Shown: positions 1 to 64,000 of the stretch, piece by piece | Numbering within the stretch: the stretch's first letter is position 1 | Layout: the number at the start of each line of letters is the position of its first letter | DNA from: Kiritimatiellia bacterium | Lineage (GTDB): Bacteria > Verrucomicrobiota > Kiritimatiellia > RFP12 > UBA1067 | Length of the DNA stretch: 64,000 bases | Reading direction: 5' to 3' | Assembly (NCBI GenBank): GCA_017542055.1 | Contig: JAFXXW010000010.1 | Location: forward strand, 11,438-75,437 | The notes under the pieces: generated by a model | Seen by the model: the letters and a program-made list of their open reading frames with translations, nothing else | Databases searched by the model: none | What the model was told of the DNA's origin: nothing | Made by a program: the position numbers and the translations under genes

Positions 1-753
1 ACCACCAATCTCAATCAGCGCATCTACCAGCCCGGCGCCACTTTGGATTCGATCGCCCAGGAGGACAACGCGGAAATCACGGTCAGCGACTGGTTCTCGA
101 CCGATGGCGGCTATCAGGAAGGCTTCATGAAGTATGCGTTCCAGATCGCCCCCGGAGCCAAGGCGTTCAACGAGGCGGTGGCCGAACTCGATCCTTCTTC
201 GCCCGATCTGCGCTATGGCGTGGTGTCGAGCGCCAATGCGGTGTGGGTGATCGAGCGGGCGGATTCCAGTCCGGCGCACACGCCCACGTTGGAGGAGGCT
301 CGCGAGGCCATCCGTCCCCGGGTGACGAGGGCGCTCAAGGCGGACGCGTTCAAGGCGCAGGTGGAGGCGGTGATCGCCGCCGGCAAGGAGGCGGTGCTCG
401 CTTCGGGCAACGTTTCCACCAATCTCACCTTTGCCGTGTGCGATCTCAAGCCGGGCGATTTCGACGACATGGAGGCCATTTCCAAGGCGGCCAGCAAACT
501 GGAGAAAGACCAGATGTCCGGCTTTACGCTCACCGGCACCGGCAAGGCGTTGGTGGTGGTGTGCGAAAATCGCGAACCGGGCGACGTGGCCAAGGCAACT
601 TTGATGGCGGCCCAGTTGCGCGAAGACGCCGCCATGCCGGCCAAGGCGCAGTTGCCGCAGTTGTGGCTGAAATGGAATCTGGCGCGGATCGGCTTCGAAC
701 CGGGCGAAACCAATCCGGTGGCGGAAGAAGAAACCGACGAAGAGATTCAATGA
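1..753 (+). CDS. hypothetical protein, 5' end outside window (possibly C-terminal part of a PpiD/SurA-like periplasmic chaperone; function unproven)
   Basis: Frame 1 is open from nt 1 to TGA 751-753 (track ORF 43..753 is the in-window part). ATGA overlap with the dut start. Acidic tail EEETDEEIQ. No diagnostic catalytic motif seen. Confidence 0.5.
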
Positions 754-1181
754 CGCTCAAATTCAAGAAAATAAATCCCGACGCCATCATCCCCGCGTAT
801 GCCCATCCGAGCGACGCGGGGATGGATATTAGGAGCGTGGAGGATTTGACGATTCCGGCCGGCAAGCGCGCTTTGGTGCATACCGGGCTAGTGATGGCGT
901 TGCCGCCCAGATACGAGGCGCAGGTGCGTCCGCGTTCGGGGTTGGCGCTCAAGCACGGCATAACCGTGCTGAACACTCCGGGCACCATCGATGCCGGCTA
1001 TCGCGGCGAGGTGGGGGTGATTTTGGCCAATTTCGGCGACGAGGATTTCAAGGTGTCCAAAGGCGACAAGATCGCACAGGTGGTGATCGCGCCGGTGACG
1101 CAGCCGGACGAAATCGTCGAAATCGAGGAAATCGACGAAACCGACAGAGGAGCGGGCGGCTTTGGTTCTACGGGTATATAA
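750..1181 (+). CDS. dut: dUTP diphosphatase
   Basis: Inside track ORF 243..1181: [29 protein letters not shown]...[12 protein letters not shown]...[15 protein letters not shown]...[10 protein letters not shown] (dUTPase motifs). ATG at 750 is in frame and overlaps the upstream stop (ATGA). Confidence 0.93.
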
Positions 1182-1707
1182 GTACGGCGATCCGATTTTG
1201 CGCAAGAAGGCGGTTCCGGTGGCGGCGGTGGACGACCGGTTGCGCAAGCTGGCTGACGACATGATCGAAACCATGCACGACGCCGGCGGCGTGGGTCTGG
1301 CGGCTGAGCAGGTGGGACGGCAGGAGTCGGTTTGCGTCATCGACATTCCCGACGGTTGCGAAAACCAGGAAGACGCCATGTTCAACGCGCCGGTGCAGAT
1401 GCCGCTTAAATTGTTCAATCCGGAGATTTTGATGTCGGAGGGGACGCAGCGCGATCGCGAGGGATGCCTCAGTTTCCCCAAGATCGGCGGCACCATCGTG
1501 CGGGCCGAACAGGTGACCTGCAAGTACACCGACGAAAACAACCTGCCCCAGATCATCACCGTGCGCGGATTCCTGGCGCGGGCCATCCAGCACGAACTCG
1601 ACCATCTTGACGGCGTGCTGTACATCGACCACATGTCGGCGGTGGAGCGGCTGGAGTATGCCGGCAAGCTCAAAAAACTGGCCAAGGACAATGGCGGCGT
1701 TCGATAG
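1162..1707 (+). CDS. def: peptide deformylase
   Basis: Three deformylase motifs: [27 protein letters not shown]-terminus [16 protein letters not shown] is typical. The track start is a TTG overlapping the dut end, so the exact start is uncertain. Confidence 0.92.
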
Positions 1708-3724
1708 GATAGTCATAACCGCCGCCAACGAAGCGCAGGCCAAGGGCTACCGGGCCCAGACCGCCGGCGACAGCAGGGTGATGGTTATTCCGGATCCGGG
1801 CGACCGGCGCGTGGGGAGCTTGGGCGCCACCGTCAACGCCATCCGGGAACTGGGGTTGGACCAAGGCAGGATTTTGGTTTGCCATTCCGGCGGCGACGCC
1901 AGACGCACGCCCGGCTATGCGGCGATGGGCAAGGCGTTCGTGCCGATGCGCGACGGACGCAGCATGTTCGAGCATATCGTGGAACACATGGAACAGTTGC
2001 CGTTGCCGGAAGGGATGCTGGTGGTGTCGGGCGACGTGCTGCTGACGTTCGATTACCGGGCCACCGATTTTTCGCGGCCGGGCGTGATCGGAGTGGCCTA
2101 TCCTGACAATGCCTGGCAGGCGCGCCGGCACGGGGTGTACGTGGAAAAGGACGGACGGGTGGTGGATTTCCTGCAGAAGCCGCAGGTGGACGAGGGGACG
2201 TATTTGATCGATACGGGGATAATGTTCATCGATCCGCCTACCGTAGCCAAAATGAAGACTTTGCCGGTGTCGGGCGACATCTATACCGAATTTCCCGCCA
2301 TGCTGCTGAAAGGTTTCGCGCCGTTCAGCGTGAACGTGTGCCCGAGCTGCGAATTTTTCCATATCGGGTCGTCGCGGGAGCTGCTGGAGCGGCTGGGCGA
2401 CGGCAATACGTATGTCGACAAGGCGTTCTGCCGGCTGGAACTTGCGGGCGGGAATATCGTGACCAACATTCCGCCCGGAAGATTCGAAAAGGTGGTGCTG
2501 GGACCGAACGAGTGCCTTACCGTGTTACCGCTCGAAAACGGCGAGTGGTACGATCTCAAGTACATGCTGGACGACAATTTCAAGACCGACGGACTGTGGG
2601 AAAAGCACGGGCTCGGGGAAAAGATGAAGCGGGTGGACCATGCGAGGCTTCTGGCCGTGCGCGGAACGGGCAGCGCCAAATACTGCAAGGTTTCGGCGCC
2701 GGTGCGGATCGATTTCGCCGGCGGCTGGTCCGACACGCCGCCCATTTGCGAACTGGAAGGCGGCGCGGTAGTCAATGCAGCGGTGTTGCTGAACGGCAAG
2801 CGTCCGATCGAGGTGGTGGTCAAGGAGCGCAAAGACCGTTTCGTCAAGATCGTTTCCAAGGATCTGGGCAAGCGCCGGCTGGTCAAGAGCGCGGAGGAGA
2901 TCGCCGACCATGCCGATCCGCACGACTGGTGCGCACTCGTGAAAAGCGCGCTCGCGGTTACCGGTTTCCGTTTCGGCGAGCGGGGCATCGACATCACGAT
3001 CAGCGCCGATCTGCCCAAGGGGTCGGGCATGGGTACGAGTTCCGTGCTGGGGGCGGCCACGATAGCCGCTTTGCTGGGCACGGTAGAGCCCGATCTCATC
3101 AGCCGGCTCACGTTGCAGCTGGAACAGGAGATGCACACGGGTGGCGGCTGGCAGGATCAGCTGGGCGGACTGGTGGGCGGCTTCAAGTTGCTCAAGTCCA
3201 TGCCGGGTAAGCCGCAACGGGTGCAGGTGAGCCGGCTCGAGCCGGACCGGGCATGGCTAAAGGAACTCGAAAAGCGCGGACTTTTGTATTTCACCGGCCA
3301 GAAGCGCATGGCCCGCAACATTTTGCGCAAGGTGCTGGCTTTCTATGCGGAGAATCCCCACGATTTCGGCAAGATTCTGATCGCCTCGCTCAAGTCCGAC
3401 GCCAAGAAGTGCGCCAAGGCGATAGAGCGGGGTGATTTCGACGCGTTCGTGGAGTCGCTGAACGGTTACTGGCGCGACAAGAAACTGCTGGATCCGGGTT
3501 CCACCAACGAACGCGTGGAGGAGATGATCGAATCGATCCGCCCCTTGATTTCCGCAGTCACGCTGACCGGTGCGGGTGGAGGCGGCTTCATGTTCATCGT
3601 GGCCAAGTCGCCGCGCGATGCGGCCAAGATCCGCAAGATGTTTACGGAAAATCCGCCCAGCAAGTATTCCCGGTTCTACGATTTCGCGATCGATCCGGCG
3701 GGAATGTCGATCGAGGTAGGTTGA
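1691..3724 (+). CDS. fucokinase-like / GHMP-kinase bifunctional sugar-1-phosphate salvage enzyme (Fkp-like)
   Basis: ATG at 1691 ([20 protein letters not shown]) lies in track ORF 1607..3724. The N-terminal half has SGDVLLTF, as in fucokinase-type domains. The C-terminal half has GHMP kinase motifs PKGSGMGTSSVLGAATIAAL and TGAGGGGFMF. Confidence 0.78.
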   Translation: MAAFDRIVITAANEAQAKGYRAQTAGDSRVMVIPDPGDRRVGSLGATVNAIRELGLDQGRILVCHSGGDARRTPGYAAMGKAFVPMRDGRSMFEHIVEHMEQLPLPEGMLVVSGDVLLTFDYRATDFSRPGVIGVAYPDNAWQARRHGVYVEKDGRVVDFLQKPQVDEGTYLIDTGIMFIDPPTVAKMKTLPVSGDIYTEFPAMLLKGFAPFSVNVCPSCEFFHIGSSRELLERLGDGNTYVDKAFCRLELAGGNIVTNIPPGRFEKVVLGPNECLTVLPLENGEWYDLKYMLDDNFKTDGLWEKHGLGEKMKRVDHARLLAVRGTGSAKYCKVSAPVRIDFAGGWSDTPPICELEGGAVVNAAVLLNGKRPIEVVVKERKDRFVKIVSKDLGKRRLVKSAEEIADHADPHDWCALVKSALAVTGFRFGERGIDITISADLPKGSGMGTSSVLGAATIAALLGTVEPDLISRLTLQLEQEMHTGGGWQDQLGGLVGGFKLLKSMPGKPQRVQVSRLEPDRAWLKELEKRGLLYFTGQKRMARNILRKVLAFYAENPHDFGKILIASLKSDAKKCAKAIERGDFDAFVESLNGYWRDKKLLDPGSTNERVEEMIESIRPLISAVTLTGAGGGGFMFIVAKSPRDAAKIRKMFTENPPSKYSRFYDFAIDPAGMSIEVG

Positions 3725-3975
3725 TGCCGCGCTACGTCTACGAAGCTTGCGAGGAATCGAAGTCCTGCCCCAAATGCAGGAACGGATTCGAAATCGACCA
3801 ATCGCTCAACGAGCCCAAGCTGGATCACTGTCCGTATTGCCGGAACAAGGTGTTTCGCGTGATCCAGGCGCCGGGTCTCACCCATTCCAAAACGGATTTG
3901 CATTATCGCGCCAAGCGGGCCGGATTCCATACGCTCAAGAAGGTCGACAATGGAACTTTCGAAAAGCTCTATTGA
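3724..3975 (+). CDS. FmdB-family zinc-ribbon protein
   Basis: MPRYVYEACEESKSCPKCRNGFEI...DHCPYCRNKV gives two CxxC pairs and the typical MPxYxYxC N-terminus. TGATG overlap with the upstream stop. Confidence 0.8.
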   Translation: MPRYVYEACEESKSCPKCRNGFEIDQSLNEPKLDHCPYCRNKVFRVIQAPGLTHSKTDLHYRAKRAGFHTLKKVDNGTFEKLY

Positions 3976-4414
3976 CGAGCGGTTCATGCGCCTGGCGCTC
4001 ACCCAGGCGCAGATGGCGTCGGAAAGCGGCGAGGTGCCGACAGGTTGCGTAATCGTGGATGCGGAAGGCAATATCGTGGCCAAGGCCCACAACCAGACGG
4101 AAGTTTTGCACGACGCCACCGCCCATGCGGAGATGATCGCCCTCAGCCAGGCATTCGCGGCCATCGGCAACGAACGGCTGATCGGCACCACGCTTTACGT
4201 TACCAAAGAGCCTTGCCCGATGTGTGCCGGGGCGATTGCCCTCGCAAGGGTCTCGAGAGTGGTGTGGGGCGTTAGCGATCCCAAGCGCGGGGGCGCCTCG
4301 GTTTTCGATATCTTCGCCCATCCGGGAATGAACCACCACCCGGAAACTGTCGCGGGGTTGATGGAAAAGGAGTCGCTGGACGTTCTCCAGGCTTTTTTCC
4401 GCGCCCGCCGGTGA
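3950..4414 (+). CDS. tadA: tRNA adenosine(34) deaminase
   Basis: CDA zinc motifs HAEMIAL and PCPMCAGA, plus FMRLALTQAQMASESGEVPTGCVIV. Confidence 0.9.
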   Translation: MELSKSSIDERFMRLALTQAQMASESGEVPTGCVIVDAEGNIVAKAHNQTEVLHDATAHAEMIALSQAFAAIGNERLIGTTLYVTKEPCPMCAGAIALARVSRVVWGVSDPKRGGASVFDIFAHPGMNHHPETVAGLMEKESLDVLQAFFRARR

Positions 4415-4433
4415 AGGTTGTCGCAGATTTTCC

Positions 4434-4462
4434 TTGCTTTTTCGCCAGATTTATGGTATTAT
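4434..4462 (+). promoter_or_regulatory. sigma70-type promoter cassette P1 (TTGCTT-17-TATTAT), ATG 9 nt after -10
   Basis: ttgctt tttcgccagatttatgg tattat, then atatagaca ATG(4472). Member of the 7-copy conserved cassette (see findings). Confidence 0.6.
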
Positions 4463-4471
4463 ATATAGACA

Positions 4472-5443
4472 ATGAGTGAAAAACGTGCATTGGTCGCGGG
4501 CGGAGCCGGTTTTTTGGGCAGTCATCTTTGCGAAAGATTGCTGGCGGACGGGTATTCGGTCGTGGCGTTGGACAATCTCCACACCGGGAGCGAAGACAAT
4601 CTGGTTTCGTTCCGGGATCGTCCCCGTTTCGAATTCCGGCGCCAGAACGTGATCGATCCGCTCGCAGGCGAGTTCGACGAAATCTATTCTTTGGCCTGTC
4701 CCGCTTCGCCGGTCCATTACCAGGCCGATCCTATCGCCACTTGGGAAACATCGGTGCTGGGAGTGCGCAATCTGCTCAAACTGTCGGAAAAATGCGGCGC
4801 CCGGCTGTTGCACGCCTCCACCAGCGAGATTTACGGCGACCCCTTGATGCATCCGCAGGAAGAGCATTATTGGGGCAATGTGAACACCATCGGCATCCGT
4901 TCCTGTTACGATGAAGGCAAGCGCGCCGCCGAAACCCTGATCGCCGATTATCGCCGGGTGAAAAACGTCGATGCGCGGATGGTGCGCATTTTCAACACCT
5001 ACGGTCCCCGGATGCATCCGCAGGACGGGAGGGTGGTGTCCAATTTCATCATGCAGGCGCTGCACGACCGGCCCATCACCATCTATGGCGACGGCACCCA
5101 GACGCGTTCGTTCCAGTACGTGGACGATCTTATCCGGGCGATGCGGCTTTTTATGGACAAGCCGCGCGACGAGGTGGATGGATTTTTCGCCCGGCATAAG
5201 CTGGGGACGCCGGTGCTCAACACCGGGAATCCCGGCGAATACACCATGAAGCAGCTGGCGGAGGAGGTGCTGCGCCTCATTCCCGACTCCCGATCGCAAA
5301 TCGTGTACGAACCTTTGCCGGCCGACGACCCCAAGAAACGCAAACCCGACATCACTTTGGCCAAGGAGCTGCTAGGCTGGGAGCCACAAGTGCCGCTGAG
5401 TGAAGGTCTCAAATCTACCATTGCCTACTTTGTCACGCGGTAA
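4472..5443 (+). CDS. UDP-glucuronate decarboxylase (UDP-xylose synthase-type SDR)
   Basis: [14 protein letters not shown] Rossmann motif, YDEGKR (YxxxK), and STSEIYGDP...HPQ.E.YWG typical of UXS/ArnA-C enzymes. Confidence 0.87.
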
Positions 5444-5486
5444 ATTCAAATATCCCAAGCTGGACTTTTTCGACCAAGAGTTCGGC

Positions 5487-7364
5487 ATGAAGGAAGCCTA
5501 CGGCAGGATTTGGCGGTACATCCGTCCCTACCGTTTCCGGCTGGTCGTGGGACTGGTGTGCGGATTTCTCACCGCCGGCACGCTGGTGCCGATGTTCCAG
5601 CTCATCCAACCCGCCACCAAGAGCATCGAACAGCGGATCGTGGAGGTGGAGGAGGAGCCGGCCGGCGAAGAGTCCAAGGTGGAACCGGCCGATTCCGGCA
5701 CTGCGGCGCAAATGCCCAAGTGGTACGGCAAGGCGCAGAAGTACGCCGCCAAACTCGGACTCGAGCTGGTGGACGAAAAGGGCGCCTTGACGGGCGGTCT
5801 CCTGGCGTTGGTGCTTACGGTAGTGCCTATCCTCGCCGGCTTGCGTTTGCTGCTCAAGTTCCTCAATCTCTACTTCCTGTCCTACGTGGGCAATTACGCG
5901 ATCGCGGATCTCGTGTGCGATCTTTTGCGCCACACCCAGCGCCAGTCGCTCCAGTTCTTCTCGCGGGTGGATATGGGCCGGCTCATGTCGCGCATCATGG
6001 GCGACTCCCAGCAGGTGATGACGGTAGTTAAGACGGTAATCGTCGATTTCGCCGAAGCGCCGTTCGAGATTCTCGTGTCCGGCGGCTACGTGGTGTATTT
6101 CGCCGTCAAGAACGACATGGTCCCCACGCTGATTTTGATTCTCATCGCTTTTCCGCTGTTCACCATCCCCATTTCCATGCTCGCCAAGAAGATCCGCGAA
6201 TATTCGCAGGAGACGATGGCGCGGGCTTCGGTGGTGTTTTCGCGCCTGCATGAAGTGGTGACGTGCATCGGGCTCGTGAAAAGCTTCAACACCGAACGCT
6301 TCGAATGGAACAACTATCGCGAGGCCAACACCCGCATGGTCAAGATCCAGCTGCGCAACGCGCGGATTGGCGGCATGGTGGGCCCGACGCTCGAAATCAC
6401 GGGCGTACTCATCATTTGCGGCTTCGTCTGCTGGTGTTTCGTCCAGCATATCACGCTCGACCAGGTGTTGCCCATGCTCGCGCCGCTCCTGGTGATGTAC
6501 AAACCGCTCAAGAAGGTCAGCAACATCCAGGTGGCGTTGGAGAATTCGATGGCGTCGTTGTGCCGTATTTTCTCGTTGCAGGACATGCACGACGAGTTGC
6601 CGGAAAAGGCCGACGCCGTCCGCAAGACCACGTTCGACCGCGACATCCGCTTCGAAAACGTCACGTTCCGTTACGCCACCGCCGATCGCGATGCCGTTTC
6701 GGGCGCCTCCTTCACCATCGAAAAAGGCAAGAAGGTGGCGGTAGTGGGCGGTACCGGCAGCGGCAAGTCCACCATGTCGTATCTGCTGGCGCGTTTCGCC
6801 GATCCTTCCTCCGGACGCATCACCATCGACGGCATCGACCTGCGCGACATCGCCATCGACGATCTTCGCCGGATGGTGGGCGTCATCACCCAGGAGCCGC
6901 TCCTCTTCAACGACACCATCGCCTACAATCTGCGTTACGGCACGCCGGACGCCGATGAAGAGTCGGTCCGCAAGGCCGCGCGCCTGGCCAACGCCGAAGA
7001 CTTCATCCTGTCCCAGCCCGAAGGCTACGGACGCGTGGTGGGCGAAAAGGGCATGGCGCTTTCCGGCGGCGAAAAGCAGCGCGTGTCCATTGCCGCAGCC
7101 ATCCTCAGGAATCCGCCCATTCTCATTCTGGACGAGGCCACGAGCGCCCTCGACAACGTGACCGAGGCGCAGGTGCAGGAAGCGTTGGAGAAGTTGATGG
7201 AAAACCGCACCACGTTCGTCATCGCCCACCGGCTTTCGACCGTGCAGAACGCCGATCTCATCCTGGTGATGGATTCCGGCCGCATCGTGGAGTCCGGCAC
7301 GCATGACGTACTCTACGCGAAAAACGGCTACTACCGCCACCTTTGCGACATACAGGAGCGCTGA
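5487..7364 (+). CDS. ABC transporter permease/ATP-binding half-transporter (MsbA/type-I exporter-like)
   Basis: Six-TM N-terminal half. Walker A GGTGSGKST, signature LSGGEKQR, Walker B ILILDEATSALD. Start taken at MKEAYGRIWRYIRPYRF (ATG 5487) rather than track start 5400, which overlaps the upstream gene. Confidence 0.9.
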   Translation: MKEAYGRIWRYIRPYRFRLVVGLVCGFLTAGTLVPMFQLIQPATKSIEQRIVEVEEEPAGEESKVEPADSGTAAQMPKWYGKAQKYAAKLGLELVDEKGALTGGLLALVLTVVPILAGLRLLLKFLNLYFLSYVGNYAIADLVCDLLRHTQRQSLQFFSRVDMGRLMSRIMGDSQQVMTVVKTVIVDFAEAPFEILVSGGYVVYFAVKNDMVPTLILILIAFPLFTIPISMLAKKIREYSQETMARASVVFSRLHEVVTCIGLVKSFNTERFEWNNYREANTRMVKIQLRNARIGGMVGPTLEITGVLIICGFVCWCFVQHITLDQVLPMLAPLLVMYKPLKKVSNIQVALENSMASLCRIFSLQDMHDELPEKADAVRKTTFDRDIRFENVTFRYATADRDAVSGASFTIEKGKKVAVVGGTGSGKSTMSYLLARFADPSSGRITIDGIDLRDIAIDDLRRMVGVITQEPLLFNDTIAYNLRYGTPDADEESVRKAARLANAEDFILSQPEGYGRVVGEKGMALSGGEKQRVSIAAAILRNPPILILDEATSALDNVTEAQVQEALEKLMENRTTFVIAHRLSTVQNADLILVMDSGRIVESGTHDVLYAKNGYYRHLCDIQER

Positions 7365-9313
7365 TGACCAACGAATACCGCAAAGAGTTTTTCGATCGCG
7401 ACTACACGGTGCGCGAGTCGGTCGGTCGCATCTGGCACTACATGTCCAAGTACAAGTTCCGGGTCATACTGGGGCTCTTTTTCGGCCTCGTCAACGCCGG
7501 CGTGCTGGTGCCGTTCTATCAACTGCTGCAGCCTACCGTAGCGCAGGCGGGCGGCGAGATAACCGCTTCGGCCAAGGTGGAGCAGCCCCGGGAAGAAGCG
7601 TCCCCTAAGCCGCAGGCGCACGGCAAACTGGACAAAGCCCTCGTCCGGGCGGCGGAACTGCCGGGATGGTATCGCGATCTGGAGCGTTTCGCCGGCAAGT
7701 TCGGCGTGCGTTTCACCGACGACGAAGGCAATATGCAGTCGGGCATGCTGTTTCTGGTGACTGCGGTCATTCCCGCCATTCTCGTGTTCCGGCTGCTGCT
7801 CACGTTCCTTTTCACCTATTGTCTCACCTGGGCGGCGAGCAAGGCGGTGGCCGATTTGCGCTGCGACATGCTCAAGCACGTGGAGGCGCAGTCGATGGAG
7901 TTCTTCGGCCGCGTGGACATGGGCCAGATCATCATGCGCGTCAACTCCGATCCCGGCTATCTCCAGATCGTGATGACTACCGTGCTGGTGCAGCTGGTGT
8001 TGGCGCCGTTCGAGATTCTGGTTTCGGCCGGGTTCATCGTGCATTTCGCCATCCAGAACCATCTGGTGCAGACGCTGCTCCTCCTGGGACTGGGCGCGCC
8101 GCTCTTTTTCGGTCCGTTGATTTTCATCGCCCGGCGCTTGCGCAAATATTCCAAGAAGATGCTGGAGCAGGGCTCGCTCATCGGCGCCAAACTGCATGAA
8201 ATCCTAACCTGCCAGAAGCGCGTCAAGGCCTACCACACCGAAGAATTCGAAAACGTCAATTTCCGGCTGGCCTACAATCTCCAGCTCAAGAACATCAAGA
8301 AGGCGTTGAAGCTCGGCATGATGACTTCGCCGGCGGTGGAGTCGATCGGCATCCTCATCATCGGCGTGTTCGTCATCTGGTGCTTCCTCTTTTCGGTGCC
8401 GCTTTCCGCCATTCTGCCGATGATCGCGCCCTTGCTCATCATCTACAAGCCCATCAAGGAAATCGGCAAGCTGCAGGTGCAGGTGCAGGAGACGATGGCC
8501 GGAATTTCTCGCGTGCTGTCGCTTTTGGACGTGCACATGGAACTGCCGCTGTCGGCCAATCCGGTCCGCAAGGATTCGTTCGATCGCGAAATCGTCTTCG
8601 ATCACGTGACCTTCAAGTACCAGACGCAGGACGATCCTGCCGTCAAGGATGCCAGCCTCACCATCAAGAAGGGCCAGTTCGTGGCGGTCGTGGGCGGCAC
8701 TGGTAGCGGCAAAACCACGCTCAGCAACTTGTTGGCGCGCTTTTACGATCCGATGTCGGGCAGCGTCAGCATCGATGGCGTGGACGTGCGCGATTTCGAG
8801 GTGGCCTCGCTCCGCAAACTCATCGGCGCCGTCTTGCAGGACACCTTCATTTTCAACGACACTATCGCCAACAATATCGCCTACGGCATCGAAAACGTCA
8901 GCATGGACGACATCGTGGCTGCCGCCAAACTGGCCAAGGCGCACGACTTCATCATGTCCCAGCCGGGCGGCTACGGACGCATGTGCGGCGAAAAGGGCAA
9001 TGCCATCTCCGGCGGCGAACGGCAACGTATCGCCATCGCCCTCGCCATCCTCAAGAATCCGCCCATCCTCATTCTGGACGAGGCGACCAGCGCCCTCGAC
9101 ACCGTTACCGAAGCGCTCGTGCAGGAGGCCATCAACAATCTCATGCAAAACCGCACCACGCTGGCCATCGCCCACCGGCTTTCCACCATCCGCAAGGCCG
9201 ACTGCATCCTGGTGATGCATCAGGGCCGGATAGTGGAGCGCGGCACCCACGACGAACTTTACGCCATGGGCGGCAGATACACCGCACTTTGCAACAGGAG
9301 TACCGAGCAATGA
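7364..9313 (+). CDS. ABC transporter permease/ATP-binding half-transporter (MsbA-like), paralogue of the upstream gene
   Basis: Walker A GGTGSGKTT, signature ISGGERQR, Walker B ILILDEATSALD. ATG 7364 overlaps the upstream TGA (TGATG). Confidence 0.9.
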   Translation: MTNEYRKEFFDRDYTVRESVGRIWHYMSKYKFRVILGLFFGLVNAGVLVPFYQLLQPTVAQAGGEITASAKVEQPREEASPKPQAHGKLDKALVRAAELPGWYRDLERFAGKFGVRFTDDEGNMQSGMLFLVTAVIPAILVFRLLLTFLFTYCLTWAASKAVADLRCDMLKHVEAQSMEFFGRVDMGQIIMRVNSDPGYLQIVMTTVLVQLVLAPFEILVSAGFIVHFAIQNHLVQTLLLLGLGAPLFFGPLIFIARRLRKYSKKMLEQGSLIGAKLHEILTCQKRVKAYHTEEFENVNFRLAYNLQLKNIKKALKLGMMTSPAVESIGILIIGVFVIWCFLFSVPLSAILPMIAPLLIIYKPIKEIGKLQVQVQETMAGISRVLSLLDVHMELPLSANPVRKDSFDREIVFDHVTFKYQTQDDPAVKDASLTIKKGQFVAVVGGTGSGKTTLSNLLARFYDPMSGSVSIDGVDVRDFEVASLRKLIGAVLQDTFIFNDTIANNIAYGIENVSMDDIVAAAKLAKAHDFIMSQPGGYGRMCGEKGNAISGGERQRIAIALAILKNPPILILDEATSALDTVTEALVQEAINNLMQNRTTLAIAHRLSTIRKADCILVMHQGRIVERGTHDELYAMGGRYTALCNRSTEQ

Positions 9314-9777
9314 CGTTAGACTACAATATCGGACATGCTTTCATGCATCCTTGGTTCTGGTCGTCCTTTTTGAGCTGGATTCTGGCCCAGACCATCAAAA
9401 TGACCACCAACGCCTTCAAAACCCACACCTTCGATTTCGAATATCTGGTGTCCACCGGCGGAATGCCCAGCGCCCACTCGGCCATGGCCTCGGGGATGGC
9501 GTTTTCCATTGGCTTCACGGAGGGCTTCGGCACTCCGGTCGCCATGCTCGGGATCGGTTGGGCGGCAGTGACCATTTTCGATGCCGCCACCGTCCGCAAG
9601 GCCGCCGGCGACCAGGCCAAAGTGCTCAACCAGATCGTCAAGGAATTCAAGGAGAACCTCAAGTTCAATTCTGGCCATTTGAAAGAACTGCTCGGACACA
9701 CCCAGAAGGAGGTTTGGGCCGGAATGCTGACCGGCATCCTGGTGGCGTTGGCGGTGTGCAGTCTCTGGAGATATTGA
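9310..9777 (+). CDS. divergent PAP2 / DUF212 (acid phosphatase-vanadium haloperoxidase-related) membrane protein
   Basis: STGGMPSAHSAMASGMAF...IFDAATVRKAAGDQAKVLNQIV matches the DUF212 signature (GGMPSSHSA...YDA.GVR...G.QA..LN). ATGA overlap with the ABC gene. Confidence 0.78.
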   Translation: MTLDYNIGHAFMHPWFWSSFLSWILAQTIKMTTNAFKTHTFDFEYLVSTGGMPSAHSAMASGMAFSIGFTEGFGTPVAMLGIGWAAVTIFDAATVRKAAGDQAKVLNQIVKEFKENLKFNSGHLKELLGHTQKEVWAGMLTGILVALAVCSLWRY

Positions 9778-10745
9778 TGCTGGGTGCGCTGCTAGGACTG
9801 TTCGCGATCGTGGTGTGGGGGGTGACCGTAGTCAACACCCGCGCCTTGCTCGCCGACTTTTCCGCGCTGGAGATAATGGTCATCCGCTTCTTGCTGGCGT
9901 GGTTCGTTTTGTGGGTGATGAGTCCGCGCGAATTCAAGTTCGTCACGCTCTTCGGGGGGCGTCGCACCGTGCTCACCTATCGCATCTACGCCTGGATGGG
10001 TCTTTGCGGCGTGGCGTTGTACCAGTTCACCGAAAACTGCGCCATCCATTTCACCAACGCCAGCAACGTGGCCATTTTGATGTCTTTGAGCCCCATCGTG
10101 ACAGCGGTCATGGCCAAAGTCTTCCTCAAAGACCGCAACCTCGGCGTTTGGATGTGGGTGGGCTCGGCTATGGCGATTGCCGGAGGCGTCCTGGTGGGCG
10201 CCGACAACGTCCGCGATCTCCATCTCGACCCCCTTGGCGACTTCATGGTGCTGGTGACCATCGTCTGCTGGGGCGTGTATTCGCTATTGATGGACCGCAC
10301 CAACCACGTCCGGGTGAGCCCCCTCGTAGTGGTGCGCAAGGCGTTTTTCTGGTCGCTCGTGGCCATTTTGCCGGTTGCCGTCTGGGGTACCACCTCGTCC
10401 GGCCAAACGGCGCTTGACGGATCTTTCGCCATCAATCTCGATCCTGCCGTCAATCTGGCGCGGTTCGGCAAATTCTGGAATCTGTTCAATCTCGTCTTTC
10501 TCGGCGTATTCGCCTCGGCGCTCGCGTTTTCGGCGTGGAATCTGGCCAGCAAGCGGTTGGGGATGGTCAAGGCCAATATCGGGCTTTATCTGATGCCGGT
10601 GATGGGGGTGGTGGCGGCTGCGCTGTTCCTGGGCGAACGCATCACTTGGCCGGTAATACTGGGCGGCCTCCTCATTCTCGCGGGAGTGGCGGTGGCCAGC
10701 GTCAACCCTATGCGCAAAGTGGGATTTCAAGGAGCAAAGGAATAA
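9777..10745 (+). CDS. EamA/DMT-family transporter
   Basis: About 10 predicted TM helices in two EamA-like halves (MLGALLGLFAIVVWGVTVVNTR...). TGATG overlap upstream. Confidence 0.83.
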   Translation: MLGALLGLFAIVVWGVTVVNTRALLADFSALEIMVIRFLLAWFVLWVMSPREFKFVTLFGGRRTVLTYRIYAWMGLCGVALYQFTENCAIHFTNASNVAILMSLSPIVTAVMAKVFLKDRNLGVWMWVGSAMAIAGGVLVGADNVRDLHLDPLGDFMVLVTIVCWGVYSLLMDRTNHVRVSPLVVVRKAFFWSLVAILPVAVWGTTSSGQTALDGSFAINLDPAVNLARFGKFWNLFNLVFLGVFASALAFSAWNLASKRLGMVKANIGLYLMPVMGVVAAALFLGERITWPVILGGLLILAGVAVASVNPMRKVGFQGAKE

Positions 10746-10746
10746 T

Positions 10747-12048
10747 ATGACACAATTGCAAGCCGCACGTCAGGGAATCGTCACCGAAGCCATGAAAATC
10801 GTGGCGGAAGACGAGGGGCTCACCCCTGAAGCCGTGCGCGATGCCGTAGCCTCGGGCGAAGCGGTCATTCCGCTCAACATCCATCATGTCAATTGCCGTC
10901 CCGTCGGGGTGGGGCGCATGTTCACCACCAAGATCAACGCCAATCTGGGACGCAGCGTGACCCATTCCGGCAAGGGCGACGAGCTGGAAAAGCTGGCCAT
11001 CGCGCTTAAGGCCGGAGCCGACTTCGTGATGGACCTTTCGGTGGGCCAGGACATCCCCGCCATCCGTCAGGGCATGCTGGACGCCTCCAACCGACCCCTG
11101 GGCACGGTGCCGGTGTACGAAACCATTTCCCGGCTCGAGGGCGACATTCCGCAGATGGACCCCGCGTTTCTCGTTTCCGTCATCAAGGCGCAGGCCGAGC
11201 AGGGCGTGGACTTCATGACGCTGCATGCCGGACTTATGCTGGAGGACATCCCCAAGGCCATGAAGCGGCGCATGGGCATCGTGTCGCGCGGAGGCTCGAT
11301 CATGGCGGAGTGGATGATGGCCAACCACGCCCAAAATCCCCTGTGGGAGCGTTGGGACGAGATCATGGACATCCTCGCCGAGCATGACGTCACCGTGTCG
11401 TTGGGCGACGGGCTCCGGTCCGGCTGCCTGATGGACGGCTCGGACGAAGCGCAGTTTGCGGAACTGGCCAAGTTGGGCGAACTCGTCGAGCGGTGCCGGG
11501 CTCGCGGCGTGCAGGTGATGGTGGAAGGGCCCGGCCATATCGCGTTCGACCAGATCAAGATGAATATGGAGCGCGAACAGGAACTCTGCCACAAGGCGCC
11601 GTTCTATGTTTTGGGCCCCGTAGTGACCGACATCGCCCCCGGCTACGACCACATCGTTACCGCCATCGGCGCCACTGCCGCAGCCACTTACGGCGCGAGT
11701 CTCCTTTGCTACGTCACTCCGGCCGAACATCTGGGTCTGCCCGACGGCGACGAGGTGCATCAGGGGTGCATCGCCTACAAGATCGCCGCGCATGCCGGAG
11801 ACATCGCCCGCCACCATCCCCATGCACGCGATCGCGACGACCAGATGGCGCAGGCGCGGCACGATTTCTGCTGGGACGAACAGTTCGCCCTGGCGCTCGA
11901 TCCCGAACATGCCCGCAACCGTTGGCTCAAAACCCGCGCCAACGCCGACGTGGATCACGGCGACGACCATTGCTCGATGTGCGGCAAGCAGTTCTGCGCC
12001 GTGCGCACCTCAAAGCGCATCGAAAAACTCGCCGCCAACCAATCGTAA
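10747..12048 (+). CDS. thiC: phosphomethylpyrimidine synthase
   Basis: MTQLQAARQGIVTEAMK..., FTTKINANLG, VMVEGPGH, and the C-terminal Fe-S motif CSMCGKQFCAVR. Short (433 aa) ThiC form. Confidence 0.95.
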   Translation: MTQLQAARQGIVTEAMKIVAEDEGLTPEAVRDAVASGEAVIPLNIHHVNCRPVGVGRMFTTKINANLGRSVTHSGKGDELEKLAIALKAGADFVMDLSVGQDIPAIRQGMLDASNRPLGTVPVYETISRLEGDIPQMDPAFLVSVIKAQAEQGVDFMTLHAGLMLEDIPKAMKRRMGIVSRGGSIMAEWMMANHAQNPLWERWDEIMDILAEHDVTVSLGDGLRSGCLMDGSDEAQFAELAKLGELVERCRARGVQVMVEGPGHIAFDQIKMNMEREQELCHKAPFYVLGPVVTDIAPGYDHIVTAIGATAAATYGASLLCYVTPAEHLGLPDGDEVHQGCIAYKIAAHAGDIARHHPHARDRDDQMAQARHDFCWDEQFALALDPEHARNRWLKTRANADVDHGDDHCSMCGKQFCAVRTSKRIEKLAANQS

Positions 12049-12063
12049 ACGGAGGATAAAGAC

Positions 12064-12366
12064 ATGATCAAGAACATCGCTACCGAAGCCGAATTCGACG
12101 CCGCCACTTCGTCGGGCGTGCAATTGGTGGATTTTTGGGCCGTCTGGTGCGGTCCCTGCAAGATGATGGGCGCCGTCATCGACGCCAAAATCGTTCCCGT
12201 CCGTCCGGACCTGGACGTAATCAAGGTGGATGTGGACTCGTGTCCGCAATTGGCGGCGCGTTTTGGCGTGCAGTCCATCCCCACGCTCCTCGTCATGCAG
12301 GATGGCGCGGTCAAGGAAAAATTCATCGGCGTCACCCCGCCGGAAACCATTCTCGCCGCGCTCTAA
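12064..12366 (+). CDS. trxA: thioredoxin
   Basis: WAVWCGPCKMM active site; 100 aa. Confidence 0.93.
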   Translation: MIKNIATEAEFDAATSSGVQLVDFWAVWCGPCKMMGAVIDAKIVPVRPDLDVIKVDVDSCPQLAARFGVQSIPTLLVMQDGAVKEKFIGVTPPETILAAL

Positions 12367-12367
12367 G

Positions 12368-13234
12368 GTGGAACTCGACTTCCCCGAATACGCCTGTCCC
12401 TACGCCGCTCGTCTGGCGGAAAAATCTCGTCGTTTCCGGCTTCAGGTCAAGGCGGACAAGCGCGAACTGAAGGGCGGGGACGGCTTTTCGGCCGATCCTT
12501 TCGGGGAACTGTCCCGGGCCGGCAAACTCCCGGGACTCAAACAGCGCTTTCCGGATCGCGTGCTGGTGATGACGACGGACCGTTGTTTCATGACGTGCCG
12601 CCATTGCACCCGGAGGGGACTGTTCGGCCGGACGGCCATCGTGGACACCCCGGAAAAGCTCGCGGCCTGCGTCGAGTACGTCAAAGCCCATCCCAAAGTG
12701 CGCGACGTGCTCCTGTCTGGCGGGGACGTCCTTACCTTGCCCGATCGCCAGGTGATGGAATTCGTGAACGCGTTCGCCGCGCTGCCCCAGGTGGAAGTGG
12801 TGCGCGTGTGTTCGCGGGCCTTGAGCGCCAATCCGGGACGCATCACCGCACGCCTGGCCAAGCTCCTCGGACAAAGCGGCAAGGTGTGGTTCAACACCCA
12901 GTTCAACTGCGCCGACGAAGTCACCCCCGAAGCCGTCCATGCCGCCAAACTGCTGGTGGAGCGCGGCATCCCGGTGAGCTGCCAGACCGTGCTTTTGAAA
13001 GGCGTCAACGATTCCGGCCCAGAAATGCTCCGATTGCTCCGGAAGCTCTCGGTTGCGCGCATCCGTCCCTATTACGTCTTTTTGTGCGACCCCGTCTCCG
13101 GCATCGACCATTTCCGGGTGGATGCCGACCAAGCCCGCCAGATCGAAAACTATTGCGCCGAACGCATCGGGGGATTGGCGCTTCCTCGTTTCGTCCGGGA
13201 CGTGCCCGGCGCCAAAAGGAAACTCCCCGTATGA
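12368..13234 (+). CDS. KamA-family radical SAM protein (lysine 2,3-aminomutase-like)
   Basis: RFPDRVLVMTTDRCFMTCRHCTRR (CxxxCxxC) and LSGGDVLTL. GTG 12368 chosen as the first start after the trxA stop, in frame with track ORF 12230..13234. Confidence 0.83.
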   Translation: MELDFPEYACPYAARLAEKSRRFRLQVKADKRELKGGDGFSADPFGELSRAGKLPGLKQRFPDRVLVMTTDRCFMTCRHCTRRGLFGRTAIVDTPEKLAACVEYVKAHPKVRDVLLSGGDVLTLPDRQVMEFVNAFAALPQVEVVRVCSRALSANPGRITARLAKLLGQSGKVWFNTQFNCADEVTPEAVHAAKLLVERGIPVSCQTVLLKGVNDSGPEMLRLLRKLSVARIRPYYVFLCDPVSGIDHFRVDADQARQIENYCAERIGGLALPRFVRDVPGAKRKLPV

Positions 13235-13971
13235 ATACGCTCATCACCGGTGCTTCTTCCGGAATCGGCCAGGCGCTCGCGTTCGCTTGCGCCAAGCGCG
13301 GCGACCGGCTGTTCCTGTGCGGACGCGACCGGGCCCGACTGGACGAGGTGGCCGCCCGGTGCCGCGAACTGGGCGCCAAGGAAGTGGCCGCCGAAACGGT
13401 TGACGTCACCCAGCCGGCCACCACGCGCGACTTTATCGAACGCGCCGACGAATTGGCCGCGCTCGACTTGGTGTTCGCCAATGCCGGAGTTTCCACCGGA
13501 GCCGAAACCGAACGCAATGTCCGCAATACTTTTTCGGTCAACGTGATGGGCGTGGTCAACACCGTCTTGCCCGCCATCGACCTCATGACGGAGCGCGGAA
13601 GGGGACAAATCGCCATCACCGCTTCCATTGCGGGGTACGGTCCCCTGTTCGCCTGCCCCAGCTACAGCGCCACCAAAGCTTGCGTCAAGACGTGGGGCCT
13701 GGCGTTGCGCGGCTATTTGAAGCCCAAGGGCGTGGGCGTATCGGTGATTTGTCCCGGCTTCGTCCGCTCGCGCATCACGGACCGGAACACCTGTCCCATG
13801 CCGTTTTTCATGGAGGCCGACAAAGCCGCCCAGATCATTCTTAAAGGCGTATCCGCCAATCGGGCGCTTGTCGCCTTTCCTTGGATCATGCGGTTCGGCG
13901 CGTGGTTCATGGGCGCGGTTCCGTATGTTTTGAGCGAATTCGTCAACCGCTTCCTGCCCAAAAAGAACTGA
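13231..13971 (+). CDS. short-chain dehydrogenase/reductase
   Basis: TGASSGIGQALA (TGxxxGxG), NAGV, YSATKACV (YxxxK). ATGA overlap upstream. Confidence 0.87.
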   Translation: MNTLITGASSGIGQALAFACAKRGDRLFLCGRDRARLDEVAARCRELGAKEVAAETVDVTQPATTRDFIERADELAALDLVFANAGVSTGAETERNVRNTFSVNVMGVVNTVLPAIDLMTERGRGQIAITASIAGYGPLFACPSYSATKACVKTWGLALRGYLKPKGVGVSVICPGFVRSRITDRNTCPMPFFMEADKAAQIILKGVSANRALVAFPWIMRFGAWFMGAVPYVLSEFVNRFLPKKN

Positions 13972-13973
13972 CC

Positions 13974-15161
13974 ATGCTGCTGTTGTCGATTTTGCTGGCC
14001 GTTGTCGATTTGGCGGAAGTGTTCGAACACGATTCCGCCTGGGACCGTCCGCCTTCCGCCTACACCAAGCTTTCGCACCGTCATGACCTGGAGTGGAAGG
14101 GCGCCAAGATCGTCGATTGGCGGCTCGTGCCGGAAGGGAGCGGCGTAGGGCGGGTGGAGCTCAATCTCTACAATCGCGGCGACGACAAGACGGGGGCGGG
14201 CATGTCCGAAGCGGAACTCAAGGACCTGCTGGAGCGGAGCATTCCCGGTATCGATCTGTCCAAGGCCGTGCGGCGCAAAATCAAGGCCGGCTCCTTCCAG
14301 TACGAATGTTCGAGCGACAAGTCCAAGCCCGCCATCGAAGCCGGCTGGGGCGTTTCCGACGGCAAGGTGGACTATTTGCGGGTGTCGCTGATGAAGTCGG
14401 CCAAGAAAAAGTCGGCCGTCCAAAAATCCGTTTCCGGCAAGGCGTCCAAGGCCAAAATCGCCGCCAATGTCCGCAAGGAATCGAACGGCGACGTGTGGAT
14501 AAACAACATCCCGATGGTGGATCAGGGCGACAAAGGCTACTGCGCGGTTGCCACTTGCGAACGCGTCTTGCGCTATTACGGCGAGACGGTAGACGAGCAT
14601 CAGCTGGCCCAGATGGCGGGCACTACCGCCAAAGACGGCACTTCCTCGTCGGCGATGAAGGAAACGGTCAAGACCATCGGCAGCAAGTTCCGGCTGGGCT
14701 ACAACGATATTTTCTCCGCCATCGCCTCCCGCAAGGACATCCTCAAGGACCTGGAGCTCTACAACAAGTCCGCCAAGGCGCTCAAGCGTCCGGAACTGGA
14801 CGAGCGCGACTTTTATGTCGGCAACACGTTCATGGTGCCGATGATGCGCGAGGCGATGGAGCCGGAGGTGCTCTTGCGGATGCGCGCCAAAGACCCCCGC
14901 TTCAAGAAGTTTGTCGCTTCCGTCAAGTCCCGCATCGACGAGGGCATCCCGGTCTTTTGGGGCGTCACCTTGGGGATTTTCCCCGAGCCCGACATCCCCC
15001 AGGCCAATGGCGGCCACATGCGGCTCATCATCGGCTACAACGTCAAGACGGAAGAATTCATCTTTTCCGACAGTTGGGGCGATCGCCACGCCTTCAAGCG
15101 CATGCGCGCCGACCAGGCCTTCGCCATCACCAACAACGCCTACACGCTCCGCCCCCTTTGA
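13974..15161 (+). CDS. secreted/anchored papain-fold cysteine peptidase, C39-like
   Basis: N-terminal hydrophobic MLLLSILLAVV. Candidate Cys/His/Asp triad in C39-like contexts: QGDKGYCAVATCERVLRYYG, GGHMRLIIGYN, FSDSWG. The N-terminal ~190 aa are unassigned. Confidence 0.7.
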   Translation: MLLLSILLAVVDLAEVFEHDSAWDRPPSAYTKLSHRHDLEWKGAKIVDWRLVPEGSGVGRVELNLYNRGDDKTGAGMSEAELKDLLERSIPGIDLSKAVRRKIKAGSFQYECSSDKSKPAIEAGWGVSDGKVDYLRVSLMKSAKKKSAVQKSVSGKASKAKIAANVRKESNGDVWINNIPMVDQGDKGYCAVATCERVLRYYGETVDEHQLAQMAGTTAKDGTSSSAMKETVKTIGSKFRLGYNDIFSAIASRKDILKDLELYNKSAKALKRPELDERDFYVGNTFMVPMMREAMEPEVLLRMRAKDPRFKKFVASVKSRIDEGIPVFWGVTLGIFPEPDIPQANGGHMRLIIGYNVKTEEFIFSDSWGDRHAFKRMRADQAFAITNNAYTLRPL

Positions 15162-15207
15162 TTGCGCCGCGAGGGGCGTTTTTCCGCATCGAACCGGCAG
15201 ATTTCTC

Positions 15208-15236
15208 TTGCTTTTCGGGCGGAAATATGATATAAT
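15208..15236 (+). promoter_or_regulatory. promoter cassette P2 (TTGCTT-17-TATAAT) for the giant gene
   Basis: ttgctt ttcgggcggaaatatga tataat. AAGGAG Shine-Dalgarno at 15259-15264, ATG at 15273. Confidence 0.68.
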
Positions 15237-15272
15237 ATTTATAAATATGATTAAAAGCAAGGAGCCTAACCT

Positions 15273-18200
15273 ATGAAGAGACTTTTGCTGGCCGTTTTGC
15301 TTGCAAGCGCGGGTTTGCATACTTTTGCAGCCGAATACGCTTTCGATTACCGCAATCCCCAAGCCTGGGCGGGGAAGCCGTCCTTGGCAGTTGGCGACCA
15401 GGTGGCGCTCACCCTCGCCGAAGATCTGGCCTTCACGCTCCGGATCGTGTCCGCGCCGCCTCCCGGCATCGCCGGCCAGTCGTTCATCGCGAATGTGGAG
15501 GGCGCAGGCGCGTCCGCCATCCTGAAGGCCACCAAGAAGGGTCTCCGGGTGACGATCGACGACTTCGAGCACTCCAAACTCTATACCGCCACCTATCGTG
15601 ACGGCGAGGTTAAGGTGAAGATCGATGATACGTCTTCGAGCGGACCGGAAGAGTGCGGCACTTGCGGCGAGTCGCTTGAATTGCCGGCCATCGAGACGAC
15701 TGACACCACTCCCGTTACGGCCAAACGCAAGCTCCTTGCTACAAGCGGCGATGCATTTCAGATGGCTGCACAGAAAAGCGTGGTCGATATTCTCGTGGCA
15801 TTCGATCAGGGGGCGAAAGCGTGGGCGGAAAATGTTAGCAACTGGGGTGGACAGACTGACGATTCCATCGAGGAATTCGCCGATTATGCCGTAGGCAAGA
15901 TGAATACGGTGCTTGCGAACTCGCAGCTTGATGACAAGTTTTGCTATCGGTTGGTTGGGGTCATTGAGATTGATGGCACATGGACTGCAATCAACAATGC
16001 ACTGCTCTTGAGCATGCGCGCTCGCGAGGGCGCGTTCGCAAAACTTTCGCAGTTGCGGGATAAGTATGGAGCCGATACAATAACACTCCTCGTCAATCGG
16101 ACGAGCGGCACGACTTCGGGCATAGGGTTCGAATATGACGAGAAGTACCAATACCCTTCGAGTTTTGATGGAATGAATTACGCCTGTAACGTGTGCGACA
16201 GCAACACTGTTTATAGCCGCTACACGATGAGCCACGAGACAGGCCATAACATGGGTTGCGGACACAGCAACCGGCAGGGCGACAATTCCGGTCCCGGACG
16301 CTTTTCGTACTCGTGCGGCTACCATTTCACGGATACCAGCAATGTCAAACGACACACGGTTATGGCGTATGAATACGCTGGCGACGGTGATAACGATAAA
16401 CACATTGCTATCCCATATTTCTCTGCCCCCGGTATCTCGCCAACGGAGTATGGATGCGCATTGGGCGTAGAGGGAATAAATGACAACCGCCAGACACTGC
16501 AAATGACCCATGCCGATATTGCCAGTCTGCGCGAACATGTTTTGCCGTACGACTGGGATGTAAAGTTTCTGGACAATGATGGCAACGAAATTCCGGATGG
16601 TACGTACTATCCGTCATCATGCAATGTGACTTTTGCCCACTCGAATCCGGATGCCAAAATCTATTATACGCAAGATGGCACAACGCCGACTTCAGACTCT
16701 AGCCATTGTAGCCCAGGAGATAAGATTACGGTTTATCTGTACTCGCCCAAGACGATTACCGCCTGTGCCGTAACGAACAGCGTTGCTATTTCTACGCGTT
16801 CGATAACTTTAAAGGGTGGCTTGACATGGAGCGGCGACGAGAACGGCTATGGCGTTTGGGCGAGTAACGACAGTTCGAAGACGCCTTGGAGTGGCGAACA
16901 CTTTGGCGGCGACCCTGTTGTATTCCCCGATTTGGCTGATATTGCTTGCGCGACTGTGATGGTGCAAGATGCGGTGTCGCCGGAATCCGTGTGGTTCAGG
17001 GCGTGCGATACGGGCTATGTTTTCGACAAGGGCTCGAATGCGGCGCAGATCAATGTGCCAGATACTGCCTTCGCTCCTGCTGGCGATGTCACTTTCAATG
17101 TACCGGTTAAGTTGGAGGACGCGGTTGCGTTCACCAATCAGACGGGTACTGCGCTTACGTTCAACGCCCCATTCGGGCAGACGATCGATTCGAATGGCGG
17201 ATCCTTTGCCGGCAAGGTCAACATTGGTTCATACGGCACTCTGACCGTTGCGCCTGGTGCAGGCAAGACGCAGACCTTGGAAAAACTCAATAATGACAAC
17301 TGGTACTACGCCACTTCGACCTTCCGAGTGGGTGAAGGTACGGTTGTGTTCAATGGCACAATCAATGGCGGCAACGGAGTGACTGGCCGTACCAAACTGG
17401 AAGTAGGTAATGGCGGCAGCCTCATCTTCAATCAGGGAGGAGGAACTGGCTATGATATGGACAATACCTCGCTTACTGTCGAAAAAGGCGGGACAGTCAC
17501 ATTCAACGACATGGAACTCCTGAAGCGAACCTTGTACCTGAATGGCGGTACCATCTATGTCAACCGATTCGATCTAATGAGCAATCCGGGCATTTATGTT
17601 ACTGACGACTCTGCAATTGAAGATAATACTGAAGGCTATATCTATCTTCGAGGTTCCGATTCGGAAATCAACGTCTCGGACGGCAAGACGCTAATATTCG
17701 GTATTAGGACCGACAACAGAACTGACACAGCTGGCAATGGCATCGTCAAGAAGGGTGGCGGTACGCTTGTTGCGAACAAAGAGCTGAAGCACTCTGGCGT
17801 AACTAAAGTTGATAGTGGCACTATTGAGGTCGGCTATTCGTCTGGTTCGACCGTGTACGGTCAGGGCTGGACAGTTGCTTCAAACTCGACGCTTCGCGTG
17901 AAGAGCGGTTGTTCACTGAAGGTTCCGTCGCTCACGCTAGACCCGACTTCCATCATATCTCTTCCTGCGGCAACATCTGCTCCATTGGTCGTAAACGGCA
18001 ATGTCGATTTGACGGAAGTCAAGCTTTCGATTCAGGATATCGGCGACCTGTCGCTCGGTGCCAGCTATCCGCTCATTTCGGCGACTGGCGAAATATCGGG
18101 ACTTAAGGATTTTATCCGCCAAGACTGGCCGCGTCCCGCTGACGGACTTGGCTGGAAAGTGGCGGTGTTGGATGGCGTCCTTACCGCTTCAATCGTGGAT

Positions 18201-21200
18201 ATTGCAGACGCCGATCCGTATATTGATTTCACAACCAATATCTCCGGTCTTCGTCCGACTATTCCTGAAGATGCTACCATGTCGTCAGCTGGCGGACTCC
18301 AGATTGGATCCTCGCCGATTGTGATTGACGGACTTACCACGAATGCAGTCGGCGTAACCCTTGATGTGACAATTGGCGAACCGACGGCTGCAGAAAGGAC
18401 TATTTGCTCTTGGGTTGTTGATGGCAATATCGCAAGATGTGTTGTCACCAACGGGGTGCTTGATTGTTTTCATGGCACCGATGGCCATGTTAAAAATGAC
18501 GTGGACTTCCTCACGCTCTCGCCCGGTCGCCATGTGATCAATGTCGGCTACAAATCGCTCAACGATACCACATATGGTGGGACGTTCGTTTATGTGGATG
18601 GAACACTTGCCTATCGTGCAGCCGGTCTCAGATGGAGCGACAAGAGCGTTTCTAAATTTACAGTCGGCGCAACCGCAGCCGATACTCCCGACAAGCAGCC
18701 GTATACGGGTCTCGTTGTGCACAATTTTGCCCTAATGAACGAATCTTCGTCCGACCCGCTCCCCAACATGACTTCGTCTGGAGGAACGGTTGAGTACGAC
18801 TACTTTGCCGGCAAGCCGCCATGCGTGTTCGCGCTAACGCCTGATGGCGCATTCGAGACCTACGGCGCTATTCTTTCCGGTGCTTTCTCCGGCCAATATG
18901 ACGCGCTCTCGGTTTCGATAGTCGCTTCGTTCCCTGCAAATGCCACCGGCACTATCGTCAGTTCGGCCGTGCTGGATGGCTACTATGGGTACTCCACCCA
19001 GGTGGAGTATCGCGGCAACGGAGTCTTGGCTTTCCGCGACAATGGCAACGGTTCCTTGATTGCGTCGGTTCAGGTCTCTGCCGACATGTCTACCGAGCAC
19101 CTGTACACCTTGACTTATACGAATGGCACCGGCTACAAGCTTTACCTGGACGGCACCGAGGTATTGTCCAATGAAGACCATTACAAGGGCAACAATATGC
19201 CGATTATAAACCGGGTCGTATTCGGCTGTGGCTACTGGACCAACTGGATGACTAGCTACAACGACAATCCCAATCCCATTTCCAACCTGAAGGTTTATGC
19301 CTCGCATATCGCGCTTGGGACGGACGATCGGACCGTCTCGGAAACTCCGGTGAAAGAAGCGACTGGCTATGATTCAGAAGAGCCGGATCCGGAGCCGCCT
19401 GCGACACCGGCTGTGGTGGATGTGCTGGTGGCGTACGACAACGGGGCGTACAATTACGTGACGAGCCGTAGCCGGACGCTCGAGGAGTTTGCCCAGACGC
19501 AGATCGAGAGGATGAACAAAGTGCTGGTCACGAACAAGCTCGACCGGTTCTACTCTTACCGCTTGGTAGGGGTCTGCCGCGTCAATGAAGGTTATTCGGA
19601 TATCAACAATGTCGCCACTCTAGTCGCGGAAGGGGAAGGACCTTGCGCTTCGCTCAGGGCGGCGCGTGAAATGTGCGGCGCGGATACTGTCACATTGTTG
19701 GTGAATACAAGCGGCAGCACGCTTGGCAACAGTCTGCAAATCGACTACCGGGATGACGTTCCCGGTCAGCACGACTGCGCGTACAGCGTGTGCTCGATTG
19801 CTTGGGTGGACTCCAACGAGCAGTACACGATGCTTCATGAAAACGCCCACACGATGGGCTGCGGACACGCCAGAGCGCAATATACCGAAGACGATTTGGC
19901 CCAGGATCCCGACAAGTACTCGTACGGCTACTATTTCACCGACGAAAACAGCGTAAATCGCCACACCATTATGGCTTACGGCAATAACGCCTCGCCGTAT
20001 TTCTCGACCACCTCAAGCGAGTTCGGCTACAAGCTTGGCGACAGTACCAACAACAATGCCCGGGTCTTGAAAGAAACGTGTGCGGATGTGTCCAGGTGGC
20101 GCGATAACGTGAAGCCCTTGGGCGATGTAGTTGCCGCAACCGATGAAGACGGCAACGAAGTCTTTTCCGGTCGTTTGTTTAAAGATACCTTGAAAGTTAC
20201 CATTACTGCGCCAGTCGAAAATGCAACACTTTACTATACGTTTGATGGTACCGACCCAACCTTGAGCAATTATTTCTCCACCCAGCCGTCTCCATTCACT
20301 TTCAATTTCAATGTTACCAGTAATCTCAAGGTGGCCTATTATGACGGGGATAAGCTGTCTCCTGTACGTACGGTCAAAGTCACCAAGTGCGACAATATTC
20401 CCGGTGAGGGCGTTTGGCAGACTAGTCTCAAGTTCCCTTGGGCGGTAGAGGGAGATACGATCCGCAGCTACAACCATACCGATTATTCGGCGAAGAACAA
20501 AAATTGCACCACGCCGCTCTCGGCAACCATTGAAGGCCCCAAGGTGCTTTCGTTCAAGCACAAGTCGTACTTCTTTGGCTCTGATCTAGGCAGCAACTAT
20601 TCCCACTTTGAGGTGTTGCTGGACGATTCGATCGTACTCTCCGCCAACAACTACAACCTCGAATGGAGCGACGACGTAAAGGTATCGATTCCGGCCGGCA
20701 AACATACGGTGCAGTTTGTCTACTTGCAACGGAATGCCATGAACGATTCTTCCGACTACAAGGACGGCGATCCTAAAGCCAACGATGCCGTGTGGCTCAA
20801 AGATATCGTACTTTCCGACCCGGAGGAGCCGGAATCGGCAGATCCCTGCGACACCTTCTTCGAGTGGACGCCTGGCAGTGCGCCAACCGGTTGGTTCACC
20901 GAATGGGGCGGCGAGGATCAAGGCGGCACTCATAATGTTGTCGCACCAGACGGTAGTATGCAGGATCTGTACGTTACGTACTATGATGGCGATAGCAATT
21001 CCCAGAAGTGGATTCCTTGGGAAAGCAATGCCAACCCCGAATCGCTTGACAACTACACCTTTATGGTGTACGGCAATATCGACGATGTCAATCCTTCAAC
21101 CGGCAAGCTGGCCGTTCTTTGGGATATGGGCTTCAATGGCAAGCAGAATACTATCCTGGCCAAGGATGCTGCCGGCAATGTCAAACTTATCCAGGCCAAC

Positions 21201-24200
21201 AGCAACGTTATCAAGCGGTGCATCAATGCCGGGCAGGTGGAAGGTTACCACCTCTTTACGGTCCGGTTCAGCACAACTAGCGGCGCATCGCTCCAGATCG
21301 ATGATGGCGTAATTTATTCGGATTCCACGTTCACCCAAGTTTCCGACAAGGGTTTCCAAGTCGGTTCGGTTCTAGGCGGATTGCCTGCTTCCTTCGATCG
21401 TGGCACCGGCTTTGTGGTCGTCAAGATGTTGGCGTTTGATACCGATTCCATTCCAGCATCGCAGTACCGGCAGCTCTGCGAGGAATATCCTGCTGTAACC
21501 AATCGCGTACTGGCGACAGTCGGCGAAACTGAGTATTACCGTCTTCAATATCTGCTGGACGATCTCTCATCCAATTCTCTCACTTTTACCGCAACCGATG
21601 AGATGGTTGTCGATGTTAACGGACAGACGATTTCTGCTGCGATATCTGGCGAGGAGTTCTCGTTGGCGGATAACGGCTTATTGGTTGCCGCTACCGGGGA
21701 AAACACCTATATTATTGGCCGCAAGGCCGAGAGCGCGGTGTTAAGGATTAGCGAGATTATGCCCAAGCCGACGGATGCGCAGAATCATGGTGCACTGGAG
21801 GGGATGGATGTGAACGGCCTTGAGAGCGGCTGGGTGGAGGTTGAGAACACATCGCCCGACAAGTGGGCCAACCTTGCCGACTACAAGTTCATACGTTCGA
21901 ACCGGGGCAAAAAGACGGGGCAGGCCGACTACGGCAACTTCCCGTCCGTATTGATCGCGCCGCATGGCAGGGCCATCTTCTATACGTCCGAACGCTACTC
22001 TAATAGTGCCGATATGTCCGTGAGCGCATGGGCGACACCGGACGAGGGCGGAGTCAAGCCGAAGATTTATACCGATCTCGGCAATATTCTCGTGTGGCCG
22101 GACAAGGTGAATCCCAAGAAGTCGCCGTTCGTGCGTCTCACCTACACGCCCAGCAATACGATTGTCGATACCGTAATCATTCCGAGCGACGTGCCGGAAG
22201 GGTATTCGATTATCGTTGGTGAGACAAAACCTGGAGAAGCCACCCAGCGTTGGCTCTGCCCCACCCCGACGAGAGGTACGGTAAATACCGATGCCGGTCT
22301 TGTGAAGATCGGTCCCAATGTCGGCCCGCTCTACGAACTTACTACCGGCAAGAAACACGACAGCGCAAGCGAATTTGCGCGTCCCGTGCCGACTGCCCAG
22401 CCGGGTGAGGACTACGAAATCGTTTTCTCGCTCAACCCGGTTATGAGCCCGACTGTCGCGGGCGGCTTCCGCGACGAAGATGCGATAGCGAGCATAACGC
22501 TTGTATATCGCACCGACCTCGATGACACTACGCTTGATTCAGTGCCGGTGAGATTGTCCACAGATGTCAACGACACCAAAGATTGGGGGCACACCTATAA
22601 GGCCTATATACCAGCCGATGCGCTTCCTGCTGCCGGGCATCTCGTTCAGTGGAAGTTCGAGATTACCGATGCAAGCGGCAATAACTGGACCTCGCCCAGC
22701 TTCAATAACAAGGATGATGGCTACGAGTGGTATGGTACGATAGTCGAGCCTGACCCAGAGACGCAGATGAGCGCGACGCTGCCGACTTGGCATATGTTCG
22801 CGGATAGCGAAAGCCTTGAGCAGATGGATGTGGATGCATCGGATCAAACGCTGGCGAACAACGCCCGCGTCGCAATCTACGACAGCTCGACGTCAAACTA
22901 CTACGACTATGTTCGAATCGACCTGCGCGGCAATACTTCGGCAAAATTCACGAAGAAAAGCCACGGCCTGAGATTCGCGAAGGCGCATCCCTTGACGATG
23001 ACGGATGTGGTGACTGGTGAGCAGATCGAGGAGATCCGCAAGACGTCGCTCATCAGCGAGTTCGCCGACCCGAGCTACATGCGCCAGATGATGGCGTTCT
23101 GGCTGTGGCGCAAGATGGGGAACCTTGTGCCGTTCGACTTCCCGGTGAGGTGCAACCTGAACGGCGAGTTCTATCAGCTCGCGTTCAACTCCGAGCGCTT
23201 CACCGACGAACTCATCGAGGATGTCTACGGACTCGACAAGTTCGGCTACGGCTACAAGAACGTGGGAACGCTAAAGAGCGGATCGGGAACGACGGCTGGC
23301 GGTATCGAAAAGAAGACTCCGGACGACGAGGACGAGTCGAATATCACGGTGCTCCAGAACGAGCTGCGCGCCAAGATTACGGCAGCACAAGATGTCTCTA
23401 GCTCGCCGGATGGTGGCGATAAGGGACTCAACAATGCCGACCTTACCAAGTTCGTGGTCCAGAAGTTCAATCTTCCCGCGTGGCTCAACTACCTCGCTTC
23501 GGCCCGCATCACTCAGGAGATGGACGATGTCTGGGCGAACGTCTGCGCCTACTACGACAATGCCGAGATGAAAGAGGGTGTTCGCGGCACTGGAACTTGG
23601 ATGCCGCTCGGCTATGATTTCAACCTTTCGTTCGGACAGTACTACTATAACGACATAAAGGATTACGGCAACAACCGCGAAGGCCTGATGTCGAATCAGG
23701 ATTGGTTCAAGTCTCATCCGTTCTATGGCGGCAACCGCGTCAAAGCATACCGCAACAGCAATATGGTTGGTGAGATGAACGGCAATGACGGGTTCGAGTC
23801 TGTCCTGCAATCCTCAAAGTTCCGCCGACTCTTCCTGCGCCGTTTGCGGACGCTGATGGATCAGGAACTGAAGGAACCGAGCACGGAAGAAGAAGATACG
23901 CCATTCATGGCCAAGATGCGCGAAATGGCCGATCTGATGCGCGCCGATGCCGCAGATGATACCAGCAAGTGGGGTAATGACACCTCTGACAACTCCATTG
24001 ACGTGTGGACTAAGCGTCCCGCTGATATGGATGCGGGTATCAACGATATCTGGGAACACTATGTCGTGCCGCGCCGCGAACACCTCTATGTGACGCACTC
24101 CGCAACCAACACGACCAAGACGATTGGCTACGGCTCCAACCTCAATGCCGGCATCCCCGAAGCGCAGAGTCCGATTGAGACGCTTGCCCCGAATATCTAC

Positions 24201-25502
24201 GTATCCAACCTCACGCCGCTTGATACGGAACAGGCGGAAGCGCTTGGCGTTGCCGGGCAGTTCTATGATACTAAGGTTATCGTGATCCGGAACGACAACG
24301 ACGAGGTTGTAGATATGAGCGGATGGCGGCTTGCGTTCTCGGTCGACTTCACGTTCCCCGCCGGCACCGTGTGCGATGCAAACGACTCTATCTACATCGT
24401 TGCCGACCGCCGCACCTACATCGAAGCGCATAACACGGAGCTGACCGACCAGGTGATCGTCGGCAACGCCACGTTCACGGGCGCCGGTCCCATCGCGCTT
24501 TATGATGCGGACGGCACGCTTGTCTATTCGGCAATCCCGCAGACGAATGAGCTCAAGTATCTGCGGCTTCATTCCTTCTACGGCAACACCCTTGATGGCG
24601 GCGACGCGGGCGAATGGTTCACGCTCACGAACATTTCCGATGCCGTCACGCTCGACTTGGCCGATGTCACGGTCTGCTTCCTGAAGCAGGGGGACGACCA
24701 CGATACGACTGGCCATTGCCATGTGACGCTGACGAACAAGAAAGGCAAGGGCGACGTAAAGCCGTTGAAGTCGTGGACAGCGCAGCAATTGGACTATTCC
24801 GACAAGGGCTGGTTGAAGATTCAGAACAACAAGCAGCAGATCACGATCTACGACAAGTACGGTTCGGTCTGCCAGTCGCTAATGGTGGAACAGAAAAAAT
24901 TCCCGCTGGCGTATGGCAATGGTGGCTATCTGGTATGTGATTCGACCGATGCAAGTGTTACAAAGAACTCTCAGTGGCATGCGGCGCTGTATGAACTTGC
25001 GAATGACGGCGAACTGAGCGAGCCGTTCTCCGCCGAAGACCAGGAGGTGGCAAACGAACTGGTCGCGACTGCAAAGCCTGTCTTGAGCGAGGAGGATATT
25101 GCCGCCGGACTTAACGAGCAGTTTTTGCAGTACTTGACGATAGTTGCAGAGCCAGTCGAGGGTTCGTCTGGGCAATACAAGGCGGTTGTGGACGTCAATC
25201 CTGCCACTGTCGAAAAGCCGGCAGTAGATACCTCGTCTGCAGAACCGATGGAAATCGAAGACGATACGGAAGACCCGGACAAGAAGCAGGTTAGCGTCTC
25301 CATCTCCAATGCCACTCCCGGTCTGTGGTATGGCTACGAAGTTTCCACCTCGCTCGGTGACGACCAGAACTTCCAAAACGATATCGGTTCGTTCAAGCGC
25401 GCCACTAGCGCTGCGCACAAGGTAACGGGGTCGCCTCGCGACAAGACCGAAACAAGCGCCTTCTTCCGGGTGAAGGTGCTTCCCGCCAAGCCGACCGAGT
25501 AA
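15273..25502 (+). CDS. giant secreted multidomain protein (3409 aa): 2x reprolysin-like metzincin, PATR beta-strand repeats, LamG-like domains, LTD-CotH-LTD
   Basis: - Signal peptide MKRLLLAVLLASAGLHTFA.
- HETGHNMGCGH (nt 16233-16265) with TVMAY Met-turn; HENAHTMGCGH (nt 19836-19868) with TIMAY.
- Chitobiase-C-like IYYTQDGTTPT and LYYTFDGTDPT.
- KKGGGTLVANKELKHSGVTKVDSGTIEVG (PATR-like).
- LamG-like TFVYVDGTLAY, GYKLYLDGTEV, ASLQIDDGVIY.
- LRISEIMPKP (lamin-tail-like).
- RIDLRGNTSAKFTKKSHGLRF (CotH).
- Uninterrupted 10.2-kb ORF. Confidence 0.9.
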   Translation: MKRLLLAVLLASAGLHTFAAEYAFDYRNPQAWAGKPSLAVGDQVALTLAEDLAFTLRIVSAPPPGIAGQSFIANVEGAGASAILKATKKGLRVTIDDFEHSKLYTATYRDGEVKVKIDDTSSSGPEECGTCGESLELPAIETTDTTPVTAKRKLLATSGDAFQMAAQKSVVDILVAFDQGAKAWAENVSNWGGQTDDSIEEFADYAVGKMNTVLANSQLDDKFCYRLVGVIEIDGTWTAINNALLLSMRAREGAFAKLSQLRDKYGADTITLLVNRTSGTTSGIGFEYDEKYQYPSSFDGMNYACNVCDSNTVYSRYTMSHETGHNMGCGHSNRQGDNSGPGRFSYSCGYHFTDTSNVKRHTVMAYEYAGDGDNDKHIAIPYFSAPGISPTEYGCALGVEGINDNRQTLQMTHADIASLREHVLPYDWDVKFLDNDGNEIPDGTYYPSSCNVTFAHSNPDAKIYYTQDGTTPTSDSSHCSPGDKITVYLYSPKTITACAVTNSVAISTRSITLKGGLTWSGDENGYGVWASNDSSKTPWSGEHFGGDPVVFPDLADIACATVMVQDAVSPESVWFRACDTGYVFDKGSNAAQINVPDTAFAPAGDVTFNVPVKLEDAVAFTNQTGTALTFNAPFGQTIDSNGGSFAGKVNIGSYGTLTVAPGAGKTQTLEKLNNDNWYYATSTFRVGEGTVVFNGTINGGNGVTGRTKLEVGNGGSLIFNQGGGTGYDMDNTSLTVEKGGTVTFNDMELLKRTLYLNGGTIYVNRFDLMSNPGIYVTDDSAIEDNTEGYIYLRGSDSEINVSDGKTLIFGIRTDNRTDTAGNGIVKKGGGTLVANKELKHSGVTKVDSGTIEVGYSSGSTVYGQGWTVASNSTLRVKSGCSLKVPSLTLDPTSIISLPAATSAPLVVNGNVDLTEVKLSIQDIGDLSLGASYPLISATGEISGLKDFIRQDWPRPADGLGWKVAVLDGVLTASIVDIADADPYIDFTTNISGLRPTIPEDATMSSAGGLQIGSSPIVIDGLTTNAVGVTLDVTIGEPTAAERTICSWVVDGNIARCVVTNGVLDCFHGTDGHVKNDVDFLTLSPGRHVINVGYKSLNDTTYGGTFVYVDGTLAYRAAGLRWSDKSVSKFTVGATAADTPDKQPYTGLVVHNFALMNESSSDPLPNMTSSGGTVEYDYFAGKPPCVFALTPDGAFETYGAILSGAFSGQYDALSVSIVASFPANATGTIVSSAVLDGYYGYSTQVEYRGNGVLAFRDNGNGSLIASVQVSADMSTEHLYTLTYTNGTGYKLYLDGTEVLSNEDHYKGNNMPIINRVVFGCGYWTNWMTSYNDNPNPISNLKVYASHIALGTDDRTVSETPVKEATGYDSEEPDPEPPATPAVVDVLVAYDNGAYNYVTSRSRTLEEFAQTQIERMNKVLVTNKLDRFYSYRLVGVCRVNEGYSDINNVATLVAEGEGPCASLRAAREMCGADTVTLLVNTSGSTLGNSLQIDYRDDVPGQHDCAYSVCSIAWVDSNEQYTMLHENAHTMGCGHARAQYTEDDLAQDPDKYSYGYYFTDENSVNRHTIMAYGNNASPYFSTTSSEFGYKLGDSTNNNARVLKETCADVSRWRDNVKPLGDVVAATDEDGNEVFSGRLFKDTLKVTITAPVENATLYYTFDGTDPTLSNYFSTQPSPFTFNFNVTSNLKVAYYDGDKLSPVRTVKVTKCDNIPGEGVWQTSLKFPWAVEGDTIRSYNHTDYSAKNKNCTTPLSATIEGPKVLSFKHKSYFFGSDLGSNYSHFEVLLDDSIVLSANNYNLEWSDDVKVSIPAGKHTVQFVYLQRNAMNDSSDYKDGDPKANDAVWLKDIVLSDPEEPESADPCDTFFEWTPGSAPTGWFTEWGGEDQGGTHNVVAPDGSMQDLYVTYYDGDSNSQKWIPWESNANPESLDNYTFMVYGNIDDVNPSTGKLAVLWDMGFNGKQNTILAKDAAGNVKLIQANSNVIKRCINAGQVEGYHLFTVRFSTTSGASLQIDDGVIYSDSTFTQVSDKGFQVGSVLGGLPASFDRGTGFVVVKMLAFDTDSIPASQYRQLCEEYPAVTNRVLATVGETEYYRLQYLLDDLSSNSLTFTATDEMVVDVNGQTISAAISGEEFSLADNGLLVAATGENTYIIGRKAESAVLRISEIMPKPTDAQNHGALEGMDVNGLESGWVEVENTSPDKWANLADYKFIRSNRGKKTGQADYGNFPSVLIAPHGRAIFYTSERYSNSADMSVSAWATPDEGGVKPKIYTDLGNILVWPDKVNPKKSPFVRLTYTPSNTIVDTVIIPSDVPEGYSIIVGETKPGEATQRWLCPTPTRGTVNTDAGLVKIGPNVGPLYELTTGKKHDSASEFARPVPTAQPGEDYEIVFSLNPVMSPTVAGGFRDEDAIASITLVYRTDLDDTTLDSVPVRLSTDVNDTKDWGHTYKAYIPADALPAAGHLVQWKFEITDASGNNWTSPSFNNKDDGYEWYGTIVEPDPETQMSATLPTWHMFADSESLEQMDVDASDQTLANNARVAIYDSSTSNYYDYVRIDLRGNTSAKFTKKSHGLRFAKAHPLTMTDVVTGEQIEEIRKTSLISEFADPSYMRQMMAFWLWRKMGNLVPFDFPVRCNLNGEFYQLAFNSERFTDELIEDVYGLDKFGYGYKNVGTLKSGSGTTAGGIEKKTPDDEDESNITVLQNELRAKITAAQDVSSSPDGGDKGLNNADLTKFVVQKFNLPAWLNYLASARITQEMDDVWANVCAYYDNAEMKEGVRGTGTWMPLGYDFNLSFGQYYYNDIKDYGNNREGLMSNQDWFKSHPFYGGNRVKAYRNSNMVGEMNGNDGFESVLQSSKFRRLFLRRLRTLMDQELKEPSTEEEDTPFMAKMREMADLMRADAADDTSKWGNDTSDNSIDVWTKRPADMDAGINDIWEHYVVPRREHLYVTHSATNTTKTIGYGSNLNAGIPEAQSPIETLAPNIYVSNLTPLDTEQAEALGVAGQFYDTKVIVIRNDNDEVVDMSGWRLAFSVDFTFPAGTVCDANDSIYIVADRRTYIEAHNTELTDQVIVGNATFTGAGPIALYDADGTLVYSAIPQTNELKYLRLHSFYGNTLDGGDAGEWFTLTNISDAVTLDLADVTVCFLKQGDDHDTTGHCHVTLTNKKGKGDVKPLKSWTAQQLDYSDKGWLKIQNNKQQITIYDKYGSVCQSLMVEQKKFPLAYGNGGYLVCDSTDASVTKNSQWHAALYELANDGELSEPFSAEDQEVANELVATAKPVLSEEDIAAGLNEQFLQYLTIVAEPVEGSSGQYKAVVDVNPATVEKPAVDTSSAEPMEIEDDTEDPDKKQVSVSISNATPGLWYGYEVSTSLGDDQNFQNDIGSFKRATSAAHKVTGSPRDKTETSAFFRVKVLPAKPTE

Positions 25503-25518
25503 TCGAACGGGAAACGAT

Positions 25519-26337
25519 ATGGAACGCATACTGCAACTGATCCGGGATACGAGCTCGAGTCTGAGCGAGGACGTAGTCAAGGCGCTCAAAAAGTCGTATA
25601 GACGCGAGGCCGAGGGCACGCCCGGAAAGGTGGTCCTCAAGACTATCTTGGACAACATCAAGCTCGCGGCCAAGCAGGGTTCCCCGATGTGCCAGGACAC
25701 GGGCACCTTGACCTTCTTCGTGGACGAGAGTCTGCGCCGCAAAGTGACTCCCGCCAAGATCAAATCTGCCGTCAAGGAGGCGACCAAACTCGGCTTTCTC
25801 CGCAAGAACACGCTCGAGGCCGTAAGCGGCAAGAGCTTCGACGACAACGTGTGCGAGGGGGCTCCCGTAATCCATTATTGCGAGAACCGAAATGACGAAG
25901 ACCAGGCGCAGGTGACGCTCCTTATGAAGGGGGGCGGGAGCGAGAATATGAGCCGGCAATACTCCCTCCCGGATGCGGACCTCAATGCGGGACGCGACTG
26001 GGAAGGCGTCAAAAAGTGCGTCCTCGATGCCGTCTACCGGGCACAGGGCTATGGCTGCGCGCCGGGCATTTTGGGCGTATGCGTGGGGGGAGACCGGGCC
26101 ACCGGCTACGAAACGGCCAAGGAACAGCTCCTGCGGAGCCTCGACGAAAAGCCGTCCCAGCTGGAGGCGGAACTTCTAACCCAAGCGAACGAGCTTAAAA
26201 TCGGTCCGATGGGCCTCGGTGGCGCCACCACGCTCCTAGGAGTGAAGGTGGCGGAGCGACCCCGGGTCCCCGCGAGCTTTTTCGTGACGGTTGCCTACAT
26301 GTGCTGGGCGGCGAGGAGAAGGAGCGTTGCGCTATGA
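25519..26337 (+). CDS. class I (Fe-S) fumarate/tartrate hydro-lyase, alpha subunit
   Basis: SPMCQDTGTLTFFV and KGGGSENMS motifs of Fe-S type hydro-lyases. Confidence 0.87.
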   Translation: MERILQLIRDTSSSLSEDVVKALKKSYRREAEGTPGKVVLKTILDNIKLAAKQGSPMCQDTGTLTFFVDESLRRKVTPAKIKSAVKEATKLGFLRKNTLEAVSGKSFDDNVCEGAPVIHYCENRNDEDQAQVTLLMKGGGSENMSRQYSLPDADLNAGRDWEGVKKCVLDAVYRAQGYGCAPGILGVCVGGDRATGYETAKEQLLRSLDEKPSQLEAELLTQANELKIGPMGLGGATTLLGVKVAERPRVPASFFVTVAYMCWAARRRSVAL

Positions 26338-26906
26338 AGGAACTTAAGTATCCCTTTGGCGCAGAGGCGGTGCGGAGTCTCCAGGCGGGCGAGACGGTCC
26401 GGATTTCCGGCAAGGTGTTTACGGGCCGGGACAAGTTCCACAAGTTTTTCGCCGATGGCGGCAAGCTCCCGGTCGATTTCCGGGATGGCGCCCTCTATCA
26501 TTGCGGACCGGTGATCGTGAAGGACGGCGCCAATTGGAAGGTGATGGCGGCAGGTCCCACCACTTCGGTACGCGAAAATCCCTACGAGCCGGACTTTATC
26601 CGCCAAAGCGGCGTGCGCCTCATCATCGGCAAGGGCGGAATGGACGAATCTACGCAAAAGGCCATGCAGGAATGCGGCTGCGTGTACGTTCAGGCGGTTG
26701 GCGGAGCGGCAGCCGTGAGCGCCTCTACCGTCAAGCGCGTTTCCGGGGTGTACATGCTCCAAGAATTTGGCGCGGCCGAAGCGGTGTGGGAATTCGAGCT
26801 TGACGGCTTTACCGGAGTGGTGGCGATGGACGCCCAAGGGCGCAATCTTTTTGCCGAAGTGGCCCAAAAGTCGCGCCAGGCATTGGAGGCGATGAATGGA
26901 CGCTGA
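26334..26906 (+). CDS. class I fumarate/tartrate hydro-lyase, beta subunit
   Basis: MKELKYPF...ISGKVFTGRDKFHKF...RLIIGKGGM. ATGA overlap with the alpha subunit. Confidence 0.87.
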   Translation: MKELKYPFGAEAVRSLQAGETVRISGKVFTGRDKFHKFFADGGKLPVDFRDGALYHCGPVIVKDGANWKVMAAGPTTSVRENPYEPDFIRQSGVRLIIGKGGMDESTQKAMQECGCVYVQAVGGAAAVSASTVKRVSGVYMLQEFGAAEAVWEFELDGFTGVVAMDAQGRNLFAEVAQKSRQALEAMNGR

Positions 26907-28890
26907 TCCGCTTGCGCTCATGCGGCAACTCGTAGACCGCCTGAACGAGGCGGCCGACGCCTACTATAACGGCAGGGGCGAGCTCATGACCGACTTCGAG
27001 TGGGACGCCATGTTCGACCAAGTGAAGGCGCTCGAGGCGTCAACCGGCATCGTCCTCCCCGATTCGCCCACCCAGAAAGTTTCGGCCGACAACGCGCAGG
27101 GACAGAAGGAGTCGCACGAATTTCCCGCGCTCAGTCTCGCCAAGACCAAACAGCCGCTCGACATCGTCAAGTGGGCGGAGGGTCGTCCCGTCTGGCTCAG
27201 CTGGAAACTGGACGGCCTCACCCTCGTCGTCACCTATGATGGCGGGAAACTAAGTAAAGTGGTCACGCGGGGCGACGGGCACGTGGGAACCAACATCACC
27301 CAACTCGCACCCGGCATCGGGGGTCTCCCCAAAACGATTGCGGAAACGGGTCACCTGGTGGTGCGCGGCGAGGCAGTCATCGCCTATCGCGACTTTGCGG
27401 AATTCGTGGCCGAGTCGCAAGAGGACTACGCCAATCCGCGCAATCTCGCGAGCGGATCGTTGACGCTCAAGGACGTGAACGAACTTAAAGCCCGCAAGCT
27501 CGTCTGGAAGCCGTTTTCGCTTGTCTATAGCGAGAACGGGCTTGGGGCAGGCAGTTGGGGCGGGGCGCTCGACGCTTTGGACGCGCTTGGCTTTAATTGC
27601 GTGGAGCGCGAACTCGTCCGCGAGCCGGATCTCGCCCACCTCGAGGCCGCCATCGACCGTTGGACGCACAAGGTGACGGACAAGATCTGCCCTTATCCGG
27701 TCGACGGGCTCGTCATCACCTACGACGATGCCGCCTACGCCAAAACGGGCTCGGTGACCGGCCATCACGCCACGCGCGAAGGTCTGGCGTTCAAGTGGCA
27801 GGACGAAGCCGCCCGGACCAAGCTCGACCATATCGAATGGTCTTGCGCGGTAGGGTCTATTTCGCCGGTTGCCGTATTCGAGCCCGTCGAGCTGGAAGGT
27901 ACCACCGTCAAGCGCGCCAATCTCTGCAATATTTCCGAGTGCGAACGGCTCGGGATGGGCGGCAAGGGTACGGAAATAAGCGTAATCAAGGCCAACAAGA
28001 TCATCCCCAAAGTGATCGCGGTAGAACGGCGCGAAGGGGAATTGACCATCCCGGACGCCTGTCCCGTCTGCGGAGGGAGTACGCGCATCGAAGTCTCGGA
28101 CTCGGGCACGCGCAAACTCGTCTGCACCAATCCGGGCTGCGCCGCCAAAGCGCTCCGGAAGTTCATGCGGTTCGTGGGCAAGGAGGGCATGGACATTGAC
28201 GGCCTTGCCGGCGAAACGATTGCCCGGTTCGTGCGCGAGGGGTTCATCCGCACTGCGGGAGACATCTATCGTCTGCCGGAACATCGGGACGAAATCGCGG
28301 CGATGGAAGGCTTTGGCGCCAAGTCGGCCGACAATCTGGTGCAGGCGATCTCTGCCGCCCAAAAGGACCGCAAGCCGGAGCAGTTTCTGGTGGCGCTCTC
28401 GATTCCCCTCGTGGGGGTGGAGGTGGCGAAGCTCCTCTTGAACGAATGTCCCGATTTGAAGCAACTCTTCGAAATGGCGTCGGCCAGTCCCGATCCGGAG
28501 ATGTTCGTTTCGGTGGACGGCATCGGCGCGGCCAAGTCGGCTGCGTTCGTGGCGTGGTGCCGCGATCCCGTCAACATGGAGCTCGTCGAGGACGTGATGG
28601 CGCAGGTGGAGTTTCTGCCGTTCAAGCCCAAGGCCGTTTCCGGCCGGTGTGCGGGGCTCACCTTTGTCATCACGGGCGACCTGGAGGCGGAGGGTCGGTT
28701 CAAAACCCGGAGCGTCCTTAAGGCTTATATCGAAAGCGAGGGCGGCAAGGTGACGGGTTCGGTGACCAAGGCGACCGATTATCTCATCAACAACGACGTC
28801 GCTTCCACTAGCGGCAAAAACAAGAAAGCCAAGGAACTGGGCATCGAAATCATTTCCGAGGCGGTTTTCGTGGAGCGGTTTGCGGTATGA
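26896..28890 (+). CDS. ligA: NAD-dependent DNA ligase
   Basis: Adenylation motif SWKLDGLT, TRGDGHVG, NPRNLASGSL, Zn finger CPVCGGS...CTNPGC, C-terminal BRCT (GLTFVITGDL). Confidence 0.92.
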   Translation: MDADPLALMRQLVDRLNEAADAYYNGRGELMTDFEWDAMFDQVKALEASTGIVLPDSPTQKVSADNAQGQKESHEFPALSLAKTKQPLDIVKWAEGRPVWLSWKLDGLTLVVTYDGGKLSKVVTRGDGHVGTNITQLAPGIGGLPKTIAETGHLVVRGEAVIAYRDFAEFVAESQEDYANPRNLASGSLTLKDVNELKARKLVWKPFSLVYSENGLGAGSWGGALDALDALGFNCVERELVREPDLAHLEAAIDRWTHKVTDKICPYPVDGLVITYDDAAYAKTGSVTGHHATREGLAFKWQDEAARTKLDHIEWSCAVGSISPVAVFEPVELEGTTVKRANLCNISECERLGMGGKGTEISVIKANKIIPKVIAVERREGELTIPDACPVCGGSTRIEVSDSGTRKLVCTNPGCAAKALRKFMRFVGKEGMDIDGLAGETIARFVREGFIRTAGDIYRLPEHRDEIAAMEGFGAKSADNLVQAISAAQKDRKPEQFLVALSIPLVGVEVAKLLLNECPDLKQLFEMASASPDPEMFVSVDGIGAAKSAAFVAWCRDPVNMELVEDVMAQVEFLPFKPKAVSGRCAGLTFVITGDLEAEGRFKTRSVLKAYIESEGGKVTGSVTKATDYLINNDVASTSGKNKKAKELGIEIISEAVFVERFAV

Positions 28891-30158
28891 AACTTAAAGG
28901 ATGGCTGGGTCTCGCGGCGCTGTTGGCGGTTTCTTCCGCCGGGGCCAAACCGATGCTGGCGGGACAATACGAGCTCGCGGACGAGGGCAAGGTCAAGCTC
29001 AAGGTGTTGGCGCACTCGCGCGGAATTCCCCCGCCCACGCCGTCCGCGAGAATCATGACCTACACGCGGGGAGCCGAAAAGCGCACCGAAAAAGTCTACG
29101 ACGAGCTGGAAGTCGCCTACGCCAAGGAGCTGGTGGGCATGTGGCGCGACAAGAACGGCAACGAAATGCGCCTGGCGCGTCCCGGCAAGTATCCTTGGGG
29201 CGACAACGTCAAGTACAAGACGGAGCGTACGATGCCGGACGGCACCGTGTATTATATCGACTTTTCCTTTGCGGAAGACGTTCCGGCGGCCCAGGCGGAG
29301 CGACTTTTGAAGGACGCGGCCGCCTCGCTTTCCGCCAAGACTACCGGTATGAACACCGCCTATTCGGCCATGAAGTGGTGGACGTCCGAAAACGAGCTCT
29401 ACAAGTTCATGACCGACCTAGACAAGGCCAAGGGCGGCAAGTTCGTCACCGACACGATGCGACTCATGGCCGCCATGCGCAAGAGCTACGAGTTTTACGT
29501 GCCGCCCACGAACCAGGTGGGACTGAGTACGGTGCGCGTATTCAAGACCAAGGCCGGCTACGACGAGTATTTGAAGGAGATCGACTGCGACATGGAGTGG
29601 AGCATCGGTCTCTGGTCGCCGGCCCGGGAGGAGTTGTTGGTGGCGGCCGAGGATCGGCAACAGGCGCTCAAAACGATGCGCCACGAAGCGTTCCACCAGT
29701 ATCTCTACTATGCGCGGGGCGTGGGTCACGCCACCTGGTTCAACGAGGGCCATGCTTGCTTTTTCGAGAACGTCAAGTACAATCCCGCGCAGAACACGGT
29801 GAAGATCACCGACCAGAGCGAGCGCGCCAAGTGGGTGGACCGCAACCCCAAGATGTATGCGGCCAACATCAAGAAGATTCTCGCCATGTCGCGCGAGGAG
29901 TTTTATGCCGGCGACGCCAACCGCAACTATTGCACGGCTTGGGCGCTCGTCTATTTTCTGGAGAAGGGCGCCTACACCTCTCCCGTATTCGAGCCCTACC
30001 GGCAAATCGTGCCCAAATATCTGGAACTTACCGCATCCGGCATGGACGGACTCTCCGCCACCGCCCAAGCCTGGCAACTCGTGGCCGATCGCGACGTCGA
30101 GGCCGACTTCCTCAAGTTCTGGAAAGAAAAGCGCAAAGCCGCCCTCAACGCCCGCTAA
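28887..30158 (+). CDS. secreted DUF1570-like putative zinc metallopeptidase
   Basis: Signal peptide MKLKGWLGLAALLAVSSAGA. HExxH in MRHEAFHQYLYY followed by WFNEGHA, as in DUF1570-type proteins. Confidence 0.7.
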   Translation: MKLKGWLGLAALLAVSSAGAKPMLAGQYELADEGKVKLKVLAHSRGIPPPTPSARIMTYTRGAEKRTEKVYDELEVAYAKELVGMWRDKNGNEMRLARPGKYPWGDNVKYKTERTMPDGTVYYIDFSFAEDVPAAQAERLLKDAAASLSAKTTGMNTAYSAMKWWTSENELYKFMTDLDKAKGGKFVTDTMRLMAAMRKSYEFYVPPTNQVGLSTVRVFKTKAGYDEYLKEIDCDMEWSIGLWSPAREELLVAAEDRQQALKTMRHEAFHQYLYYARGVGHATWFNEGHACFFENVKYNPAQNTVKITDQSERAKWVDRNPKMYAANIKKILAMSREEFYAGDANRNYCTAWALVYFLEKGAYTSPVFEPYRQIVPKYLELTASGMDGLSATAQAWQLVADRDVEADFLKFWKEKRKAALNAR

Positions 30159-30170
30159 CCCGTTTCCCCC

Positions 30171-30232
30171 CACTTTCCGCTTGACGGGGAGGGGAGTTGG
30201 GGAGTTTTTGCACTTTCCGGTTGACGGGGAGG
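30171..30232 (+). repeat. two copies of CACTTTCCGSTTGACGGGGAGG (40-bp period), promoter 5'-half remnants
   Basis: 30171-30192 and 30211-30232. The CACTTTCCGCTTGA part is also found immediately upstream of and including the -35 of the rmuC promoter (minus strand, 48023-48007). Confidence 0.75.
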
Positions 30233-30233
30233 A

Positions 30234-30842
30234 TTGCCGCCCCAAGCGGAAATTATTTCTCCCCAACCGGCAACTATCGCCCCTAAGGGAGAGGAAAAAA
30301 GTTCCGCCCAGGAGGAAAAAAGTTCCGCCCAAACGGAAAAAAGTTCCGCCCATCAACATAAAGAACAAATCTTAGAACATAGCACCCCCACCAGTATAGA
30401 CAATTCCAGTAAAGAGGAACGGAAAGACGGGCAGGAAGGGTCGGTAAAGAGGATTAGCATAAAGGGTATTTTTGATGATGAAGACAATCAGCATCTGTCG
30501 GTAGATGTATTGGTAAGTCGAGTCTGTGCGATATGTCGCGATTTTAACGGCGCAGCCTTGCGAAATCTGCATATACCTACCGCATACCTGCCGTATGTGC
30601 GCGATGCTATCGATATGTTTGCCAAAATGCCCAAGGAATCGATAACAAATCACGCCAAGTATCTATACTCCATGTGTAAAAACGCGGCGCAAGGCAAGGC
30701 ACCGATTCCGAACGACAAGATAGTCGAAGAAGTGGGCCAGCTGGAATGCGAGCGGCAGAACAAAATCTCCCATATGCGAGCAACGGTGCTGGCGAGCCAG
30801 CTTAGCATAATTTCCGGCCATAAGTATCCGCAGAACGCCTAA
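30234..30842 (+). CDS. hypothetical protein in a low-GC islet (possible mobile-element remnant; start unclear)
   Basis: Track ORF with a TTG start. The N-terminal third coincides with the DNA tandem repeats. The C-terminal part (..ESITNHAKYLYSMCKNAA..) loosely resembles tails of plasmid/phage replication-organiser HTH proteins; that is my recollection only. Visibly lower G+C than its flanks. Confidence 0.35.
   Translation: MPPQAEIISPQPATIAPKGEEKSSAQEEKSSAQTEKSSAHQHKEQILEHSTPTSIDNSSKEERKDGQEGSVKRISIKGIFDDEDNQHLSVDVLVSRVCAICRDFNGAALRNLHIPTAYLPYVRDAIDMFAKMPKESITNHAKYLYSMCKNAAQGKAPIPNDKIVEEVGQLECERQNKISHMRATVLASQLSIISGHKYPQNA
30293..30352 (+). repeat. 3 x 21-bp direct repeat (core GGAAAAAAGTTCCGCCCA)
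   Basis: Identical 18-nt cores at 30293-30310, 30314-30331 and 30335-30352, giving a period of 21 bp (two helical turns). Confidence 0.9.
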
Positions 30843-30857
30843 GAGGGGTAGGGGCGA

Positions 30858-30944
30858 GGGGGGTGCGTACCCCCCGGGGTGTCGCCCTATAGGGCGAGGG
30901 GGTGACGCCCTATTGGGCGATAGGGGGAGGGGGTGCGCACCCCC
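30858..30944. repeat. cluster of four GC-rich palindromes (REP/BIME-like)
   Basis: GGGGGGTGCGTACCCCCC (30858-30875), CGCCCTATAGGGCG (30883-30896), CGCCCTATTGGGCG (30906-30919), GGGGGTGCGCACCCCC (30929-30944). A related GGGGGGTGCCCACCCCCC lies at 61546-61563. Confidence 0.8.
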
Positions 30945-30970
30945 CCTATGATTTAGGATTTACGATTTTA

Positions 30971-31066
30971 GATTTAGGATTGTATTGAGGGATTGTCGAT
31001 TGGACAATCGCAAATCGAAAATCCAAGATTTTGCTTGATTTTTCGGGCGGAATATGATATAATATA
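30971..31066 (+). repeat. left copy of inverted homologous block (promoter plus upstream region)
   Basis: gatttaggattgtattgagggattgtcgattgg (30971-31003) is identical to the reverse complement of 61407-61439. Homology continues through caatcgcaaatcgaaaa...tccaagatt and the promoter cassette. Confidence 0.9.
31035..31063 (+). promoter_or_regulatory. promoter cassette P3 (TTGATT-17-TATAAT)
   Basis: ttgatt tttcgggcggaatatga tataat. Palindrome CGATTGgaCAATCG at 30997-31010 upstream. Confidence 0.68.
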
Positions 31067-31109
31067 TATTCAACAATGGACAATTGTGTCTGTTGCACGA
31101 AAGGGTAAA

Positions 31110-32081
31110 ATGAGCGAAAGAAACCTGATGACGTACTGTCCGGAAATCAGGACGGTGGACGCCACCTTGCGAGATGGTGGCTTGGTGAACAACTTTGGCT
31201 TCACGGAGGAGTTCGTGAAGGACCTGTATGAAGCCAATATCGCGGCCGGCGTGGACTATATGGAATTCGGCTACCGAGCCAGCAAGAAGATGTTCGACCC
31301 CAAGGATTTCGGCAAGTGGAAATTCTGCGACGAGGCGGACCTTCGCGCGGTCGTGGGCGAGAACGACAGCCCCATGAAGATCGCGGTGATGGCCGATGCG
31401 GGTCGCTGCGACTACAAGACGGACATCCTCGAGCGCAAGGACAGCGTGGTGGACATGATCCGCGTGGCGTGCTACATCCATCAGATTCCGCTCGCCTTGG
31501 ACATGATCGAGGACGCCAAGGCCAAGGGCTACGAGGTGACATGCAACCTGATGGCGGTTTCCAAGGTGAGCACGGAAGACCTGGACCAGGGGCTCAAGAT
31601 TCTCGCCGAGAGCAAGGCCGACGCGGTGTACGTGGTGGACAGTTTCGGCAACTACTACCCCGAGCAGATGCGCAAGCTGGTGGCCAAGTACGTGGACGTG
31701 ATCTGCGGCGCGGGCAAGCAGGTGGGCTTTCACGGCCACAACAACCAGCAGCTCGCTTTCGCCAACACGATCGAAGCGTGCCGGGTGGGCGCGAACTATC
31801 TGGACATGACGGTAAACGGCATGGGCCGGGGCGCGGGCAACTGCTTTTCGGAGCAGCTTTTGAGTTTCCTCAAGAACCCCAAGTACACCGCCATCCCGAT
31901 CATCAACTTCGTGGCCAAGCACATGCTGAAGCTGAAGGCCGAGGGCGTGGTGTGGGGCTACGACATCCCGTACATGCTTACGGGCGTCCTCAACTGCCAT
32001 CCGTCTACCGCCATCAAGTTCATCAAGGACAAGCGCACCGACTACGCGCGGCTGTACGCGGAACTGTCGGAAATGTCGTGA
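31110..32081 (+). CDS. HMGL-like (pyruvate carboxyltransferase-fold) aldolase-family protein
   Basis: VDATLRDGGLVNNF...GVDYMEFGY, a DRE-TIM metallolyase-type N-terminus. ATG 31110 is in frame within track ORF 30993..32081. Confidence 0.78.
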   Translation: MSERNLMTYCPEIRTVDATLRDGGLVNNFGFTEEFVKDLYEANIAAGVDYMEFGYRASKKMFDPKDFGKWKFCDEADLRAVVGENDSPMKIAVMADAGRCDYKTDILERKDSVVDMIRVACYIHQIPLALDMIEDAKAKGYEVTCNLMAVSKVSTEDLDQGLKILAESKADAVYVVDSFGNYYPEQMRKLVAKYVDVICGAGKQVGFHGHNNQQLAFANTIEACRVGANYLDMTVNGMGRGAGNCFSEQLLSFLKNPKYTAIPIINFVAKHMLKLKAEGVVWGYDIPYMLTGVLNCHPSTAIKFIKDKRTDYARLYAELSEMS

Positions 32082-32112
32082 CGGCAAACAACTTAAAACA
32101 AGGAGAACAACC

Positions 32113-33474
32113 ATGAAATTCATGAATCAGGATCAGTATTGCAAAGAGTATATGCGCTATCTCGGCATCGCCAAGACCGAGCGCCGGAGCTATGCGGAGA
32201 GCGAGCGGCTGTTGAAGGCGCGCGGCTTCAAGGAGCTTTCCACCTTCAAGACGCTGAAGCCGGGCGACAAGGTGTATCGCGGCTGGCTGGATCGCACGAT
32301 CATGGCGGCGGTGATCGGCAAGAAGCCCATCAGCGAGGTGGGTCTCAAAGTGGTGGGCCGCCATACCGACGCGCCCCGGCTCGACCTCAAACCGAAACCC
32401 ATCTACGAGAAGGGCGGCTACATCTATTTCGACTGCCACATCTACGGCGGCATCAAGAAGTACCAGTGGCTGGTGAGGCCGCTCGCGATCTACGGCACGA
32501 TCGTGCGCAAGGACGGATCGAAGGTGCAGGTGGAAGTGGGCGACAAGCCCGGCGACCCCATCTTCATGATTTCCGACATCCTGCCGCACCTCGGCTACGA
32601 CCAGGCCAAGAAGACGCGCGACGAGTTCTTCCCGGCCGAGGATCTGGACGTGGTGGCGTGGACCACGCAGAAGAAGGATCCCAAGAAAAAGGTCGAGGAC
32701 AAGGCCGACAAGGACGGTTTCGTGAAGTTCCTCAAGAAGGAATACAACGTGACGGAGGAGGATCTCCTCTCGGCCGAACTCGAGATGGTGCCGGCCGGCA
32801 TGCCCGCCGAATGCGGCTTCGATCGCGCGCTCATCGCCGGCTACGGCCATGACGATCGCGTGTGCTCGTTCGCGGGGCTGCAGGCGCTCCTCGACGCGTC
32901 GGACGAGGTGCCGGAGAAGACGGCCTCGATTTTGATGTGCGACAAGGAGGAGATCGGCTCGGTGGGGTCCACCGGCATGCAGTCGAGCTTCTTCGAGAAC
33001 ACGGTAGCGGAGCTCGTGGAGCGCCAGGAGAAGAACGCCAAGGACATCATGGTGCGGCGCGCGCTCGAGAAGAGCAGCATGCTCTCGGCCGACGTCACCG
33101 CCACCGCCGATCCGCACTTCAGCGATCAGGATTCCACCGGCAACGGCGCCCGGTTCCACAAGGGTCCGGCCGCCAGCAAGTACACGGGCGGCACCTCCAA
33201 GGGCGGCTCGAGCGATTGCAGTCCCGAATTCGTGGCGACGGTGCGCAAGATCATGGACGAGGGCGAGGTGACGTGGCAGATGGCCGAACTCGGCAAGATG
33301 GAGAAGGGCGGCGGCGGAACGATCGCGCAGTACATGGCGCGCTTCGGCATGGACGTGCTGGACATGGGCACCCCGCTCTGGAATATGCATGCGCCGTGCG
33401 AACTCGCGAGCAAATTCGACTGCTACATGACGTACAAGGCGTACAGCGCCTACCTGCGGAGCAAGCTGGGCTGA
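32113..33474 (+). CDS. M18-family aminopeptidase
   Basis: GRHTDAPRLDLKPKP, GYGHDDRVC, CDKEEIGS, MHAPCE, as in aspartyl aminopeptidase-type M18 enzymes. SD AAGGAGAA precedes the ATG. Confidence 0.87.
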   Translation: MKFMNQDQYCKEYMRYLGIAKTERRSYAESERLLKARGFKELSTFKTLKPGDKVYRGWLDRTIMAAVIGKKPISEVGLKVVGRHTDAPRLDLKPKPIYEKGGYIYFDCHIYGGIKKYQWLVRPLAIYGTIVRKDGSKVQVEVGDKPGDPIFMISDILPHLGYDQAKKTRDEFFPAEDLDVVAWTTQKKDPKKKVEDKADKDGFVKFLKKEYNVTEEDLLSAELEMVPAGMPAECGFDRALIAGYGHDDRVCSFAGLQALLDASDEVPEKTASILMCDKEEIGSVGSTGMQSSFFENTVAELVERQEKNAKDIMVRRALEKSSMLSADVTATADPHFSDQDSTGNGARFHKGPAASKYTGGTSKGGSSDCSPEFVATVRKIMDEGEVTWQMAELGKMEKGGGGTIAQYMARFGMDVLDMGTPLWNMHAPCELASKFDCYMTYKAYSAYLRSKLG

Positions 33475-34550
33475 TGCCGATACGGACGATACTGCTCGGC
33501 AACGGCAACCGGGGCCGGGTCTACGCCGACTACATCCGGCGCCATCCCGACCAGTTCGAGCTGGTGGCGGTGGCCGATACGAACGGCAGCGGCGATTACG
33601 GCGATTGGCGCAAGGCTTTGAGCAAGAAGCTGCGCGCCGAGCTGGTGATCGTGGCGCTGCCGGACCGTCTCCACTACGCAGCCGGCAAGCTGGCGCTCAA
33701 AAAAGGGTGCCACGTCCTCATGGAAAAGCCCATCGGCTGCACCTGGGACGAGTGCCGGGGGCTCAAGATGCTGGTGGAGCGGACGGGAAAGTATCTGATT
33801 CCGGGCTATGTGCTCAGGCATACCGACCAGTATCGCAAGGTCAAGGAAATCCTGGAGGCGGGGACGATCGGCGAGGTGCTGAGCATCCACCACCTCAACG
33901 CGGTGAGCTATCCCAAGACGGCGCAGTCGTTCTGTCGCGGACAGTGGGCCAAGACGGACGAGAGCGGGCCGATGATTCTCACCAAGTGCTCGCACGATCT
34001 GGACCTCATCGCGTGGTGGCTGGGCGACAAGGCGATATCGCGCGTGGTCAGCATGGGCCGGACCAAACTGTTCAAGCCGGAGAACGCGCCGGAGGGGTCG
34101 GCCGACACGTGCGGCAGCGACTGTCCGGCCCAGTGCGCGTTCCGGGAGGACGGGGAAAAGTGCGTCTACAAGTGCGGGGCCGACGTGGTGGACTACCAGT
34201 CGACGCTGATCGAGACGGCAGACGGGCCCTTGGTCAACTTCGAGCTGGAGGCCATCACCGCCAGGCGAGGACGGTTCACGCGGTTCTTCGGCTCCAAAGG
34301 GACGATGCTGGTGGACGAGGGGCTCGTACGGGTGCGCGAGTTCGGCAAGGACGAGGTGCAGTACGAGTTCCAGGCGGAAACCGATGCGCATGGAGGCGGG
34401 GACGACGGTATCATGAAGTTCATTTACGAAGAGCTTAAGAGCGGCCGGAACCGGGCCAAGGAGATAGTGGAAGAAACGGTGCTCAGCCACTATCTGGCGT
34501 TCATGGCGGAACTGAGCCGGCGAATCCACAAGGTGGTATGCAAACTGTAA
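33474..34550 (+). CDS. Gfo/Idh/MocA-family oxidoreductase
   Basis: N-terminal Rossmann ILLGNGNRGRVYA and LMEKPIG motif. TGATG overlap upstream. Confidence 0.84.
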   Translation: MPIRTILLGNGNRGRVYADYIRRHPDQFELVAVADTNGSGDYGDWRKALSKKLRAELVIVALPDRLHYAAGKLALKKGCHVLMEKPIGCTWDECRGLKMLVERTGKYLIPGYVLRHTDQYRKVKEILEAGTIGEVLSIHHLNAVSYPKTAQSFCRGQWAKTDESGPMILTKCSHDLDLIAWWLGDKAISRVVSMGRTKLFKPENAPEGSADTCGSDCPAQCAFREDGEKCVYKCGADVVDYQSTLIETADGPLVNFELEAITARRGRFTRFFGSKGTMLVDEGLVRVREFGKDEVQYEFQAETDAHGGGDDGIMKFIYEELKSGRNRAKEIVEETVLSHYLAFMAELSRRIHKVVCKL

Positions 34551-35728
34551 ACGATGGCTTTGCGGCTGCGGCCGGCAAGAGCAGCTTCATCCGCAAGATG
34601 TTCGAAAAGGGACTGGAGCTCAAGGCGCAGTTCGGCGAGGATGCCGTATGCGATTTCAGTCTCGGCAATCCCGACGTGCCTCCGCCTTTGGCGGCGCGTC
34701 CCGCATTGGAAAAAATCGCCCGGGAAGCGGTTGAACCGCTGGGCCTGGGGTACTGTCCCAATGCCGGCATCCCCTACGTGCGCGAGGCGATCGCGTCTTT
34801 CCTGTCCAAGCAGCAGGGAATGGAGCTCGAGGGCCAGGACGTCATCATGACGGTAGGGGCGGCAGGAGCGCTTGTCTGCATCTTTCGCGCCATTCTGGAG
34901 CCGGGCGACGAAGTGCTGGTGCCGAGTCCCTATTTCGTCGAGTACGGCAATTATTGCGGACACTTTGGCGGAACGCTGAGGCCGGTCGAGAGTCGCGAGG
35001 ATTTCAGTCTGGACATGGCGGCGATGAAGGCGGCGATCGGACCCAAGACGCGCGCCATCATCATCAATTCGCCCAACAATCCGACGGGCGCCATCTACGG
35101 CGAGGCGGAACTCGACGAGCTCTGCCGGCTCGTGGAGGAGGAGAACGCCAAGCGCGAAAAGCCGATTTTCCTTTTGAGCGACGAGCCTTACCGGGCGTTC
35201 GCGTTCGACGGGGCTTCAGTTCCGGCCATCCTGCCCAAGACCAAGTTCGCATTGGTGGTGGGGAGTTTCTCGAAGACGCTGTCGATGGCGGGCGAACGCT
35301 TGGGGTATATCGGGGTCAACCCGGCCTTGAGCGAAGCGGATGGCGGCGTACTCGTCTCCACCCTCATCCTCGTCAACCGCACGCTCGGCTTTGTCAATGC
35401 TCCGGTGGTGGGGCAGAAGCTCGCAGCCGAAATCTGCCACGAGACGGTAGACCTGTCCATCTATGCGCGTCGTCGCCAGTTGATGGCGGAAGTGCTGACC
35501 GGAGCCGGCATCGACTTCATCATGCCCAAAGGCGCGTTCTATTTCTTCCCCAAGGCGCCGGGCGGGGATGACGGCAAGTTCGTGGATGCGCTTTTAAAGG
35601 AGCGAATCCTGGCCGTGCCCGGATCGGGCTTTGGACGGGCGGGATATTTCCGTTTGAGTTCGAGCGTGGACGAAAAAATCATCGCCCGTTCGGCCGAAGG
35701 TTTCAAGCGCGCCGTCCAAAATGTATAA
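34538..35728 (+). CDS. class I/II pyridoxal-phosphate aminotransferase (aspartate/alanine type)
   Basis: FSLGNPD, NSPNNPTG, SFSKTLSMAGERLGY (PLP lysine). Confidence 0.9.
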   Translation: MQTVNDGFAAAAGKSSFIRKMFEKGLELKAQFGEDAVCDFSLGNPDVPPPLAARPALEKIAREAVEPLGLGYCPNAGIPYVREAIASFLSKQQGMELEGQDVIMTVGAAGALVCIFRAILEPGDEVLVPSPYFVEYGNYCGHFGGTLRPVESREDFSLDMAAMKAAIGPKTRAIIINSPNNPTGAIYGEAELDELCRLVEEENAKREKPIFLLSDEPYRAFAFDGASVPAILPKTKFALVVGSFSKTLSMAGERLGYIGVNPALSEADGGVLVSTLILVNRTLGFVNAPVVGQKLAAEICHETVDLSIYARRRQLMAEVLTGAGIDFIMPKGAFYFFPKAPGGDDGKFVDALLKERILAVPGSGFGRAGYFRLSSSVDEKIIARSAEGFKRAVQNV

Positions 35729-36998
35729 TCCGTCCGAGCCGCTTGCCGCGAGAATGCGCCCTAGGACCATTGACGAGGTGGTGGGGCAGGAGCACATTCT
35801 GGGCGCGGGCAAGCTCTTGCGGCGCGTGGTCGAGGCCGACCGGCTCACCAACATAATCCTGTACGGACCGCCCGGTTGCGGCAAGACCACATTGGCGGAA
35901 GTGATCGCGCGCTCCACCAAGCGCAATTTCGTGCGGGCGAGCGGAGTTATCAGCAACGTGGCGGAGATTCGCAAAATCTGCGAGCGGGCCATGACCGAAC
36001 TTGGGGGGATGGGCACCATTCTCTTCGTGGACGAGATCCATCGCTTCAACAAGAGCCAGCAGGACGTGCTCCTCCCTTACGTGGAAAACGGCACCGTAGT
36101 GCTCATTGGCGCCACCACCCACAATCCCAATTTCTTCATCAATACGCCGCTTACTTCGCGCAGTCTCGTCTTCGAGCTGAAAGGGCTTTCGCCGGACGAC
36201 ATCGCCAAACTGCTGGACCGGGCGATCGCCGACGAGGAGCGAGGCTACGGCAAGCTCAAGGTGCGGCTGCAGGACGACGCCAAGCGTTTTCTCGCCGAGA
36301 TCTGCGACGGCGATGCGCGCCATGCGTTGACGGCGCTCGAGATCGCGGTCAAGTCCACGCCGGAAAACGCCGAAGGGGAGATCGTGCTCGATCTGGACGC
36401 GATCCAGGAATGCGTGCAGCGCCGCCAGGTGCGGTACGACAAGAAAGAAGACGGCCATTACGATACGATCAGCGCGTTCATCAAGTCCATTCGCGGCACC
36501 GACCCCGATGCGGCCATCTATTGGCTGGGGAAGATGCTGGTGGCGGGCGAAGACCCCCGGTTCATCGCGCGGCGACTCGTGATCAGCGCGTCGGAGGATA
36601 TCGGCAACGCCGATCCCCGGGGACTCAGCGTGGCTGTAGCGGCGATGCAGGCGTGCGAATTCGTCGGTATGCCGGAATGCGCCATCAATCTGGCGCAGGC
36701 CACCACTTATCTCGCGAGCGCGCCCAAGTCCAACGCCAGTTGCCAGGCGATCCACGAGGCGATGGCGGACGTGGAGTCGGGCCGGGTGCAGCCGGTGCCG
36801 GAACACCTCAAGAACAAGCACGTGCGGGCCATCGGGTCGAACGAAGTGACGGAATACAAGTACCCGCACGATTTCGCCAACCATTACGTCAAGCAGGCTT
36901 ATCTGGGCGCGCCGAAGCAATACTATCGTCCTTCGGGGCTCGGGTACGAAGCCACCATTCTCAAAATGCTTTCGCTGCGCAAAGGAGAAAACCAATGA
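35721..36998 (+). CDS. rarA: replication-associated recombination protein A
   Basis: RPRTIDEVVGQEHILG, GPPGCGKTTLA, FVDEIHRFNK, MgsA C-terminal AIYWLGKMLVAGEDPRFIARR. Confidence 0.93.
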   Translation: MYNPSEPLAARMRPRTIDEVVGQEHILGAGKLLRRVVEADRLTNIILYGPPGCGKTTLAEVIARSTKRNFVRASGVISNVAEIRKICERAMTELGGMGTILFVDEIHRFNKSQQDVLLPYVENGTVVLIGATTHNPNFFINTPLTSRSLVFELKGLSPDDIAKLLDRAIADEERGYGKLKVRLQDDAKRFLAEICDGDARHALTALEIAVKSTPENAEGEIVLDLDAIQECVQRRQVRYDKKEDGHYDTISAFIKSIRGTDPDAAIYWLGKMLVAGEDPRFIARRLVISASEDIGNADPRGLSVAVAAMQACEFVGMPECAINLAQATTYLASAPKSNASCQAIHEAMADVESGRVQPVPEHLKNKHVRAIGSNEVTEYKYPHDFANHYVKQAYLGAPKQYYRPSGLGYEATILKMLSLRKGENQ

Positions 36999-38344
36999 AC
37001 AAGTACGCTACCAGACTCAGGAACGGAAAAGACGTGGCCGCGTTGTTGGAGGCGGACCCGAGAGACTTCCAGGTGTTGTCGATGCCGATCGACGGGGTGC
37101 GGTTCGATCGGCGCATGCTGGAGTTGATGGACTCCGACCACGACGGACGCATCCGGGTGGCGGAAGTGCTGGGCGCCATCCGCTTTCTCCTGGATCGGGG
37201 CGTGGATCTGGAGACGCTCTTCGCGCCGGACGAGGCGGACCGGACGAGACTTGACGAGCTCGTGAAGCACCAGCCGCCCACGCCCGAACCCACCAAGGCG
37301 CAACAGGCGGTTTGGGCGGCCGAGTCGATTCTGGACCGGTATTTCGCGGTACCGGAAGATCTGCCGCTAGTCATGGAGACGCCCGACCGTCCTTTGCCGT
37401 TGGGGGCCGATCTCAATCCGCGCTTCGCTCCGGCGATCCGCAATCTGGTGGAGGAGTGCGGACTCGCGGACCGGACGGAACTCAAGCGCGAAGACTGGGC
37501 CAAGCTCAAGGCCGCACATCCGCATCTGCCGCCCGCGCCCAAGCCGGACGAAAACGAAGAGCGGATTCTCCGCTACAAGCTCAATCTCCTGGAGCTGCTG
37601 CAGAACTTCATCAACATGAAAAAGCTCTACACCAAGGGCGAGTGGGCGATTTTCCAGACCGGCACCTTGCGCATCGCCGCGCGGGAGATGCGGCTATGCT
37701 TCCATGTGGACAACGTGGGGGCGCATGCGGCGTTGGCGGACAAGTCGAATTGCTGCGTGATTTATCTCGCGCTCAAGCGTCCGGGCGAGGGCAAGGAGCG
37801 GACGATTTGCGCGGTTGTCACGGCCGGAGCCATTTCGGGTCTGTATGTGGGGAGGAACGGCGTGTTCCAGGATCGAGACGGACAGGATTGGGAGGCGGTT
37901 GTCACCAAAGTGGTGGAAGCGCAAGTGTCGCTGTGGGAGGCGTTCTGGTCGCCTTGGCGCAAGGTTGGCGAGGGCATCGCCGACGCGGTCAAGAAGTTCA
38001 TGGGCGACAAGCAGTCCAAGGCGCTCGGCAACGTAAACCAAACCAATACCGCCAACAGCGGCGCAGCGTTGGCCAGCAGCGTGGCGGCCATCGGCATCGG
38101 AATCGGCATGGTGGGCGCGGCGTTCGCCAGCATCATGGCGGCCATCGGCAGCCTGCCGGCTTGGAAGATCGCGCTCGGGGTGGTGATGATCGTCCTTTTG
38201 GTGTCGGTGCCGAGCATGGTCCTTTGCTGGTTCAAACTCCGCAAACGCGATTTGGGCGCCATCCTCAACGCTTCGGGCTGGGCCGTCAACCGGCCCATGC
38301 GCATGTCGACGCTGCTGGCCAAAAGTTTCACTCGCGTCCGGTAA
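36995..38344 (+). CDS. hypothetical membrane protein with a canonical EF-hand loop
   Basis: DSDHDGRIRVAE (nt 37130-37165) fits DxDxDGxIxxxE. Two C-terminal TM helices. ATGA overlap with rarA; uvrB starts directly after its stop. Confidence 0.7.
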   Translation: MNKYATRLRNGKDVAALLEADPRDFQVLSMPIDGVRFDRRMLELMDSDHDGRIRVAEVLGAIRFLLDRGVDLETLFAPDEADRTRLDELVKHQPPTPEPTKAQQAVWAAESILDRYFAVPEDLPLVMETPDRPLPLGADLNPRFAPAIRNLVEECGLADRTELKREDWAKLKAAHPHLPPAPKPDENEERILRYKLNLLELLQNFINMKKLYTKGEWAIFQTGTLRIAAREMRLCFHVDNVGAHAALADKSNCCVIYLALKRPGEGKERTICAVVTAGAISGLYVGRNGVFQDRDGQDWEAVVTKVVEAQVSLWEAFWSPWRKVGEGIADAVKKFMGDKQSKALGNVNQTNTANSGAALASSVAAIGIGIGMVGAAFASIMAAIGSLPAWKIALGVVMIVLLVSVPSMVLCWFKLRKRDLGAILNASGWAVNRPMRMSTLLAKSFTRVR

Positions 38345-40318
38345 ATGGAAAGTCGCTTCAAGCTCCATAGCGCCTTCAAGCCCACCGGCGACCAGCCGGA
38401 AGCCATCCAGGCGCTGTACGAAGGGCTCAAAAAGGGCGACAACCGGCTCGTGTTGCAGGGCGTGACGGGGTCGGGCAAGACGTTCACTTTGGCCAACCTG
38501 ATCCAAAAATGGAACCGGCCCACGCTGATCCTGTCGCACAACAAGACTTTGGCGGCGCAGCTCTTCGCGGAGCTGAAGGAGTTTTTTCCAGAGAACGCGG
38601 TAGAGTATTTCATCAGCTATTACGACTACTACCAGCCCGAAGCCTACATTCCCCAGACCGACACCTACATCGAAAAAGACGCGTCCATCAACGAGGAGAT
38701 CGAGCGGTATCGGCTCGCGGCCACGAATGCGCTCATCGCGCGCAAGGACGTGATCGTGGTGTCGTCCGTGAGTTGCATCTACGGCTTGGGCGAGTCGGAC
38801 GAATACCGTAATCTGGCGGTAGGTTTCAAGGTGGGGGAGCAACTTGGGCGCGGCAAATTGATCGAGCGGCTCGTCGAGGCGCAGTACGTGCGCAACCAGC
38901 TGGGTTTCGAGCCGGGCGTTTTCCGGGTCAAGGGGGACGTGATCGACATTTTCCCCGCGTACGAGACGAAGGCGGTGCGGGTGGAGTTTTTCGGGGACGA
39001 GATCGATCGCATCTGCGAGCTCGACCCCTTGACCGGCAAGTGCGGAGTCAAGATGCCGGCCTATGTGGTGACGCCGGCCAAGCAGTTCGTGATGGGCAAG
39101 GACAAGTTCGAGGCGGCGTTCAAACGGATCGAGGCGGAACTAGCCGAGAGGCTCAAGTTTTTCGAAGGGAAGGGCAAGCTCCTCGAGGCGCAGCGACTTA
39201 AAGAACGCACCGAATACGACATCGAAATGATGCGCGAACTCGGCTACTGCAACGGCATCGAAAACTATTCCCGTCCCTTGACCGGACGCCAGCCCGGATC
39301 GGCCGGCGAGTGCCTCATCGATTATTTCCCGGACGATTTCCTGACTATCATCGACGAAAGCCACGTGAGCGTGCCGCAACTCCGGGCCATGTACAACGGC
39401 GACCAGGCGCGCAAGCAGATGCTGGTGGATTACGGTTTCCGGCTGCCGAGCGCCAAGGACAACCGACCCTTGAAGTTCGAGGAGTTCAACGGGAAAGTCC
39501 ATCAAATCGTCTACTGCTCCGCCACGCCGGGCGCGTTCGAGTATTCCGAGGCCCAAACGATCGCCGAGCAGGTGATCCGTCCGACGGGGTTGTTGGATCC
39601 GGTGGTGGAGATTCGCCCCTTGAAGAACCAGATCGATGATCTGATCGCGGAGATCCGCCAAACCGTCGAGGCGGGGGACCGGGTGTTCGTGACCACGCTG
39701 ACCAAGAAGAGTTCGGAAGATCTGACGGACTATCTGCACAATCTGGGCATCCGGGTGGAGTATCTCCATTCCGACATCGACGCCATCGAGCGCGTAGCCA
39801 TCTTGCAGCGGCTGCGGAAAGGGGAGTTCGACGTACTGGTGGGCATCAATCTGTTGCGCGAGGGTCTGGACCTCCCGGAAGTGGCGTTGGTTGCCATTCT
39901 CGACGCCGACAAGGAAGGGTTCTTGCGCTCCACCACCTCGCTGGTGCAGACGGCAGGGCGAACCGCCCGGCATGTGAAGGGCAGGGTGATTTTGTATGCC
40001 GACCACGAGACCGAGGCCATCAAAGACCTCGTAAGGATTACCCGGCATCATCGCGACAAACAGATCGCCTACAACGAGGCGCACGGCATCACGCCTAGGA
40101 GCGTCAAGCGCGCCATCAACGAAAGTTCGTATCTCTTCGGCAAGGAGAAGTCGGTCGATACGTCTAAGCCGGTCTATGCGATGGCCGGGAGCAAAGAAGA
40201 TATTATCGCCGAAATGACCCGCGACATGCTGGAGGCGGCCGACAAGCTGGAATTCGAGCGGGCCGCGTTCCTGCGCGACCAGATCAAGCGTTTTAAGCAG
40301 GGGAAGGGTGCCGGTTAA
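38345..40318 (+). CDS. uvrB: excinuclease ABC subunit B
   Basis: GVTGSGKTFTLANLI, DESHV, helicase motifs and the C-terminal UVR domain (LEFERAAFLRDQIKRF). Confidence 0.96.
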   Translation: MESRFKLHSAFKPTGDQPEAIQALYEGLKKGDNRLVLQGVTGSGKTFTLANLIQKWNRPTLILSHNKTLAAQLFAELKEFFPENAVEYFISYYDYYQPEAYIPQTDTYIEKDASINEEIERYRLAATNALIARKDVIVVSSVSCIYGLGESDEYRNLAVGFKVGEQLGRGKLIERLVEAQYVRNQLGFEPGVFRVKGDVIDIFPAYETKAVRVEFFGDEIDRICELDPLTGKCGVKMPAYVVTPAKQFVMGKDKFEAAFKRIEAELAERLKFFEGKGKLLEAQRLKERTEYDIEMMRELGYCNGIENYSRPLTGRQPGSAGECLIDYFPDDFLTIIDESHVSVPQLRAMYNGDQARKQMLVDYGFRLPSAKDNRPLKFEEFNGKVHQIVYCSATPGAFEYSEAQTIAEQVIRPTGLLDPVVEIRPLKNQIDDLIAEIRQTVEAGDRVFVTTLTKKSSEDLTDYLHNLGIRVEYLHSDIDAIERVAILQRLRKGEFDVLVGINLLREGLDLPEVALVAILDADKEGFLRSTTSLVQTAGRTARHVKGRVILYADHETEAIKDLVRITRHHRDKQIAYNEAHGITPRSVKRAINESSYLFGKEKSVDTSKPVYAMAGSKEDIIAEMTRDMLEAADKLEFERAAFLRDQIKRFKQGKGAG

Positions 40319-41205
40319 TCCAACGGCACGCGCCACTTGGCGTCGCCGTCCGACAATTTGAGCGGCATTTCGTAAGCGCCAGCCTCGTCTTCGGCTTCGT
40401 TATCGTCCTCTTCGTCGAAATACGTGACGGCAGGCAGATCGTCGTCATCCTCGTCGGCTTCGGACTTTTCCAGGATTTCGTCCACTTCCTTGAGGAGCTG
40501 CGCCAGTTCCGTTTCCGACATCGAAGTGCGCGGTTTGGCCGGGGCGGCTACCGGCTGGGGCGCTACCGGAGCCGGGGCAGGGGGCTGAACGGGAGCGACA
40601 GCCGGAGCGGGTTGCTCGCCGGCCGCTTCCGCATCGAGCCGGGCATAATATTCCGGATAGAGGCGACGGCGATGACGTTCGATCTCTTCCTGGCGTTTGC
40701 GTTCGTTCTCTTCCGCGATCCGACGGCGCTCTTCGGCGATGCGGCGCTGACGTTCCTCCTCCTGACGCTGCCGTTCCGCTTCCTGGCGCTTCAGATCGTC
40801 CGCCTCCTGTGCCTTCCGGGCGATTTCCTGCTGCTGCTCGGCCAATTGGCGCTGCAACGCGGCAAGCGCTTCGGTCATGGCCTTGAGTTCCGCGTTTTCG
40901 GCTGGCGGCGCGGGAACCTGCGGCTGCTGGACGATTACCGGAGCTTGTTGCTGCTGGGTGCGTTCGCGCATGGCAAACTCGATCAGCCGATCGTTGAGCT
41001 GCTGGTTGCGGGTGGTCATCGACATCATCATGGTGATGAAGAGAATCACCACCATCATCATCAGCACCGTAAAGAAGATGCACAGCCCCAGCATCCGCTT
41101 GCGGGCCTTGTTCTGTTCTTCGTTGATGAACTGCTGGAAGGCCTTGAGCACGGGGAATTCTTCGCTGAAATCTCCCTGATAGACGGCTACTTGGTTATTC
41201 TCCAT
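40315..41205 (-). CDS. hypothetical single-pass membrane protein with Glu/Arg-rich coiled coil and Pro/Ala-rich, acidic C-terminus
   Basis: TM LGLCIFFTVLMMMVVILFITMMM, then QEAERQRQEEERQRRIAEERRRIAEENERKRQEE. The 3' end overlaps the uvrB 3' end by 4 nt (convergent). Confidence 0.68.
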   Translation of the reverse strand: MENNQVAVYQGDFSEEFPVLKAFQQFINEEQNKARKRMLGLCIFFTVLMMMVVILFITMMMSMTTRNQQLNDRLIEFAMRERTQQQQAPVIVQQPQVPAPPAENAELKAMTEALAALQRQLAEQQQEIARKAQEADDLKRQEAERQRQEEERQRRIAEERRRIAEENERKRQEEIERHRRRLYPEYYARLDAEAAGEQPAPAVAPVQPPAPAPVAPQPVAAPAKPRTSMSETELAQLLKEVDEILEKSEADEDDDDLPAVTYFDEEDDNEAEDEAGAYEMPLKLSDGDAKWRVPLD

Positions 41206-41250
41206 AACGGATGCTCCTGTGTTTAGTTCTCATAAGACGGCTTAGACGGG

Positions 41251-42708
41251 TTAGGGCTTGGACTCCAAAATTCCAATCGAAACTGCTTCCTCGATGCGTC
41301 GGGACATCCATCCGCTCCGCAACAGCGACTTCGTCTTGCTGGTTTTGTTCTTTTCCAGTTTGGACTGCTCCACCAGATCGGCGATCACCGAATAGGCGCC
41401 GGTCTTGTCGGAATGTTTGAGCCCGATGCCGTAATAAAGCGAAAACGCATAGATGAAACCGGCTTCGAGATTGCCTTGATTGTACGCCAGCTTCAACATG
41501 TCCGTGCCTTTGGCCAAATTGGCTTGCATCTGTCCGGACGTGACGCCCAGGAAAATACACGCGCCAACTTCGCCGCAAGCATCGGGAATTTTGCGTCGCG
41601 TCAGACTCTGCATCGTGTCGAAGCCGTCCATGAAGCCAGGTGGCACCGCCAGCCTACAGCCTTCCTGGCGCGACTTCCGAACGGCGGTCGGACGCGACAA
41701 AGTGGAAATCTTGCCGCCCATCTTCGCCATGTCCTTGCTGAAATCCACGTTGATGTACGTGTAGCCGGTTTCGTTGAGACCATTGCCGCAGCAACCCGAC
41801 GGCTGCACCCGGATGCCGCCTACTTTGCCCGAAATCGACTCGACCGCCCTTACGCGCGCCACCGGACCCGAAGCCGCCAATTTGGCATCCGTCAAGGCGT
41901 TCAGCTTTTGCGCGAGCGGAGTCAAAACCGACCCGCCCATTTGCGAAAGCGCATCGAAATACTTGATTTTGTCGCTCTGGCTTTCGTCGGCCGCGAGACC
42001 GGTAGAGCCCGTTCCTAGCAACAAAAGTGCCAAAAGGGCTTTGGCCAACATGCACTTGACCGACTTGCTGCCTATCCCCAGCCGGTCCACCCCCATCGAC
42101 AGCAACTCGAGCGCCTGTTCGCGCGTCCGGATTTGGCCGCTGGCCTTAACCTTGCATTTGCCTCGCGCCGCCTTAAGCATCACCGCCACTTTGGATGGAG
42201 ACGCGCCTACCGCTTCGGGCGAGGCGTAAAAGCCGGTGCTGGTCTTGACGAAATCCGCCCCGGCCGCGATCGCGCAGTCGCAACCTTGACGGATCTGTTC
42301 GTCGTTCAAGGCATCGGTTTCAAGAATCACCTTAAGCGACTTGCCGTTTTCGCGCACGGCCTTCACGCATTCGACCATATCTTGCGTCACTTCGTCCAGC
42401 AACCCTTCCCGGAGCTTGCCGTACTGGCAGACGATATCGATTTCCTTGACGGCGTCGAACTTGGCCACCGACCGGATCTGCGCCACCCGGCTTTCGGTGG
42501 ACGATGCGCCGAAGGGAAAATCGACGACCGGACAGATCGAGGTGGATTTTCCCGCGACGATAGGCGAGAGGCATGCGCAATAGGCGGGATTGACGCACAC
42601 GGTGGCGCACCCGAGCTCGACCGCCCTCTTCGCCTCCTCCGCGATTTCGGACGGGGTCAGTTCCGGATTCAACACCGCATAATCGATATAGGCCGCCAGT
42701 TTGTCCAT
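41251..42708 (-). CDS. deoC: deoxyribose-phosphate aldolase domain fused in frame to a signal-peptide/Sel1-like domain
   Basis: aa 1-215 are DeoC-like (DFVKTSTGF Schiff-base Lys; KASGQIRT). There is no stop before an in-frame ATG at 42051 (MLAKALLALLLLGTGSTGLAA), which opens a 267-aa region with a Sel1-like repeat (GNLEAGFIYAFSLYYGIG). Confidence 0.78.
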   Translation of the reverse strand: MDKLAAYIDYAVLNPELTPSEIAEEAKRAVELGCATVCVNPAYCACLSPIVAGKSTSICPVVDFPFGASSTESRVAQIRSVAKFDAVKEIDIVCQYGKLREGLLDEVTQDMVECVKAVRENGKSLKVILETDALNDEQIRQGCDCAIAAGADFVKTSTGFYASPEAVGASPSKVAVMLKAARGKCKVKASGQIRTREQALELLSMGVDRLGIGSKSVKCMLAKALLALLLLGTGSTGLAADESQSDKIKYFDALSQMGGSVLTPLAQKLNALTDAKLAASGPVARVRAVESISGKVGGIRVQPSGCCGNGLNETGYTYINVDFSKDMAKMGGKISTLSRPTAVRKSRQEGCRLAVPPGFMDGFDTMQSLTRRKIPDACGEVGACIFLGVTSGQMQANLAKGTDMLKLAYNQGNLEAGFIYAFSLYYGIGLKHSDKTGAYSVIADLVEQSKLEKNKTSKTKSLLRSGWMSRRIEEAVSIGILESKP

Positions 42709-42709
42709 C

Positions 42710-43372
42710 TTACCTTCCCATCACGTACCACAACACGCAGAAGAAATGGCAGATGCTGCCTGCCAGCACGAAAAGATGCCACACCATGTGCGCGTACGGG
42801 AGCGACTTCCAGAGATAGAACACGCACCCGATGGTGTACGCCAGGCCGCCCGTCGCGAGCCACATCGTCCCCAGCCCGGTCAGCCCTTTCACCAACGGCA
42901 CGATCGCCGCCAAGGCCATCCAGCCCATCGCCACGTACGCCAAAGTGGACACCACGCGGAATTTGCCGGTAGTGAACACCTTGAAACTCGTGCCGATCAA
43001 GGTGGCGCCCCATTCCACGCCGAAAATGGTCCACGCGAGTCCCGGATGTTCGGGTCGCAGCGTCACCAGGCAAAACGGCGTGTAGCACCCCGCGATCAGG
43101 AAGTAGATGGCGCTATGGTCCATCACGTGCATGATCCGTTTGGCGGTAGCGTTGCGTACGCTGTGGTACGTGCCGGAAATCACGTACATGAGAATGAGAC
43201 TCGCCCCCATGATCGAGGCGCTCGTGACCTTCCACCCCACGTCCACGCCGCTTTGGCACCCTTCCCAAATCATCAGCGCGGTGGCGGCCGCGCTCAAGTG
43301 CGACCCCACGAAATGGGTGACGGCGTGGGAAATTTCTTCGCCGTCGGTATATTGGCGAACGGTTTTTCTCAT
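42710..43372 (-). CDS. hemolysin III / PAQR-family membrane protein
   Basis: EEISHAVTH..., YFLIAGCYTP, HMVWHLFVLAGSICHF; 7 TM. ATG at 43372 inside track ORF 42710..43609. Confidence 0.87.
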   Translation of the reverse strand: MRKTVRQYTDGEEISHAVTHFVGSHLSAAATALMIWEGCQSGVDVGWKVTSASIMGASLILMYVISGTYHSVRNATAKRIMHVMDHSAIYFLIAGCYTPFCLVTLRPEHPGLAWTIFGVEWGATLIGTSFKVFTTGKFRVVSTLAYVAMGWMALAAIVPLVKGLTGLGTMWLATGGLAYTIGCVFYLWKSLPYAHMVWHLFVLAGSICHFFCVLWYVMGR

Positions 43373-43677
43373 GGCAGCGTATCGATCGTCGGACGGTTGG
43401 CGATTTCCAGAATCCGGTCGAGCTTGTCTTCGATCCGGTCGAGCTTCCGGTCCATCGCGTCGATGCGGAAATAGACTTCTTCTACCTTTCCGTCCACCTG
43501 GTCCACCTTTTCGTCCACCCCGTCCACTTTGACGTTGATGGCAGCCGCCTCCCGGTCGATCTGGCGCTCCAGCCGCCAATGCGACACGCCGTCGTTGAAG
43601 AAATACCACAACGCCGCCAACGCGCCGATCACGCCGAGATCCCGTACGAGCCGGCCGAATGCTTTTTTAACGTTCAT
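43369..43677 (-). CDS. small N-terminally anchored coiled-coil protein
   Basis: TM LGVIGALAALWYFF, then VDGVDEKVDQVDGKVEEV...LDRIEDKLDRILEI. ATGA coupling to the downstream hlyIII-like gene. Confidence 0.55.
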   Translation of the reverse strand: MNVKKAFGRLVRDLGVIGALAALWYFFNDGVSHWRLERQIDREAAAINVKVDGVDEKVDQVDGKVEEVYFRIDAMDRKLDRIEDKLDRILEIANRPTIDTLP

Positions 43678-45316
43678 CCAATGCCCCCTGATAGACTCCC
43701 CGCTTGATTTTCATGGTGCCCGTACGTTCCAGCGGATCGAAACGCACGTCGTATTTGCGCGGTTGCTTGTAGTCCGCCACGCTTGCCCGGCAGACGCCCT
43801 GCGCATACTCCACGATAAAAGCCGTCAAATCCTCGCGCGTCATCAGCTTCTGCTTGAGATGCGCCTTGACCGCGTCTTCGTCCGGCACGATAATGGCCCC
43901 GATATGCTCGCCCACGTCGTTCCCCACGTGATAGCCGATCACGATCGCGTCCTTGATGAGCGGGGCGTGCTCCAACGCGTGCTCGATCTCTTCCGGGTAG
44001 ATGTTCTTGCCCTCGCGATTGACGATCAGCGCCTTGCTCCGTCCGCAGATCTTGATGTTGCCGTCCACGATCTTGACGATGTCGCCCGTCTTGTAAAAGC
44101 CCTCTTCGTCGAACGCTTCGGCGGTCTGTTCCGGATTGTGCCAGTAGCCGCGCATCACGTTGTCGCCCTTGACGAGCAGCTCGCCCGCGCCGTTGTCGTC
44201 CAGCTGTCCGAGCTTCCATTCCATGCCGTCCAGCACCGGACCCACCGTGCCCGGCACGAAGTTTTCCGGATCCGGATACGCCACGCCCGGCGAGCATTCG
44301 GTGATGCCGTACCCTTCCAGCACGAAGAGTCCGATCTTGCGGAAGCCCTCCAAGGTTTCGATGGCGGTAGGCGCCCCGCCGATACCGATAAGCCGCATCC
44401 GTCCGCCAAACCGCTCCACGATCAGTTTGGCGATGAGTTTGCGCGAATACTTGAGCTTGAAGAGTCCCGTCGCGATCACCGAATTGCTGATCTTCTGCTC
44501 GATCCGTCCGTAGAGCTTTTCCGCCAACAGCGGCACCGCCAGGAGAATCGTGGGCCGGATTTCCATCATGTCGTCGGCGATCGTCCGCAAAGTGCGCATG
44601 AACCCTACCGTCGCGCCCACCTTGACCGGCAACAGGAAGTTGCCCAGGAAGGAAAACGCATGGAACAGCGGCAGCACGTTGAGGAAGACGTCCTCGTGAT
44701 ACATCTTGACGCGCTTCAGGGTCTGCTCCACGTTGGCCGTAAAGCACTTGTGGGTGAGCATGGCGCCTTTGGGCCGGCCGGTAGTGCCGCTAGTGTAGAT
44801 GAGCGAAGCGAGATCCTCCTCGCCGGGACCGCGCTCCCTAAGCCATTCTTCCGCCATCCGCGCCGCTTCGGGTTTGACCATATCGATGACGTCCGAGGGA
44901 TCATCGATCTTCACGATCGGATATTCGCCCTCGACGGAAGTGGCTTCCACCACCACGCCCAACTGTTTGCCGCCACAGAAAATCGCCTTGGCGCCCGAAT
45001 CCGCAAGAATATGATGCACCTCGCCCGCGCGCAGTTTGGGGTCGATCGGCACCACCACGAAGCCCGCTCCGGTGATGGCCAGATACAGCAACTGCCAGTC
45101 CGGCGAATTCTCCATCATGATCGCCACGCGCGGCTGCACGCCTGCTTCGTCGCGTCCGCCCAGATTGAGCCGCTGCACGATAGATGCCGCCTTGAGCATC
45201 CGTTCGTGCGCTTCCCGATAGGTGCGTCCCGTCCACGCCGAGCCGTCGTAATAGCGTTGGAAAATCGAATCCGGAAATTCCCGCACCGTTTTTTCGAACA
45301 TTTCGCGAATGGTCAT
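43667..45316 (-). CDS. AMP-dependent synthetase/ligase (long-chain acyl-CoA synthetase-like)
   Basis: LIYTSGTTGRPKGAMLTH, EGYGITEC, YKTGDIV, GTMKIKR. ATG 45316 (MTIREMFEKTV) is in frame within track ORF 43667..46234. Confidence 0.9.
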   Translation of the reverse strand: MTIREMFEKTVREFPDSIFQRYYDGSAWTGRTYREAHERMLKAASIVQRLNLGGRDEAGVQPRVAIMMENSPDWQLLYLAITGAGFVVVPIDPKLRAGEVHHILADSGAKAIFCGGKQLGVVVEATSVEGEYPIVKIDDPSDVIDMVKPEAARMAEEWLRERGPGEEDLASLIYTSGTTGRPKGAMLTHKCFTANVEQTLKRVKMYHEDVFLNVLPLFHAFSFLGNFLLPVKVGATVGFMRTLRTIADDMMEIRPTILLAVPLLAEKLYGRIEQKISNSVIATGLFKLKYSRKLIAKLIVERFGGRMRLIGIGGAPTAIETLEGFRKIGLFVLEGYGITECSPGVAYPDPENFVPGTVGPVLDGMEWKLGQLDDNGAGELLVKGDNVMRGYWHNPEQTAEAFDEEGFYKTGDIVKIVDGNIKICGRSKALIVNREGKNIYPEEIEHALEHAPLIKDAIVIGYHVGNDVGEHIGAIIVPDEDAVKAHLKQKLMTREDLTAFIVEYAQGVCRASVADYKQPRKYDVRFDPLERTGTMKIKRGVYQGALDER

Positions 45317-46611
45317 TTTATCTCCTCCTTGGTGCCTTCGAGGCGACTCTTTTCCCCGCAAAATCCCATCAGGTGCGATTCCACGCTCTCGTCGATCGAC
45401 GAGGTGAGCACGCCGAAATCGTCCCGGTCCACCGCCTCCAGCAAATCGCGGATAAGCGCCAGATCCCCGCCCGCGTGGCCGCTGTCCTTGTAGTTCGCCA
45501 GCTCGCTCGCGTCGAAATCCCACTTGCTCTCCTTGCCCGTCCGGAACTCGTGCACCGTAAACGACTTGCCGTCTCCCTCGATGTAGCCCAAAGTCCCCAT
45601 CACCCGGGTTTTCCGGCCGCCCCAAGGCGTGAACGCGTCCATCGTGAAGCTGGCCGTAGCGCCGCCCTCGAAGACGAGCGTATGGACGAGATGGTCGGGT
45701 TGGTCGTTGTCCATATCGTATACGCAACGTCCGTAATCGGTGGTCCGGAGTTTTTCCAGGATCGCCTCGGACGGACAATCGCGCTTCAGATCGAACACGT
45801 ACAGGAACCAACGTTTGCGTTCGTAGATGTCGAGCGCCGAATAGGGACACGTCGCCTCGTGCGGGCACCCGTCCGTGCACCGGTGCGTGGCGCCTTGTGG
45901 CATGCGGTCGTGGCGGAACAGATAGACGCCCCCTTCCGTCGAAATCCTTTCGCACCGCTTGCCCACGAGCCACTTGAGGATATCCAGATCGTGGCAGGTC
46001 TTGGCGAGAATCATCGGCGTGGTGGCCTTGGAGTTGTGCCAGTTGCCGCGCACGAACGAATGCGCCATGTGCGCGTACATCACCGGCTCCATGTGCTGGA
46101 TGTTCACCACCTCGCCCACTTTGCCGTCCTGGATCGCCTGCTTGAGCGCGATGAAATACGGCGCGTACCGGAGCACGTGCCCCACCGCCACTTTGACTCC
46201 CGTCTCGTGCTGGCGTTCGCGCAACTTTAGACACTCTTCGCGCGTCCGGGCCATCGGTTTTTCGAGGAGGAGATGATACCCCTGGCGCATCGCCTCCATC
46301 GCCGGCTCGAAGTGGAGATCGTCCGGCAACCCGATGATCATGATGTCCGCGAGTTTTCCCTTCTTGCCCGCCTCCAGCATCTCGTGGAAGTCGCCGAAGC
46401 GCCTATCCTCCGGCACGTTCCACTCGTCCGCCAAAGTCCGGCACCGGTCGGGATTGATGTCGGATACCGCCACCACCTTCATCGTGCCGGGATAAAGCTT
46501 GCCGTACGCGGAATATTCCCTTCCGCGCGCCCCCGCCCCCATCACCGCTACCGTGAGTTCGCGCGAGGTGGAGATTTCCAGCGGTTTTACCGGATAGTCA
46601 AGCGTTTCCAT
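45313..46611 (-). CDS. Gfo/Idh/MocA-family oxidoreductase
   Basis: VAVMGAGARGREYS Rossmann motif and LLEKPMA. ATG 46611 (METLDYPV). Confidence 0.84.
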   Translation of the reverse strand: METLDYPVKPLEISTSRELTVAVMGAGARGREYSAYGKLYPGTMKVVAVSDINPDRCRTLADEWNVPEDRRFGDFHEMLEAGKKGKLADIMIIGLPDDLHFEPAMEAMRQGYHLLLEKPMARTREECLKLRERQHETGVKVAVGHVLRYAPYFIALKQAIQDGKVGEVVNIQHMEPVMYAHMAHSFVRGNWHNSKATTPMILAKTCHDLDILKWLVGKRCERISTEGGVYLFRHDRMPQGATHRCTDGCPHEATCPYSALDIYERKRWFLYVFDLKRDCPSEAILEKLRTTDYGRCVYDMDNDQPDHLVHTLVFEGGATASFTMDAFTPWGGRKTRVMGTLGYIEGDGKSFTVHEFRTGKESKWDFDASELANYKDSGHAGGDLALIRDLLEAVDRDDFGVLTSSIDESVESHLMGFCGEKSRLEGTKEEIK

Positions 46612-47941
46612 ACGTGGCCTTCGCCTCCAACACTTCCGGTTCCGCCACTTTGGCGGCTGCCGGCACACCCAGATCCTTGAGGTCGCCCAACTTCTTCATG
46701 ATGTTGCCCGGACCCGCGCACAGCTGACGCACCGACGTATTGTACTGCTCGTTGACTTTGGCGATCTGCTTGCCCAATTCCTGGAATCCGTTCACGAACG
46801 TGTTGAACTTGTCCACCAGACTCTCCGCCGCCTCTTTGATCCGGACCGCCTTCTTGTCCATGTTGTAGTTGATCCACATTTCCTCGATGAGCTTCACGAG
46901 CGGCACCACCGACGATCCGTTGACGATCGCGATGCCGTGTTCGCGCGCATATTCCCGGAGCAGCACCTGATCGTCCTGACCGTTCGCCCGCACCTTGATC
47001 CGCGCCTTCATGGCCACTAGGTAGACTTCGTCGAAAGGAATGTACATGAGCATGGTGGGCAGTAGCTTGTGCCCCGTCGCGATATTGAGGCTCTTCACGT
47101 AGTCGGCCCGGATCATCTCGTCCACATGCGCCTTCACGCTCTCCACGATCCGCGCTTTCGCGCTTTCCTTGACCGCTCCGTCCTCCGCGCTGTGATACTC
47201 CGCATAGGCCTCGACCGTCGCCTTCGAATCGATGATCAGCCAACGGTCCTCCGGCAGCTTGACGAGAAAGTCCAACCGCTTGTCCTTCCGCTGCGACCCC
47301 TCCGACGCGAAAGTTTCCTGGTAGACGTAATCCGACTCTTCCTTCAGCCCCGCCAGTTCCAGCACGCGCTTGAGCTGCAGTTCAGACCACTCGCCCGTCA
47401 CTACCGCCTCGCCCCGAATGGCGCTCGCCAGTTCGTTGGCCTTGGCCGAAACCTGGTTGGTGTCCGCCACCAGCCGTTTGATGCGCTCGTCCAGCTGACC
47501 GGCCCGGTGCGCGTCCTCCGAATTCACCTCGTCAATGCGCCGACGGAACTTGCCGATCTCGTCCTGCAACGGTTTCAACAGCCGCTCGATGTTTTCGGTG
47601 CCCTCTTCCTTGAGCTTGCGCGCATTCTCGCCCAGAATCCGCTCCGACAGCTCCTTGATGCGGGCATAGTTGATTTCCTGCTCGTGCTTGTACCGGAGCT
47701 CCCGTTCGCGATTGGACGCCTCGATGGCCTTCACTTCCGCTTCGGCCGTGATTTTGGCCTCTTCCAGACCCCGCACCCACTCGCGTTCGGTCTCGGCCGC
47801 CACCAATGCGTCGTTCAACCTTTCGTTGAGATTGGACACTTGCGATTCGTAAGCCTTGCGCGTGGCCGATAGCATCATAAACGCCATTATAGCCACCAAC
47901 GCGATAATGGCCACTCCCACCAGAATTGCCGTAATTGTCAT
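46598..47941 (-). CDS. rmuC: DNA recombination protein RmuC
   Basis: N-terminal TM, long coiled coil, RmuC nuclease-like core RLDFLVKLPEDRWLIIDSKATVEAY. Confidence 0.88.
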   Translation of the reverse strand: MTITAILVGVAIIALVAIMAFMMLSATRKAYESQVSNLNERLNDALVAAETEREWVRGLEEAKITAEAEVKAIEASNRERELRYKHEQEINYARIKELSERILGENARKLKEEGTENIERLLKPLQDEIGKFRRRIDEVNSEDAHRAGQLDERIKRLVADTNQVSAKANELASAIRGEAVVTGEWSELQLKRVLELAGLKEESDYVYQETFASEGSQRKDKRLDFLVKLPEDRWLIIDSKATVEAYAEYHSAEDGAVKESAKARIVESVKAHVDEMIRADYVKSLNIATGHKLLPTMLMYIPFDEVYLVAMKARIKVRANGQDDQVLLREYAREHGIAIVNGSSVVPLVKLIEEMWINYNMDKKAVRIKEAAESLVDKFNTFVNGFQELGKQIAKVNEQYNTSVRQLCAGPGNIMKKLGDLKDLGVPAAAKVAEPEVLEAKATYGNA

Positions 47942-47983
47942 GTTGTTTCCGTGCTTGTCTGCAATTTCAGTTGCTTATGATAT

Positions 47984-48012
47984 ATTATATCATATTTCCG
48001 CCGGAAAATCAA
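47984..48012 (-). promoter_or_regulatory. promoter cassette P4 (TTGATT-17-TATAAT) for the rmuC operon
   Basis: The minus strand reads ttgatt ttccggcggaaatatga tataat. The -10 region lies in the 19-nt palindrome tatgatatattatatcata (47976-47994). Confidence 0.65.
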
Positions 48013-48028
48013 GCGGAAAGTGCAACTG

Positions 48029-48757
48029 TTATACGTGAAGTATGGCGCGGGCGCGGGCGAGAACGTCTTCGGAAGGAGGTTCCACCCCTTCCAGATCGTA
48101 GGAAAGTCCCAGCCGGTGCCACTTTTCCACCCCGAACGTATGGTAGGGCAAAACGTCCACCCGCTCGATATTGGACATGGGGCGGATAAAGTCGTCCAGC
48201 CGCTTCCAATCGTCCTCGCCGTCGGTCCAGCCGGGCACCAGCACGTGACGGAGCCAAACCGGTTTGCCGATTTCGGCCAAATAGTTGGCGCAGTCGAGTA
48301 CGGGAGCGAGATCCCCGCCCGTCAATTCCCGGTGCTTGACGGGATCGATGTGCTTGATGTCGAGGAGTACCGTGTCCGCAAAATCTACGAGCCGCAAAAT
48401 ATCGGCGTTCTCCCGCGAAAAGACGCCTGCGCACGTGTCGATGCAGGTGGACACTCCCCGCTCCCGGCACAGCCGGAAAAGCTCGGACACGAACGGCGCC
48501 TGCAGCATCGGCTCGCCCCCGGAAACGGTAATGCCTCCCTCGGAGCCCCAATATTCGCGATACCGGATCGCGCGGTCCAGCACTTCCCGGGGTGTGGCGG
48601 AAAGTCCCCCCTGCCCCGCCCAGGTGTCGGGATTGTGGCAATAGCGGCACCGGAAGGGACAGCCGCGCAAAAAGACCATAAAACGAACGCCGGGGCCGTC
48701 AGCGGCCCCGAACGTTTCGTAGGAATGTACAAGTCCCTTTAGAGGCTCTTGTGGCAT
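48029..48757 (-). CDS. pflA: pyruvate formate-lyase activating enzyme
   Basis: [36 protein letters not shown] and [13 protein letters not shown] 48757 lies in track ORF 48029..50011. Confidence 0.93.
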
Positions 48758-51000
48758 GTACGCTTGATGACGTCCAGCTGCTGTTCGCGGGTGAGGTCGA
48801 TGAACTTGACCGCATAACCCGAAACGCGAATCGTGAAGTTGGCGTACTCCGGCTTTTCCGGATGCTCCATGCAGTCGATCAGCTTTTCGGTGCCGAACAC
48901 GTTGACGTTCAGGTGGTGCGCACCCTTGTCGAAGTATCCGTCCATGACGGAAACGAGCGTGTTGACGCGGTCTTCCATCGTGTTGCCGAGCGCCGAAGGA
49001 TGGATGGTCTGCGTGTTGGAGATGCCGTCCAAGGCGTATTCGTAGGGAATCTTGGCCACCGAATTGAGCGACGCCAAAAGACCGTTCTGTTCCGCCCCGT
49101 AGCTGGGATTGGCGCCGGGCGCGAACGGCGCGCCGGCCTGACGTCCGTCGGGCGTGGTGCCCGTAGCCTTGCCGTACACCACATTGGAGGTGATGGTAAG
49201 GATGGAGGTGGTGGGCTCGGCGTTGCGATAGGTGTGGTGGCTCTTGATCTTGGCGAGGAACTCGGTGAGGAGCCACTCGGCGATCTCGTCCGCCCGGTCG
49301 TCGTCGTTGCCGTACTTGGGATAATCGCCCTCGGTCTTGTAATCCACCACGATGCCGTTTTCGTCGCGAATGGCGGTCACCTTGGCGTACTTGATGGCGC
49401 AGAGCGAATCGACCGTGTGCGAGAAGCCCGCGATGCCGGTGGCGAAGGTGCGCCGGACGTCGGTGTCGATGAGCGCCATTTCGGCCGACTCGTAGTAGTA
49501 CTTGTCGTGCATGTAATGAATGAGATTGAGGATATGCACGTACAAGGCCGCGAGCCAATCCATCATGATGTCGAAGCGCTTCATGACTTCGCCGTACTCG
49601 AGCACTTCGGACGTGATCTTGGGATACTCGGGCGCCACCTGCACCTTGCTCTTTTCGTCCACGCCGCCATTGATGGCGTAGAGGAGACACTTGGCCAGAT
49701 TGGCGCGCGCGCCGAAGAACTGCATTTCCTTGCCGGTCTGGGTGGCGGACACGCAACAGCAAATGGCGTAGTCGTCGCCCCAGACGCGACGCATCACGCA
49801 GTCGTTTTCGTACTGGACGCTGGAGGTGTTGATGGACACCTTGGCGGCGTAGTCCTTGAACGGCTTGGGGAGCCGGCGCGAATAGAGCACCGTCATGTTG
49901 GGCTCGGGGCTGGGACCCATCGTCTCGAGCGTATGGAGGAAGCGGAAGCAGTTCTTGGTGACCATGCTCCGGCCGTCGCTGCCCAAACCTCCGATCGACA
50001 AGGTGGCCCATACGGGATCGCCCGAAAAGAGCTCGTTGTAGCTGGGGATCCGGGCGAACTTGACCATGCGCAAATGGAGCACAAGATGGTCGATGAGCTC
50101 CTGCGCCTCCTTTTCGGTGAGGATGCCGCGCTTAAGGTCGCGCTCGATGTAGATGTCGAGGAAGGTGGAGATGCGACCGATGGACATCGCCGCGCCGTTC
50201 TGCGTCTTGATGGCGGCGAGATAGCCGAAATACGTCCACTGGACGGCCTCGCGGGCGTTCATGGCCGGATGCGAAATGTCGAAACCGTAGCTCCGGGCCA
50301 TTTCCTTCATGGCGTAAAGCGCCTTGATCTGCTCGGCCACTTCCTCGCGCAGGCGAATGACGTCTTCCGCCATCGACCCCATGCCGCTATGGAGCTTGTC
50401 GTACTCCTTGGCCTCGATCAGCCGGTCGATGCCGTACAGCGCCACGCGCCGGTAGTCGCCCACAATGCGTCCGCGACCGTACGTGTCCGGCAGACCCGTG
50501 ATGATGTGCGACTTTCTCGCCGCGCGCATCTCCGGGGTGTAGCAGTCGAACACGGCCTGGTTGTGCGTCTTGTGGTAGGTGTTGAAAATCTTGTGCAGCT
50601 CGGCGCTCGGGGTGTAGCCGTAGGTGGTGCAGGCTTCCTCCGCCATCTTGATGCCGCCATAAGGCATGAACGCGCGCTTGAGCGGCTTGTCGGTCTGGAG
50701 GCCCACCACCTTCTCGAGGTCCTTGTCGAGGTAGCCCGGGCCATGCGAGACGATGGAGGACGCCACGTCCGTATCCATATCCAGCACGCCGCCTTTGGCC
50801 CGCTCTTCCTTCTGCAGCTCCTGAAGCTTGGCCCAGAGTCGATCGGTGGAGGGCGACGCCTCCGCCAGGAACGACGCATCGCCATCGTACGGCGTGTAGT
50901 TGAGCCGAATGAACTCGCGGACGTTGATGTCCTTGGTCCACCTGCCGCCGACGAATCCCGCCCAAGCGGGACATTTGGCTTCGTCAATGATTCCGTTCAT
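48739..51000 (-). CDS. pflB: formate C-acetyltransferase (pyruvate formate-lyase)
   Basis: Catalytic ICCCVSAT and glycyl-radical motif RVSGYAVKF; 753 aa. Confidence 0.96.
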
Positions 51001-51033
51001 GCTTTTTGCCCTTTTTTGAAAGTTATACCAGAT

Positions 51034-51062
51034 AGTATATCATATCGTGGGCCAAAAGTCAA
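51034..51062 (-). promoter_or_regulatory. promoter cassette P5 (TTGACT-17-TATACT) for pflBA
   Basis: The minus strand reads ttgact tttggcccacgatatga tatact; ATG 27 nt beyond the predicted TSS. Confidence 0.65.
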
Positions 51063-51071
51063 GGGGTAAAA

Positions 51072-52136
51072 TCATCTATATACAATATCTGCCCATTCGT
51101 ACGGTTCGCTATACCGTATATTGTATAAGGTCTCCACCATGAACTTCAAAACCCGCTCGCCGGAGAAGATCCGGTGATACTTGGCCCTACCGGCAGCCGC
51201 CACCTTCCGGCGCGCCTCGTCGTGGGTTTGGTAGTAGAGAATCTTTTCCGCCAGATCCCCCGCCTCCGAAAAGTACACCGTCTCCTCGGGCGTGAAGAAG
51301 CGGTCCATCTGGTTCTTGTCGGACTGGAAAGTCAGGATGCCGTACCCCATCAGGTGCGCGATACGGTCGGACGAATACCACATGTCGCCCTCTTTGCGGT
51401 TGAGATTGAGCGACATCTTGGAGGTGGAGAGCACCTCTTCGTACCGGGCACCCCAGATGGAAGGCGAAAGATCGAGCTTGACCCCTTCCAGCTTGCCGGA
51501 CCCGAACAGCTCCAGTTTGAGCTTGCCCTCGATTTTCGGCAAGAGTTCCGCCAAGAGCTGCCAACGCGGATCGCTGGGCCGGGGATTGCCGGCAAAGAAG
51601 AGGTCGCGCCGAAACTCCGTCTTGCGGCTGTTGTCGCCATGCTCCATCGACGGATCCGACGGATTCGGCATGTACGCCATGAAGTTTTTGCCGGTGAGCC
51701 AGGTTTTGAGTTCCTCGCCGGCCGTCGTCACGAAGACGCCGTCGCAGCTGTCCATCCGTTCCGCGATCTGGGCACGAGTGGGCGCCTGCCAGATGGGGTC
51801 CACGTTGAAATGCGCGATCTTGATGTCCGGCAGGAGACGCCGGATCTCGTAGAGCGTTTCGTTGGTGATGTAGTCGCAATGCCCCAAGAGCATCACGTCG
51901 GGGCGGAAATTCTTGGCGCACTTGACCAGCTTCTGGTTGGCGATCACCCCGCCCAACGCCCTAATGCCCAGCGGCGCGAGGAGTCGGGCCATGTCGCGAT
52001 CGGAATATTCGCACAGCCGCCAGTTGTTGCGGATGGCGCCGCACATCAGCTTGCGTCCCGGTCCCATCCTGAGATTGCCGTAGCGGCGAATCATCAGGTT
52101 GTCGACGAGGAGAATTCTCAGTTCGCTCAGGTCCAT
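51072..52136 (-). CDS. glycosyltransferase, CgeB/DUF3880-like
   Basis: Overall resemblance to CgeB-type GT1-like proteins (..FAGNPRP..; C-terminal ..EARRKVAAAGRAKYHRIFSGERV..). No sharp motif, so assignment is by recollection of the family. Confidence 0.6.
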   Translation of the reverse strand: MDLSELRILLVDNLMIRRYGNLRMGPGRKLMCGAIRNNWRLCEYSDRDMARLLAPLGIRALGGVIANQKLVKCAKNFRPDVMLLGHCDYITNETLYEIRRLLPDIKIAHFNVDPIWQAPTRAQIAERMDSCDGVFVTTAGEELKTWLTGKNFMAYMPNPSDPSMEHGDNSRKTEFRRDLFFAGNPRPSDPRWQLLAELLPKIEGKLKLELFGSGKLEGVKLDLSPSIWGARYEEVLSTSKMSLNLNRKEGDMWYSSDRIAHLMGYGILTFQSDKNQMDRFFTPEETVYFSEAGDLAEKILYYQTHDEARRKVAAAGRAKYHRIFSGERVLKFMVETLYNIRYSEPYEWADIVYR

Positions 52137-52140
52137 AGTC

Positions 52141-53193
52141 TCAGAATCCCATTTTGCCCAACACTTTTTCGAGCTGGCCCCGGCACACTTTCATGGCCAG
52201 TTCGCGCTCGAAGAAGTCGCGCGCGGCCTTGAAGTATTCGTCGCGGTTGGCCCAGTCGGCGCGATACTCCTCCACCGCCCGGATGATGGCGTCGGGGTCG
52301 CCCGGCGGCACGAACTTGATGGCCTTGCAATCCTTGGCCGAAGGCGGATAGCCCGTGCAGAACTCGTTGATCGTCGGCCGACCGCACGCCATGCACTCGA
52401 ACACCTTGTTGCCGATCACGCGGCTCGCCTTTTCGGTCGTGCCGAAAACGCCCACCACCACGTCGTTGGCGCCGATCACTTCCGGCACTTTCACATACGG
52501 CACCTTGTCCAGAAAGCGCACGTTCTTGAGCCCCTTGGCCGAAGCTTCGGTTTCCGCCTTGTACGCGCCCCACCCGAGGAAGTTCCATTCGATTGGCAGA
52601 TCCTGGGTGCGCCGCGCCGCCTCCACCAGAAACTTGGTGCCGTGCAAGGGCAGATACGCGCCGTGATAAAGTACGCGGAACTTGCCGTCCTTGGGGATAT
52701 TGTCGCCATTCTGGAAGGTAAACACCTTCTCGTCGGTGCCGGTGAAAACCTCCTGCATTTTTTCCATCGGCACGCCGAACATGCGATGCGCGAAATCCAC
52801 ATGGCAGCTCGTGTCCCAAATGACAAAGTCGGGCGCGTTCATCATCTTGGTTTCGAGCTTGAGCAGCTTCTTGGCGCGCGACTCTTCCGTTTTCCACTTC
52901 TGCTGCTCCAGCACCTTCTTGTCCCACGCGGAAATCATGGGGTCGAAGAGCACCTTCACGCCCCGGCGATGCGCCCAACGGCACGCGGCCAGAATGTCGC
53001 GTTGGCGGCAGACGGGCACGAAGACGAGATCCGGTTTCTTGACGCGACGGATCATCGCCTCCAAGTCGCCGAACTTGGGCGACACCTTGACGATGAAGTA
53101 CTCCACCTCCCAACCCAGATCCCGGAAGAGCTGGGCCGCCACCCGGGTACGCGAATAGCCCGGATCAAACCTTCCCCAAAACAAGACTTTCAT
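52141..53193 (-). CDS. glycosyltransferase (GT-B fold, group 1-like)
   Basis: MKVLFWGRFDPGYSRTRV...; C-terminal NKVFECMACGRPTI resembles the GT1 nucleotide-sugar-binding region. Confidence 0.72.
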   Translation of the reverse strand: MKVLFWGRFDPGYSRTRVAAQLFRDLGWEVEYFIVKVSPKFGDLEAMIRRVKKPDLVFVPVCRQRDILAACRWAHRRGVKVLFDPMISAWDKKVLEQQKWKTEESRAKKLLKLETKMMNAPDFVIWDTSCHVDFAHRMFGVPMEKMQEVFTGTDEKVFTFQNGDNIPKDGKFRVLYHGAYLPLHGTKFLVEAARRTQDLPIEWNFLGWGAYKAETEASAKGLKNVRFLDKVPYVKVPEVIGANDVVVGVFGTTEKASRVIGNKVFECMACGRPTINEFCTGYPPSAKDCKAIKFVPPGDPDAIIRAVEEYRADWANRDEYFKAARDFFERELAMKVCRGQLEKVLGKMGF

Positions 53194-54274
53194 ACGTTTC
53201 GAGCCCTTTCTTGATCATATTGGCAAAAGAGAACTTTTCGATGGCCGGCGTGCGCAGATCGCCGTATTCCGTTTCCAGCACCGTCTTGATGGCCTGGGCG
53301 AAACCTTCGGGTCCGGCCGACTCCACCGGCACCAGCATGCCGTTCTTGCCGTTCTCCACGATGTCCAACGCGCCTCCGAACGCGGTCGCCACCACCGGCT
53401 TGTTCATGGCGAGCGCCTCGGCCATGCTCCGACCGAACGCTTCGGGCTTTTTCGTGTTGGCGCTCACCACCACGTCTGCGAGCGACAGACACTCGGCCAC
53501 CTTTTGCTGGTTGCCCGCAAAAACCACCGTGTCCTCGAGCCTCAGCTCCTGGACGAGCGCCTTGAGCCCCTCCTCCACGTCTTTGCGCAGCGCCTCGGCC
53601 TCGCCCACGATGACCGTGCGAATGGACGGCATCGATTTTTTGAGGATGGCGGTTGCGCGGATGAGCGTATCGTAGCCTTTCAATTGGGTGATGCGCCCCA
53701 CTCCCATCACCACCTTGCGACCCTCCGTGCGCCACTTGAGCTTCATTTCCTCCGTGAACTCGCGATCGAGTCTAGCGGGGTCGAATTTGTCCCGATCGAT
53801 GGCGCGCGGAATGACCCGGATTTTTTCTTCTTCAAGCCCGTACGCCGCCTTGAGATAGTCGGCGATGTACCTCGAGGGCGTCACCGTAACCGTACCGAAG
53901 GTCATCACCTTGGAGTAGGCGGAAACGGAATTGGCCCCGTGCGCGAAGGAGATCCAAGGCAGGCGCAACTTGCGGTTGGCGATCACGAACAGCCACGCGG
54001 GAACGCGGCTATGCACGTTCACCACGTCGGGCCGTTCGCGCTCCAAGAGTTTCCTCAGCTCCCGCGCCCGCCACAACGCGGTCAGGGGATTTTTGGATTT
54101 CACGTCCAGCCGCGCCACCCTACCGCCATCGCGCTCGATCTGGTCCAGCAGCCGTCCGTTCTTGGCCACCACCAGATTGTCCCAGCCTTGCGCGACGATG
54201 GCCCGGTTCATCTCCACCACGCCGCGCTCGACTCCGCCCTGCTCCATCGCAGGCACCAGCTGGACGATCTTCAT
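53165..54274 (-). CDS. glycosyltransferase family 4 (group 1)
   Basis: MKIVQLVPAMEQGGVERGVVE...; EX7E-type motif PEAFGRSMAEALAMNKPVVAT. Confidence 0.85.
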   Translation of the reverse strand: MKIVQLVPAMEQGGVERGVVEMNRAIVAQGWDNLVVAKNGRLLDQIERDGGRVARLDVKSKNPLTALWRARELRKLLERERPDVVNVHSRVPAWLFVIANRKLRLPWISFAHGANSVSAYSKVMTFGTVTVTPSRYIADYLKAAYGLEEEKIRVIPRAIDRDKFDPARLDREFTEEMKLKWRTEGRKVVMGVGRITQLKGYDTLIRATAILKKSMPSIRTVIVGEAEALRKDVEEGLKALVQELRLEDTVVFAGNQQKVAECLSLADVVVSANTKKPEAFGRSMAEALAMNKPVVATAFGGALDIVENGKNGMLVPVESAGPEGFAQAIKTVLETEYGDLRTPAIEKFSFANMIKKGLETYESLVLGKV

Positions 54275-54277
54275 GGT

Positions 54278-55033
54278 TTAAATATGCTCCTCGAAGCCCC
54301 GGAAGTGGACGTTCAGCTCATGGAGCGGCGCCAGCAATTTGCCGAGCGGCTGGCCGGCCGTCATCATGGCGAACGCGTTGACGTCTTTGGGGAAGCACTT
54401 GCCGCCATAGCCGCGCTTGCCGTCGGGTCCGGGCACGTAGGTGTGGGTGTCGTTGATGTAGCCGGAGAGCAGGACTCCCGTATGCACGTTGGCCCAGTCG
54501 GCCCCCATCTTTTCGCAGTATTCCCTGACCGCGTTGAAGTACGTCACCTTGTACGCGCCGAACACGTTGTGGGCGTACTTGGTGATTTCCGCTTCCAAGG
54601 GCGTCATCACCGCGAACTTCTTGCCCTTGAAGATCTTGGCCAGCAGCTCCACCGCGCCGGTGAAGACCATCGTCTGCTTCTTGAAGTCCTCGATGTGCGT
54701 GCGCTCGGTGAGAAACTCGGGCATGTAGCACACCTGATGGTCCGTTTCCCGGCTCAGCATGTCCGAAGTGCCCGGGAGAATCGTGGTGCGCACGAACACC
54801 GGCACTTTGGGGAGCTTGCGGATGAGCTCTTTCATCAAGGTCAGATCCTGCGTGCCGTCGTCCTCGGTGGGCACGTGGATCTGCAGAAACGCCACGTCGA
54901 CGTCCGACAGATCGTCGTTGTATCCCTTGGGGGGATCGGACACGAAAATCTTGACGTCCGGATTGTTTTCCTCCAGCCACGCCTTCAAGGCGCCGCCCAC
55001 GAAACCGCAACCGATGATACCCACTTTGATCAT
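54278..55033 (-). CDS. short UDP-glucose/GDP-mannose dehydrogenase-family protein lacking the C-terminal domain
   Basis: MIKVGIIGCGFVGGAL (NAD fold) and catalytic-Cys motif GYGGKCFPKD. Only 251 aa; the next gene starts 4 nt after its stop. Confidence 0.75.
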   Translation of the reverse strand: MIKVGIIGCGFVGGALKAWLEENNPDVKIFVSDPPKGYNDDLSDVDVAFLQIHVPTEDDGTQDLTLMKELIRKLPKVPVFVRTTILPGTSDMLSRETDHQVCYMPEFLTERTHIEDFKKQTMVFTGAVELLAKIFKGKKFAVMTPLEAEITKYAHNVFGAYKVTYFNAVREYCEKMGADWANVHTGVLLSGYINDTHTYVPGPDGKRGYGGKCFPKDVNAFAMMTAGQPLGKLLAPLHELNVHFRGFEEHI

Positions 55034-56109
55034 TTGTTTTCCTCCAGATATTGCCGCGCCGTGTTGAGCGCCGCTTCGATTGATTTGTCCATGTCGAAAT
55101 ACTTGTAGGCCCCCAACCGTCCGCCCACGACGAGTTTGGGATGGTTGGCCGCCTCCGCCTGATAGCGCGACAGCAGCGCCGCACTTTCCTCGTTGTTGAC
55201 GGGATAGTACGGTTCGTCGCCCGGCTGCCACGCGGCCGAATACTCCCGGCAGACGATCGTTTCCGGATGCTCCATCACGCTCTTCTGCTCGGGGTGGTAA
55301 TGCTTGTACTCGTGCTGGCGCGTATAGGGCACGTCCGCGTCCACGTAGTTGACCACGCTCGTCCCCTGCGCGTCGGCGATCGGCAACCGCTCCGTCTCGA
55401 AACGCAAAGTGCGCCAAGGCAGCGGACCGAACTTGAAGCCGAAAAGTTCGTCGATGGGGCCGGAATAGAATACCGTCTTCTCACCCAGATCCTCCAGCCG
55501 GAACGTTTTCCCGGTCGTCACCTTGATATTGGGATGGTCCAAAAGCCGCTCGAAGAGACTGTTGTAGCCCGACTCCGGAATCCCCTGCCAGTAGTCGTTG
55601 AAATAGTTGACGTCGTAGGTGGCGCGAACCGGCACGCGCTTGATGATGGTGGGGTCGATCTCCTCCGGCGCCTTGCCCCACTGCTTGGACGTGTAGTTGC
55701 GGAAGAAGGCGTCGAAGATGGCTTTGGAATGCGCCTCGTCGCGCATGAAGTCGGGCAGTTCCGACGGCTTCAGCTCCACCCCGAAAAACGCGTTGACCAA
55801 AGTCAGTCCCAGCGGCAGGAAGTACGTCTTGCCGTCATGCCGCGCCAACACCTTGTGCTGGTAGCCGTTCATGCGCACGAAGCGATTGACGAACTCCCAC
55901 ACTTCCGGCAGATGCGTATGGAAAATGTGCGACCCGTACGTATGCACCTCGATGCCGGTCTTTTCGTCCGTTTCGCACCGGACATTGCCGCCCGTGACGG
56001 GACGCTTTTCCCACACTTCCACTTGGCGACCTGCCTCCGCCAGCACCCGGGCCACCGTGCAGCCCCAAATGCCCGCACCGGCCACGATTATTGTTTCGGA
56101 ACTGTCCAT
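55030..56109 (-). CDS. glf: UDP-galactopyranose mutase
   Basis: IIVAGAGIWGCTVARVLAE (FAD) and TYGSHIFHT. 359 aa from ATG 56109 in track ORF 55030..56706. Confidence 0.93.
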   Translation of the reverse strand: MDSSETIIVAGAGIWGCTVARVLAEAGRQVEVWEKRPVTGGNVRCETDEKTGIEVHTYGSHIFHTHLPEVWEFVNRFVRMNGYQHKVLARHDGKTYFLPLGLTLVNAFFGVELKPSELPDFMRDEAHSKAIFDAFFRNYTSKQWGKAPEEIDPTIIKRVPVRATYDVNYFNDYWQGIPESGYNSLFERLLDHPNIKVTTGKTFRLEDLGEKTVFYSGPIDELFGFKFGPLPWRTLRFETERLPIADAQGTSVVNYVDADVPYTRQHEYKHYHPEQKSVMEHPETIVCREYSAAWQPGDEPYYPVNNEESAALLSRYQAEAANHPKLVVGGRLGAYKYFDMDKSIEAALNTARQYLEENK

Positions 56110-56714
56110 GTTATGGCTCCCTTGTTGAATTCTTCCACGATTTTTTCCGCTGCCGCCAAAGGGCTCATGACCGGCGGACGCATCGCCTCCGGCAGCTTGT
56201 CCCGCCACTTGCGCGTCATCTTGGTGTCCACCGGCCCCAGACTCACGATCGACAGCCTCACGCCCTGCGCTTCCAGTTCGGCCGAGGCGCTCAGCGCCAT
56301 CGACTCCAATGCGCCCTTGGCAGCCGCATACGCCACGTGGCCTTTCGACACCTCGTGCGCGGCCCGGGACGAAACGAGCACCGCCGACGCCCCCTCGCCA
56401 TGATTGCGCTTTTTGCCCATCCAGCCCAAAAACAGCATGGGGAAGATTACGTGCACCCGGTAAAGATCGTCCGCGATCAAGGGGTCGATCATCCCCAAAG
56501 GCGCCGGCGCGTCGAAACCCGCGCAATGGACGAATCCGTCCACGCCGTCGTACCCGCTTTTGATGAAGCTTTCCACTTCTCCGAGCGCTTCCGGGTTGGC
56601 CAGATCGATCTCGTGCCCCAACCGCAACACCGTCCTGCCCTCGGCCTCCAGCAAGTTCGCCACTTCCCGCCCGATTCCTCCGGTCGCTCCCGTCACCAAA
56701 GTGCAATATTTCAT
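56088..56714 (-). CDS. short-chain dehydrogenase/reductase (ketoacyl-reductase-like)
   Basis: VTGATGGIGREVA and YAAAKGAL (YxxxK). Confidence 0.8.
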   Translation of the reverse strand: MKYCTLVTGATGGIGREVANLLEAEGRTVLRLGHEIDLANPEALGEVESFIKSGYDGVDGFVHCAGFDAPAPLGMIDPLIADDLYRVHVIFPMLFLGWMGKKRNHGEGASAVLVSSRAAHEVSKGHVAYAAAKGALESMALSASAELEAQGVRLSIVSLGPVDTKMTRKWRDKLPEAMRPPVMSPLAAAEKIVEEFNKGAITWTVPKQ

Positions 56715-57892
56715 CCCTGCATCTCCTTCACGAACCGTCCGGCCGGAACGTTTTTGGCGGTCGCCCTAAAGTCGAGCGGCAACTTGCCAAGCGCCGCGTA
56801 AAGCTCGTATTCGTGACGCCGACCCATCGCCCGGCAACTGAGGACCAAGTCGGAGATCCGGCCTTTCTCCGCCACGCCATACCCCACGAGACCCAAGTCG
56901 CCGTACTTGTCGCGCGTATACAGCACCTGGAAATCCACTCCGGGCCTTTCCGCGAGCTCTTTCACATCCCCTTCGCTCCAACGCCGCGTCGTCAAATTGA
57001 ACTGGTTGGCGCGCTGCGAAAGTTCCGCCACCCGCGCATATTCGTCCGGTCGGACTAAATGGAGGTCGCTGACGATCTCGAGACTCTCCAGATACTCGCC
57101 GTACCGCTTGAACTGCATCCGGTAGTCTTGCGTCCGGTCCTGGGCGCCGGGCTTCAAATGGCACGCGAACGCCCGACGGATCGCCTCGAGATCTCCGGGA
57201 TCGAGCACCGTCATTTCGGGATGGGCCATCTTCATCCGCTCGCGCTCGATAGCCCGATCGTCCGCGAAGACGAAACTTTCCAGCCCCAAGTTGAGCGCTT
57301 CGGCCAGATCCTCGGCGTTGACGCTTTTCGCCTCCCAATTGACGCGCACGGCCACAAAATCTTCCGCCTTGAGCCGCATGTCGGCGCGACGCCAAACTCC
57401 CGCCACGTCCTCCGGGTTGTTCTTGGAAATCCCTACGAGCAGCACTCCCTGCGCTTTCAGTTCGAGCGCCAATTCCTGCAGCGGCAGATTGGATCTCACG
57501 TTGTCAGCCCCCACCTCGCCCACGATGCCGCGCCAAAGCGTGTTGTCGAAGTCGAGCGCCAGGACTTTCTTGGGGGTCAGCGCCCGGCGAATCTCGTCGA
57601 CCAAGAATTCCAGTCCCTCCAGCGACCAGGGGCTCCCCGAAAGCGCCTCGCTCTTTTCGTCCCAATATTTCGCCTCGTCCGGTGCGCGCACGATCGGTAC
57701 GGTAACCGGCACCGGAATGCGCGGCTCGTCTTTCAATACCAGCACCGTATAGTCGCATTCGGGCAACTTGGGCTCCAGCAGCTCCTGCGCATACGAGCCA
57801 AAACCTTCCGCTTCCGTCACGTCGAACTCGTCCTTCAGCATTCTCGCCAAAAGCGCCGTTGTCGCATCCGAAAGTAGCTTCAGTTTGATCAT
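56711..57892 (-). CDS. FkbH-like HAD-IIIC family protein
   Basis: HAD motif I LALDFDNTLWRGIVGE, ISKNN, and FkbH-type LVLSCRAMGRRHE. ATG 57892 (MIKLKLL). Confidence 0.84.
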   Translation of the reverse strand: MIKLKLLSDATTALLARMLKDEFDVTEAEGFGSYAQELLEPKLPECDYTVLVLKDEPRIPVPVTVPIVRAPDEAKYWDEKSEALSGSPWSLEGLEFLVDEIRRALTPKKVLALDFDNTLWRGIVGEVGADNVRSNLPLQELALELKAQGVLLVGISKNNPEDVAGVWRRADMRLKAEDFVAVRVNWEAKSVNAEDLAEALNLGLESFVFADDRAIERERMKMAHPEMTVLDPGDLEAIRRAFACHLKPGAQDRTQDYRMQFKRYGEYLESLEIVSDLHLVRPDEYARVAELSQRANQFNLTTRRWSEGDVKELAERPGVDFQVLYTRDKYGDLGLVGYGVAEKGRISDLVLSCRAMGRRHEYELYAALGKLPLDFRATAKNVPAGRFVKEMQG

Positions 57893-58110
57893 CGGGTCAA
57901 AAGTCCGTAAAAATCCCGCAAGGTTTTGAGTTCCGGCACTTTTTTGATCGGCACGTCTACGCCATACTCGGCCTGGAACTTCATGACGAACAAAAGGTGC
58001 ATCACGCTGTCCCATTCCGGCACGTCGCCATAGCCCAAGTCGAGCGTGGGCGCCGACACCTTGAGCGTCTTGGCGGCAAATGCCAGAAATGCTGTTTCGT
58101 CCGGTTTCAT
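57889..58110 (-). CDS. acyl carrier protein
   Basis: 73 aa with a candidate phosphopantetheine site in VPEWDSVMHL. ATGA-coupled on both sides. Confidence 0.8.
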   Translation of the reverse strand: MKPDETAFLAFAAKTLKVSAPTLDLGYGDVPEWDSVMHLLFVMKFQAEYGVDVPIKKVPELKTLRDFYGLLTR

Positions 58111-59015
58111 GCGTAAATCAGCGCCATCGACGCCGACAGCCCTCCTCCAAATCCCGCGAGAAAACACCGTTTGGGCTTGCCCGGCTCGATCACCTTGCCG
58201 AGCGTCACCGGAATGGACGCCGATGCGCAATTGCCCGTTTCGTCGCCCGAAATCGCCAGTTTTTCTTCGAGCCCCAACCCGCGCGCCAGTTCCTTCACCA
58301 TGTACACGTTGGCCTGATGCGGCACGAACGCGTCCACTTGCTCGCCCGCGATAAACTCTTCCGCCCAACGGCTCACGTCGGACGCCGCAAAACGGAATAC
58401 GCCAAAGCCGTTCATCCGGAGCTTCCCGCCCGATACTTTAAGCTCGTCCGCCCGCGACCCGTCCGTCCAGAACGCGAATTTCCACGCTTCCTCTCCCCCG
58501 GGACCGATTAGCGTGGCGCTGCCGGCATCGGACAACAGCGCGGCAGTAGTGTTGTCCGCGAGCCTGGTCTGCACGTCACCGTCCAACACCAGCACCTTGC
58601 CGCCCAAATCTCCCGCGAGCCGAGCCGCCAAATACAGCGCGTAGGGATAGCCCGCGCACGCATGGCTAAGATCGAACGCCGCCGCGTCTTCCTTGAGGCC
58701 CAACTCCGCCTGCGCCAATTGCGCATTGCCCGGCATGGCGAGCTGGGGCGTGAAACTTACGCTCACGACCGCCACGATCTCTTCCGGCTTGACCGCGAGG
58801 CGCTCCAGCAATCGCCGCGCCGCCTGGACGCAGAGCGAGAGCGACGTTTCCCCTTCGCCCGCCACGCGCCGCTTCAGGATGCCCGTCGTCTTCAAAATCG
58901 CTTCCGCCTTGTCCCCGAAAAGCGTCCGGCAGGTGAGGAAATTGTCCACCTCGCGTTCGCCCAGTTGGACCTCCACGCCCAGAAATTCCGCGCCGCGCAC
59001 CTGAAAACTCTTCAT
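58107..59015 (-). CDS. KAS III (FabH)-like ketosynthase/acyltransferase
   Basis: Cys-His-Asn triad contexts DLSHACAGY, VPHQANVYM, GNCASASIP; 302 aa. Confidence 0.87.
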   Translation of the reverse strand: MKSFQVRGAEFLGVEVQLGEREVDNFLTCRTLFGDKAEAILKTTGILKRRVAGEGETSLSLCVQAARRLLERLAVKPEEIVAVVSVSFTPQLAMPGNAQLAQAELGLKEDAAAFDLSHACAGYPYALYLAARLAGDLGGKVLVLDGDVQTRLADNTTAALLSDAGSATLIGPGGEEAWKFAFWTDGSRADELKVSGGKLRMNGFGVFRFAASDVSRWAEEFIAGEQVDAFVPHQANVYMVKELARGLGLEEKLAISGDETGNCASASIPVTLGKVIEPGKPKRCFLAGFGGGLSASMALIYA

Positions 59016-59728
59016 CTGAGCGCCTCCAGTTCCTGCGCCGTAAGATCCCGCCATTCGCCGGGCTTGAGCCGGGGGTCCAGTTCCACTTTCCCCACCTTCG
59101 TCCGCTTGAGACTCAGCACCACCAGATGCGCCGCCGAGCACATATAGCGAATCTGCCGCTTGCGTCCCTCGCCCAACCGGAACACGAGGTCGGCCGTGTT
59201 GTTTTCGAGTACGCGCTTCACCTCCACCGGGCAAGGCCGCGTCCGGTAGCCGTCCGGCATCTCCACGCTCCCGCGCAAAATCGCGAGCTTCTCCTCGTTC
59301 CAACGACCCGCCACGCGCACTTCGTACGTCTTTTCGTGCTCGAATCTGGGGTGGGTGAGCCGGTTCACCAGCTCGCCGTCGTTGGACATGAGGAGCATCC
59401 CCTCGCTCTCCTTGTCGAGCCGACCCACCGGCACCAGCCGTTCCTTTACCTGGCCGCCCAGCAAGTCCGCTACCGTCTTTTCGCCAAAGGGATCGCTCAT
59501 CGTGGAGACCACCCCCACCGGCTTGTAGAGCATGATCGTACGATGCTTTTCCGCGCCGCCAATAGGCCTTCCGTCCACGCAAATCTTCACTTTCCCGGAC
59601 TCGAAACGCGCGCCCGGCTCCTTCACCACGAGACCGTCCACCGTCACCCGGCCGGACTCGACAAGCTCCGCCGCGTGACGCCTCGACGCCACTCCCGCAT
59701 GCGAAAGTATGTTCTGCAACCGTTCCAT
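59012..59728 (-). CDS. RsuA/RluB-family pseudouridine synthase
   Basis: S4 domain LQNILSHAGVASRR and catalytic VGRLDKESEGMLLMSNDG. Confidence 0.9.
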   Translation of the reverse strand: MERLQNILSHAGVASRRHAAELVESGRVTVDGLVVKEPGARFESGKVKICVDGRPIGGAEKHRTIMLYKPVGVVSTMSDPFGEKTVADLLGGQVKERLVPVGRLDKESEGMLLMSNDGELVNRLTHPRFEHEKTYEVRVAGRWNEEKLAILRGSVEMPDGYRTRPCPVEVKRVLENNTADLVFRLGEGRKRQIRYMCSAAHLVVLSLKRTKVGKVELDPRLKPGEWRDLTAQELEALR

Positions 59729-60426
59729 CACGCGCAATGTTTGGGGTTGCCCGTCGGCACGCCCACGATTCCCTTCGAAAGTCCCGTCCGCACCATCACG
59801 TACCGCTTGTTGCCGTCCGCGTCGATGAGCGTCGCCGCGCCGTCCAGAAAGCGCACCCAGTTTCCCGGCACGTACGGCTCGCTCCGGTTTTTGGCGCAGA
59901 GGAACGCGGCGATGTAAAGGTCGTGCGTGGTGGCGATGAGGAGCTGCTTTTGCCTCCGCTCCTCCAGCCACCGGTCGAGCGCCTCGGTGGCCGAATAGAG
60001 ATTGTTGAAGCCCGGCAGCTCCCCCGTCTCCATGTACGTCTTGCAGGCCGGGAAGAAATTCTCCACCTTGAACACCTCCAGCACTATCGACGCGTCCCGG
60101 TAATAGAAACTTTCGTTGCCCAAGAGACCCGACTCCGGAATCTTGAACGCCTGCAGCCCCATCCCGCTCGCGATGAGTTCGGCCGTCATCGTGGTGCGCC
60201 GCAAGGGCGAGGAGATGAAGTCCGTGTCGTACCGGAAATCCTGCAATTCCTCGCCCAACTTGCGTGCGGTCCGGCAGCCTTCTTCCGTCAGCGGCAGCGC
60301 ATCCCCGAAACTCGGGTCGTCCGGGTCCATCTTGGGCCGCTCGGCATGGCGGATCTGCAGAATGGCGCGCGTCCCCTTCTTGAGTTCCGCCTTGAATTCT
60401 TCGAGCGTCATCTCCGGCGGCATCAT
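59728..60426 (-). CDS. histidine phosphatase-family protein
   Basis: ILQIRHAERP (RHxxR/E motif) and later ATTHD. ATG 60426 overlaps the thiD stop. Confidence 0.72.
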   Translation of the reverse strand: MMPPEMTLEEFKAELKKGTRAILQIRHAERPKMDPDDPSFGDALPLTEEGCRTARKLGEELQDFRYDTDFISSPLRRTTMTAELIASGMGLQAFKIPESGLLGNESFYYRDASIVLEVFKVENFFPACKTYMETGELPGFNNLYSATEALDRWLEERRQKQLLIATTHDLYIAAFLCAKNRSEPYVPGNWVRFLDGAATLIDADGNKRYVMVRTGLSKGIVGVPTGNPKHCA

Positions 60427-61223
60427 CCCCGCATCCTTTCGAAACCCAAGACTCCGCAATCTTTCCCCACCCAATACGAATCGCGGATGGCTTTAAAAAC
60501 GTATTCCTTGGCGCCTTTTACCGCCTCTTTCAGCGTGGCCCCGAGCGTCAGTTCCGCCGCCATCGCCGCCGCAAAGGAGCAGCCCGTACCGTGCGTGGAA
60601 ACGGGGTTTTCCAGTCTCGGCGCGCCGAATTCGCTGAGCTCTTGTCCATCGTACAGCACGTCGATCGATTCCTTCCGGTCCTCCGAGTGCCCGCCCTTCA
60701 CGATCACGCCCACGCCGTACCGGTCGTACAGCGCCCGGGCCAAGAGTCTCGCGTCGTCCTCGCCGACCCTTCCCGCCAGTTCGCGCGCCTCCAGGAGATT
60801 GGGCGTGATCACGGTCGCGAGGGGCAAAAGTTCGCGCTTCAGCACCGCGATCGCCGACTCCTCGATAAGTTTCGCGCCCGAGGTGGCGATCATCACGGGG
60901 TCGATCACCTTCTTGATTTCCGGACGGGTTTTCAGACCCTCCGCCACCGCCTCGATGAGTTCGCCCGTCGCCAGCATTCCCGTCTTCAACGCGCCGATAT
61001 CGTACACGCCCAGCACCGCCTCCATTTGCGCGCGAACGAATTCCGGCGTGACGGGATAGATGGCGCTTACGCCAAAGGGATTTTGGGCCGTCAAAGCCGC
61101 GAAAACCGTACAGCCGTGAACTCCGTACGCATGGAACGCGCGCAAGTCGGCCTGCACCCCGGCATTGCCGCCGGAGTCGCTGCCTGCTATGGTTAGCGCG
61201 CAACTCTTCCCCGCCTTTTCCAT
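60423..61223 (-). CDS. thiD: hydroxymethylpyrimidine/phosphomethylpyrimidine kinase
   Basis: LTIAGSDSGGNAGVQADL, KTGML, and GTGCSFAAA at the C-terminus. Confidence 0.93.
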   Translation of the reverse strand: MEKAGKSCALTIAGSDSGGNAGVQADLRAFHAYGVHGCTVFAALTAQNPFGVSAIYPVTPEFVRAQMEAVLGVYDIGALKTGMLATGELIEAVAEGLKTRPEIKKVIDPVMIATSGAKLIEESAIAVLKRELLPLATVITPNLLEARELAGRVGEDDARLLARALYDRYGVGVIVKGGHSEDRKESIDVLYDGQELSEFGAPRLENPVSTHGTGCSFAAAMAAELTLGATLKEAVKGAKEYVFKAIRDSYWVGKDCGVLGFERMRG

Positions 61224-61234
61224 TATTTTCTAAT

Positions 61235-61263
61235 ATTATATCATATTCCCGCCCAAAAATCAA
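61235..61263 (-). promoter_or_regulatory. promoter cassette P6 (TTGATT-17-TATAAT), ATG 11 nt after -10
   Basis: The minus strand reads ttgatt tttgggcgggaatatga tataat attagaaaata ATG(61223). Confidence 0.68.
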
Positions 61264-61270
61264 GCAGAAT

Positions 61271-61417
61271 CTTGGATTTTCGATTTATGATTTTCGATTT
61301 GCGATTGTCCAATCGACATCTTGGATTTTCGATTTATGATTTTCGATTTGCGATTGCCCAATCGACATCTTGGATTTTCGATTTATGATTTTCGATTTGC
61401 GATTGCCCAATCGACAA
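61271..61417. repeat. 3 x 49-bp tandem repeat, each unit carrying palindrome CGATTG-NN-CAATCG
   Basis: Units at 61271-61319, 61320-61368 and 61369-61417 (cttggattttcgatttatgattttcgatttgcgattgYccaatcgaca). Palindromes at 61302-61315, 61351-61364 and 61400-61413. Confidence 0.92.
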
Positions 61418-61440
61418 TCCCTCAATACAATCCTAAATCC

Positions 61441-61477
61441 AATCGGTAAATCGATAAATCGGTAAATCGGTAAATCC
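61441..61477. repeat. 8-bp microsatellite (AATCGGTA)n
   Basis: aatcggta aatcgata aatcggta aatcggta aatcc; two further units at 61524-61542. Confidence 0.85.
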
Positions 61478-61667
61478 TACCCAAATGCAATCTTAAATCG
61501 TAAATCTAAAATCCAAAATCCCCAATCGGTAAATCGGTAAATGCCGGGGGGTGCCCACCCCCCTCGCCCATACCCCCCTTGAGCTTTTGGCAATTGGCAT
61601 ATTTGCGCTTATTATATAAGCGCTTGCAAATCTGCAAACAAAATCGCAACAATTGATAATGTATAAA

Positions 61668-62456
61668 TCATATGCGGCTTATGACTCGATTAAAAACGTC
61701 GCACCAGGCCGACTTGACGTCGAACTCGATATTGTCGCGCAATATTGGCATGGTATCAAGTTGGTAATCGCTCATCGCGAGTTTTAGCTCCATATTGGCA
61801 ACAAACTCTTTCTGGCTGGGCACGCTTCCGCACGAAGCAAGCATGAATCGTCGCCAACACTGCAACAGCCGGTCGACATCAACCTTGCCGCTATTGAGTG
61901 CGAGATGCATATCGTACAAATCCCGCCCCTTCCTGCGCTGATACATCGCCCGCAGTTTCGATCCTATAAGTTCATCCAGCCAATAGGTGTTTATGCCGCA
62001 TCCTCCCGAAAACCAACTGTTCTGAACCGAAAACGGAACTTCCACATATCCAAGTTCCGCAAAATGCTCGCTGGTGTTGACCTCTAGTTTTATGCGCATG
62101 GACTCCACCGGCATTATTTCGCTCTCGTAACGGAATTTCATCCGAAAGCCAAACCGGCGCTGCTCGAAAGTCTTGCCCGGCAACCACGACAACACTTCAT
62201 CCAATCGTTCCACTATCGGCTTTATCGCTCCCGCCTTGACCTGCACGAGATCAATATCTTCCGAATAGCGAGACTGCGGGCTCAAGTACAATTTATGTAG
62301 CGCCGTTCCGCCCCTGAACGCAAGATTCTCCCGCAGAAAATCGTCGGAAAAGATGGCCACGAGCGCCCGGCAGATAACCAGATCCTGCTCCACGAAACTC
62401 TTGCGCGACCAAGGATGCCCGGCGCTCCACTCGTTTATGCTATTGGCGCTGATCAT
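61668..62456 (-). CDS. abiEii: AbiEii/AbiGii-family nucleotidyltransferase toxin (type IV TA)
   Basis: LAFRGGTALHKLYL...RYSEDIDL, the DUF1814 nucleotidyltransferase signature. ATGA overlap with the upstream antitoxin gene. Confidence 0.88.
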   Translation of the reverse strand: MISANSINEWSAGHPWSRKSFVEQDLVICRALVAIFSDDFLRENLAFRGGTALHKLYLSPQSRYSEDIDLVQVKAGAIKPIVERLDEVLSWLPGKTFEQRRFGFRMKFRYESEIMPVESMRIKLEVNTSEHFAELGYVEVPFSVQNSWFSGGCGINTYWLDELIGSKLRAMYQRRKGRDLYDMHLALNSGKVDVDRLLQCWRRFMLASCGSVPSQKEFVANMELKLAMSDYQLDTMPILRDNIEFDVKSAWCDVFNRVISRI

Positions 62457-63286
62457 ACGTCCTCCACCTCTACTTCCACATTCGGCATTATCTTCCAGCG
62501 GTTGCTGCCGGAATCAAGCGTGTTCGCCGGGGAATGCTGATCAAGCAAGCGAACCGTCATTCGTCGACCGCACCCCTTCAACCCTTCGTACAACATATCG
62601 GCAAGCCGCTTGTCCTCCAGCGGATACTCCAACAAATATCCCAGCCGCTGCGCATCGACGATGCCGATCTTGCGCAACAATTCCGGACTCTGATTGAAAT
62701 CCAATTGCTCCTTCAATTCCGCAATCACCGTGGCAACATTCGAGAGCCCCCCGCAAATCGAATGGAAGCGCACCAGATCGAATGCGGTCAGCGCGGCATT
62801 CGAGAACCTGATCGTGCCGCCCTCGCCATTGCGCACAAATGTGGCGCTGTCGATAATTTCGCTTCGATACGCAAACTCCAAGGCGGCCTTCTTCAGTCTC
62901 GGCAAATGCAGTCTGGCGCCCGATGCCACCACATAGTCGCGCATCGCTCGCTGATGTCCCGCGCCCAAAACCGAGGCGGCGCTCAATAGTCCCACATAAT
63001 AAGGTCGCTTCAAATACTTCATCAGCTCGTCAATATAGAAAAATGGCGGAACCTTGCCATGCAACTTGTACGCCACCGGAATCTTCACGTAAAAACCGTT
63101 GCAGGGCGAAAAAACCTCCCCAGCCAACACCAAGCGCTTGATAGCAGTGGCTATATGTCCATTCTTGGCATCTGGAAATGCCTGCTTCAACTCAATGAGT
63201 GTGGTCATCGACCGACCCTTGAGTTCTTGATCGATAATATAATCTGCTACTGTCATTGCATTTCTGTTGTCATTAATGGTCGCCAC
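62453..63286 (-). CDS. abiEi: AbiEi-family antitoxin / transcriptional regulator (type IV TA)
   Basis: N-terminal wHTH-like region and the conserved RPYYVGLLSAASVLGAGHQ block typical of AbiEi. GTG start at 63286; alternative ATG at 63256. Confidence 0.84.
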   Translation of the reverse strand: MATINDNRNAMTVADYIIDQELKGRSMTTLIELKQAFPDAKNGHIATAIKRLVLAGEVFSPCNGFYVKIPVAYKLHGKVPPFFYIDELMKYLKRPYYVGLLSAASVLGAGHQRAMRDYVVASGARLHLPRLKKAALEFAYRSEIIDSATFVRNGEGGTIRFSNAALTAFDLVRFHSICGGLSNVATVIAELKEQLDFNQSPELLRKIGIVDAQRLGYLLEYPLEDKRLADMLYEGLKGCGRRMTVRLLDQHSPANTLDSGSNRWKIMPNVEVEVEDV

Positions 63287-63314
63287 CTGTCCATTTCTGA
63301 TTAGGTTTGTGCAT

Positions 63315-63344
63315 ATTATATCATATTCCAGCCCGAAAAGTCAA
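63315..63344 (-). promoter_or_regulatory. promoter cassette P7 (TTGACT-18-TATAAT) for abiEi-abiEii
   Basis: The minus strand reads ttgact tttcgggctggaatatga tataat. Confidence 0.62.
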
Positions 63345-63366
63345 GCGTTTTCTTGCCTAATTTGTT

Positions 63367-63518
63367 TCGCAAAGTCCCTGAAAACCTCTCGCAAAGTCCC
63401 CAAGAATGCTCCGCAAAGCCGCCCGCCACGCTCCGCGGTGAGGGACTTTGGTCTCCACGGAGAGGGACTTTACTCTCCGCGGTGAGGGACTTTGGTCTCC
63501 GCGGTGAGCCGCACCTTT
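63367..63518. repeat. seven 22-bp tandem units in two inverted sub-arrays (iteron-like / operator array)
   Basis: TCGCAAAGTCCC cores at 63367 and 63389, with a degenerate copy at 63411. Then CTCCGCGGTGAGGGACTTTGGT-type units at 63431, 63453, 63475 and 63497. AAAGTCCCT and AGGGACTTT are reverse complements. Confidence 0.88.
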
Positions 63519-63561
63519 CTCCGGGCGAAGGCTTGATTCCACCGGAAGATTACACAAGGCT

Positions 63562-63802
63562 GTGCTATCTTGGAGCGTTTTTAGCCAGTTTTGACCTCAA
63601 GATAGCACAAAGCTTGTGCTATCATTGTGCTATCTTCCGAAAAGAGATAATTTAGTTTTTATTAGAGAATTTAATATATTATTATAATATATATCTATCT
63701 CTATTTTCAAGATAGCACAAAATACCTATTCCCGCACACACTGATTTTTTGGCCTTTTTTAGCCCCTATTTGCAGGTGCCTTGTGCTATCTGTGCTATCT
63801 TG
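63562..63802. repeat. seven GTGCTATCTTG-type sites flanking a ~65-bp AT-rich tract (origin/partition/operator-like)
   Basis: Forward sites at 63562, 63616 (partial), 63627, 63783 (partial) and 63792. Reverse sites CAAGATAGCAC at 63598 and 63708. GATAGCAC-aaagctt-GTGCTATC dyad at 63601-63623. AT-rich tract at 63641-63707. Confidence 0.85.
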
Positions 63803-64000
63803 ACTTCAAGCCTTCCACCAGCCACTCGTAATATAGCTGTTTCAGAAGCGAATTTAGCTTTTCGGCATATTTGCGCGCTTCTTCCTCGCTTTCGAACACA
63901 AACATGCGTTCATGCCGGTCATAGAGCGACCTTAGTAGTGTAAGGTGCTCCATCAAAGGCGCATACACTGCCGCGTGAATGTCTTTAGCCACGCGTCCGG
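63795..64000 (-). CDS. hypothetical protein, probably 5'-truncated by window edge
   Basis: Track ORF 63795..63992 (GTG). The frame stays open to nt 64000. No recognisable motif. The 3' end overlaps the last GTGCTATCTTG sites. Confidence 0.35.
   Translation of the reverse strand, partial: GRVAKDIHAAVYAPLMEHLTLLRSLYDRHERMFVFESEEEARKYAEKLNSLLKQLYYEWLVEGLKSR

Follow-up and report, generated by a model that had tools for sequence, protein, structure and literature searches.

On sequence comparison, we lean towards reading the conserved cassettes of this DNA as ordinary sigma-70-type promoters with a two-layered spacer, in which the 3′ half belongs to a lineage-wide extended -10 element and the 5′ half marks a propagated family of promoter modules. 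We suggest the following scheme. Each long operon would begin with a primary-sigma promoter, from which transcription would start ~7–9 nt past TATAAT, often at the start codon. Positions -21 to -13 (A/T-rich, TG at -15/-14, A) and TATAAT-AT would presumably be touched by sigma regions 2.4/3.0 and nearby polymerase surfaces, by analogy with the established behaviour of extended -10 promoters. Three features would define the family: a T-run and the GC box CGGGCGG, both within -29 to -20, and an element of 12 nt upstream of the -35 hexamer. It may have spread to many unrelated operon heads in the genus, with whole modules being copied or replaced during operon reshuffling, after which near-identity would be maintained because the promoter would be both strong and compact. 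The copies could have arisen by segmental duplication, by recombination where operons adjoin or by transport on inserted DNA, all of which would fit.

Cassettes at the operon heads of the window

The analysed stretch of DNA (the window) is 64 kb long and comes from an uncultured gut member of the Kiritimatiellae (Verrucomicrobiota) with a 60% GC genome. According to the gene map, coding sequence makes up 95.9% of the window and intergenic sequence 4.1%. Seven transcription units are present, and a cassette faces the first gene of each (7/7), intergenic and co-oriented with the downstream operon in every case; the chance of such placement is ~0.041^7, roughly 2e-10. The first-pass annotation had listed seven intergenic sites pointing at the adjacent gene, and all of them were recovered as quoted, with their coordinates and strands. 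Each operon-start gap longer than 50 nt contains one cassette. Elsewhere, gaps longer than 40 nt are found only at 5443–5487 and 41205–41251, between co-directional genes, and no site above the 8-bit reporting cut-off was present in them.

P1 (4425–4468, + strand) is a degenerate copy, gcagattttcc TTGCTT tttcgccagatttatgg TATTAT at (40.8 bits), which takes up 44 nt of the 57-nt gap separating the dCMP deaminase stop codon (4414) from the epimerase ATG (4472). It heads a 10-gene operon (4472–15161), and as the ATG lies 9 nt past the -10 hexamer, the leader would be very short. P2 (15199–15242, +) has the class form gcagatttctc TTGCTT ttcgggcggaaatatga TATAAT at (56.0 bits) and heads the operon 15273–30158, which runs from the gene of a 3409-aa CotH/LTD protein through a DUF1570 gene; AAGGAG precedes the ATG in its leader. 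P3 (31026–31069, +; class, caagattttgc TTGATT tttcgggcggaatatga TATAAT at; 56.5 bits) heads the operon 31110–40318, from an HMGL-like gene through uvrB, and a mini-ORF of 10 codons (31076–31108, MDNCVCCTKG) begins 12 nt past its -10 hexamer.

The remaining four copies are on the minus strand. P4 (47978–48023; class, gcactttccgc TTGATT ttccggcggaaatatga TATAAT at; 57.4 bits) lies in the 87 nt that separate pflA from rmuC and heads the operon 47941–40315, while the degenerate P5 (51028–51073; gattttacccc TTGACT tttggcccacgatatga TATACT at; 37.7 bits) heads pflB-pflA (51000–48029). P6 (61229–61274; class, caagattctgc TTGATT tttgggcgggaatatga TATAAT at; 55.2 bits) heads a 13-gene operon (61223–51072), thiD through glycosyltransferases; the thiD ATG lies 11 nt past its -10 hexamer, so the mRNA would be near-leaderless. 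P7 (63309–63356; class with an 18-nt spacer, gcaagaaaacgc TTGACT tttcgggctggaatatga TATAAT at; 58.8 bits) precedes the low-GC AbiEi/AbiEii pair (63286–61668; region of ~50% GC), which it drives as the first-pass annotation had proposed.

The -35 hexamer fits TTG(A/C)(C/T/A)T and the -10 hexamer TAT(A/T)(A/C)T at 7/7 sites. The spacer is 17 nt long in six sites and 18 nt in P7, and ATGA or ATGG abuts the -10 hexamer everywhere (7/7), which places TG at -15/-14. The earlier assignment to sigma-70-type promoters agrees with these elements, all of which (-35, 17–18 nt spacing, TG, -10) are present in all seven copies. Conservation exceeds the 29 nt originally quoted and spans ~45 nt: it starts ~12 nt upstream of -35 and ends 2 nt past -10 (TATAAT-AT). 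The element upstream of -35 occurs in three flavours, GCAGATTTYNC, GCACTTTCCGC and GCAAGAAAACGC.

A search with the 29-mer consensus at up to 3 mismatches found P2, P3, P4, P6 and P7, with 0 matches expected from 100 dinucleotide shuffles; P1 and P5, the degenerate copies, fall outside this set. Both strands were also scanned with a weight matrix of two blocks, for which promoters from a different genome, the MAG CAMZDY01, were the only training set (small samples: 8 promoters in the window species and ~25 in this one MAG, whose loci had been fetched through the motif itself). P1–P7 were the seven best matches in the window (37.7–58.8 bits); the next-best match reached 20.8 bits and the maximum in 5 shuffles was 9.9. 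A generic sigma-70 scan was not discriminating and gave as many sites in the window as in shuffles; it recovers P3–P7, flagging TG at each, and misses P1 and P2 only because TTGCTT scores 3/6. The simple matrix marks all operon starts in 64 kb without any false match and offers a workable promoter model for this uncultured lineage of the gut; our literature search found no promoter description for Kiritimatiellae. The information in the cassette is ~57 bits, against ~14 bits needed for 7–8 sites in 128 kb, and such an excess over the site-specifying need is typical of sequences related by descent.

The genes downstream of the cassettes are unrelated, both in the window (epimerase, CotH giant, HMGL, RmuC, PFL, ThiD, AbiE) and in other genomes (SMC, Fmt, ArgG, ArgB, carbamoyltransferase, L13, Sel1, XRE regulator). 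As far as sequence and placement tell, every transcription unit in the window has the cassette as its promoter, so it does not mark a special set of seven and no regulon is implied. It is highly improbable that the cassette is an operator whose pseudo-palindrome, TTTCCG-N-CGGAAA, would bind a global repressor or activator co-regulating the operons. P4 does contain a perfect 6+1+6 dyad (TTTCCG G CGGAAA) and P2 a 5/6 dyad by eye. However, the dyad is lost in P3, P6, P7 and most CAMZDY01 copies, and it follows trivially from the T-run/S-run/A-run composition; the downstream genes (housekeeping, surface, defence) are also functionally incoherent, and the cassette stands on every window operon. A palindromic operator or transcription-factor regulon was rejected because the dyad, perfect only in P4, is not conserved across copies. 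As for a structured RNA, the conserved block sits upstream of the inferred start site, an Rfam scan of the window gave nothing at the gathering threshold and a tRNA scan of it found none.

Two layers of the spacer

The 3′ half of the spacer (-21 to -13, aAATATGA), plus TATAAT-AT, is found in essentially every promoter of the genus and its relatives. Because of this conservation across the clade, we assign it to a lineage-wide element of the extended -10 or '-16 region' type, and only the 5′ half and the upstream element would then be anomalous. Extended -10 (TGnTATAAT) promoters of sigma-70/sigma-A, including the Gram-positive '-16 region' (TRTG), are a known class. The cassettes resemble them in TTGNNN, 17–18 nt spacing, TG at -15/-14, TATAAT and A/T-rich bases ahead of TG, and this likeness accounts for the conserved 3′ spacer half, which is general in the clade. 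In contrast to extended -10 promoters, the block is longer (-21 to -13 plus 'AT' after -10) and near-invariant in a 60% GC genome.

In 15 CAMZDY01 promoters that had played no part in retrieving the loci, ~10 bits fall in the 3′ 9 nt of the spacer and ~1.2 bits in the 5′ 8 nt (TTTCGGGC), and the 5′ half reaches 7.2 bits in the window promoters (n = 8). The first-pass view that a conserved spacer is not expected therefore stands for the 5′ half (1.2 vs 7.2 bits) and fails for the 3′ 9 nt, which are conserved in unselected promoters as well. Both the sister species (RmuC 71–72% aa identity) and distant ones (40–48%) keep the (t)atTGn-TATAAT end, and their 5′ spacers are free. It should be noted that the metagenome search with the RmuC alignment returned distant relatives only (40–48% identity; two at 27–29%), which are informative for the lineage-wide -10 and not for orthologous cassettes. 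Among the three options offered at first, a factor contacting the spacer, a sigma with spacer readout or dispersal of a mobile promoter module, we favour dispersal as the source of the 5′ half and attribute the 3′ half to ordinary polymerase/sigma contact; no transposon-like features were found.

The 5′ spacers are either near TTTCGGGCGG or unrelated to it. The subclass with the TTTCGGGCGG half and the 12-nt upstream element makes up 5–7 of the 8 promoters here. Strict class matches number 5 in the 64-kb window and, from a scan of reference genomes other than that of the window species, 12 in CAMZDY01, 1 in the MAG RGIG6712 and 1 in each of two further Kiritimatiellae MAGs; in the sister loci, none of the 8 unselected promoters is a strict match. 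A subfamily mark also extends across species, as TTGACT goes with the 18-nt spacer in 4/4 strict copies from two species and with two upstream flavours. P7 and the smc promoter of CAMZDY01 (L026) differ by 1 mismatch in 45 nt, P2 and cassette L019 of RGIG6712 are identical over 31/31 nt, and a longer upstream similarity (GGAGTTGGGGAGTTTTTGCACTTTCCGC) is common to non-orthologous loci of two species. Between the window genome and RGIG6712, rmuC is only 56% identical at third codon positions. Identity over 31–45 nt at near-saturated synonymous distance is not passive inheritance, and it points to continuing spread or to purifying selection on each spacer base. Contigs of the same species are 99.6–100% identical (most ≥99.97%) and give no information on constraint. 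Single matches in Clostridia genomes were considered as a sign of a cross-phylum spacer rule and rejected; other promoters there have unrelated spacers, so we take these matches for isolated ones out of a very large search space.

Purifying selection on each base of the spacer would be the prediction if the whole spacer were read. According to this alternative, which we regard as possible without expecting it, the holoenzyme (sigma, or the beta′ zipper near -21) or an accessory protein recognises the T-run, GC box and A-run at -29 to -18, base-specifically or via DNA shape, and promoters converge on one ~45-bp optimum with no need of copying. The cross-species identity of P2 with L019 and of P7 with L026 (44/45), at non-orthologous genes and despite saturated synonymous sites, is consistent with it. 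Furthermore, the spacer is less variable than -35 positions 4–6, and variation in the GC box consists mostly of G-to-C exchange plus compensating changes in T-run and A-run length, which keeps the T-run/S-run/A-run composition and the 17–18 nt spacing and so looks like selection on the spacer and not like drift. The GC-to-A junction at -21 to -18 also lies near published contact positions, namely the beta′ zipper Z-element at -22 to -18 (PMC3173786) and position -18, contacted by sigma-70 R451 (PMC3130263). In both of these documented cases the sequence or shape of the spacer around -22 to -18 affects promoter use, and the GC-box/A-run junction of the cassette falls in that interval. The Z-element, however, is a loosely defined AACCT-like motif whose effects do not exceed two-fold (PMC3173786), unlike the 10 near-identical nt of the cassette. 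If the polymerase reads the GC box, it would be an unusually strong spacer element.

Nevertheless, promoters with unrelated 5′ spacers are evidently used in the same genomes (XseB, other leaderless genes), non-class promoters stand ahead of tRNAs in sister species, and the 5′ half holds ~1 bit in unselected promoters. Cassette abundance is very different among related genomes, and the TTGACT/18-nt linkage and the three upstream flavours resemble copy lineages more than one optimum. A third base-specific core element in the genus, namely a GC box (-26 to -20) flanked by the T-run and the A-run and read by sigma, the beta′ zipper or an accessory protein, seems rather doubtful to us. If it were real, the housekeeping promoter would be one signal of ~45 bp and >50 bits, nearer in information to a phage-polymerase promoter than to a classical sigma-70 promoter. 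The cassettes provide a natural case for weighing copying against selection at near-identical promoters, as each of the two has its own physically distinct half of the spacer, 5′ or 3′.

Turnover, upstream modules and mobility

Cassettes change at orthologous genes. In relatives at 66–72% (L061–L066), rmuC has no promoter and is operon-internal behind a 3–19 nt gap; in the 80% relative (L067) a cassette of a different upstream flavour precedes it and the ATG is leaderless, and in the window it follows P4, with another upstream flavour and a 42-nt leader. The HMGL gene has a cassette and an unalignable 5′UTR in a relative with 89% nt coding identity, and a non-class promoter in a 77% relative. 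A relic of a promoter region lies at 30171–30232 (+), with two copies of cactttccgS-TTGACG-gggagg and no -10, the second of which stops ~8 nt into the spacer, where the orphan sequence 30233–30842 begins. It aligns to the 5′ part of an intact CAMZDY01 promoter (L020 -3653) and also to L016 +1471, so the truncated 5′ halves noted there in the first-pass annotation are real.

P3 is directly preceded by an upstream module (30834–31025, +) in which GC-rich hairpins and GATTTNN repeats of 7 nt accompany a single 49-nt unit; the palindrome CGATTGGACAATCG lies inside this unit. A copy of the module stands before P6 (61275–61587, -), where the 49-nt unit occurs three times. The two upstream regions have >200 nt in common in pieces (63 nt at 89%, 56 nt at 96%), and the remaining cassette pairs show 31–49 nt of similarity.

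These features bear on the idea that the cassette is the outward-facing end of a MITE- or IS-like element, or of an integrating island, landing at operon heads and giving the genes behind it a promoter, which we consider quite unlikely. P3 marks the right boundary of ~800 nt of orphan DNA with lower GC, which interrupts an older promoter mid-spacer, and P6 ends the AbiE insertion with a >200-nt terminal module common to P3. Downstream of the AbiE module, another assembly shows a different junction, and contigs break at the cassettes: L042, L038 and L039 end within the repeat of the P6 module, and the independent assemblies L067 and L069 break inside cassettes. On the other hand, transposase and integrase domains were absent from the gene products on either side of the cassettes and from the rest of the window. 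A repeat search of the window revealed no inverted arms bounding the cassettes, and neither it nor flank inspection gave terminal inverted repeats or target duplications around P1, P2, P4 and P5 (57–111 nt gaps); no 'empty site' was found for the cassettes either. Viral contigs scanned with a 23-mer gave no match. The orphan ORF 30234–30842, considered as a mobility gene, was rejected since it has no Pfam or PHROG family and no homologue besides itself. Moreover, the similarity is bounded by TATAAT-AT and ~-47, limits that coincide exactly with those of the functional promoter. A transposon as the copying route is not demonstrated by these data. The AbiE contigs in other assemblies are 2–5 kb long only. 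Being identical repeats of at least 31 nt, cassettes cause the assemblies of these genomes to fragment at operon boundaries.

The propagated-family reading of the 5′ half recalls the putative mobile promoters of Nijveen, Matus-Garcia and van Passel, surveyed with a limit of 50 nt at 80% identity (PMC3575422). As in that survey, highly similar promoters stand before unrelated genes of one genome and are common to related taxa. Only P3/P6 lie above the limit (≥80% over ≥50 nt, non-paralogous genes); the other pairs are shorter, and most copies, at 31–47 nt, fall below it; in addition, the cassette family supplies most operon promoters of the sampled region and not a few pairs. Correia elements, ERIC and REPIN, as far as the account of them in the same survey goes (PMC3575422), are promoter-carrying dispersed repeats with terminal inverted repeats, hairpins and defined ends. 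Like them, the cassettes are dispersed intergenic repeats predicted to give neighbouring genes promoter activity; compared with that account, the cassette is without terminal inverted repeats, hairpins and defined ends and coincides with the promoter itself.

Start positions and predicted leaderless mRNAs

With start sites placed from gene starts only, the best reading is that many cassettes drive leaderless mRNAs. Promoters of such mRNAs have been described in Deinococcus (PMC4007540) and mycobacteria (PMC4633059), and ~10% of start sites are leaderless in the verrucomicrobium Akkermansia (PMC4782308). The likeness lies in a -10 hexamer at a fixed short distance from the start codon and the lack of a Shine-Dalgarno sequence, as at ~40% of the CAMZDY01 promoters, thiD and the epimerase gene; unlike the promoters cited, the cassette combines this with a complete -35, an upstream element and the extended form of the -10. 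The predicted widespread leaderless translation would aid gene-start and operon annotation of these MAGs. In CAMZDY01, a long ORF begins 7–11 nt past TATAAT at 10 of 25 such promoters. Three of these ORF starts are supported by Pfam matches from profile position 1: SMC_N (protein residues 2–136 on profile 1–135), Formyl_trans_N (residues 1–178 on profile 1–177) and PglD_N (residues 3–87 on profile 1–78).

Promoter cassettes and transcription units

The seven promoter cassettes described in the first-pass annotation were all present in the window, with the sequences, positions and strands reported there. P2, P3, P4, P6 and P7 were recovered by the 29-mer consensus with up to 3 mismatches (0 expected from 100 dinucleotide-preserving shuffles), and P1 and P5 are degenerate versions. 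The conserved block exceeds the quoted 29 nt: it also takes in a stretch of about 12 nt before the -35, which comes in three flavours (GCAGATTTYNC, GCACTTTCCGC and GCAAGAAAACGC), and 'AT' after the -10. As an independent test, both strands of the window were scanned with a two-block weight matrix trained only on the promoters of another genome. The top seven matches were exactly P7, P4, P3, P2 and P6 (55–59 bits), P1 (40.8) and P5 (37.7), against 20.8 for the eighth-ranked match and a peak of 9.9 over five shuffles.

The window has a GC content of about 60%, and tRNA and Rfam family scans of it returned none. Its encoded proteins recur on gut-metagenome contigs with 99.6–100% nucleotide identity, and the named homologues of RmuC and the HMGL-like protein belong to Kiritimatiellae MAGs. 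Gene calls transferred from the contigs and verified by translation gave a coding share of 95.9% and seven transcription units. On the plus strand, P1 (4425–4468) precedes 4472–15161 (epimerase, ABC transporters, ThiC and, last, a C39 peptidase gene), P2 (15199–15242) precedes 15273–30158 (a 3409-aa CotH/LTD protein, fumarase, LigA and, last, a DUF1570 gene), and P3 (31026–31069) precedes 31110–40318 (from the HMGL-like gene to UvrB). On the minus strand, P4 (47978–48023) heads 47941–40315 (RmuC and downstream genes), P5 (51028–51073) heads 51000–48029 (PFL and activase), P6 (61229–61274) heads 61223–51072 (13 genes, including ThiD and FabH and ending with glycosyltransferases), and P7 (63309–63356) heads 63286–61668, the AbiEi/AbiEii pair that had been assigned to a cassette.

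The proposed intergenic location and orientation toward the adjacent gene were borne out: each copy lies at an operon head and none in coding sequence, while only 4.1% of the window is intergenic; the chance of all seven matches falling within this fraction is about 2e-10. Each operon-head gap longer than 50 nt carries one cassette directed toward the operon. Since every transcription unit in the window has the cassette as its promoter, the cassette defines no special regulon. The same species has an eighth promoter shortly beyond the window (L002:952), which reads TTGACA tgacgcgcaaaatatag TATAAT at and has a 5' spacer unlike that of the cassette.

The architecture corresponds to sigma-70-type promoters that have an extended -10 and, upstream, an A/T element, and the features of this class that can be read from sequence are present. 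In CAMZDY01, a related MAG, a long ORF starts 7–11 nt past TATAAT in 10 of the 25 promoters of cassette type, and three such starts coincide with position 1 of a Pfam profile: SMC_N (MYLKQLEIVGFKSF...), Formyl_trans_N (Fmt, MRIVFMG...) and PglD_N. In a sister species, an 81-aa protein from an independent gene call starts 6 nt past the -10. The start codon in the window lies 11 nt past the -10 for thiD and 9 nt for the epimerase gene; the remaining five promoters have leaders of 28–46 nt, with AAGGAG in that of P2. Start codons located where the sigma-70 holoenzyme initiates would imply leaderless mRNAs and, by extension, real initiation at this position. In Akkermansia, another verrucomicrobium, leaderless transcripts make up about 10% of start sites (PMC4782308). 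Judged by sequence, the cassette is real and is predicted to be the standard promoter of the organism. A literature search for promoters of Kiritimatiellae found no paper describing them, and the cassette should be useful mainly as an annotation tool for the lineage.

Two layers of the spacer

Promoters were gathered on the basis of -35 TTG and -10 TATAAT alone, with the spacer unconstrained, and those used to fetch loci were set apart from the rest. In 15 unselected CAMZDY01 promoters, the 3' 9 nt of the spacer (-21 to -13, consensus aAAATATGA) carries about 10 bits, the 'AT' past the -10 about 3 bits, and the 5' 8 nt about 1.2 bits. Sister species (RmuC 71–72% aa; loci L061–L064) have the same pattern (e.g. 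TTGCAT aattccggaatttatga TATAAT ac and TTGACA tgcacgcggcaaatatga TATAAT ac), and tttTGn-TATAAT is retained in more distant Kiritimatiellae (RmuC 40–48%). Conservation in unselected, sister and distant promoters indicates that the 3' half is most probably a lineage-wide extended -10. It belongs to the known TGn or '-16 region' promoters, but is unusually long and strict.

The 5' half, a T-run and GC box (-29 to -20), reaches 7.2 bits in the window (n=8, complete enumeration). Genus-wide, 5' spacers fall into two groups, one similar to TTTCGGGCGG and the other unrelated (ggagaaac, aaccatag, agcggatt, aatccgcc and others), and this separation points to a discrete class rather than a general polymerase rule. 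The conserved spacer had been called unexpected; this no longer applies to the 3' half, given the known extended -10 class, and stands for the 5' half. The cassette is a natural case in which copying could be told apart from constraint inside one promoter.

An exact scan with TTYSGGSNGRAATATGATATAAT over 185,579 species genomes yielded 32 loci in total, with 12 in CAMZDY01 ('uncultured Verrucomicrobia bacterium'), one in each of three Kiritimatiellae MAGs, and about 16 single ones in Clostridia. The species of the window is absent from this collection, as none of its five exact matches came back. The Clostridia matches are promoters; since other promoters in the same loci have unrelated spacers, these matches were regarded as the tail to be expected of so large a search space. 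One gut 'bacterium' genome without classification, the sole one outside Kiritimatiellae with more than one strict match, has GGGGG TTGATT TTTGGGCTGAAATATGA TATAAT twice in tandem, the copies being 120 nt apart (L035, 1403–1545). A scan of viral contigs gave 0 matches.

Origin of the 5' half

Among the options first put forward for the spacer (a contacting factor, a sigma with spacer readout, or dispersal of a promoter module), the evidence favours dispersal for the 5' half, and its class would represent a propagated promoter family. Strict copies number 5 in the 64-kb window, 12 in the whole CAMZDY01 MAG, 1 in the related MAG RGIG6712, and 0 among eight unselected promoters of sister loci; the genes downstream of the cassettes are unrelated to one another. 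The same promoter is not retained at orthologous genes. In 66–72% relatives, rmuC lies 3–19 nt behind the preceding gene without a promoter; in an 80% relative it has a cassette of the GCAAGAAAACGC flavour with the ATG 8 nt past the -10, and in the window one of the GCACTTTCCGC flavour with a 42-nt leader. For the HMGL gene, a relative with 89% coding nucleotide identity has the cassette and an unalignable 5'UTR, similarity returning 3 nt before the ATG, and a 77% relative has the non-class promoter TTGACA aatgtagggtgaatatga TATAAT.

TTGACT goes with an 18-nt spacer (one extra GC-box base) in 4/4 strict copies (P7, L022, L023 and L026), which come from two species and carry two upstream flavours; this linkage speaks for descent with some recombination rather than for a single optimum. 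P3 and P6 have more than 200 nt of common upstream sequence, composed of GC hairpins, 7-nt repeats and a 49-nt unit with the palindrome CGATTGGACAATCG, and in two species the GCACTTTCCGC flavour has another 20–30 conserved nt (GGAGTTGGGGAGTTTTT) at loci that are not orthologous. The truncated copies annotated at 30171–30232 (plus strand) were confirmed as a relic in which the 5' part of the promoter region survives, while about 800 nt of orphan sequence, with P3 at its end, takes the place of the 3' half. Assembly breaks fall inside cassettes (L067, L069), as expected where repeats are exact and reach the length of the assembly k-mer. The information in the cassette amounts to about 57 bits, whereas about 14 would suffice to specify 7–8 sites in 128 kb; an excess of this kind occurs where sequences share descent or have more than one reader.

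The proposed spread of one promoter allele to many unrelated genes corresponds to the 'putative mobile promoters' (PMC3575422). Only P3 and P6 reach the length used in that survey, and its cases are isolated pairs, whereas here the family supplies most operon heads. It is improbable that the cassette is itself a transposon-like element: no transposase, terminal repeats or target duplications were found, and the edges of similarity are those of a functional promoter. A shared operator is unlikely, with a perfect dyad in P4 only and unrelated target genes.

A polymerase or factor reading the whole spacer is kept as a serious rival, although a doubtful one, on account of cross-species identity, GC-box variation and the position of a sequence junction. 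P2 matches the RGIG6712 cassette upstream of a carbamoyltransferase gene at 31/31 nt, with rmuC third codon positions 56% identical between these genomes, and P7 differs from the CAMZDY01 smc promoter at 1 of 45 nt. Passive inheritance cannot give such near-identity between species with near-saturated synonymous sites; continuing spread from conserved sources or purifying selection at each spacer position is needed. The GC-box variants (CGGGCGG, CCGGCGG, GGGCGGG, CGGCCGG, CGGGCYGG) are mostly G-to-C exchanges and come with compensating T-run/A-run lengths, the spacing staying at 17–18 nt, an indication that properties of the spacer are under selection. The transition from GC to A falls at -21 to -18, where the beta' zipper/Z-element (PMC3173786) and sigma-70 R451 (PMC3130263) act in model organisms. 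The discrete nature of the class and the TTGACT/18-nt linkage speak against such readout and for the propagated family.

Repeats, the AbiE module and operon structure

The orphan sequence between the relic and the upstream module of P3 (30233–30842, about 600 nt) has lower GC and three 21-nt direct repeats (AGAGGAAAAAAGTTCCGCCCA, 30290–30352). Its ORF belongs to no Pfam or PHROG family, and homologues were found only within the species. The sequence may be what is left of an integrated replicon, the repeats being iteron-like. Between P3 and the HMGL-like gene lies a leaderless mini-ORF of 10 codons (31076–31108), which is Cys-rich (MDNCVCCTKG). Many homologues of the HMGL-like gene elsewhere encode about 400 aa with an N-terminal HTH_17 domain, which the window version does not have.

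The regions upstream of promoters at 61264–61587 and 30834–31025 consist of short tandem repeats: a 49-nt unit in three copies with the palindrome CGATTGGACAATCG, arrays of 7-nt GATTTTC and 8-nt AATCGGTA, and GC-rich hairpins (GGGGGGTGCGTACCCCCC). Like arrays (GATTTACC and GGGGAGTT) precede promoters in CAMZDY01 (L016). Candidate roles are as curved DNA, factor-binding arrays or insulators. Immediately upstream of P7 (63367–63523) lie 22-nt tandem repeats, comprising 3.5 copies of CTCCGCGGTGAGGGACTTTGGT and a related array of 2.4 copies. In the AT-rich stretch 63560–63830, GATAGCACA / TGTGCTATC occurs six or more times, in both orientations, around a further promoter-like site, TTGAAA-18-TATAAT (63710–63681, minus strand); this stretch looks like a putative operator-rich control region of a foreign element adjoining the AbiE pair. 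The AbiEi/AbiEii module (61569–63826, about 50% GC) is identical on its upstream side in another assembly (L068), where the downstream junction diverges directly after AAGGGGGGTATG. This difference suggests that the module sits in more than one context or strain variant. All contigs bearing it are only 2–5 kb.

The 3409-aa secreted protein (15273–25502) has reprolysin-like metallopeptidase, CHB_HEX_C, CotH kinase and lamin-tail domains, and its gene opens an operon in which genes for fumarase and DNA ligase follow. Among related Kiritimatiellae, operons have been extensively rearranged (L061–L066 compared with window 40315–47941), with a conserved block of rmuC, GFO, an AMP-binding gene, a small ORF and HlyIII. 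In relatives this block is fused behind murligase, folE and an MS-channel gene, and in the window it lies behind pflA with its own promoter.

Follow-up and report, generated by a model that had tools for sequence, protein, structure and literature searches.

Proteins of the CotH family are widespread beyond spore formers and occur in cellulosomes, fungi, and gut bacteria. To our knowledge, roles have been assigned only to the Bacillus spore-coat kinase and to the Mucorales invasins, which are binders of host receptors. Bacillus CotH (PF08757; PDB 5JD9/5JDA), from a spore former, has ~360 aa and resides in the mother-cell cytoplasm; its catalytic residues are D228 and D251 (PMC7821199), and extracellular CotH proteins are without a defined function in the literature (PMC12774918). 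We analyzed a 64,000-nucleotide stretch of Kiritimatiellia DNA (the window) containing a gene whose product carries a domain homologous to Bacillus CotH over nearly the whole Pfam model, with the two aligned catalytic Asp residues and the Asn between them kept. In contrast to its Bacillus counterpart, this domain resides in a Sec-exported 3,409-aa protein of a non-sporulating Kiritimatiellia bacterium, with lamin-tail domains (LTDs) on either side and proteases joined to it. Two types of protein that are also found apart make up this fusion.

The ORF (15273-25502, plus strand) is a single uninterrupted stretch of 10,230 nt, as an earlier note on this DNA had read it, with 3,409 codons and no internal stops. 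The encoded protein agrees at every residue with MBR4354106.1, an entry from a Kiritimatiellae MAG annotated "CotH kinase family protein"; the identical 3,409-aa product is encoded on 3 contigs, and a variant with 2 substitutions on 2 more, 5 contigs in total. The AAGGAG ribosome-binding site claimed previously is present at 15259..15264 (+), read directly from the sequence 8 nt 5' of the ATG, and the start codon is supported because the homologue P0155 aligns from residue 1. The proposal that the gene has its own promoter cassette fared less well: a sigma-70 scan upstream of the gene called no promoter, and by eye the region offers a perfect TATAAT together with only a 3/6 -35 element. The GC3 of the gene is 0.65, compared to 0.78-0.90 in its neighbors; low GC3 is a family trait that relatives share. 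The neighbors are housekeeping genes that give no functional clue. No gene neighborhood is conserved among the window and the loci of the relatives P0021 and L005, each of which has different housekeeping neighbors, and no tRNA or Rfam family was found in the window.

The product starts with a Sec-type signal peptide (aa 1-19, MKRLLLAVLLASAGLHTFA|AEY; 15273..15329, +), recognized in the translation. In agreement with the cleavable-looking signal reported earlier, the N-terminal MKRLLLAVLLASAGLHTFA is the sole hydrophobic stretch of the entire protein. There is no lipobox cysteine; a lipoprotein reading was considered and rejected. Pfam matches and hydrophobicity gave no sign of a transmembrane segment, a lipobox, or an autotransporter barrel in the protein, the translation shows no PEP-CTERM-like tail, and no secretion signal or surface anchor other than the Sec peptide was found; the description of the protein as surface displayed is therefore not borne out. 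The signal peptide is followed by a putative propeptide (aa 20-160; 15330..15752, +) consisting of a beta-sandwich (AF2 pLDDT of ~70 to 85 over aa 20-120) and then a CGTCG motif (aa 128-132). The alignment for the N-terminal region (A5) covers aa 1-1200. Among 30 sequences, Cys128, a candidate cysteine switch, is invariant, and C131 is at least 90% conserved. When propeptide and catalytic domain were compared together (~380 aligned columns), Foldseek ranked the zymogens profragilysin and pro-ADAM17 best and also matched MPII and CpaA.

Metzincin module 1 (aa 163-435; 15759..16577, +) scored above the Pfam cut-offs for Reprolysin_5/3/4 and contains the zinc site HETGHNMGCGH (aa 321-331; nt 16233-16265, +) and the Met-turn TVMAY (aa 362-366; nt 16356-16370, +). 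Module 2 (aa 1374-1625; 19392..20147, +), a second Reprolysin_5 stretch without a propeptide of its own, contains HENAHTMGCGH (aa 1522-1532; nt 19836-19868, +) and TIMAY (aa 1565-1569; nt 19965-19979, +). The two complete HExxHxxGxxH sites with Met-turns and the reprolysin-like assignment of the earlier note thus hold, both Reprolysin_5 stretches exceeding the curated cut-offs. The paralogy of the modules was likewise recovered. A self-BLAST of the whole protein gave the identity match alone; tiled BLAST with masking was needed, and it aligned aa 163-473 with aa 1374-1663 at 35 to 43% identity. An 18-sequence alignment shows no variation in HExxHxMGCxH and very little in the Met-turn, whose T, M, and Y are at least 90% conserved in the alignments; each fusion homologue has two zinc sites, and HENAHNMGCGH is kept in all of them. 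The AF2 model of module 1 matches fragilysin, ADAM17, and snake-venom metalloproteinases (Foldseek E, 4e-7 to 1e-4), as well as MPII and CpaA, and an adamalysin-like fold is predicted for module 2 from its ~40% identity to module 1. In NCBIfam, module 1 gave a partial match to Mep72 (E, 1e-22), which scored 80.4 bits where the equivalog NF052434 (M72 peptidyl-Asp metalloendopeptidase) requires 645 and spanned model positions 1 to 217 of 573. Peptidase_M66 remained below threshold (13.9 to 15.4 bits versus 20.6). By motif, both modules are metzincins of clan MA(M), and they are predicted to be zinc-dependent endopeptidases.

The chitobiase-C-like motif described after each module corresponds to CHB_HEX_C_1 (PF13290), of which two stretches exceed the 22-bit cut-off: CHB_HEX_C_1/Fn3_assoc domain 1 at aa 441-503 (16593..16781, +; 37.6 bits) and domain 2 at aa 1637-1691 (20181..20345, +; 28.6 bits). 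An all-beta region of short repeated strands with a beta-helix-like appearance (aa 520-980; 16830..18212, +) is collinear with an ~1,450-aa single-metzincin family, and AF2 models it with short strands only and a pLDDT mostly above 90. It includes a PATR-like stretch (aa ~815-935; nt 17715-18077, +), but the earlier PATR assignment is not confirmed directly: PATR (PF12951) had no Pfam match on aa 520-1010 at an E of ≤5 and none in NCBIfam. A weaker, indirect signal is that the family profile of the PATR-like region matches the PATR-bearing autotransporter passenger of IcsA (5KE1; E, 7.8e-6). The adjoining domain (aa 985-1185; 18225..18827, +) is weakly similar to the N-terminal domain of the CotH protein P0021 (BLASTP, 29% identity; E, 2e-5) and is absent from the relative L004; it has no Pfam match, Laminin_G_3 included, and no structure was obtained for aa 983-1200 (AF2 pLDDT, <35). 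A candidate LamG/ConA-like domain (aa 1190-1350; 18840..19322, +) shows a sub-threshold Laminin_G_3 (PF13385) match at aa ~1228-1305 (19.5 to 21.7 bits versus a cut-off of 27.6; E, 2e-4 to 1e-3), and P0032 and P0120 show the same weak match in their N-terminal domains, which are homologous to it. The protease half ends in a beta-sandwich (aa 1710-1847; 20400..20813, +) that has no Pfam match, is modeled by AF2 as strands with moderate pLDDT, and is conserved in L004, L005, P0013, and P0014.

The CotH half opens with a ConA-like lectin-fold domain (aa 1859-2074; 20847..21494, +; AF2 pLDDT mostly ≥90). Single-domain Foldseek matches were CBM40, the trans-sialidase lectin domain, and pentraxin (TM, 0.5 to 0.6, target normalized), with neurotoxin Hc ranked lower; the best match, sialic-acid-binding CBM40, is a fold-level one at ~10 to 13% identity. 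Laminin_G_3 had no match on aa 1852-2160. Of the LamG-like stretches proposed earlier, therefore, aa ~1859-2074 is ConA-like at the level of the fold, while aa ~1228-1305 falls below the Pfam threshold and aa 983-1200 is the region of low pLDDT. LTD1 (aa 2155-2290; 21735..22142, +), with high AF2 pLDDT, was assigned by hhalign and relatives, and a beta-rich, family-conserved region (aa 2291-2545; 22143..22907, +; AF2 pLDDT mostly >85; no Pfam match) separates it from the CotH kinase-like domain (aa 2549-2902; 22917..23978, +). LTD2 follows (aa 3000-3084; 24270..24524, +). The lamin-tail segments said to surround CotH are thus directly supported on one side, LTD2 scoring 41.4 to 53.9 bits against the Pfam LTD cut-off of 34.3, whereas for LTD1 Pfam LTD (PF00932) had no direct match on aa 2140-2310 and the assignment comes from its profile match to LTD2 (hhalign probability, 90.5%; E, 1.4e-6) and from the Pfam LTD matches that P0173, P0185, P0212, and P0264 show at the corresponding place. 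A possible third LTD-like domain (aa 3095-3225; 24555..24947, +) is weak, with no Pfam match and an hhalign probability of 30% against LTD1 (E, 5e-4). The C-terminal domain (aa 3330-3409, GLWYGYEV...FFRVKVLPAKPTE; 25260..25499, +) has neither a Pfam match nor a transmembrane segment and is conserved in 47 sampled proteins, which were selected by matching a regular expression to their 95 C-terminal residues. Comparison of the C-terminal domains gave no support for homology between those of the CotH family, of the metzincin families, and of distant homologues: the alignment is confined to the final ~15 residues, at 27 to 32% probability.

The CotH assignment itself is firm: the Pfam model (PF08757) scored 74.6 to 80.6 bits against a cut-off of 23.8 (E, 1e-20) and aligned over model positions 1 to 297 of 322. 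None of D2751, N2756, and D2782 (nt 23523-23618) varies among 35 sequences of the family, at identities down to 23%. Searching PDB sequences with the whole protein by phmmer yielded no match and family profiles were required; the family profile matches Bacillus cereus CotH (5JD9; E, 9e-10). D2751 and D2782 align with two Asp residues of 5JD9 that are, by count, D224 and D247, and these become B. subtilis D228 and D251 if a 4-residue offset is applied.

Homologues gathered by three segment searches of the protein place the fusion junction in an acidic/proline linker, SDPEEPESADP (aa 1848-1858; 20814..20846, +). On its N-terminal side, homology to a stand-alone 2,346-aa dual-metzincin protein (JAZTWW010000060.1; collinear with aa 34-1849, 52% identity) stops at aa 1849. 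On its C-terminal side, homology to mature stand-alone CotH proteins begins at aa 1852-1863. The region of aa ~1852-3409 exists separately in stand-alone LTD-CotH-LTD proteins of Kiritimatiellia/Lentisphaerae (such as P0021, P0028, and P0038), which are annotated "CotH kinase family protein" and are collinear with aa ~1852-3409 or 2151-3409 at 57 to 80% identity, FFRVKVLPAKP tail included; they comprise ~1,100 to 1,520 aa and no metzincin, whereas the window protein has an extra 1,850-aa N-terminal protease half. A second stand-alone metzincin type from this clade, the ~1,450-aa single-metzincin family (P0124-P0140), is collinear with aa 1-975 at 47 to 55% identity. Both metzincin types present the propeptide, metzincin, CHB_HEX_C, and beta-helix in the order of the window protein but have different C-terminal regions, without CotH or LTD.

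The whole fusion recurs in at least five diverged homologues (P0151 and P0153-P0156; 3,254 to 3,652 aa), each with two zinc sites and the CotH core, which answers in the affirmative the earlier suggestion to search module by module for the full architecture. P0155 and P0151 are 38 to 39% identical to the window protein in the protease half and 64 to 75% identical in the CotH half. A 5.9-kb contig fragment (P0118) crosses the junction, and a scan of contigs with the junction region returned one locus, L005. In a small sample of other proteins, the CotH core is combined with Peptidase_C10, sialidase-like BNR_2, GDSL, or PATR/LamG heads. The earlier remark that no described protein with this combination was known needs qualification: the fusion recurs, its halves also occur separately, and NCBI annotates it as CotH, although our literature search found no paper describing the full architecture. 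Each of the domains is already known; what is new is their arrangement, and neither a new type of system nor a new mechanism is implied.

On balance, and with modest confidence, we favor a model in which the protein is a Sec-exported giant multidomain enzyme of ruminant-gut Kiritimatiellia, a fusion of two types that joins a predicted zymogen protease half to a shared CotH unit. The signal peptide and the complete catalytic motifs support a secreted, putatively multi-enzyme protein, and the lectin-like and Ig-like domains that it carries are also supported. Its most probable role would be that of a secreted enzyme degrading (glyco)proteins. The gene would have arisen by fusion of two protein types that persist separately. 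Module 1 is probably made as a zymogen kept latent via a cysteine switch, because an invariant cysteine is present in the beta-sandwich propeptide that precedes it; module 2 would lack this control by a propeptide. The CHB_HEX_C Ig-like domains, the PATR-like beta-helix, and the lectin-like beta-sandwiches may hold the two active sites at a distance from each other and probably direct them to large, glycosylated substrates. The CotH half (aa ~1852-3409) runs in the order ConA-like lectin, LTD, beta region, CotH, LTD, possible third LTD, and C-terminal domain. This unit is the slowly evolving, family-defining part, found in relatives alone or with C10 peptidase, sialidase-like BNR, or GDSL esterase heads, and may supply a function common to all head enzymes. 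The likeliest candidates are attachment to, or retention on, the substrate or the cell surface, along with phosphotransfer, given that the catalytic Asp/Asn/Asp are invariant. The sequence analysis itself shows the ORF, its domains, the catalytic motifs, and the fusion map with its recurrence; we infer zymogen control, glycoprotein (mucin-like) substrates, and any extracellular activity of the CotH unit; the leads to glycoprotein substrates are weak, namely, the sub-threshold Peptidase_M66 match, the fold-level CBM40 likeness, and the head types from the small sample.

Several other explanations were weighed. That the gene is an assembly chimera, or two neighboring genes merged by a sequencing error, might be suspected from the difference in GC3 (0.65 versus 0.78-0.90) and from a frameshift inside the homologous gene of L004, but this explanation is essentially refuted by the identical product on 3 contigs with a 2-substitution variant on 2 others, by at least five diverged full-length homologues with the same order of parts, by the separate fragment P0118 crossing the junction, and by low GC3 being shared with relatives. 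It is very improbable that the protein is an autotransporter-type, surface-displayed passenger, exported through a C-terminal barrel of its own and then retained at the outer membrane. In favor of this reading are the match between the aa ~815-935 profile and the IcsA passenger (E, 7.8e-6) and the Pfam PATR match in the head of the relative P0264; however, neither a barrel nor a membrane-spanning segment is present anywhere in the protein, the Pfam PATR model has no match in its 3,409 aa, the beta-helix lies mid-protein and does not adjoin a translocator, and the C terminus is a small soluble-looking domain common to CotH proteins.

It is possible, though rather unlikely, that the CotH half is a noncatalytic adhesin or scaffold that serves only to anchor the protease heads, either on a ligand or on the cell envelope, with no phosphorylation, comparable to the Mucorales CotH invasins or cellulosomal CotH components. 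ATP is scarce at an extracellular location, and a kinase outside a diderm cell has no obvious supply of it; CotH is flanked by Ig-like LTDs and a ConA-like lectin domain, one core is combined with many unrelated heads, and cellulosomal CotH proteins are without known activity (PMC12774918). The invariance of D2751, N2756, and D2782 in 35 members, down to 23% identity, counts against a pure scaffold, which would not be expected to retain catalytic-site residues, and the core is much more constrained than the heads. We consider improbable a host-directed, fragilysin-like toxin whose metzincins cut epithelial surface proteins of the host while the lectin and CotH domains bind its cells. The best structural matches of the propeptide and catalytic domain are indeed profragilysin/BFT and Bacteroides fragilis MPII, and Mucorales CotH proteins bind host receptors, but the likeness to fragilysin and MPII is at the fold level only, with 9 to 13% identity. 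Furthermore, the contig record names suggest ruminant-gut metagenomes, we know of no pathogenic lifestyle in this Kiritimatiellia group, and the sister architectures have esterase and sialidase-like heads, typical of nutrient acquisition.

The preferred model, a secreted degradative enzyme with a shared CotH unit, can be extended, although the extension is speculative and we regard it as doubtful. ConA-LTD-CotH-LTD could be a dedicated C-terminal platform of Kiritimatiellia/Lentisphaerae with interchangeable degradative heads (metzincins, C10 peptidases, sialidase-like domains, and GDSL esterases), its intact kinase-like site performing extracellular phosphotransfer coupled to glycoprotein breakdown; for example, it might phosphorylate Ser/Thr-rich substrates or a cell-surface polymer that then holds the enzyme. 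If true, this would constitute a new modular enzyme-display system and the first assigned function for extracellular CotH proteins. In this clade, a highly conserved CotH-LTD unit is repeatedly joined to different hydrolases, and its catalytic residues are invariant while the heads diverge. This pattern yields a testable hypothesis, that the CotH-LTD unit serves some function shared by degradative enzymes that act outside the cell, and the relatives offer natural constructs: core alone, core plus protease head, and core plus esterase head. A family of giant dual-metzincin enzymes is also added to the poorly known proteolytic repertoire of uncultured ruminant-gut Kiritimatiellia.

Among described proteases, fragilysin (BFT) and B. 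fragilis metalloproteinase II are the top structural matches of the propeptide and catalytic domain (E, 4e-7; TM, ~0.5, target normalized). HExxHxxGxxH and the Met-turn are common to fragilysin, the ADAM/adamalysin proteins, and the window modules, which Pfam places in the Reprolysin families; identity to the fragilysin, MPII, and ADAM metzincins is only 9 to 18%. Fragilysin is a single-domain toxin of ~40 kDa, unlike the 3,409-aa window protein, and its latency depends on an aspartate switch, whereas the window family has an invariant Cys instead. Mep72 of Pseudomonas aeruginosa and CpaA of Acinetobacter baumannii, the latter also among the Foldseek matches of module 1, are the best NCBIfam matches (E, 1e-22 and 1e-5, respectively), but their scores of 80 and 24 against equivalog cut-offs of 645 and 750 indicate superfamily-level likeness only. 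The cellulosomal CotH-dockerin proteins (for example, Ccel_1101) resemble the window protein in having extracellular CotH modules on a degradative enzyme system (PMC12774918). In those proteins, found in Firmicutes and fungi, assembly is by dockerin and cohesin, whereas the window protein, with no dockerin, is a covalent enzyme fusion.

By its alignments, the window protein, the 3,409-residue product of a single uninterrupted ORF at 15273-25502 on the forward strand, is a fusion of two protein types. Residues 34-1849 are 52% identical to, and collinear with, residues 52-1876 of a 2,346-residue stand-alone protein from another Kiritimatiellia MAG, which has both metzincins, no CotH or lamin tail domain (LTD), and a different C terminus; a larger family of ~1,450-residue proteins is collinear with residues 1-975 only. 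Residues ~1852-3409 are collinear with the whole mature length of stand-alone CotH/LTD proteins of 1,100-1,520 residues; the searches recovered more than 100 of these, up to 80% identical. Homology to these begins right after their own signal peptides (residues 26, 32, and 28 of P0028, P0038, and P0040, respectively), and the two halves of the window protein are joined at residues 1848-1858 by an acidic linker, SDPEEPESADP, encoded on the forward strand.

An earlier note knew of no described protein with this combination. An exhaustive HMMER search with a junction-spanning segment retrieved P0151, P0153, P0154, P0155, and P0156, proteins of 3,254-3,652 residues from separate metagenome contigs, all of them with HExxHxxGxxH present twice and with QEMDDVWAN, a motif of the CotH core. 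The full fusion recurs, and the window protein is better described as a member of a small, conserved fusion-protein family. P0155 and P0151 are collinear with it end to end, with 38-39% identity in the protease half versus 64-75% in the CotH half, which argues that the fusion is old enough to have diverged and that constraint is much stronger on the CotH half. At another locus (ERZ914901 scaffold_1338, L004:11800-12040), a homologous giant gene is frameshifted at the equivalent of residue ~620; this homologue lacks residues ~985-1380, so that metzincin 2 directly follows the beta-helix. Either the split gene is a pseudogene or the assembly is in error here.

The reported giant ORF is real. Three contigs carry the identical product, and two others carry a variant that differs from it by two conservative substitutions; since the same product recurs, the ORF is not an assembly chimera, the artifact that the earlier note had considered. 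The identical product MBR4354106.1, from a Kiritimatiellae MAG, is named "CotH kinase family protein," and the names XIEF21 and TONG22 in the contig records suggest ruminant-gut metagenomes. By sequence reading, AAGGAG lies 8 nt upstream of the ATG on the forward strand. The window protein carries a Sec signal peptide: its N terminus, MKRLLLAVLLASAGLHTFA followed by AEY, is the sole hydrophobic stretch of the whole protein. The gene had also been credited with its own promoter cassette, but a sigma-70 scan of the upstream region called none. A 941-codon ORF on the reverse strand (13713-16538) overlaps, in antisense, the gene upstream and the initial 1.2 kb of the giant gene; most likely, this frame is open by chance in GC-rich DNA.

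The zinc sites of both protease modules were found exactly where they had been placed, with HETGHNMGCGH at nt 16233 (forward strand) followed by the Met-turn TVMAY in module 1 and HENAHTMGCGH at nt 19836 (forward strand) followed by TIMAY in module 2. Pfam matched Reprolysin_5 in two stretches, as well as Reprolysin_3 and Reprolysin_4, above curated cutoffs. Modules 1 (residues 163-473) and 2 (residues 1374-1663) share 35-43% identity, in agreement with their proposed paralogy. HExxHxMGCxH does not vary in either of two alignments, of 18 and 30 relatives, and the Met-turn hardly does; judged by motif, both metzincins are shown to be catalytically complete. The top NCBIfam matches of the modules, Mep72 and CpaA, scored far below cutoffs, so the modules are assigned as reprolysin/M72-like metzincins at the superfamily level only. 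The chitobiase-C-like motif noted after each module corresponds to CHB_HEX_C_1 and Fn3_assoc matches above curated cutoffs, each present twice (residues 441-503 and ~1637-1691).

An AlphaFold2 model of residues 1-1200 (mean pLDDT, 72) predicts, in order, a beta-sandwich (residues 20-120), a disordered linker with CGTCG, an alpha/beta metzincin, a CHB_HEX_C sandwich, and a beta-helix-like region. The best Foldseek matches were zymogen structures (profragilysin/BFT, Bacteroides fragilis metalloproteinase II, and pro-ADAM17), along with CpaA, and these alignments span ~380 columns, corresponding to propeptide plus catalytic domain. Cys128 is invariant among 30 homologues, and distant homologues have a PCGV/RCGV motif at roughly its position. 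From these data, we infer that module 1 would be made as a zymogen whose propeptide provides a cysteine switch. Module 2 lacks a propeptide; a Pro/Glu linker precedes it.

Of the beta-rich regions, the one assigned to PATR had no Pfam or NCBIfam match at an E value of ≤5. However, AlphaFold2 confidently predicts residues 520-980 to be all beta, in short strands, a profile of the region hits the passenger of IcsA, an autotransporter whose passenger bears PATR (5KE1; E value, 7.8e-6; residues ~815-935), and the N-terminal part, or head, of P0264 matches Pfam PATR. A PATR-like beta-helix is therefore plausible; no autotransporter barrel was found in the window protein. The LamG-like assignment likewise held in part: residues 1859-2074 are predicted as a confident ConA-like sandwich, with CBM40, a trans-sialidase lectin domain, and pentraxin as the best single-domain matches, whereas Laminin_G_3 matches at residues ~1228-1305 were below threshold. 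AlphaFold2 gave no usable model for residues 983-1200.

In the CotH half, Pfam placed CotH at residues 2549-2902 (E value, 1e-20; model positions 1-297 of 322) and LTD2, the C-terminal LTD, at residues 3000-3084, both above cutoffs. The N-terminal LTD1 of the proposed LTD-CotH-LTD unit had no direct Pfam match in the window protein, but it scored 90.5% against the LTD2 profile in hhalign, and four relatives have a Pfam LTD at the equivalent position. The core profile matches Bacillus cereus CotH (5JD9; E value, 9e-10). Across 35 sequences, with identities down to 23%, D2751, N2756, and D2782 do not vary, and D2751 and D2782 align to the Asp pair that, by our residue count with a 4-residue offset, corresponds to D228 and D251 of Bacillus subtilis, mutation of which abolishes Bacillus CotH kinase activity (PMC7821199). 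These alignments show that the CotH unit is conserved and that its predicted active-site signature is intact. As described in late 2025, extracellular CotH proteins have no defined function (PMC12774918).

Heads longer than 600 residues precede the core in 32 of 136 core-bearing proteins, a query-biased sample. Pfam identified two Peptidase_C10 domains in P0173, a BNR_2 sialidase-like domain in P0168, two GDSL esterases in P0185, and LamG or PATR beta-helix in P0212 and P0264. P0177 (4,325 residues) contains two complete LTD-CotH-LTD cores. Besides the metzincins and the CotH unit, the window protein has lectin-like and Ig-like domains. We infer that the window protein would be exported to act on extracellular proteins. 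These are probably glycoproteins, a lead that comes from the sialidase-like, esterase, and peptidase sister heads, the CBM40-like fold, and a Peptidase_M66 match that is above threshold in P0155 and below it in the window protein. The CotH-LTD unit would supply a function common to all head types, binding or retention and possibly also phosphotransfer. The earlier observations were largely right, and their interpretation is supported in part: the reading as a secreted multienzyme stands for the domains, and surface display is unsupported, since no surface anchor was found in the window protein.

The giant gene lies among housekeeping genes (ABC transporters and ThiC), and relatives lie in differing neighborhoods; no operon-level functional clue was seen at any of these loci. 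A C39-like peptidase gene at 13881-15161 (Peptidase_C39_2, 53 bits) lies directly upstream on the same, forward strand, at a distance of 111 nt; it is absent beside the homologues examined and is thus probably unrelated. A fumarate hydratase alpha-subunit gene (region 25503-26337) starts 16 nt past the giant gene's stop codon, with LigA next. Given this short gap and the lack of a terminator-like hairpin by eye between the two genes, the giant gene may be cotranscribed with housekeeping genes. Its GC3 is 0.65 versus 0.78-0.90 for neighbors, and similar dips occur in relatives, in a stand-alone CotH gene (L002:10001-14431; 0.71 versus 0.79-0.92) and the stand-alone dual-metzincin gene (L005:4844-11884; 0.55 versus 0.77-0.87); horizontal movement, weak codon selection, and the composition of Thr/Asn/Ser/Asp-rich proteins are all possible causes. 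An aromatic-aromatic-basic-V motif (FFRVKVLPAKPTE, ARFYKVKVDFE, LFYKVNVSFTAD, and RFYRIVPWQ) lies ~5-15 residues from the C termini of otherwise unrelated secreted proteins of the clade: the window protein (25455-25499; residues 3395-3409), the stand-alone dual-metzincin protein, P0124-P0140, and P0016-P0020. In profile comparisons, the alignment is weak (27-32% probability) and confined to the final ~15 residues. The motif may represent a final strand common to these proteins or a sorting signal not yet recognized.

Our literature search found no description of a metzincin-CotH fusion or of a CotH core with variable heads. All domains of the window protein are already known, and NCBI names the product as a member of the CotH family.

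Follow-up and report, generated by a model that had tools for sequence, protein, structure and literature searches.

A composite gene block in a Kiritimatiellia bacterium that may add galactofuranose and a glycerate-derived acyl group to a lipid-anchored oligosaccharide

The occurrence of an FkbH-like/ACP/KASIII-like/SDR cassette in one packed run with a UDP-galactopyranose mutase gene, a short UGDH-like gene and three glycosyltransferase genes raises the question of what such a block makes, on what acceptor, and how the product leaves the cytoplasm. The block lies in a stretch of 64,000 nt from a Kiritimatiellia bacterium (GTDB lineage Bacteria; Verrucomicrobiota; Kiritimatiellia; RFP12; UBA1067), taken from assembly GCA_017542055.1, contig JAFXXW010000010.1, positions 11,438-75,437 of the forward strand; we refer to this whole stretch as the window. 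The host is a gut-type, anaerobic Kiritimatiellae bacterium. The component genes are of known kinds; their product and this combination are uncharacterised.

The nine genes are real, lie on the minus strand between 51072 and 59015, and could all be assigned to families (Table 1). A reading made from the sequence alone had described them as consecutively overlapping, and this holds for six of the eight junctions (4, 4, 4, 22, 4 and 29 nt), the other two being gaps of 3 and 4 nt. Since the KASIII gene in turn overlaps rluB by 4 nt, the packed array extends upstream of it, to give 12 tightly packed co-directional genes running from 61223 to 51072. The thiD, His-phosphatase and rluB genes are also found upstream of the cassette in the related loci L085, L086 and L092. 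The promoter-like site in front of thiD is likely the start of the 12-gene unit; the consensus scan detected no comparable site directly upstream of KASIII, and placed a second one (51062-51034) before pflB. Because thiD and rluB belong to the same operon, co-transcription is by itself no proof of shared function. The nine-gene block recurs with its order unchanged in L085 (53-96% protein identity to the window) and L092 (75-96%), which indicates that the arrangement is not due to chance. Gene order is also kept in L086.

Table 1. Positions in the window of the genes and sites discussed, with the evidence for each.
Feature	Position	Strand	Evidence or remark
Two adjacent MsbA-like ABC exporter genes	5400..9313	+	Candidate export route
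GTc, GT-B-type protein, 354 aa	51072..52136	-	PF13524, E = 1e-19
GTb, GT-B glycosyltransferase (WcaI-like), 350 aa	52141..53193	-	PF13692 and PF00534 match
GT4 glycosyltransferase, 369 aa	53165..54274	-	PF00534 and PF13439 match
Short UGDH-like dehydrogenase, 251 aa	54278..55033	-	PF03721 and PF00984 only
UDP-galactopyranose mutase (glf), 359 aa	55030..56109	-	TIGR00031, 309.2 vs 303.75 bits; PF03275, E = 6e-72
Short classical SDR (ketoreductase-like), 208 aa	56088..56714	-	adh_short, E = 2e-21
FkbH-like enzyme, 393 aa	56711..57892	-	TIGR01686, 190.3 bits vs cut-off 146.65
Discrete acyl carrier protein, FkbH-partner type, 73 aa	57889..58110	-	Orthologue profile vs solved ACPs
KASIII (FabH-like), FkbH-associated subfamily, 302 aa	58107..59015	-	PF08545 and PF08541 match
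rluB-like, His-phosphatase and thiD genes	59012..61223	-	Head of array; junction overlaps 4, 1, 4 nt
Promoter-like site TTGATT-17-TATAAT with TG	61235..61263	-	Upstream of thiD; consensus scan only

The FkbH-like protein passes the HAD-IIIC model TIGR01681 (52.4 bits versus a cut-off of 35.75) as well as the family model in Table 1, and consists of a short N-terminal alpha/beta domain, a HAD-IIIC phosphatase domain and a GNAT-like C-terminal domain with Cys353. The motifs DFDNTLW and SCRAMGRRHE, quoted earlier for this gene, are present, and both the HAD and the S-C-R motifs are invariant: D114, D116, T118, K189, D211, D212 and S352-C353-R354 are unchanged among 58 homologues. The best PDB matches of its AlphaFold model (pLDDT 92.5) are 3slr (BF1531), MDP-1-type HAD phosphatases and GNAT proteins. 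The 73-aa ACP alone misses its Pfam cut-off (16.8 versus 20.8 bits); a profile of this protein and its orthologues matches solved ACPs (E = 2.5e-10), with an invariant Ser35 on the phosphopantetheine serine, which bears out its original assignment. Its EWDSVMH motif is shared with the ACP directly upstream of FkbH in two-ACP cassettes. The SDR carries TGATGGIG at residue 8 and YAAAK at residue 129, is 41-54% identical to SDRs in other KASIII/ACP/FkbH cassettes, and scores far under the FabG cut-off.

The KASIII-like protein has the intact catalytic triad reported for it (Cys120/His233/Asn262), and no member of its subfamily departs from the His233-Asn262 decarboxylation pair. Identity is 38-49% with FkbH-adjacent KASIII proteins of other phyla and about 29% with E. 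coli FabH, and the protein falls under the FabH cut-offs (TIGR00747, 147 versus 292 bits). By these sequence criteria the subfamily is distinct from housekeeping FabH. The KASIII-ACP-FkbH trio is invariant in loci from several phyla, and in five of five loci seeded with KASIII the ACP and FkbH-like genes follow immediately downstream, in keeping with this KASIII being a dedicated FkbH partner; SDR, a second ACP, VOC, FabD-like and carboxyltransferase genes are optional. The majority of these loci are glycan loci, including L007, L104, L107, L110 and L111, where the trio occurs with or without the SDR. Away from glycan genes, the cassette adjoins bacA (undecaprenyl-diphosphatase gene) in L106, and the trio, without SDR, adjoins a PlsC-like acyltransferase gene and DUF3261 in L112 and L059. 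In L007 and L107, KASIII is accompanied by FabD-like and carboxyltransferase genes and by separate PglD-like N-acyltransferase genes. The window cassette has a single FkbH-type ACP, with no FabD-like gene and no acyltransferase.

The gene next to glf had been taken for a truncated UGDH-like gene. It belongs instead to a large and strongly conserved family with its catalytic residues intact: among 4320 homologues, each of the top 120 has a length of about 250 aa and at least 80% identity, and the protein is 96% identical in L085 and L093. It comprises the NAD-binding and central domains with catalytic Cys213, without the UDP-binding C-terminal domain; its motifs GGKCFPKD, PEFLTE and KYAHN align with UGDH, and its fold is nearest to UGDHs. 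It occurs independently of the cassette and pairs with GT4. As a candidate replacement for FkbK/FkbI it was tested and found unsupported.

The three glycosyltransferases are as originally named, two of them matching Glycos_transf_1-type models and the third PF13524, and the SDR and mutase assignments likewise stand (Table 1). GT4 (best PDB match 7mi0, E = 4.7e-44) matches glycolipid synthases weakly and has orthologues in L087 (60% identity), L093 (74%) and L103 (75%). GTb matches the WcaI family weakly and forms a pair with GTc in L095 and in L097-L101 (69-76% identity). GTc, whose C-terminal half is a Glyco_trans_1_2 (CgeB-like) domain, has no match among NCBIfam models or PDB sequences and retains 72-96% identity across 11 metagenome loci. 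The linkage of glf to the cassette or to GTb is inconsistent across loci.

The nine-gene block is thus composite, and its modules occur apart in other genomes. L093 keeps UGDH-GT4-GTc-pflBA and lacks the cassette, glf and GTb altogether, so the block is not a single evolutionary unit. The proposal, made in the sequence-only reading, of a glycan decorated with a glycerate-derived or short hydroxyacyl group remains reasonable, because the FkbH, ACP, KASIII and SDR genes form one cassette that turns up repeatedly within glycan loci. That reading was also right that no Wzx, Wzy or priming transferase is found among the window ORFs scanned. It saw no lead to the acceptor or the export route, and here the neighbourhoods do provide one: in four independent relatives, LpxL-like or MsbA-like genes adjoin an orthologue of the short UGDH or of GT4, GTb or GTc. 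In L087 these are GT4, the short UGDH and an LpxL-like gene; in L093 an LpxL-like gene and a GT2 gene lie upstream; L095 has GTc, GTb, an MsbA-like exporter and an LpxL-like gene; and L103 has KASIII, an ACP-FkbH fusion, the SDR, two MsbA-like exporters and the GT4 orthologue. The exporters of L103 are orthologous to the adjacent pair in the window (60% and 57% identity) and have the cassette immediately on one side and the GT4 orthologue on the other. The window exporters have MsbA (TIGR02203) as their best NCBIfam model at 440 and 409 bits, under the cut-off of 602, and the LpxL-like matches in relatives are likewise under curated cut-offs; PF03279 (LpxL-like) also takes in acyltransferases not acting on lipid A. 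The window contains no LpxL-like gene and no Kdo transferase, heptosyltransferase or lipid A gene.

Tentatively, and as one plausible account, we propose an LPS-core-like oligosaccharide, anchored to a lipid and assembled at the inner membrane; in one sub-lineage it would have gained galactofuranose together with a short, hydroxylated acyl group that stems from 1,3-bisphosphoglycerate. The nine genes would be the distal portion of a 12-gene operon uniting three modules. A core module conserved across the class (the short UGDH-like dehydrogenase, GT4, GTb and GTc) would work at the cytoplasmic face, extending a membrane lipid with a short oligosaccharide that is most likely an LPS core on lipid A, and an MsbA-like ABC exporter would flip the finished glycolipid. 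An LPS-core-like glycan that is assembled on a lipid requires no Wzx or Wzy, and with lipid-linked assembly and MsbA-like flipping an undecaprenyl priming enzyme would not be needed either. The second module, glf, would supply UDP-galactofuranose. The third, the KASIII-ACP-FkbH-SDR cassette, probably builds a glycerate-derived acyl group. As its family membership suggests, FkbH would take in 1,3-bisphosphoglycerate, remove phosphate in its HAD domain and pass glycerate from Cys353 to Ser35 of the ACP. KASIII would most likely join the glyceryl unit to a malonyl thioester in a single decarboxylative condensation, and the SDR would reduce the 3-oxo group to give a short polyhydroxy acyl-ACP, e.g. 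3,4,5-trihydroxypentanoyl; if there were no condensation, the product would simply be glyceroyl. Trans-AT PKS loading modules offer examples of polyketide chains primed with glycerate. A transferase not recognised among the block's genes would then attach the acyl group to the glycan or its lipid.

The cassette can be read in other ways. KASIII might be a CerJ-like acyltransferase that places the glyceroyl of glyceryl-ACP directly on a sugar of the galactofuranose glycan, the SDR modifying the glyceryl unit or the sugar. The block has no other acyltransferase, one ACP only and no FabD-like gene, and to our knowledge the C. jejuni cj1302 locus has no ketoreductase, all of which would fit direct transfer. 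That locus, with its FkbH-domain gene, makes di-O-methylglyceroyl pseudaminic acid (PMC7099621, PMC3068675). Nevertheless, the His-Asn pair is fully conserved, the expanded cassettes encode PglD-like N-acyltransferases of their own alongside FabD-like proteins and carboxyltransferases, and the closest solved relatives of KASIII are true condensing FabHs (E ~1e-30), CerJ and DpsC being absent from its 57 PDB matches (E <= 1e-5). A condensing role therefore seems more likely than transfer, and we prefer it to the sugar O-acyltransferase option raised earlier; direct transfer is unlikely. It is highly improbable that the FabH-like enzyme links glyceryl-ACP and a 3-oxoacyl thioester into a small tetronate or butenolide unrelated to the glycan genes. 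The invariant trio is indeed the core of the tetronate 'glycerate-utilisation operon' (PMC7489565), and the trios of L059 and L112 lack the SDR and adjoin lipid-type genes. Against this, the window yielded neither a PKS nor an Agg4/Agg5-type pair, and translational coupling ties the cassette to glf. Elsewhere the cassette lies within amino-sugar and glycan loci that also encode N-acyltransferases; these enzymes depend on a thioester donor, a role that a released tetronate cannot fill.

Doubt also attaches to the acceptor and to the unity of the block. The glycan may be something other than an LPS core (an undecaprenyl-linked polysaccharide, a glycoglycerolipid or a protein glycan) with initiation and export genes elsewhere in the genome. 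The lack of a lipid A gene in the window, the weak match of GT4 to glycolipid synthases, the proximity of bacA to the cassette in L106, and the additional matches of the LpxL-like proteins to models for phosphatidylinositol-mannoside and lysophospholipid acyltransferases are consistent with this. We consider it somewhat unlikely, as orthologous glycosyltransferases are tied to LpxL-like or MsbA-like genes in four independent neighbourhoods, and the set is conserved and lies in a housekeeping setting, which sets it apart from the variable islands of O-antigen or capsule genes. Finally, the modules might be functionally unrelated and merely compacted in one housekeeping operon, given that thiD, His-phosphatase and rluB genes share the packed array and that every module is found separately elsewhere. 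This appears quite improbable, since L103 again groups the cassette, the GT4 orthologue and MsbA-like exporters in a different arrangement, and L085 keeps the nine-gene order across its range of protein identities.

None of the characterised pathways matches the whole system, as had been supposed. LPS core (lipooligosaccharide) synthesis with MsbA export shares soluble GT-B transferases and the lack of Wzx, Wzy and a priming enzyme, whereas galactofuranose is not a standard feature of the core, nor is an acyl group built on an ACP, and the link to LPS is one of gene neighbourhood only. Housekeeping FabH/FabG/AcpP initiation has the same KASIII fold and triad, classical SDR and ACP, but the window KASIII and SDR score far under the respective cut-offs and belong to a separate subfamily that is always FkbH-adjacent. 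The methoxymalonyl-/hydroxymalonyl-ACP pathway (FkbG-K, OzmB/E, ZmaN/D) also relies on an FkbH-type loader and a dedicated ACP for a 1,3-bisphosphoglycerate-derived unit, with HAD motifs and a C-terminal Cys common to both; the window lacks FkbK- or FkbI-type dehydrogenases and an O-methyltransferase, and its FkbH, at 393 aa versus 520-640 aa, lacks the long N-terminal PF21211. The tetronate operon consists of FkbH-like, ACP, FabH-like, Agg4-like acyltransferase and Agg5-like dehydratase genes, as in Mad7/8/16/17/18, RK-682 and agglomerin (PMC7489565). The window shares its FkbH-like loader, discrete ACP and FabH-like enzyme, but has an SDR instead of the Agg4/Agg5 pair, PKS or dedicated 3-oxoacyl supplier, and its cassette lies not in an antibiotic cluster of an actinomycete but among the glycan genes of a gut anaerobe.

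There is, however, a precedent for FkbH-domain, ACP and FabH-like genes within a locus of glycan modification. The FkbH-domain gene cj1302 sits in the C. jejuni flagellin glycosylation locus (PMC7099621), and the cj1299-cj1304 region is associated with di-O-methylglyceroyl pseudaminic acid (PMC7099621, PMC3068675). The target there, a nonulosonic acid on flagellin, is unlike that proposed for the window. The neighbours of cj1302 include ACP and FabH2 genes, with a methyltransferase in place of the SDR, and that locus is not known to have glf or a GT-B set. Common to both is an FkbH-domain gene within a Gram-negative glycan-modification locus, and in C. jejuni the glycan does carry a glycerate-derived acyl group.

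The nine genes of the block (KASIII, ACP, FkbH, SDR, glf, a short UGDH-like gene, GT4, GTb and GTc) are packed on the minus strand, and domain searches bore out the identity that the sequence-only reading had given to each of them. That reading had described the genes as consecutively overlapping, which is accurate for junctions of 4, 4, 4, 22, 4 and 29 nt and inaccurate for the others, which are gaps of 3 and 4 nt. The packed array starts before KASIII, with three further genes: thiD, a His-phosphatase gene and rluB. The last of these overlaps KASIII by 4 nt, the overlaps among the three measure 1 and 4 nt, and the array comprises 12 genes in all. Consensus matching, the only basis for these sites, placed one promoter-like site directly upstream of thiD and another directly upstream of pflB, and the same scan found no comparable site in front of KASIII. 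Short AAATCGAAAATC-like repeats occur upstream of the site before thiD. Scanning the window for Rfam families and for tRNAs gave no hits; ahead of thiD, no thiamine riboswitch was detected. The flanking genes are housekeeping genes (pflBA, rmuC, uvrB, mgsA and others), and window proteins are identical to the Kiritimatiellae/Kiritimatiellia MAG proteins MBR4354127-136. As had been read from the sequence, no Wzx, Wzy or priming sugar-phosphate transferase is encoded among the window ORFs scanned; the same ORFs include neither Wzm/Wzt nor lipid A enzymes. Overall, the earlier observations stood with small corrections, and the interpretation built on them was supported in part.

Coordinates of features in the window and in comparison loci (L handles; relatives, metagenomes and plasmids carrying homologous genes)
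Feature	Locus	Position	Strand	Remark
Nine-gene block	window	51072-59015	-	
GTc (Glyco_trans_1_2 protein)	window	51072-52136	-	
GTb (WcaI-like GT-B)	window	52141-53193	-	
Short UGDH-like gene	window	54278-55033	-	beside a GT4
Promoter-like site before thiD	window	61235-61263	-	common extended ATATGATATA[AC]T element
Promoter-like site before pflB	window	51034-51062	-	same element
AbiEii/AbiEi type IV toxin-antitoxin pair	window	61668-63286	-	directly upstream of thiD promoter region; low-GC segment (~0.50)
Fucokinase/GDP-fucose pyrophosphorylase-like bifunctional protein	window	1517-3724	+	upstream of ABC exporter pair
NAD-dependent epimerase/dehydratase	window	4469-5443	+	upstream of ABC exporter pair
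Two adjacent MsbA-like ABC exporter genes	window	5400-7364; 7307-9313	+	orthologues between cassette and GT4 orthologue in L103
Protein with C39-like peptidase domains	window	13845-15161		before giant ORF
Giant 3410-aa ORF (M12 metallopeptidase, CHB_HEX_C, CotH kinase, lamin-tail domains)	window	15270-25502	+	lower-GC stretch (0.52-0.55)
KASIII-ACP-FkbH trio without SDR	L112 (Kiritimatiellae)	4006-8734		after DUF3261 gene
KASIII-ACP-FkbH trio without SDR	L059 (Kiritimatiellae)	7706-11011		after DUF3261 gene
ACP fused to FkbH without N-terminal ~100 residues	L059	9821-11011		
ACP fused to FkbH without N-terminal ~100 residues	L103	421-1494		
FkbH-like/ACP pair behind MBOAT protein	L108 (S. meliloti plasmid)	815-5849		Dlt-resembling arrangement
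FkbH-like/ACP pair behind VOC protein	L109 (C. perfringens plasmid)	6787-9068		in radical-SAM/ABC cluster
Fragment of short UGDH-like N-terminus	L110	12053-12145		

The FkbH protein (393 aa) scores 190.3 bits against TIGR01686, the model that had been proposed for checking its assignment, which is above the curated cut-off of 146.65 bits, and it also exceeds the cut-off of the HAD-IIIC model TIGR01681 (52.4 versus 35.75). In an alignment of 58 homologues, D114, D116, T118, K189, D211, D212 and S352-C353-R354 are invariant and S156 is at least 90% conserved, so that the HAD residues and the Cys on which the sequence-only reading had staked this identification are all retained. An AlphaFold model (pLDDT 92.5) predicts a small N-terminal alpha/beta domain, an MDP-1-like HAD phosphatase and a GNAT-like C-terminal domain. 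Among solved structures, FkbH is matched best by BF1531 (3slr), an uncharacterised protein of B. fragilis in which the HAD domain begins at residue 222 as against 108 in the window protein. PF21211, the long N-terminal domain of typical FkbH members of 520-640 aa, gave no Pfam hit in the window FkbH. Close relatives form about ten clusters at identities of at least 53%, followed by a family of 450-480 aa at about 40% and then by the typical proteins carrying PF21211; the matches listed from a genome-contig scan with the FkbH alignment were all at or below 40% identity, none of them from the close family. The N-terminal domain appears to be dispensable, since an ACP fusion replaces it in L059 and L103. 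A search of the plasmid collection turned up no characterised homologue for the complete cassette; FkbH-like/ACP pairs in other settings are found on two plasmids.

KASIII (302 aa) matches both PF08545 and PF08541, and alignment with FabH confirmed the intact catalytic triad noted earlier as Cys120, His233 and Asn262. The protein scores below the FabH cut-offs TIGR00747 (147 versus 292.1 bits) and PRK09352 (163.6 versus 249 bits). The cassette KASIIIs form a subfamily of their own, with 38-49% mutual identity across phyla and about 29% identity to E. coli FabH. The 73-aa ACP, taken as a single sequence, reaches 16.8 bits against the PP-binding cut-off of 20.8; a profile of this protein and ten orthologues matches solved ACPs (E = 2.5e-10), and its Ser35, aligned to the phosphopantetheine serine, is invariant. 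It is of the type that directly precedes FkbH in cassettes with two ACPs. The SDR (208 aa) carries TGATGGIG and YAAAK and fails the curated FabG cut-off.

The KASIII, ACP and FkbH genes are adjacent and overlapping in the window, and an ACP and an FkbH-like gene lie immediately downstream of KASIII in all five loci that were picked by KASIII alone (L106, L107, L110, L111 and L112), which indicates that these three genes are the invariant core of the cassette. The SDR is an optional addition (window, L085, L092, L103, L104, L106, L107, L111 and L007), as are a second ACP, a VOC/glyoxalase protein, a FabD-like transacylase and a carboxyltransferase. In L007 (a Saccharibacteria MAG), L104, L107, L110 and L111, the cassette belongs to glycan loci carrying PglF/E/C-like genes, PglD-like N-acyltransferases, glycosyltransferases and a Wzx-type flippase; in L106 it adjoins bacA. 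A gene for a KS N-terminal domain and a PlsC-like acyltransferase gene lie just upstream of the trio in L112, a context that hints at a lipid, not a glycan, as the product there. The cassette is widespread, yet uncharacterised; several phyla have it in glycan loci, with Saccharibacteria, Kiritimatiellae and various uncultured gut bacteria among the examples.

The remainder of the block is differently distributed. The glf product exceeds the equivalog cut-off of TIGR00031 (309.2 versus 303.75 bits) and matches PF03275 (E = 6e-72), the GLF domain, and PF13450 (E = 6e-17), which covers the FAD-binding N-terminus. The three transferases are of GT-B type, and sequence searches of the PDB with GTb and GTc gave no match for either. 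Relatives show the whole arrangement from thiD to pflA again, with very uneven identities in L085: 96% for the short UGDH, 89% for GTb, 86% for GTc, 85% for glf and 81% for GT4, then 77% for the SDR, 73% for KASIII, 59% for the ACP and 53% for FkbH. In L092 the genes stand in the same order (75-96% identity); L086 holds an incomplete copy. With GTc as the seed, a scan of metagenomes recovered L093, which encodes an LpxL-like protein, a GT2, two AMP-binding enzymes, the short UGDH (96% identity), GT4 (74%), GTc (81%), pflB and pflA; the cassette, glf and GTb are all absent from this locus. GTc-GTb pairs occur in other relatives; behind the pair of L095 lie an MsbA-like ABC exporter and an LpxL-like acyltransferase. 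The block is a composite of modules.

The short UGDH-like protein (251 aa) consists of the NAD-binding and central domains only. Its GCGFVG, KYAHN and GGKC213FPKD motifs align to UGDH with the catalytic Lys, Asn, Cys and Asp kept, it terminates about 38 residues past the catalytic Cys, and the C-terminal UDP-sugar-binding domain PF03720 is absent. It scores 98.6 bits against the TIGR03026 cut-off of 189.8, and its predicted fold is nearest to those of UGDHs. We detected 4320 homologues; each of the best 120 has a length of about 250 aa and an identity of 80% or more. The gene had been called truncated, a description that does not survive this comparison, as all close homologues are likewise about 251 aa long with intact catalytic residues. 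Because the protein keeps these residues and the Rossmann motif and belongs to a family of uniform length, we regard it as a distinct conserved enzyme and not as a decayed gene. In L110, a 67-aa ORF contains a 31-residue fragment 77% identical to its N-terminus, possibly a gene remnant. Members of the family (in the window, L087-L091 and L093) are often found beside a GT4; in L087-L089 the gene has a GT4 orthologue (60%) on one side and an LpxL-like gene on the other, and in L090 it adjoins a sugar kinase/nucleotidyltransferase gene. We considered the short UGDH-like protein as a substitute for FkbK/FkbI in converting glyceryl-ACP to hydroxymalonyl-ACP and rejected this role: the cassette family is by far the smaller of the two, members of the UGDH-like family occur without the cassette, beside GT4/LpxL-like or sugar-kinase genes, and their distribution is unrelated to that of the FkbH cassette. 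The UGDH-like family, conserved at identities of 80% or above over thousands of metagenomic sequences, is a cleanly defined puzzle, having kept all catalytic residues and lost the domain that holds the nucleotide.

From the observed gene identities, catalytic residues, synteny and neighborhood patterns we infer the following steps. FkbH would dephosphorylate 1,3-bisphosphoglycerate and pass glycerate through Cys353 to the ACP, as family knowledge predicts (mechanism summarised in PMC7489565). The cassette looks like a one-module acyl synthase because KASIII retains the residues for decarboxylative condensation and, in expanded cassettes, occurs together with FabD-like and carboxyltransferase genes as well as a ketoreductase and separate N-acyltransferases; judged by this anatomy, glycerate would prime or feed the synthase, and a short hydroxylated acyl-ACP would be its product. 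KASIII might instead transfer glyceroyl directly. KASIII-like acyltransferases of the CerJ/DpsC type have an altered triad in which Asn is replaced (Cys/Ser-His-Asp); Asn262 and the whole Cys-His-Asn triad are kept in six of six aligned cassette KASIIIs, and CerJ and DpsC are absent among the 57 PDB matches of KASIII at E <= 1e-5. A tetronate is another candidate for the product of the trio, as the FkbH-like, discrete ACP and FabH-like genes are common to the window and the glycerate-utilisation operon of tetronate pathways (PMC7489565). However, the Agg4-like acyltransferase, the Agg5-like dehydratase and the PKS/FAS source of a 3-oxoacyl chain that go with that operon (PMC7489565) are found neither in the nine genes nor in the scanned window ORFs, and a tetronate, once released, could not serve the N-acyltransferases of the expanded-cassette loci.

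Judging from their neighborhoods, GT4, GTb, GTc and the short UGDH may serve a conserved lipid-anchored oligosaccharide, most simply an LPS core, to which glf would add a supply of UDP-galactofuranose in the sub-lineage of the window. Assembly of this glycan would take place at the cytoplasmic face, and MsbA-like transporters would export it, a route that would explain the absence of Wzx/Wzy. Orthologues of the transferases and the short UGDH lie near LpxL- or MsbA-like genes in L087, L093, L095 and L103, the LpxL and MsbA matches all being below curated cut-offs. The glycan could also be something other than LPS. The window has no LpxL-like gene, the association with lipid A/export genes is not seen beside its block, and its AMP-binding gene is not orthologous to those beside the short UGDH in relatives. 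The MsbA-like exporters of the window probably form a heterodimer, and the fucokinase-like protein and the epimerase encoded upstream of them represent further sugar-nucleotide capacity. A further rival is that the modules of the block are functionally unrelated. The gene order of L103 is KASIII, the ACP-FkbH fusion, SDR, a pair of MsbA-like exporters with identities of 60% and 57% to those of the window, and a GT4 with 75% identity to the window's GT4. Our overall picture, an acyl synthase primed or fed by glycerate combined with a lipid-anchored, LPS-core-like galactofuranose glycan, is a tentative one, somewhat more doubtful than probable. It is quite unlikely that the full extension of this picture holds, in which the cassette would be a widespread one-module, glycerate-primed acyl synthase making a short polyhydroxy acyl-ACP to decorate envelope glycans or lipid A, its product in Kiritimatiellae would be placed on a galactofuranose-bearing LPS core, and the short UGDH-like protein, as its nucleotide-binding domain is missing, might oxidise a hexose already on the lipid-linked glycan instead of a UDP-sugar.

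Kiritimatiellae are common in animal guts, and their cell-envelope chemistry is, to our knowledge, unexplored. Solving one cassette would give a function to genes, in numbers from hundreds to thousands, that currently carry the label 'HAD-IIIC phosphatase' or 'ketoacyl-ACP synthase III', and could reveal a new class of glycan substituent bearing on immune recognition and phage receptors.

In comparison with other known systems, the methoxymalonyl-ACP pathway shares FkbH and the ACP with the window, but its FkbK- and FkbI-type dehydrogenases and O-methyltransferase are missing from the block, which has only the SDR; searches of the block detected neither an acyl-CoA dehydrogenase nor a 3-hydroxyacyl-CoA dehydrogenase nor a methyltransferase domain. 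KASIII and the SDR differ from housekeeping FabH and FabG in failing both curated cut-offs. The nearest biological counterpart is the flagellin glycosylation locus of C. jejuni, which holds a gene with an FkbH domain, cj1302 (PMC7099621), and is the putative source of di-O-methylglyceroyl pseudaminic acid (PMC3068675). Apart from a mention of cj1302, we found nothing in the literature on FkbH in polysaccharide or LPS contexts, and a study of Tannerella describes the basis of N-glyceroylation as unknown. The parts are of known kinds (loading by FkbH and ACP, KASIII/KR chemistry and glycan assembly by GT-B enzymes) and lie in an unstudied envelope locus; the product of the cassette and the UGDH family without a nucleotide domain are well-defined, testable problems.
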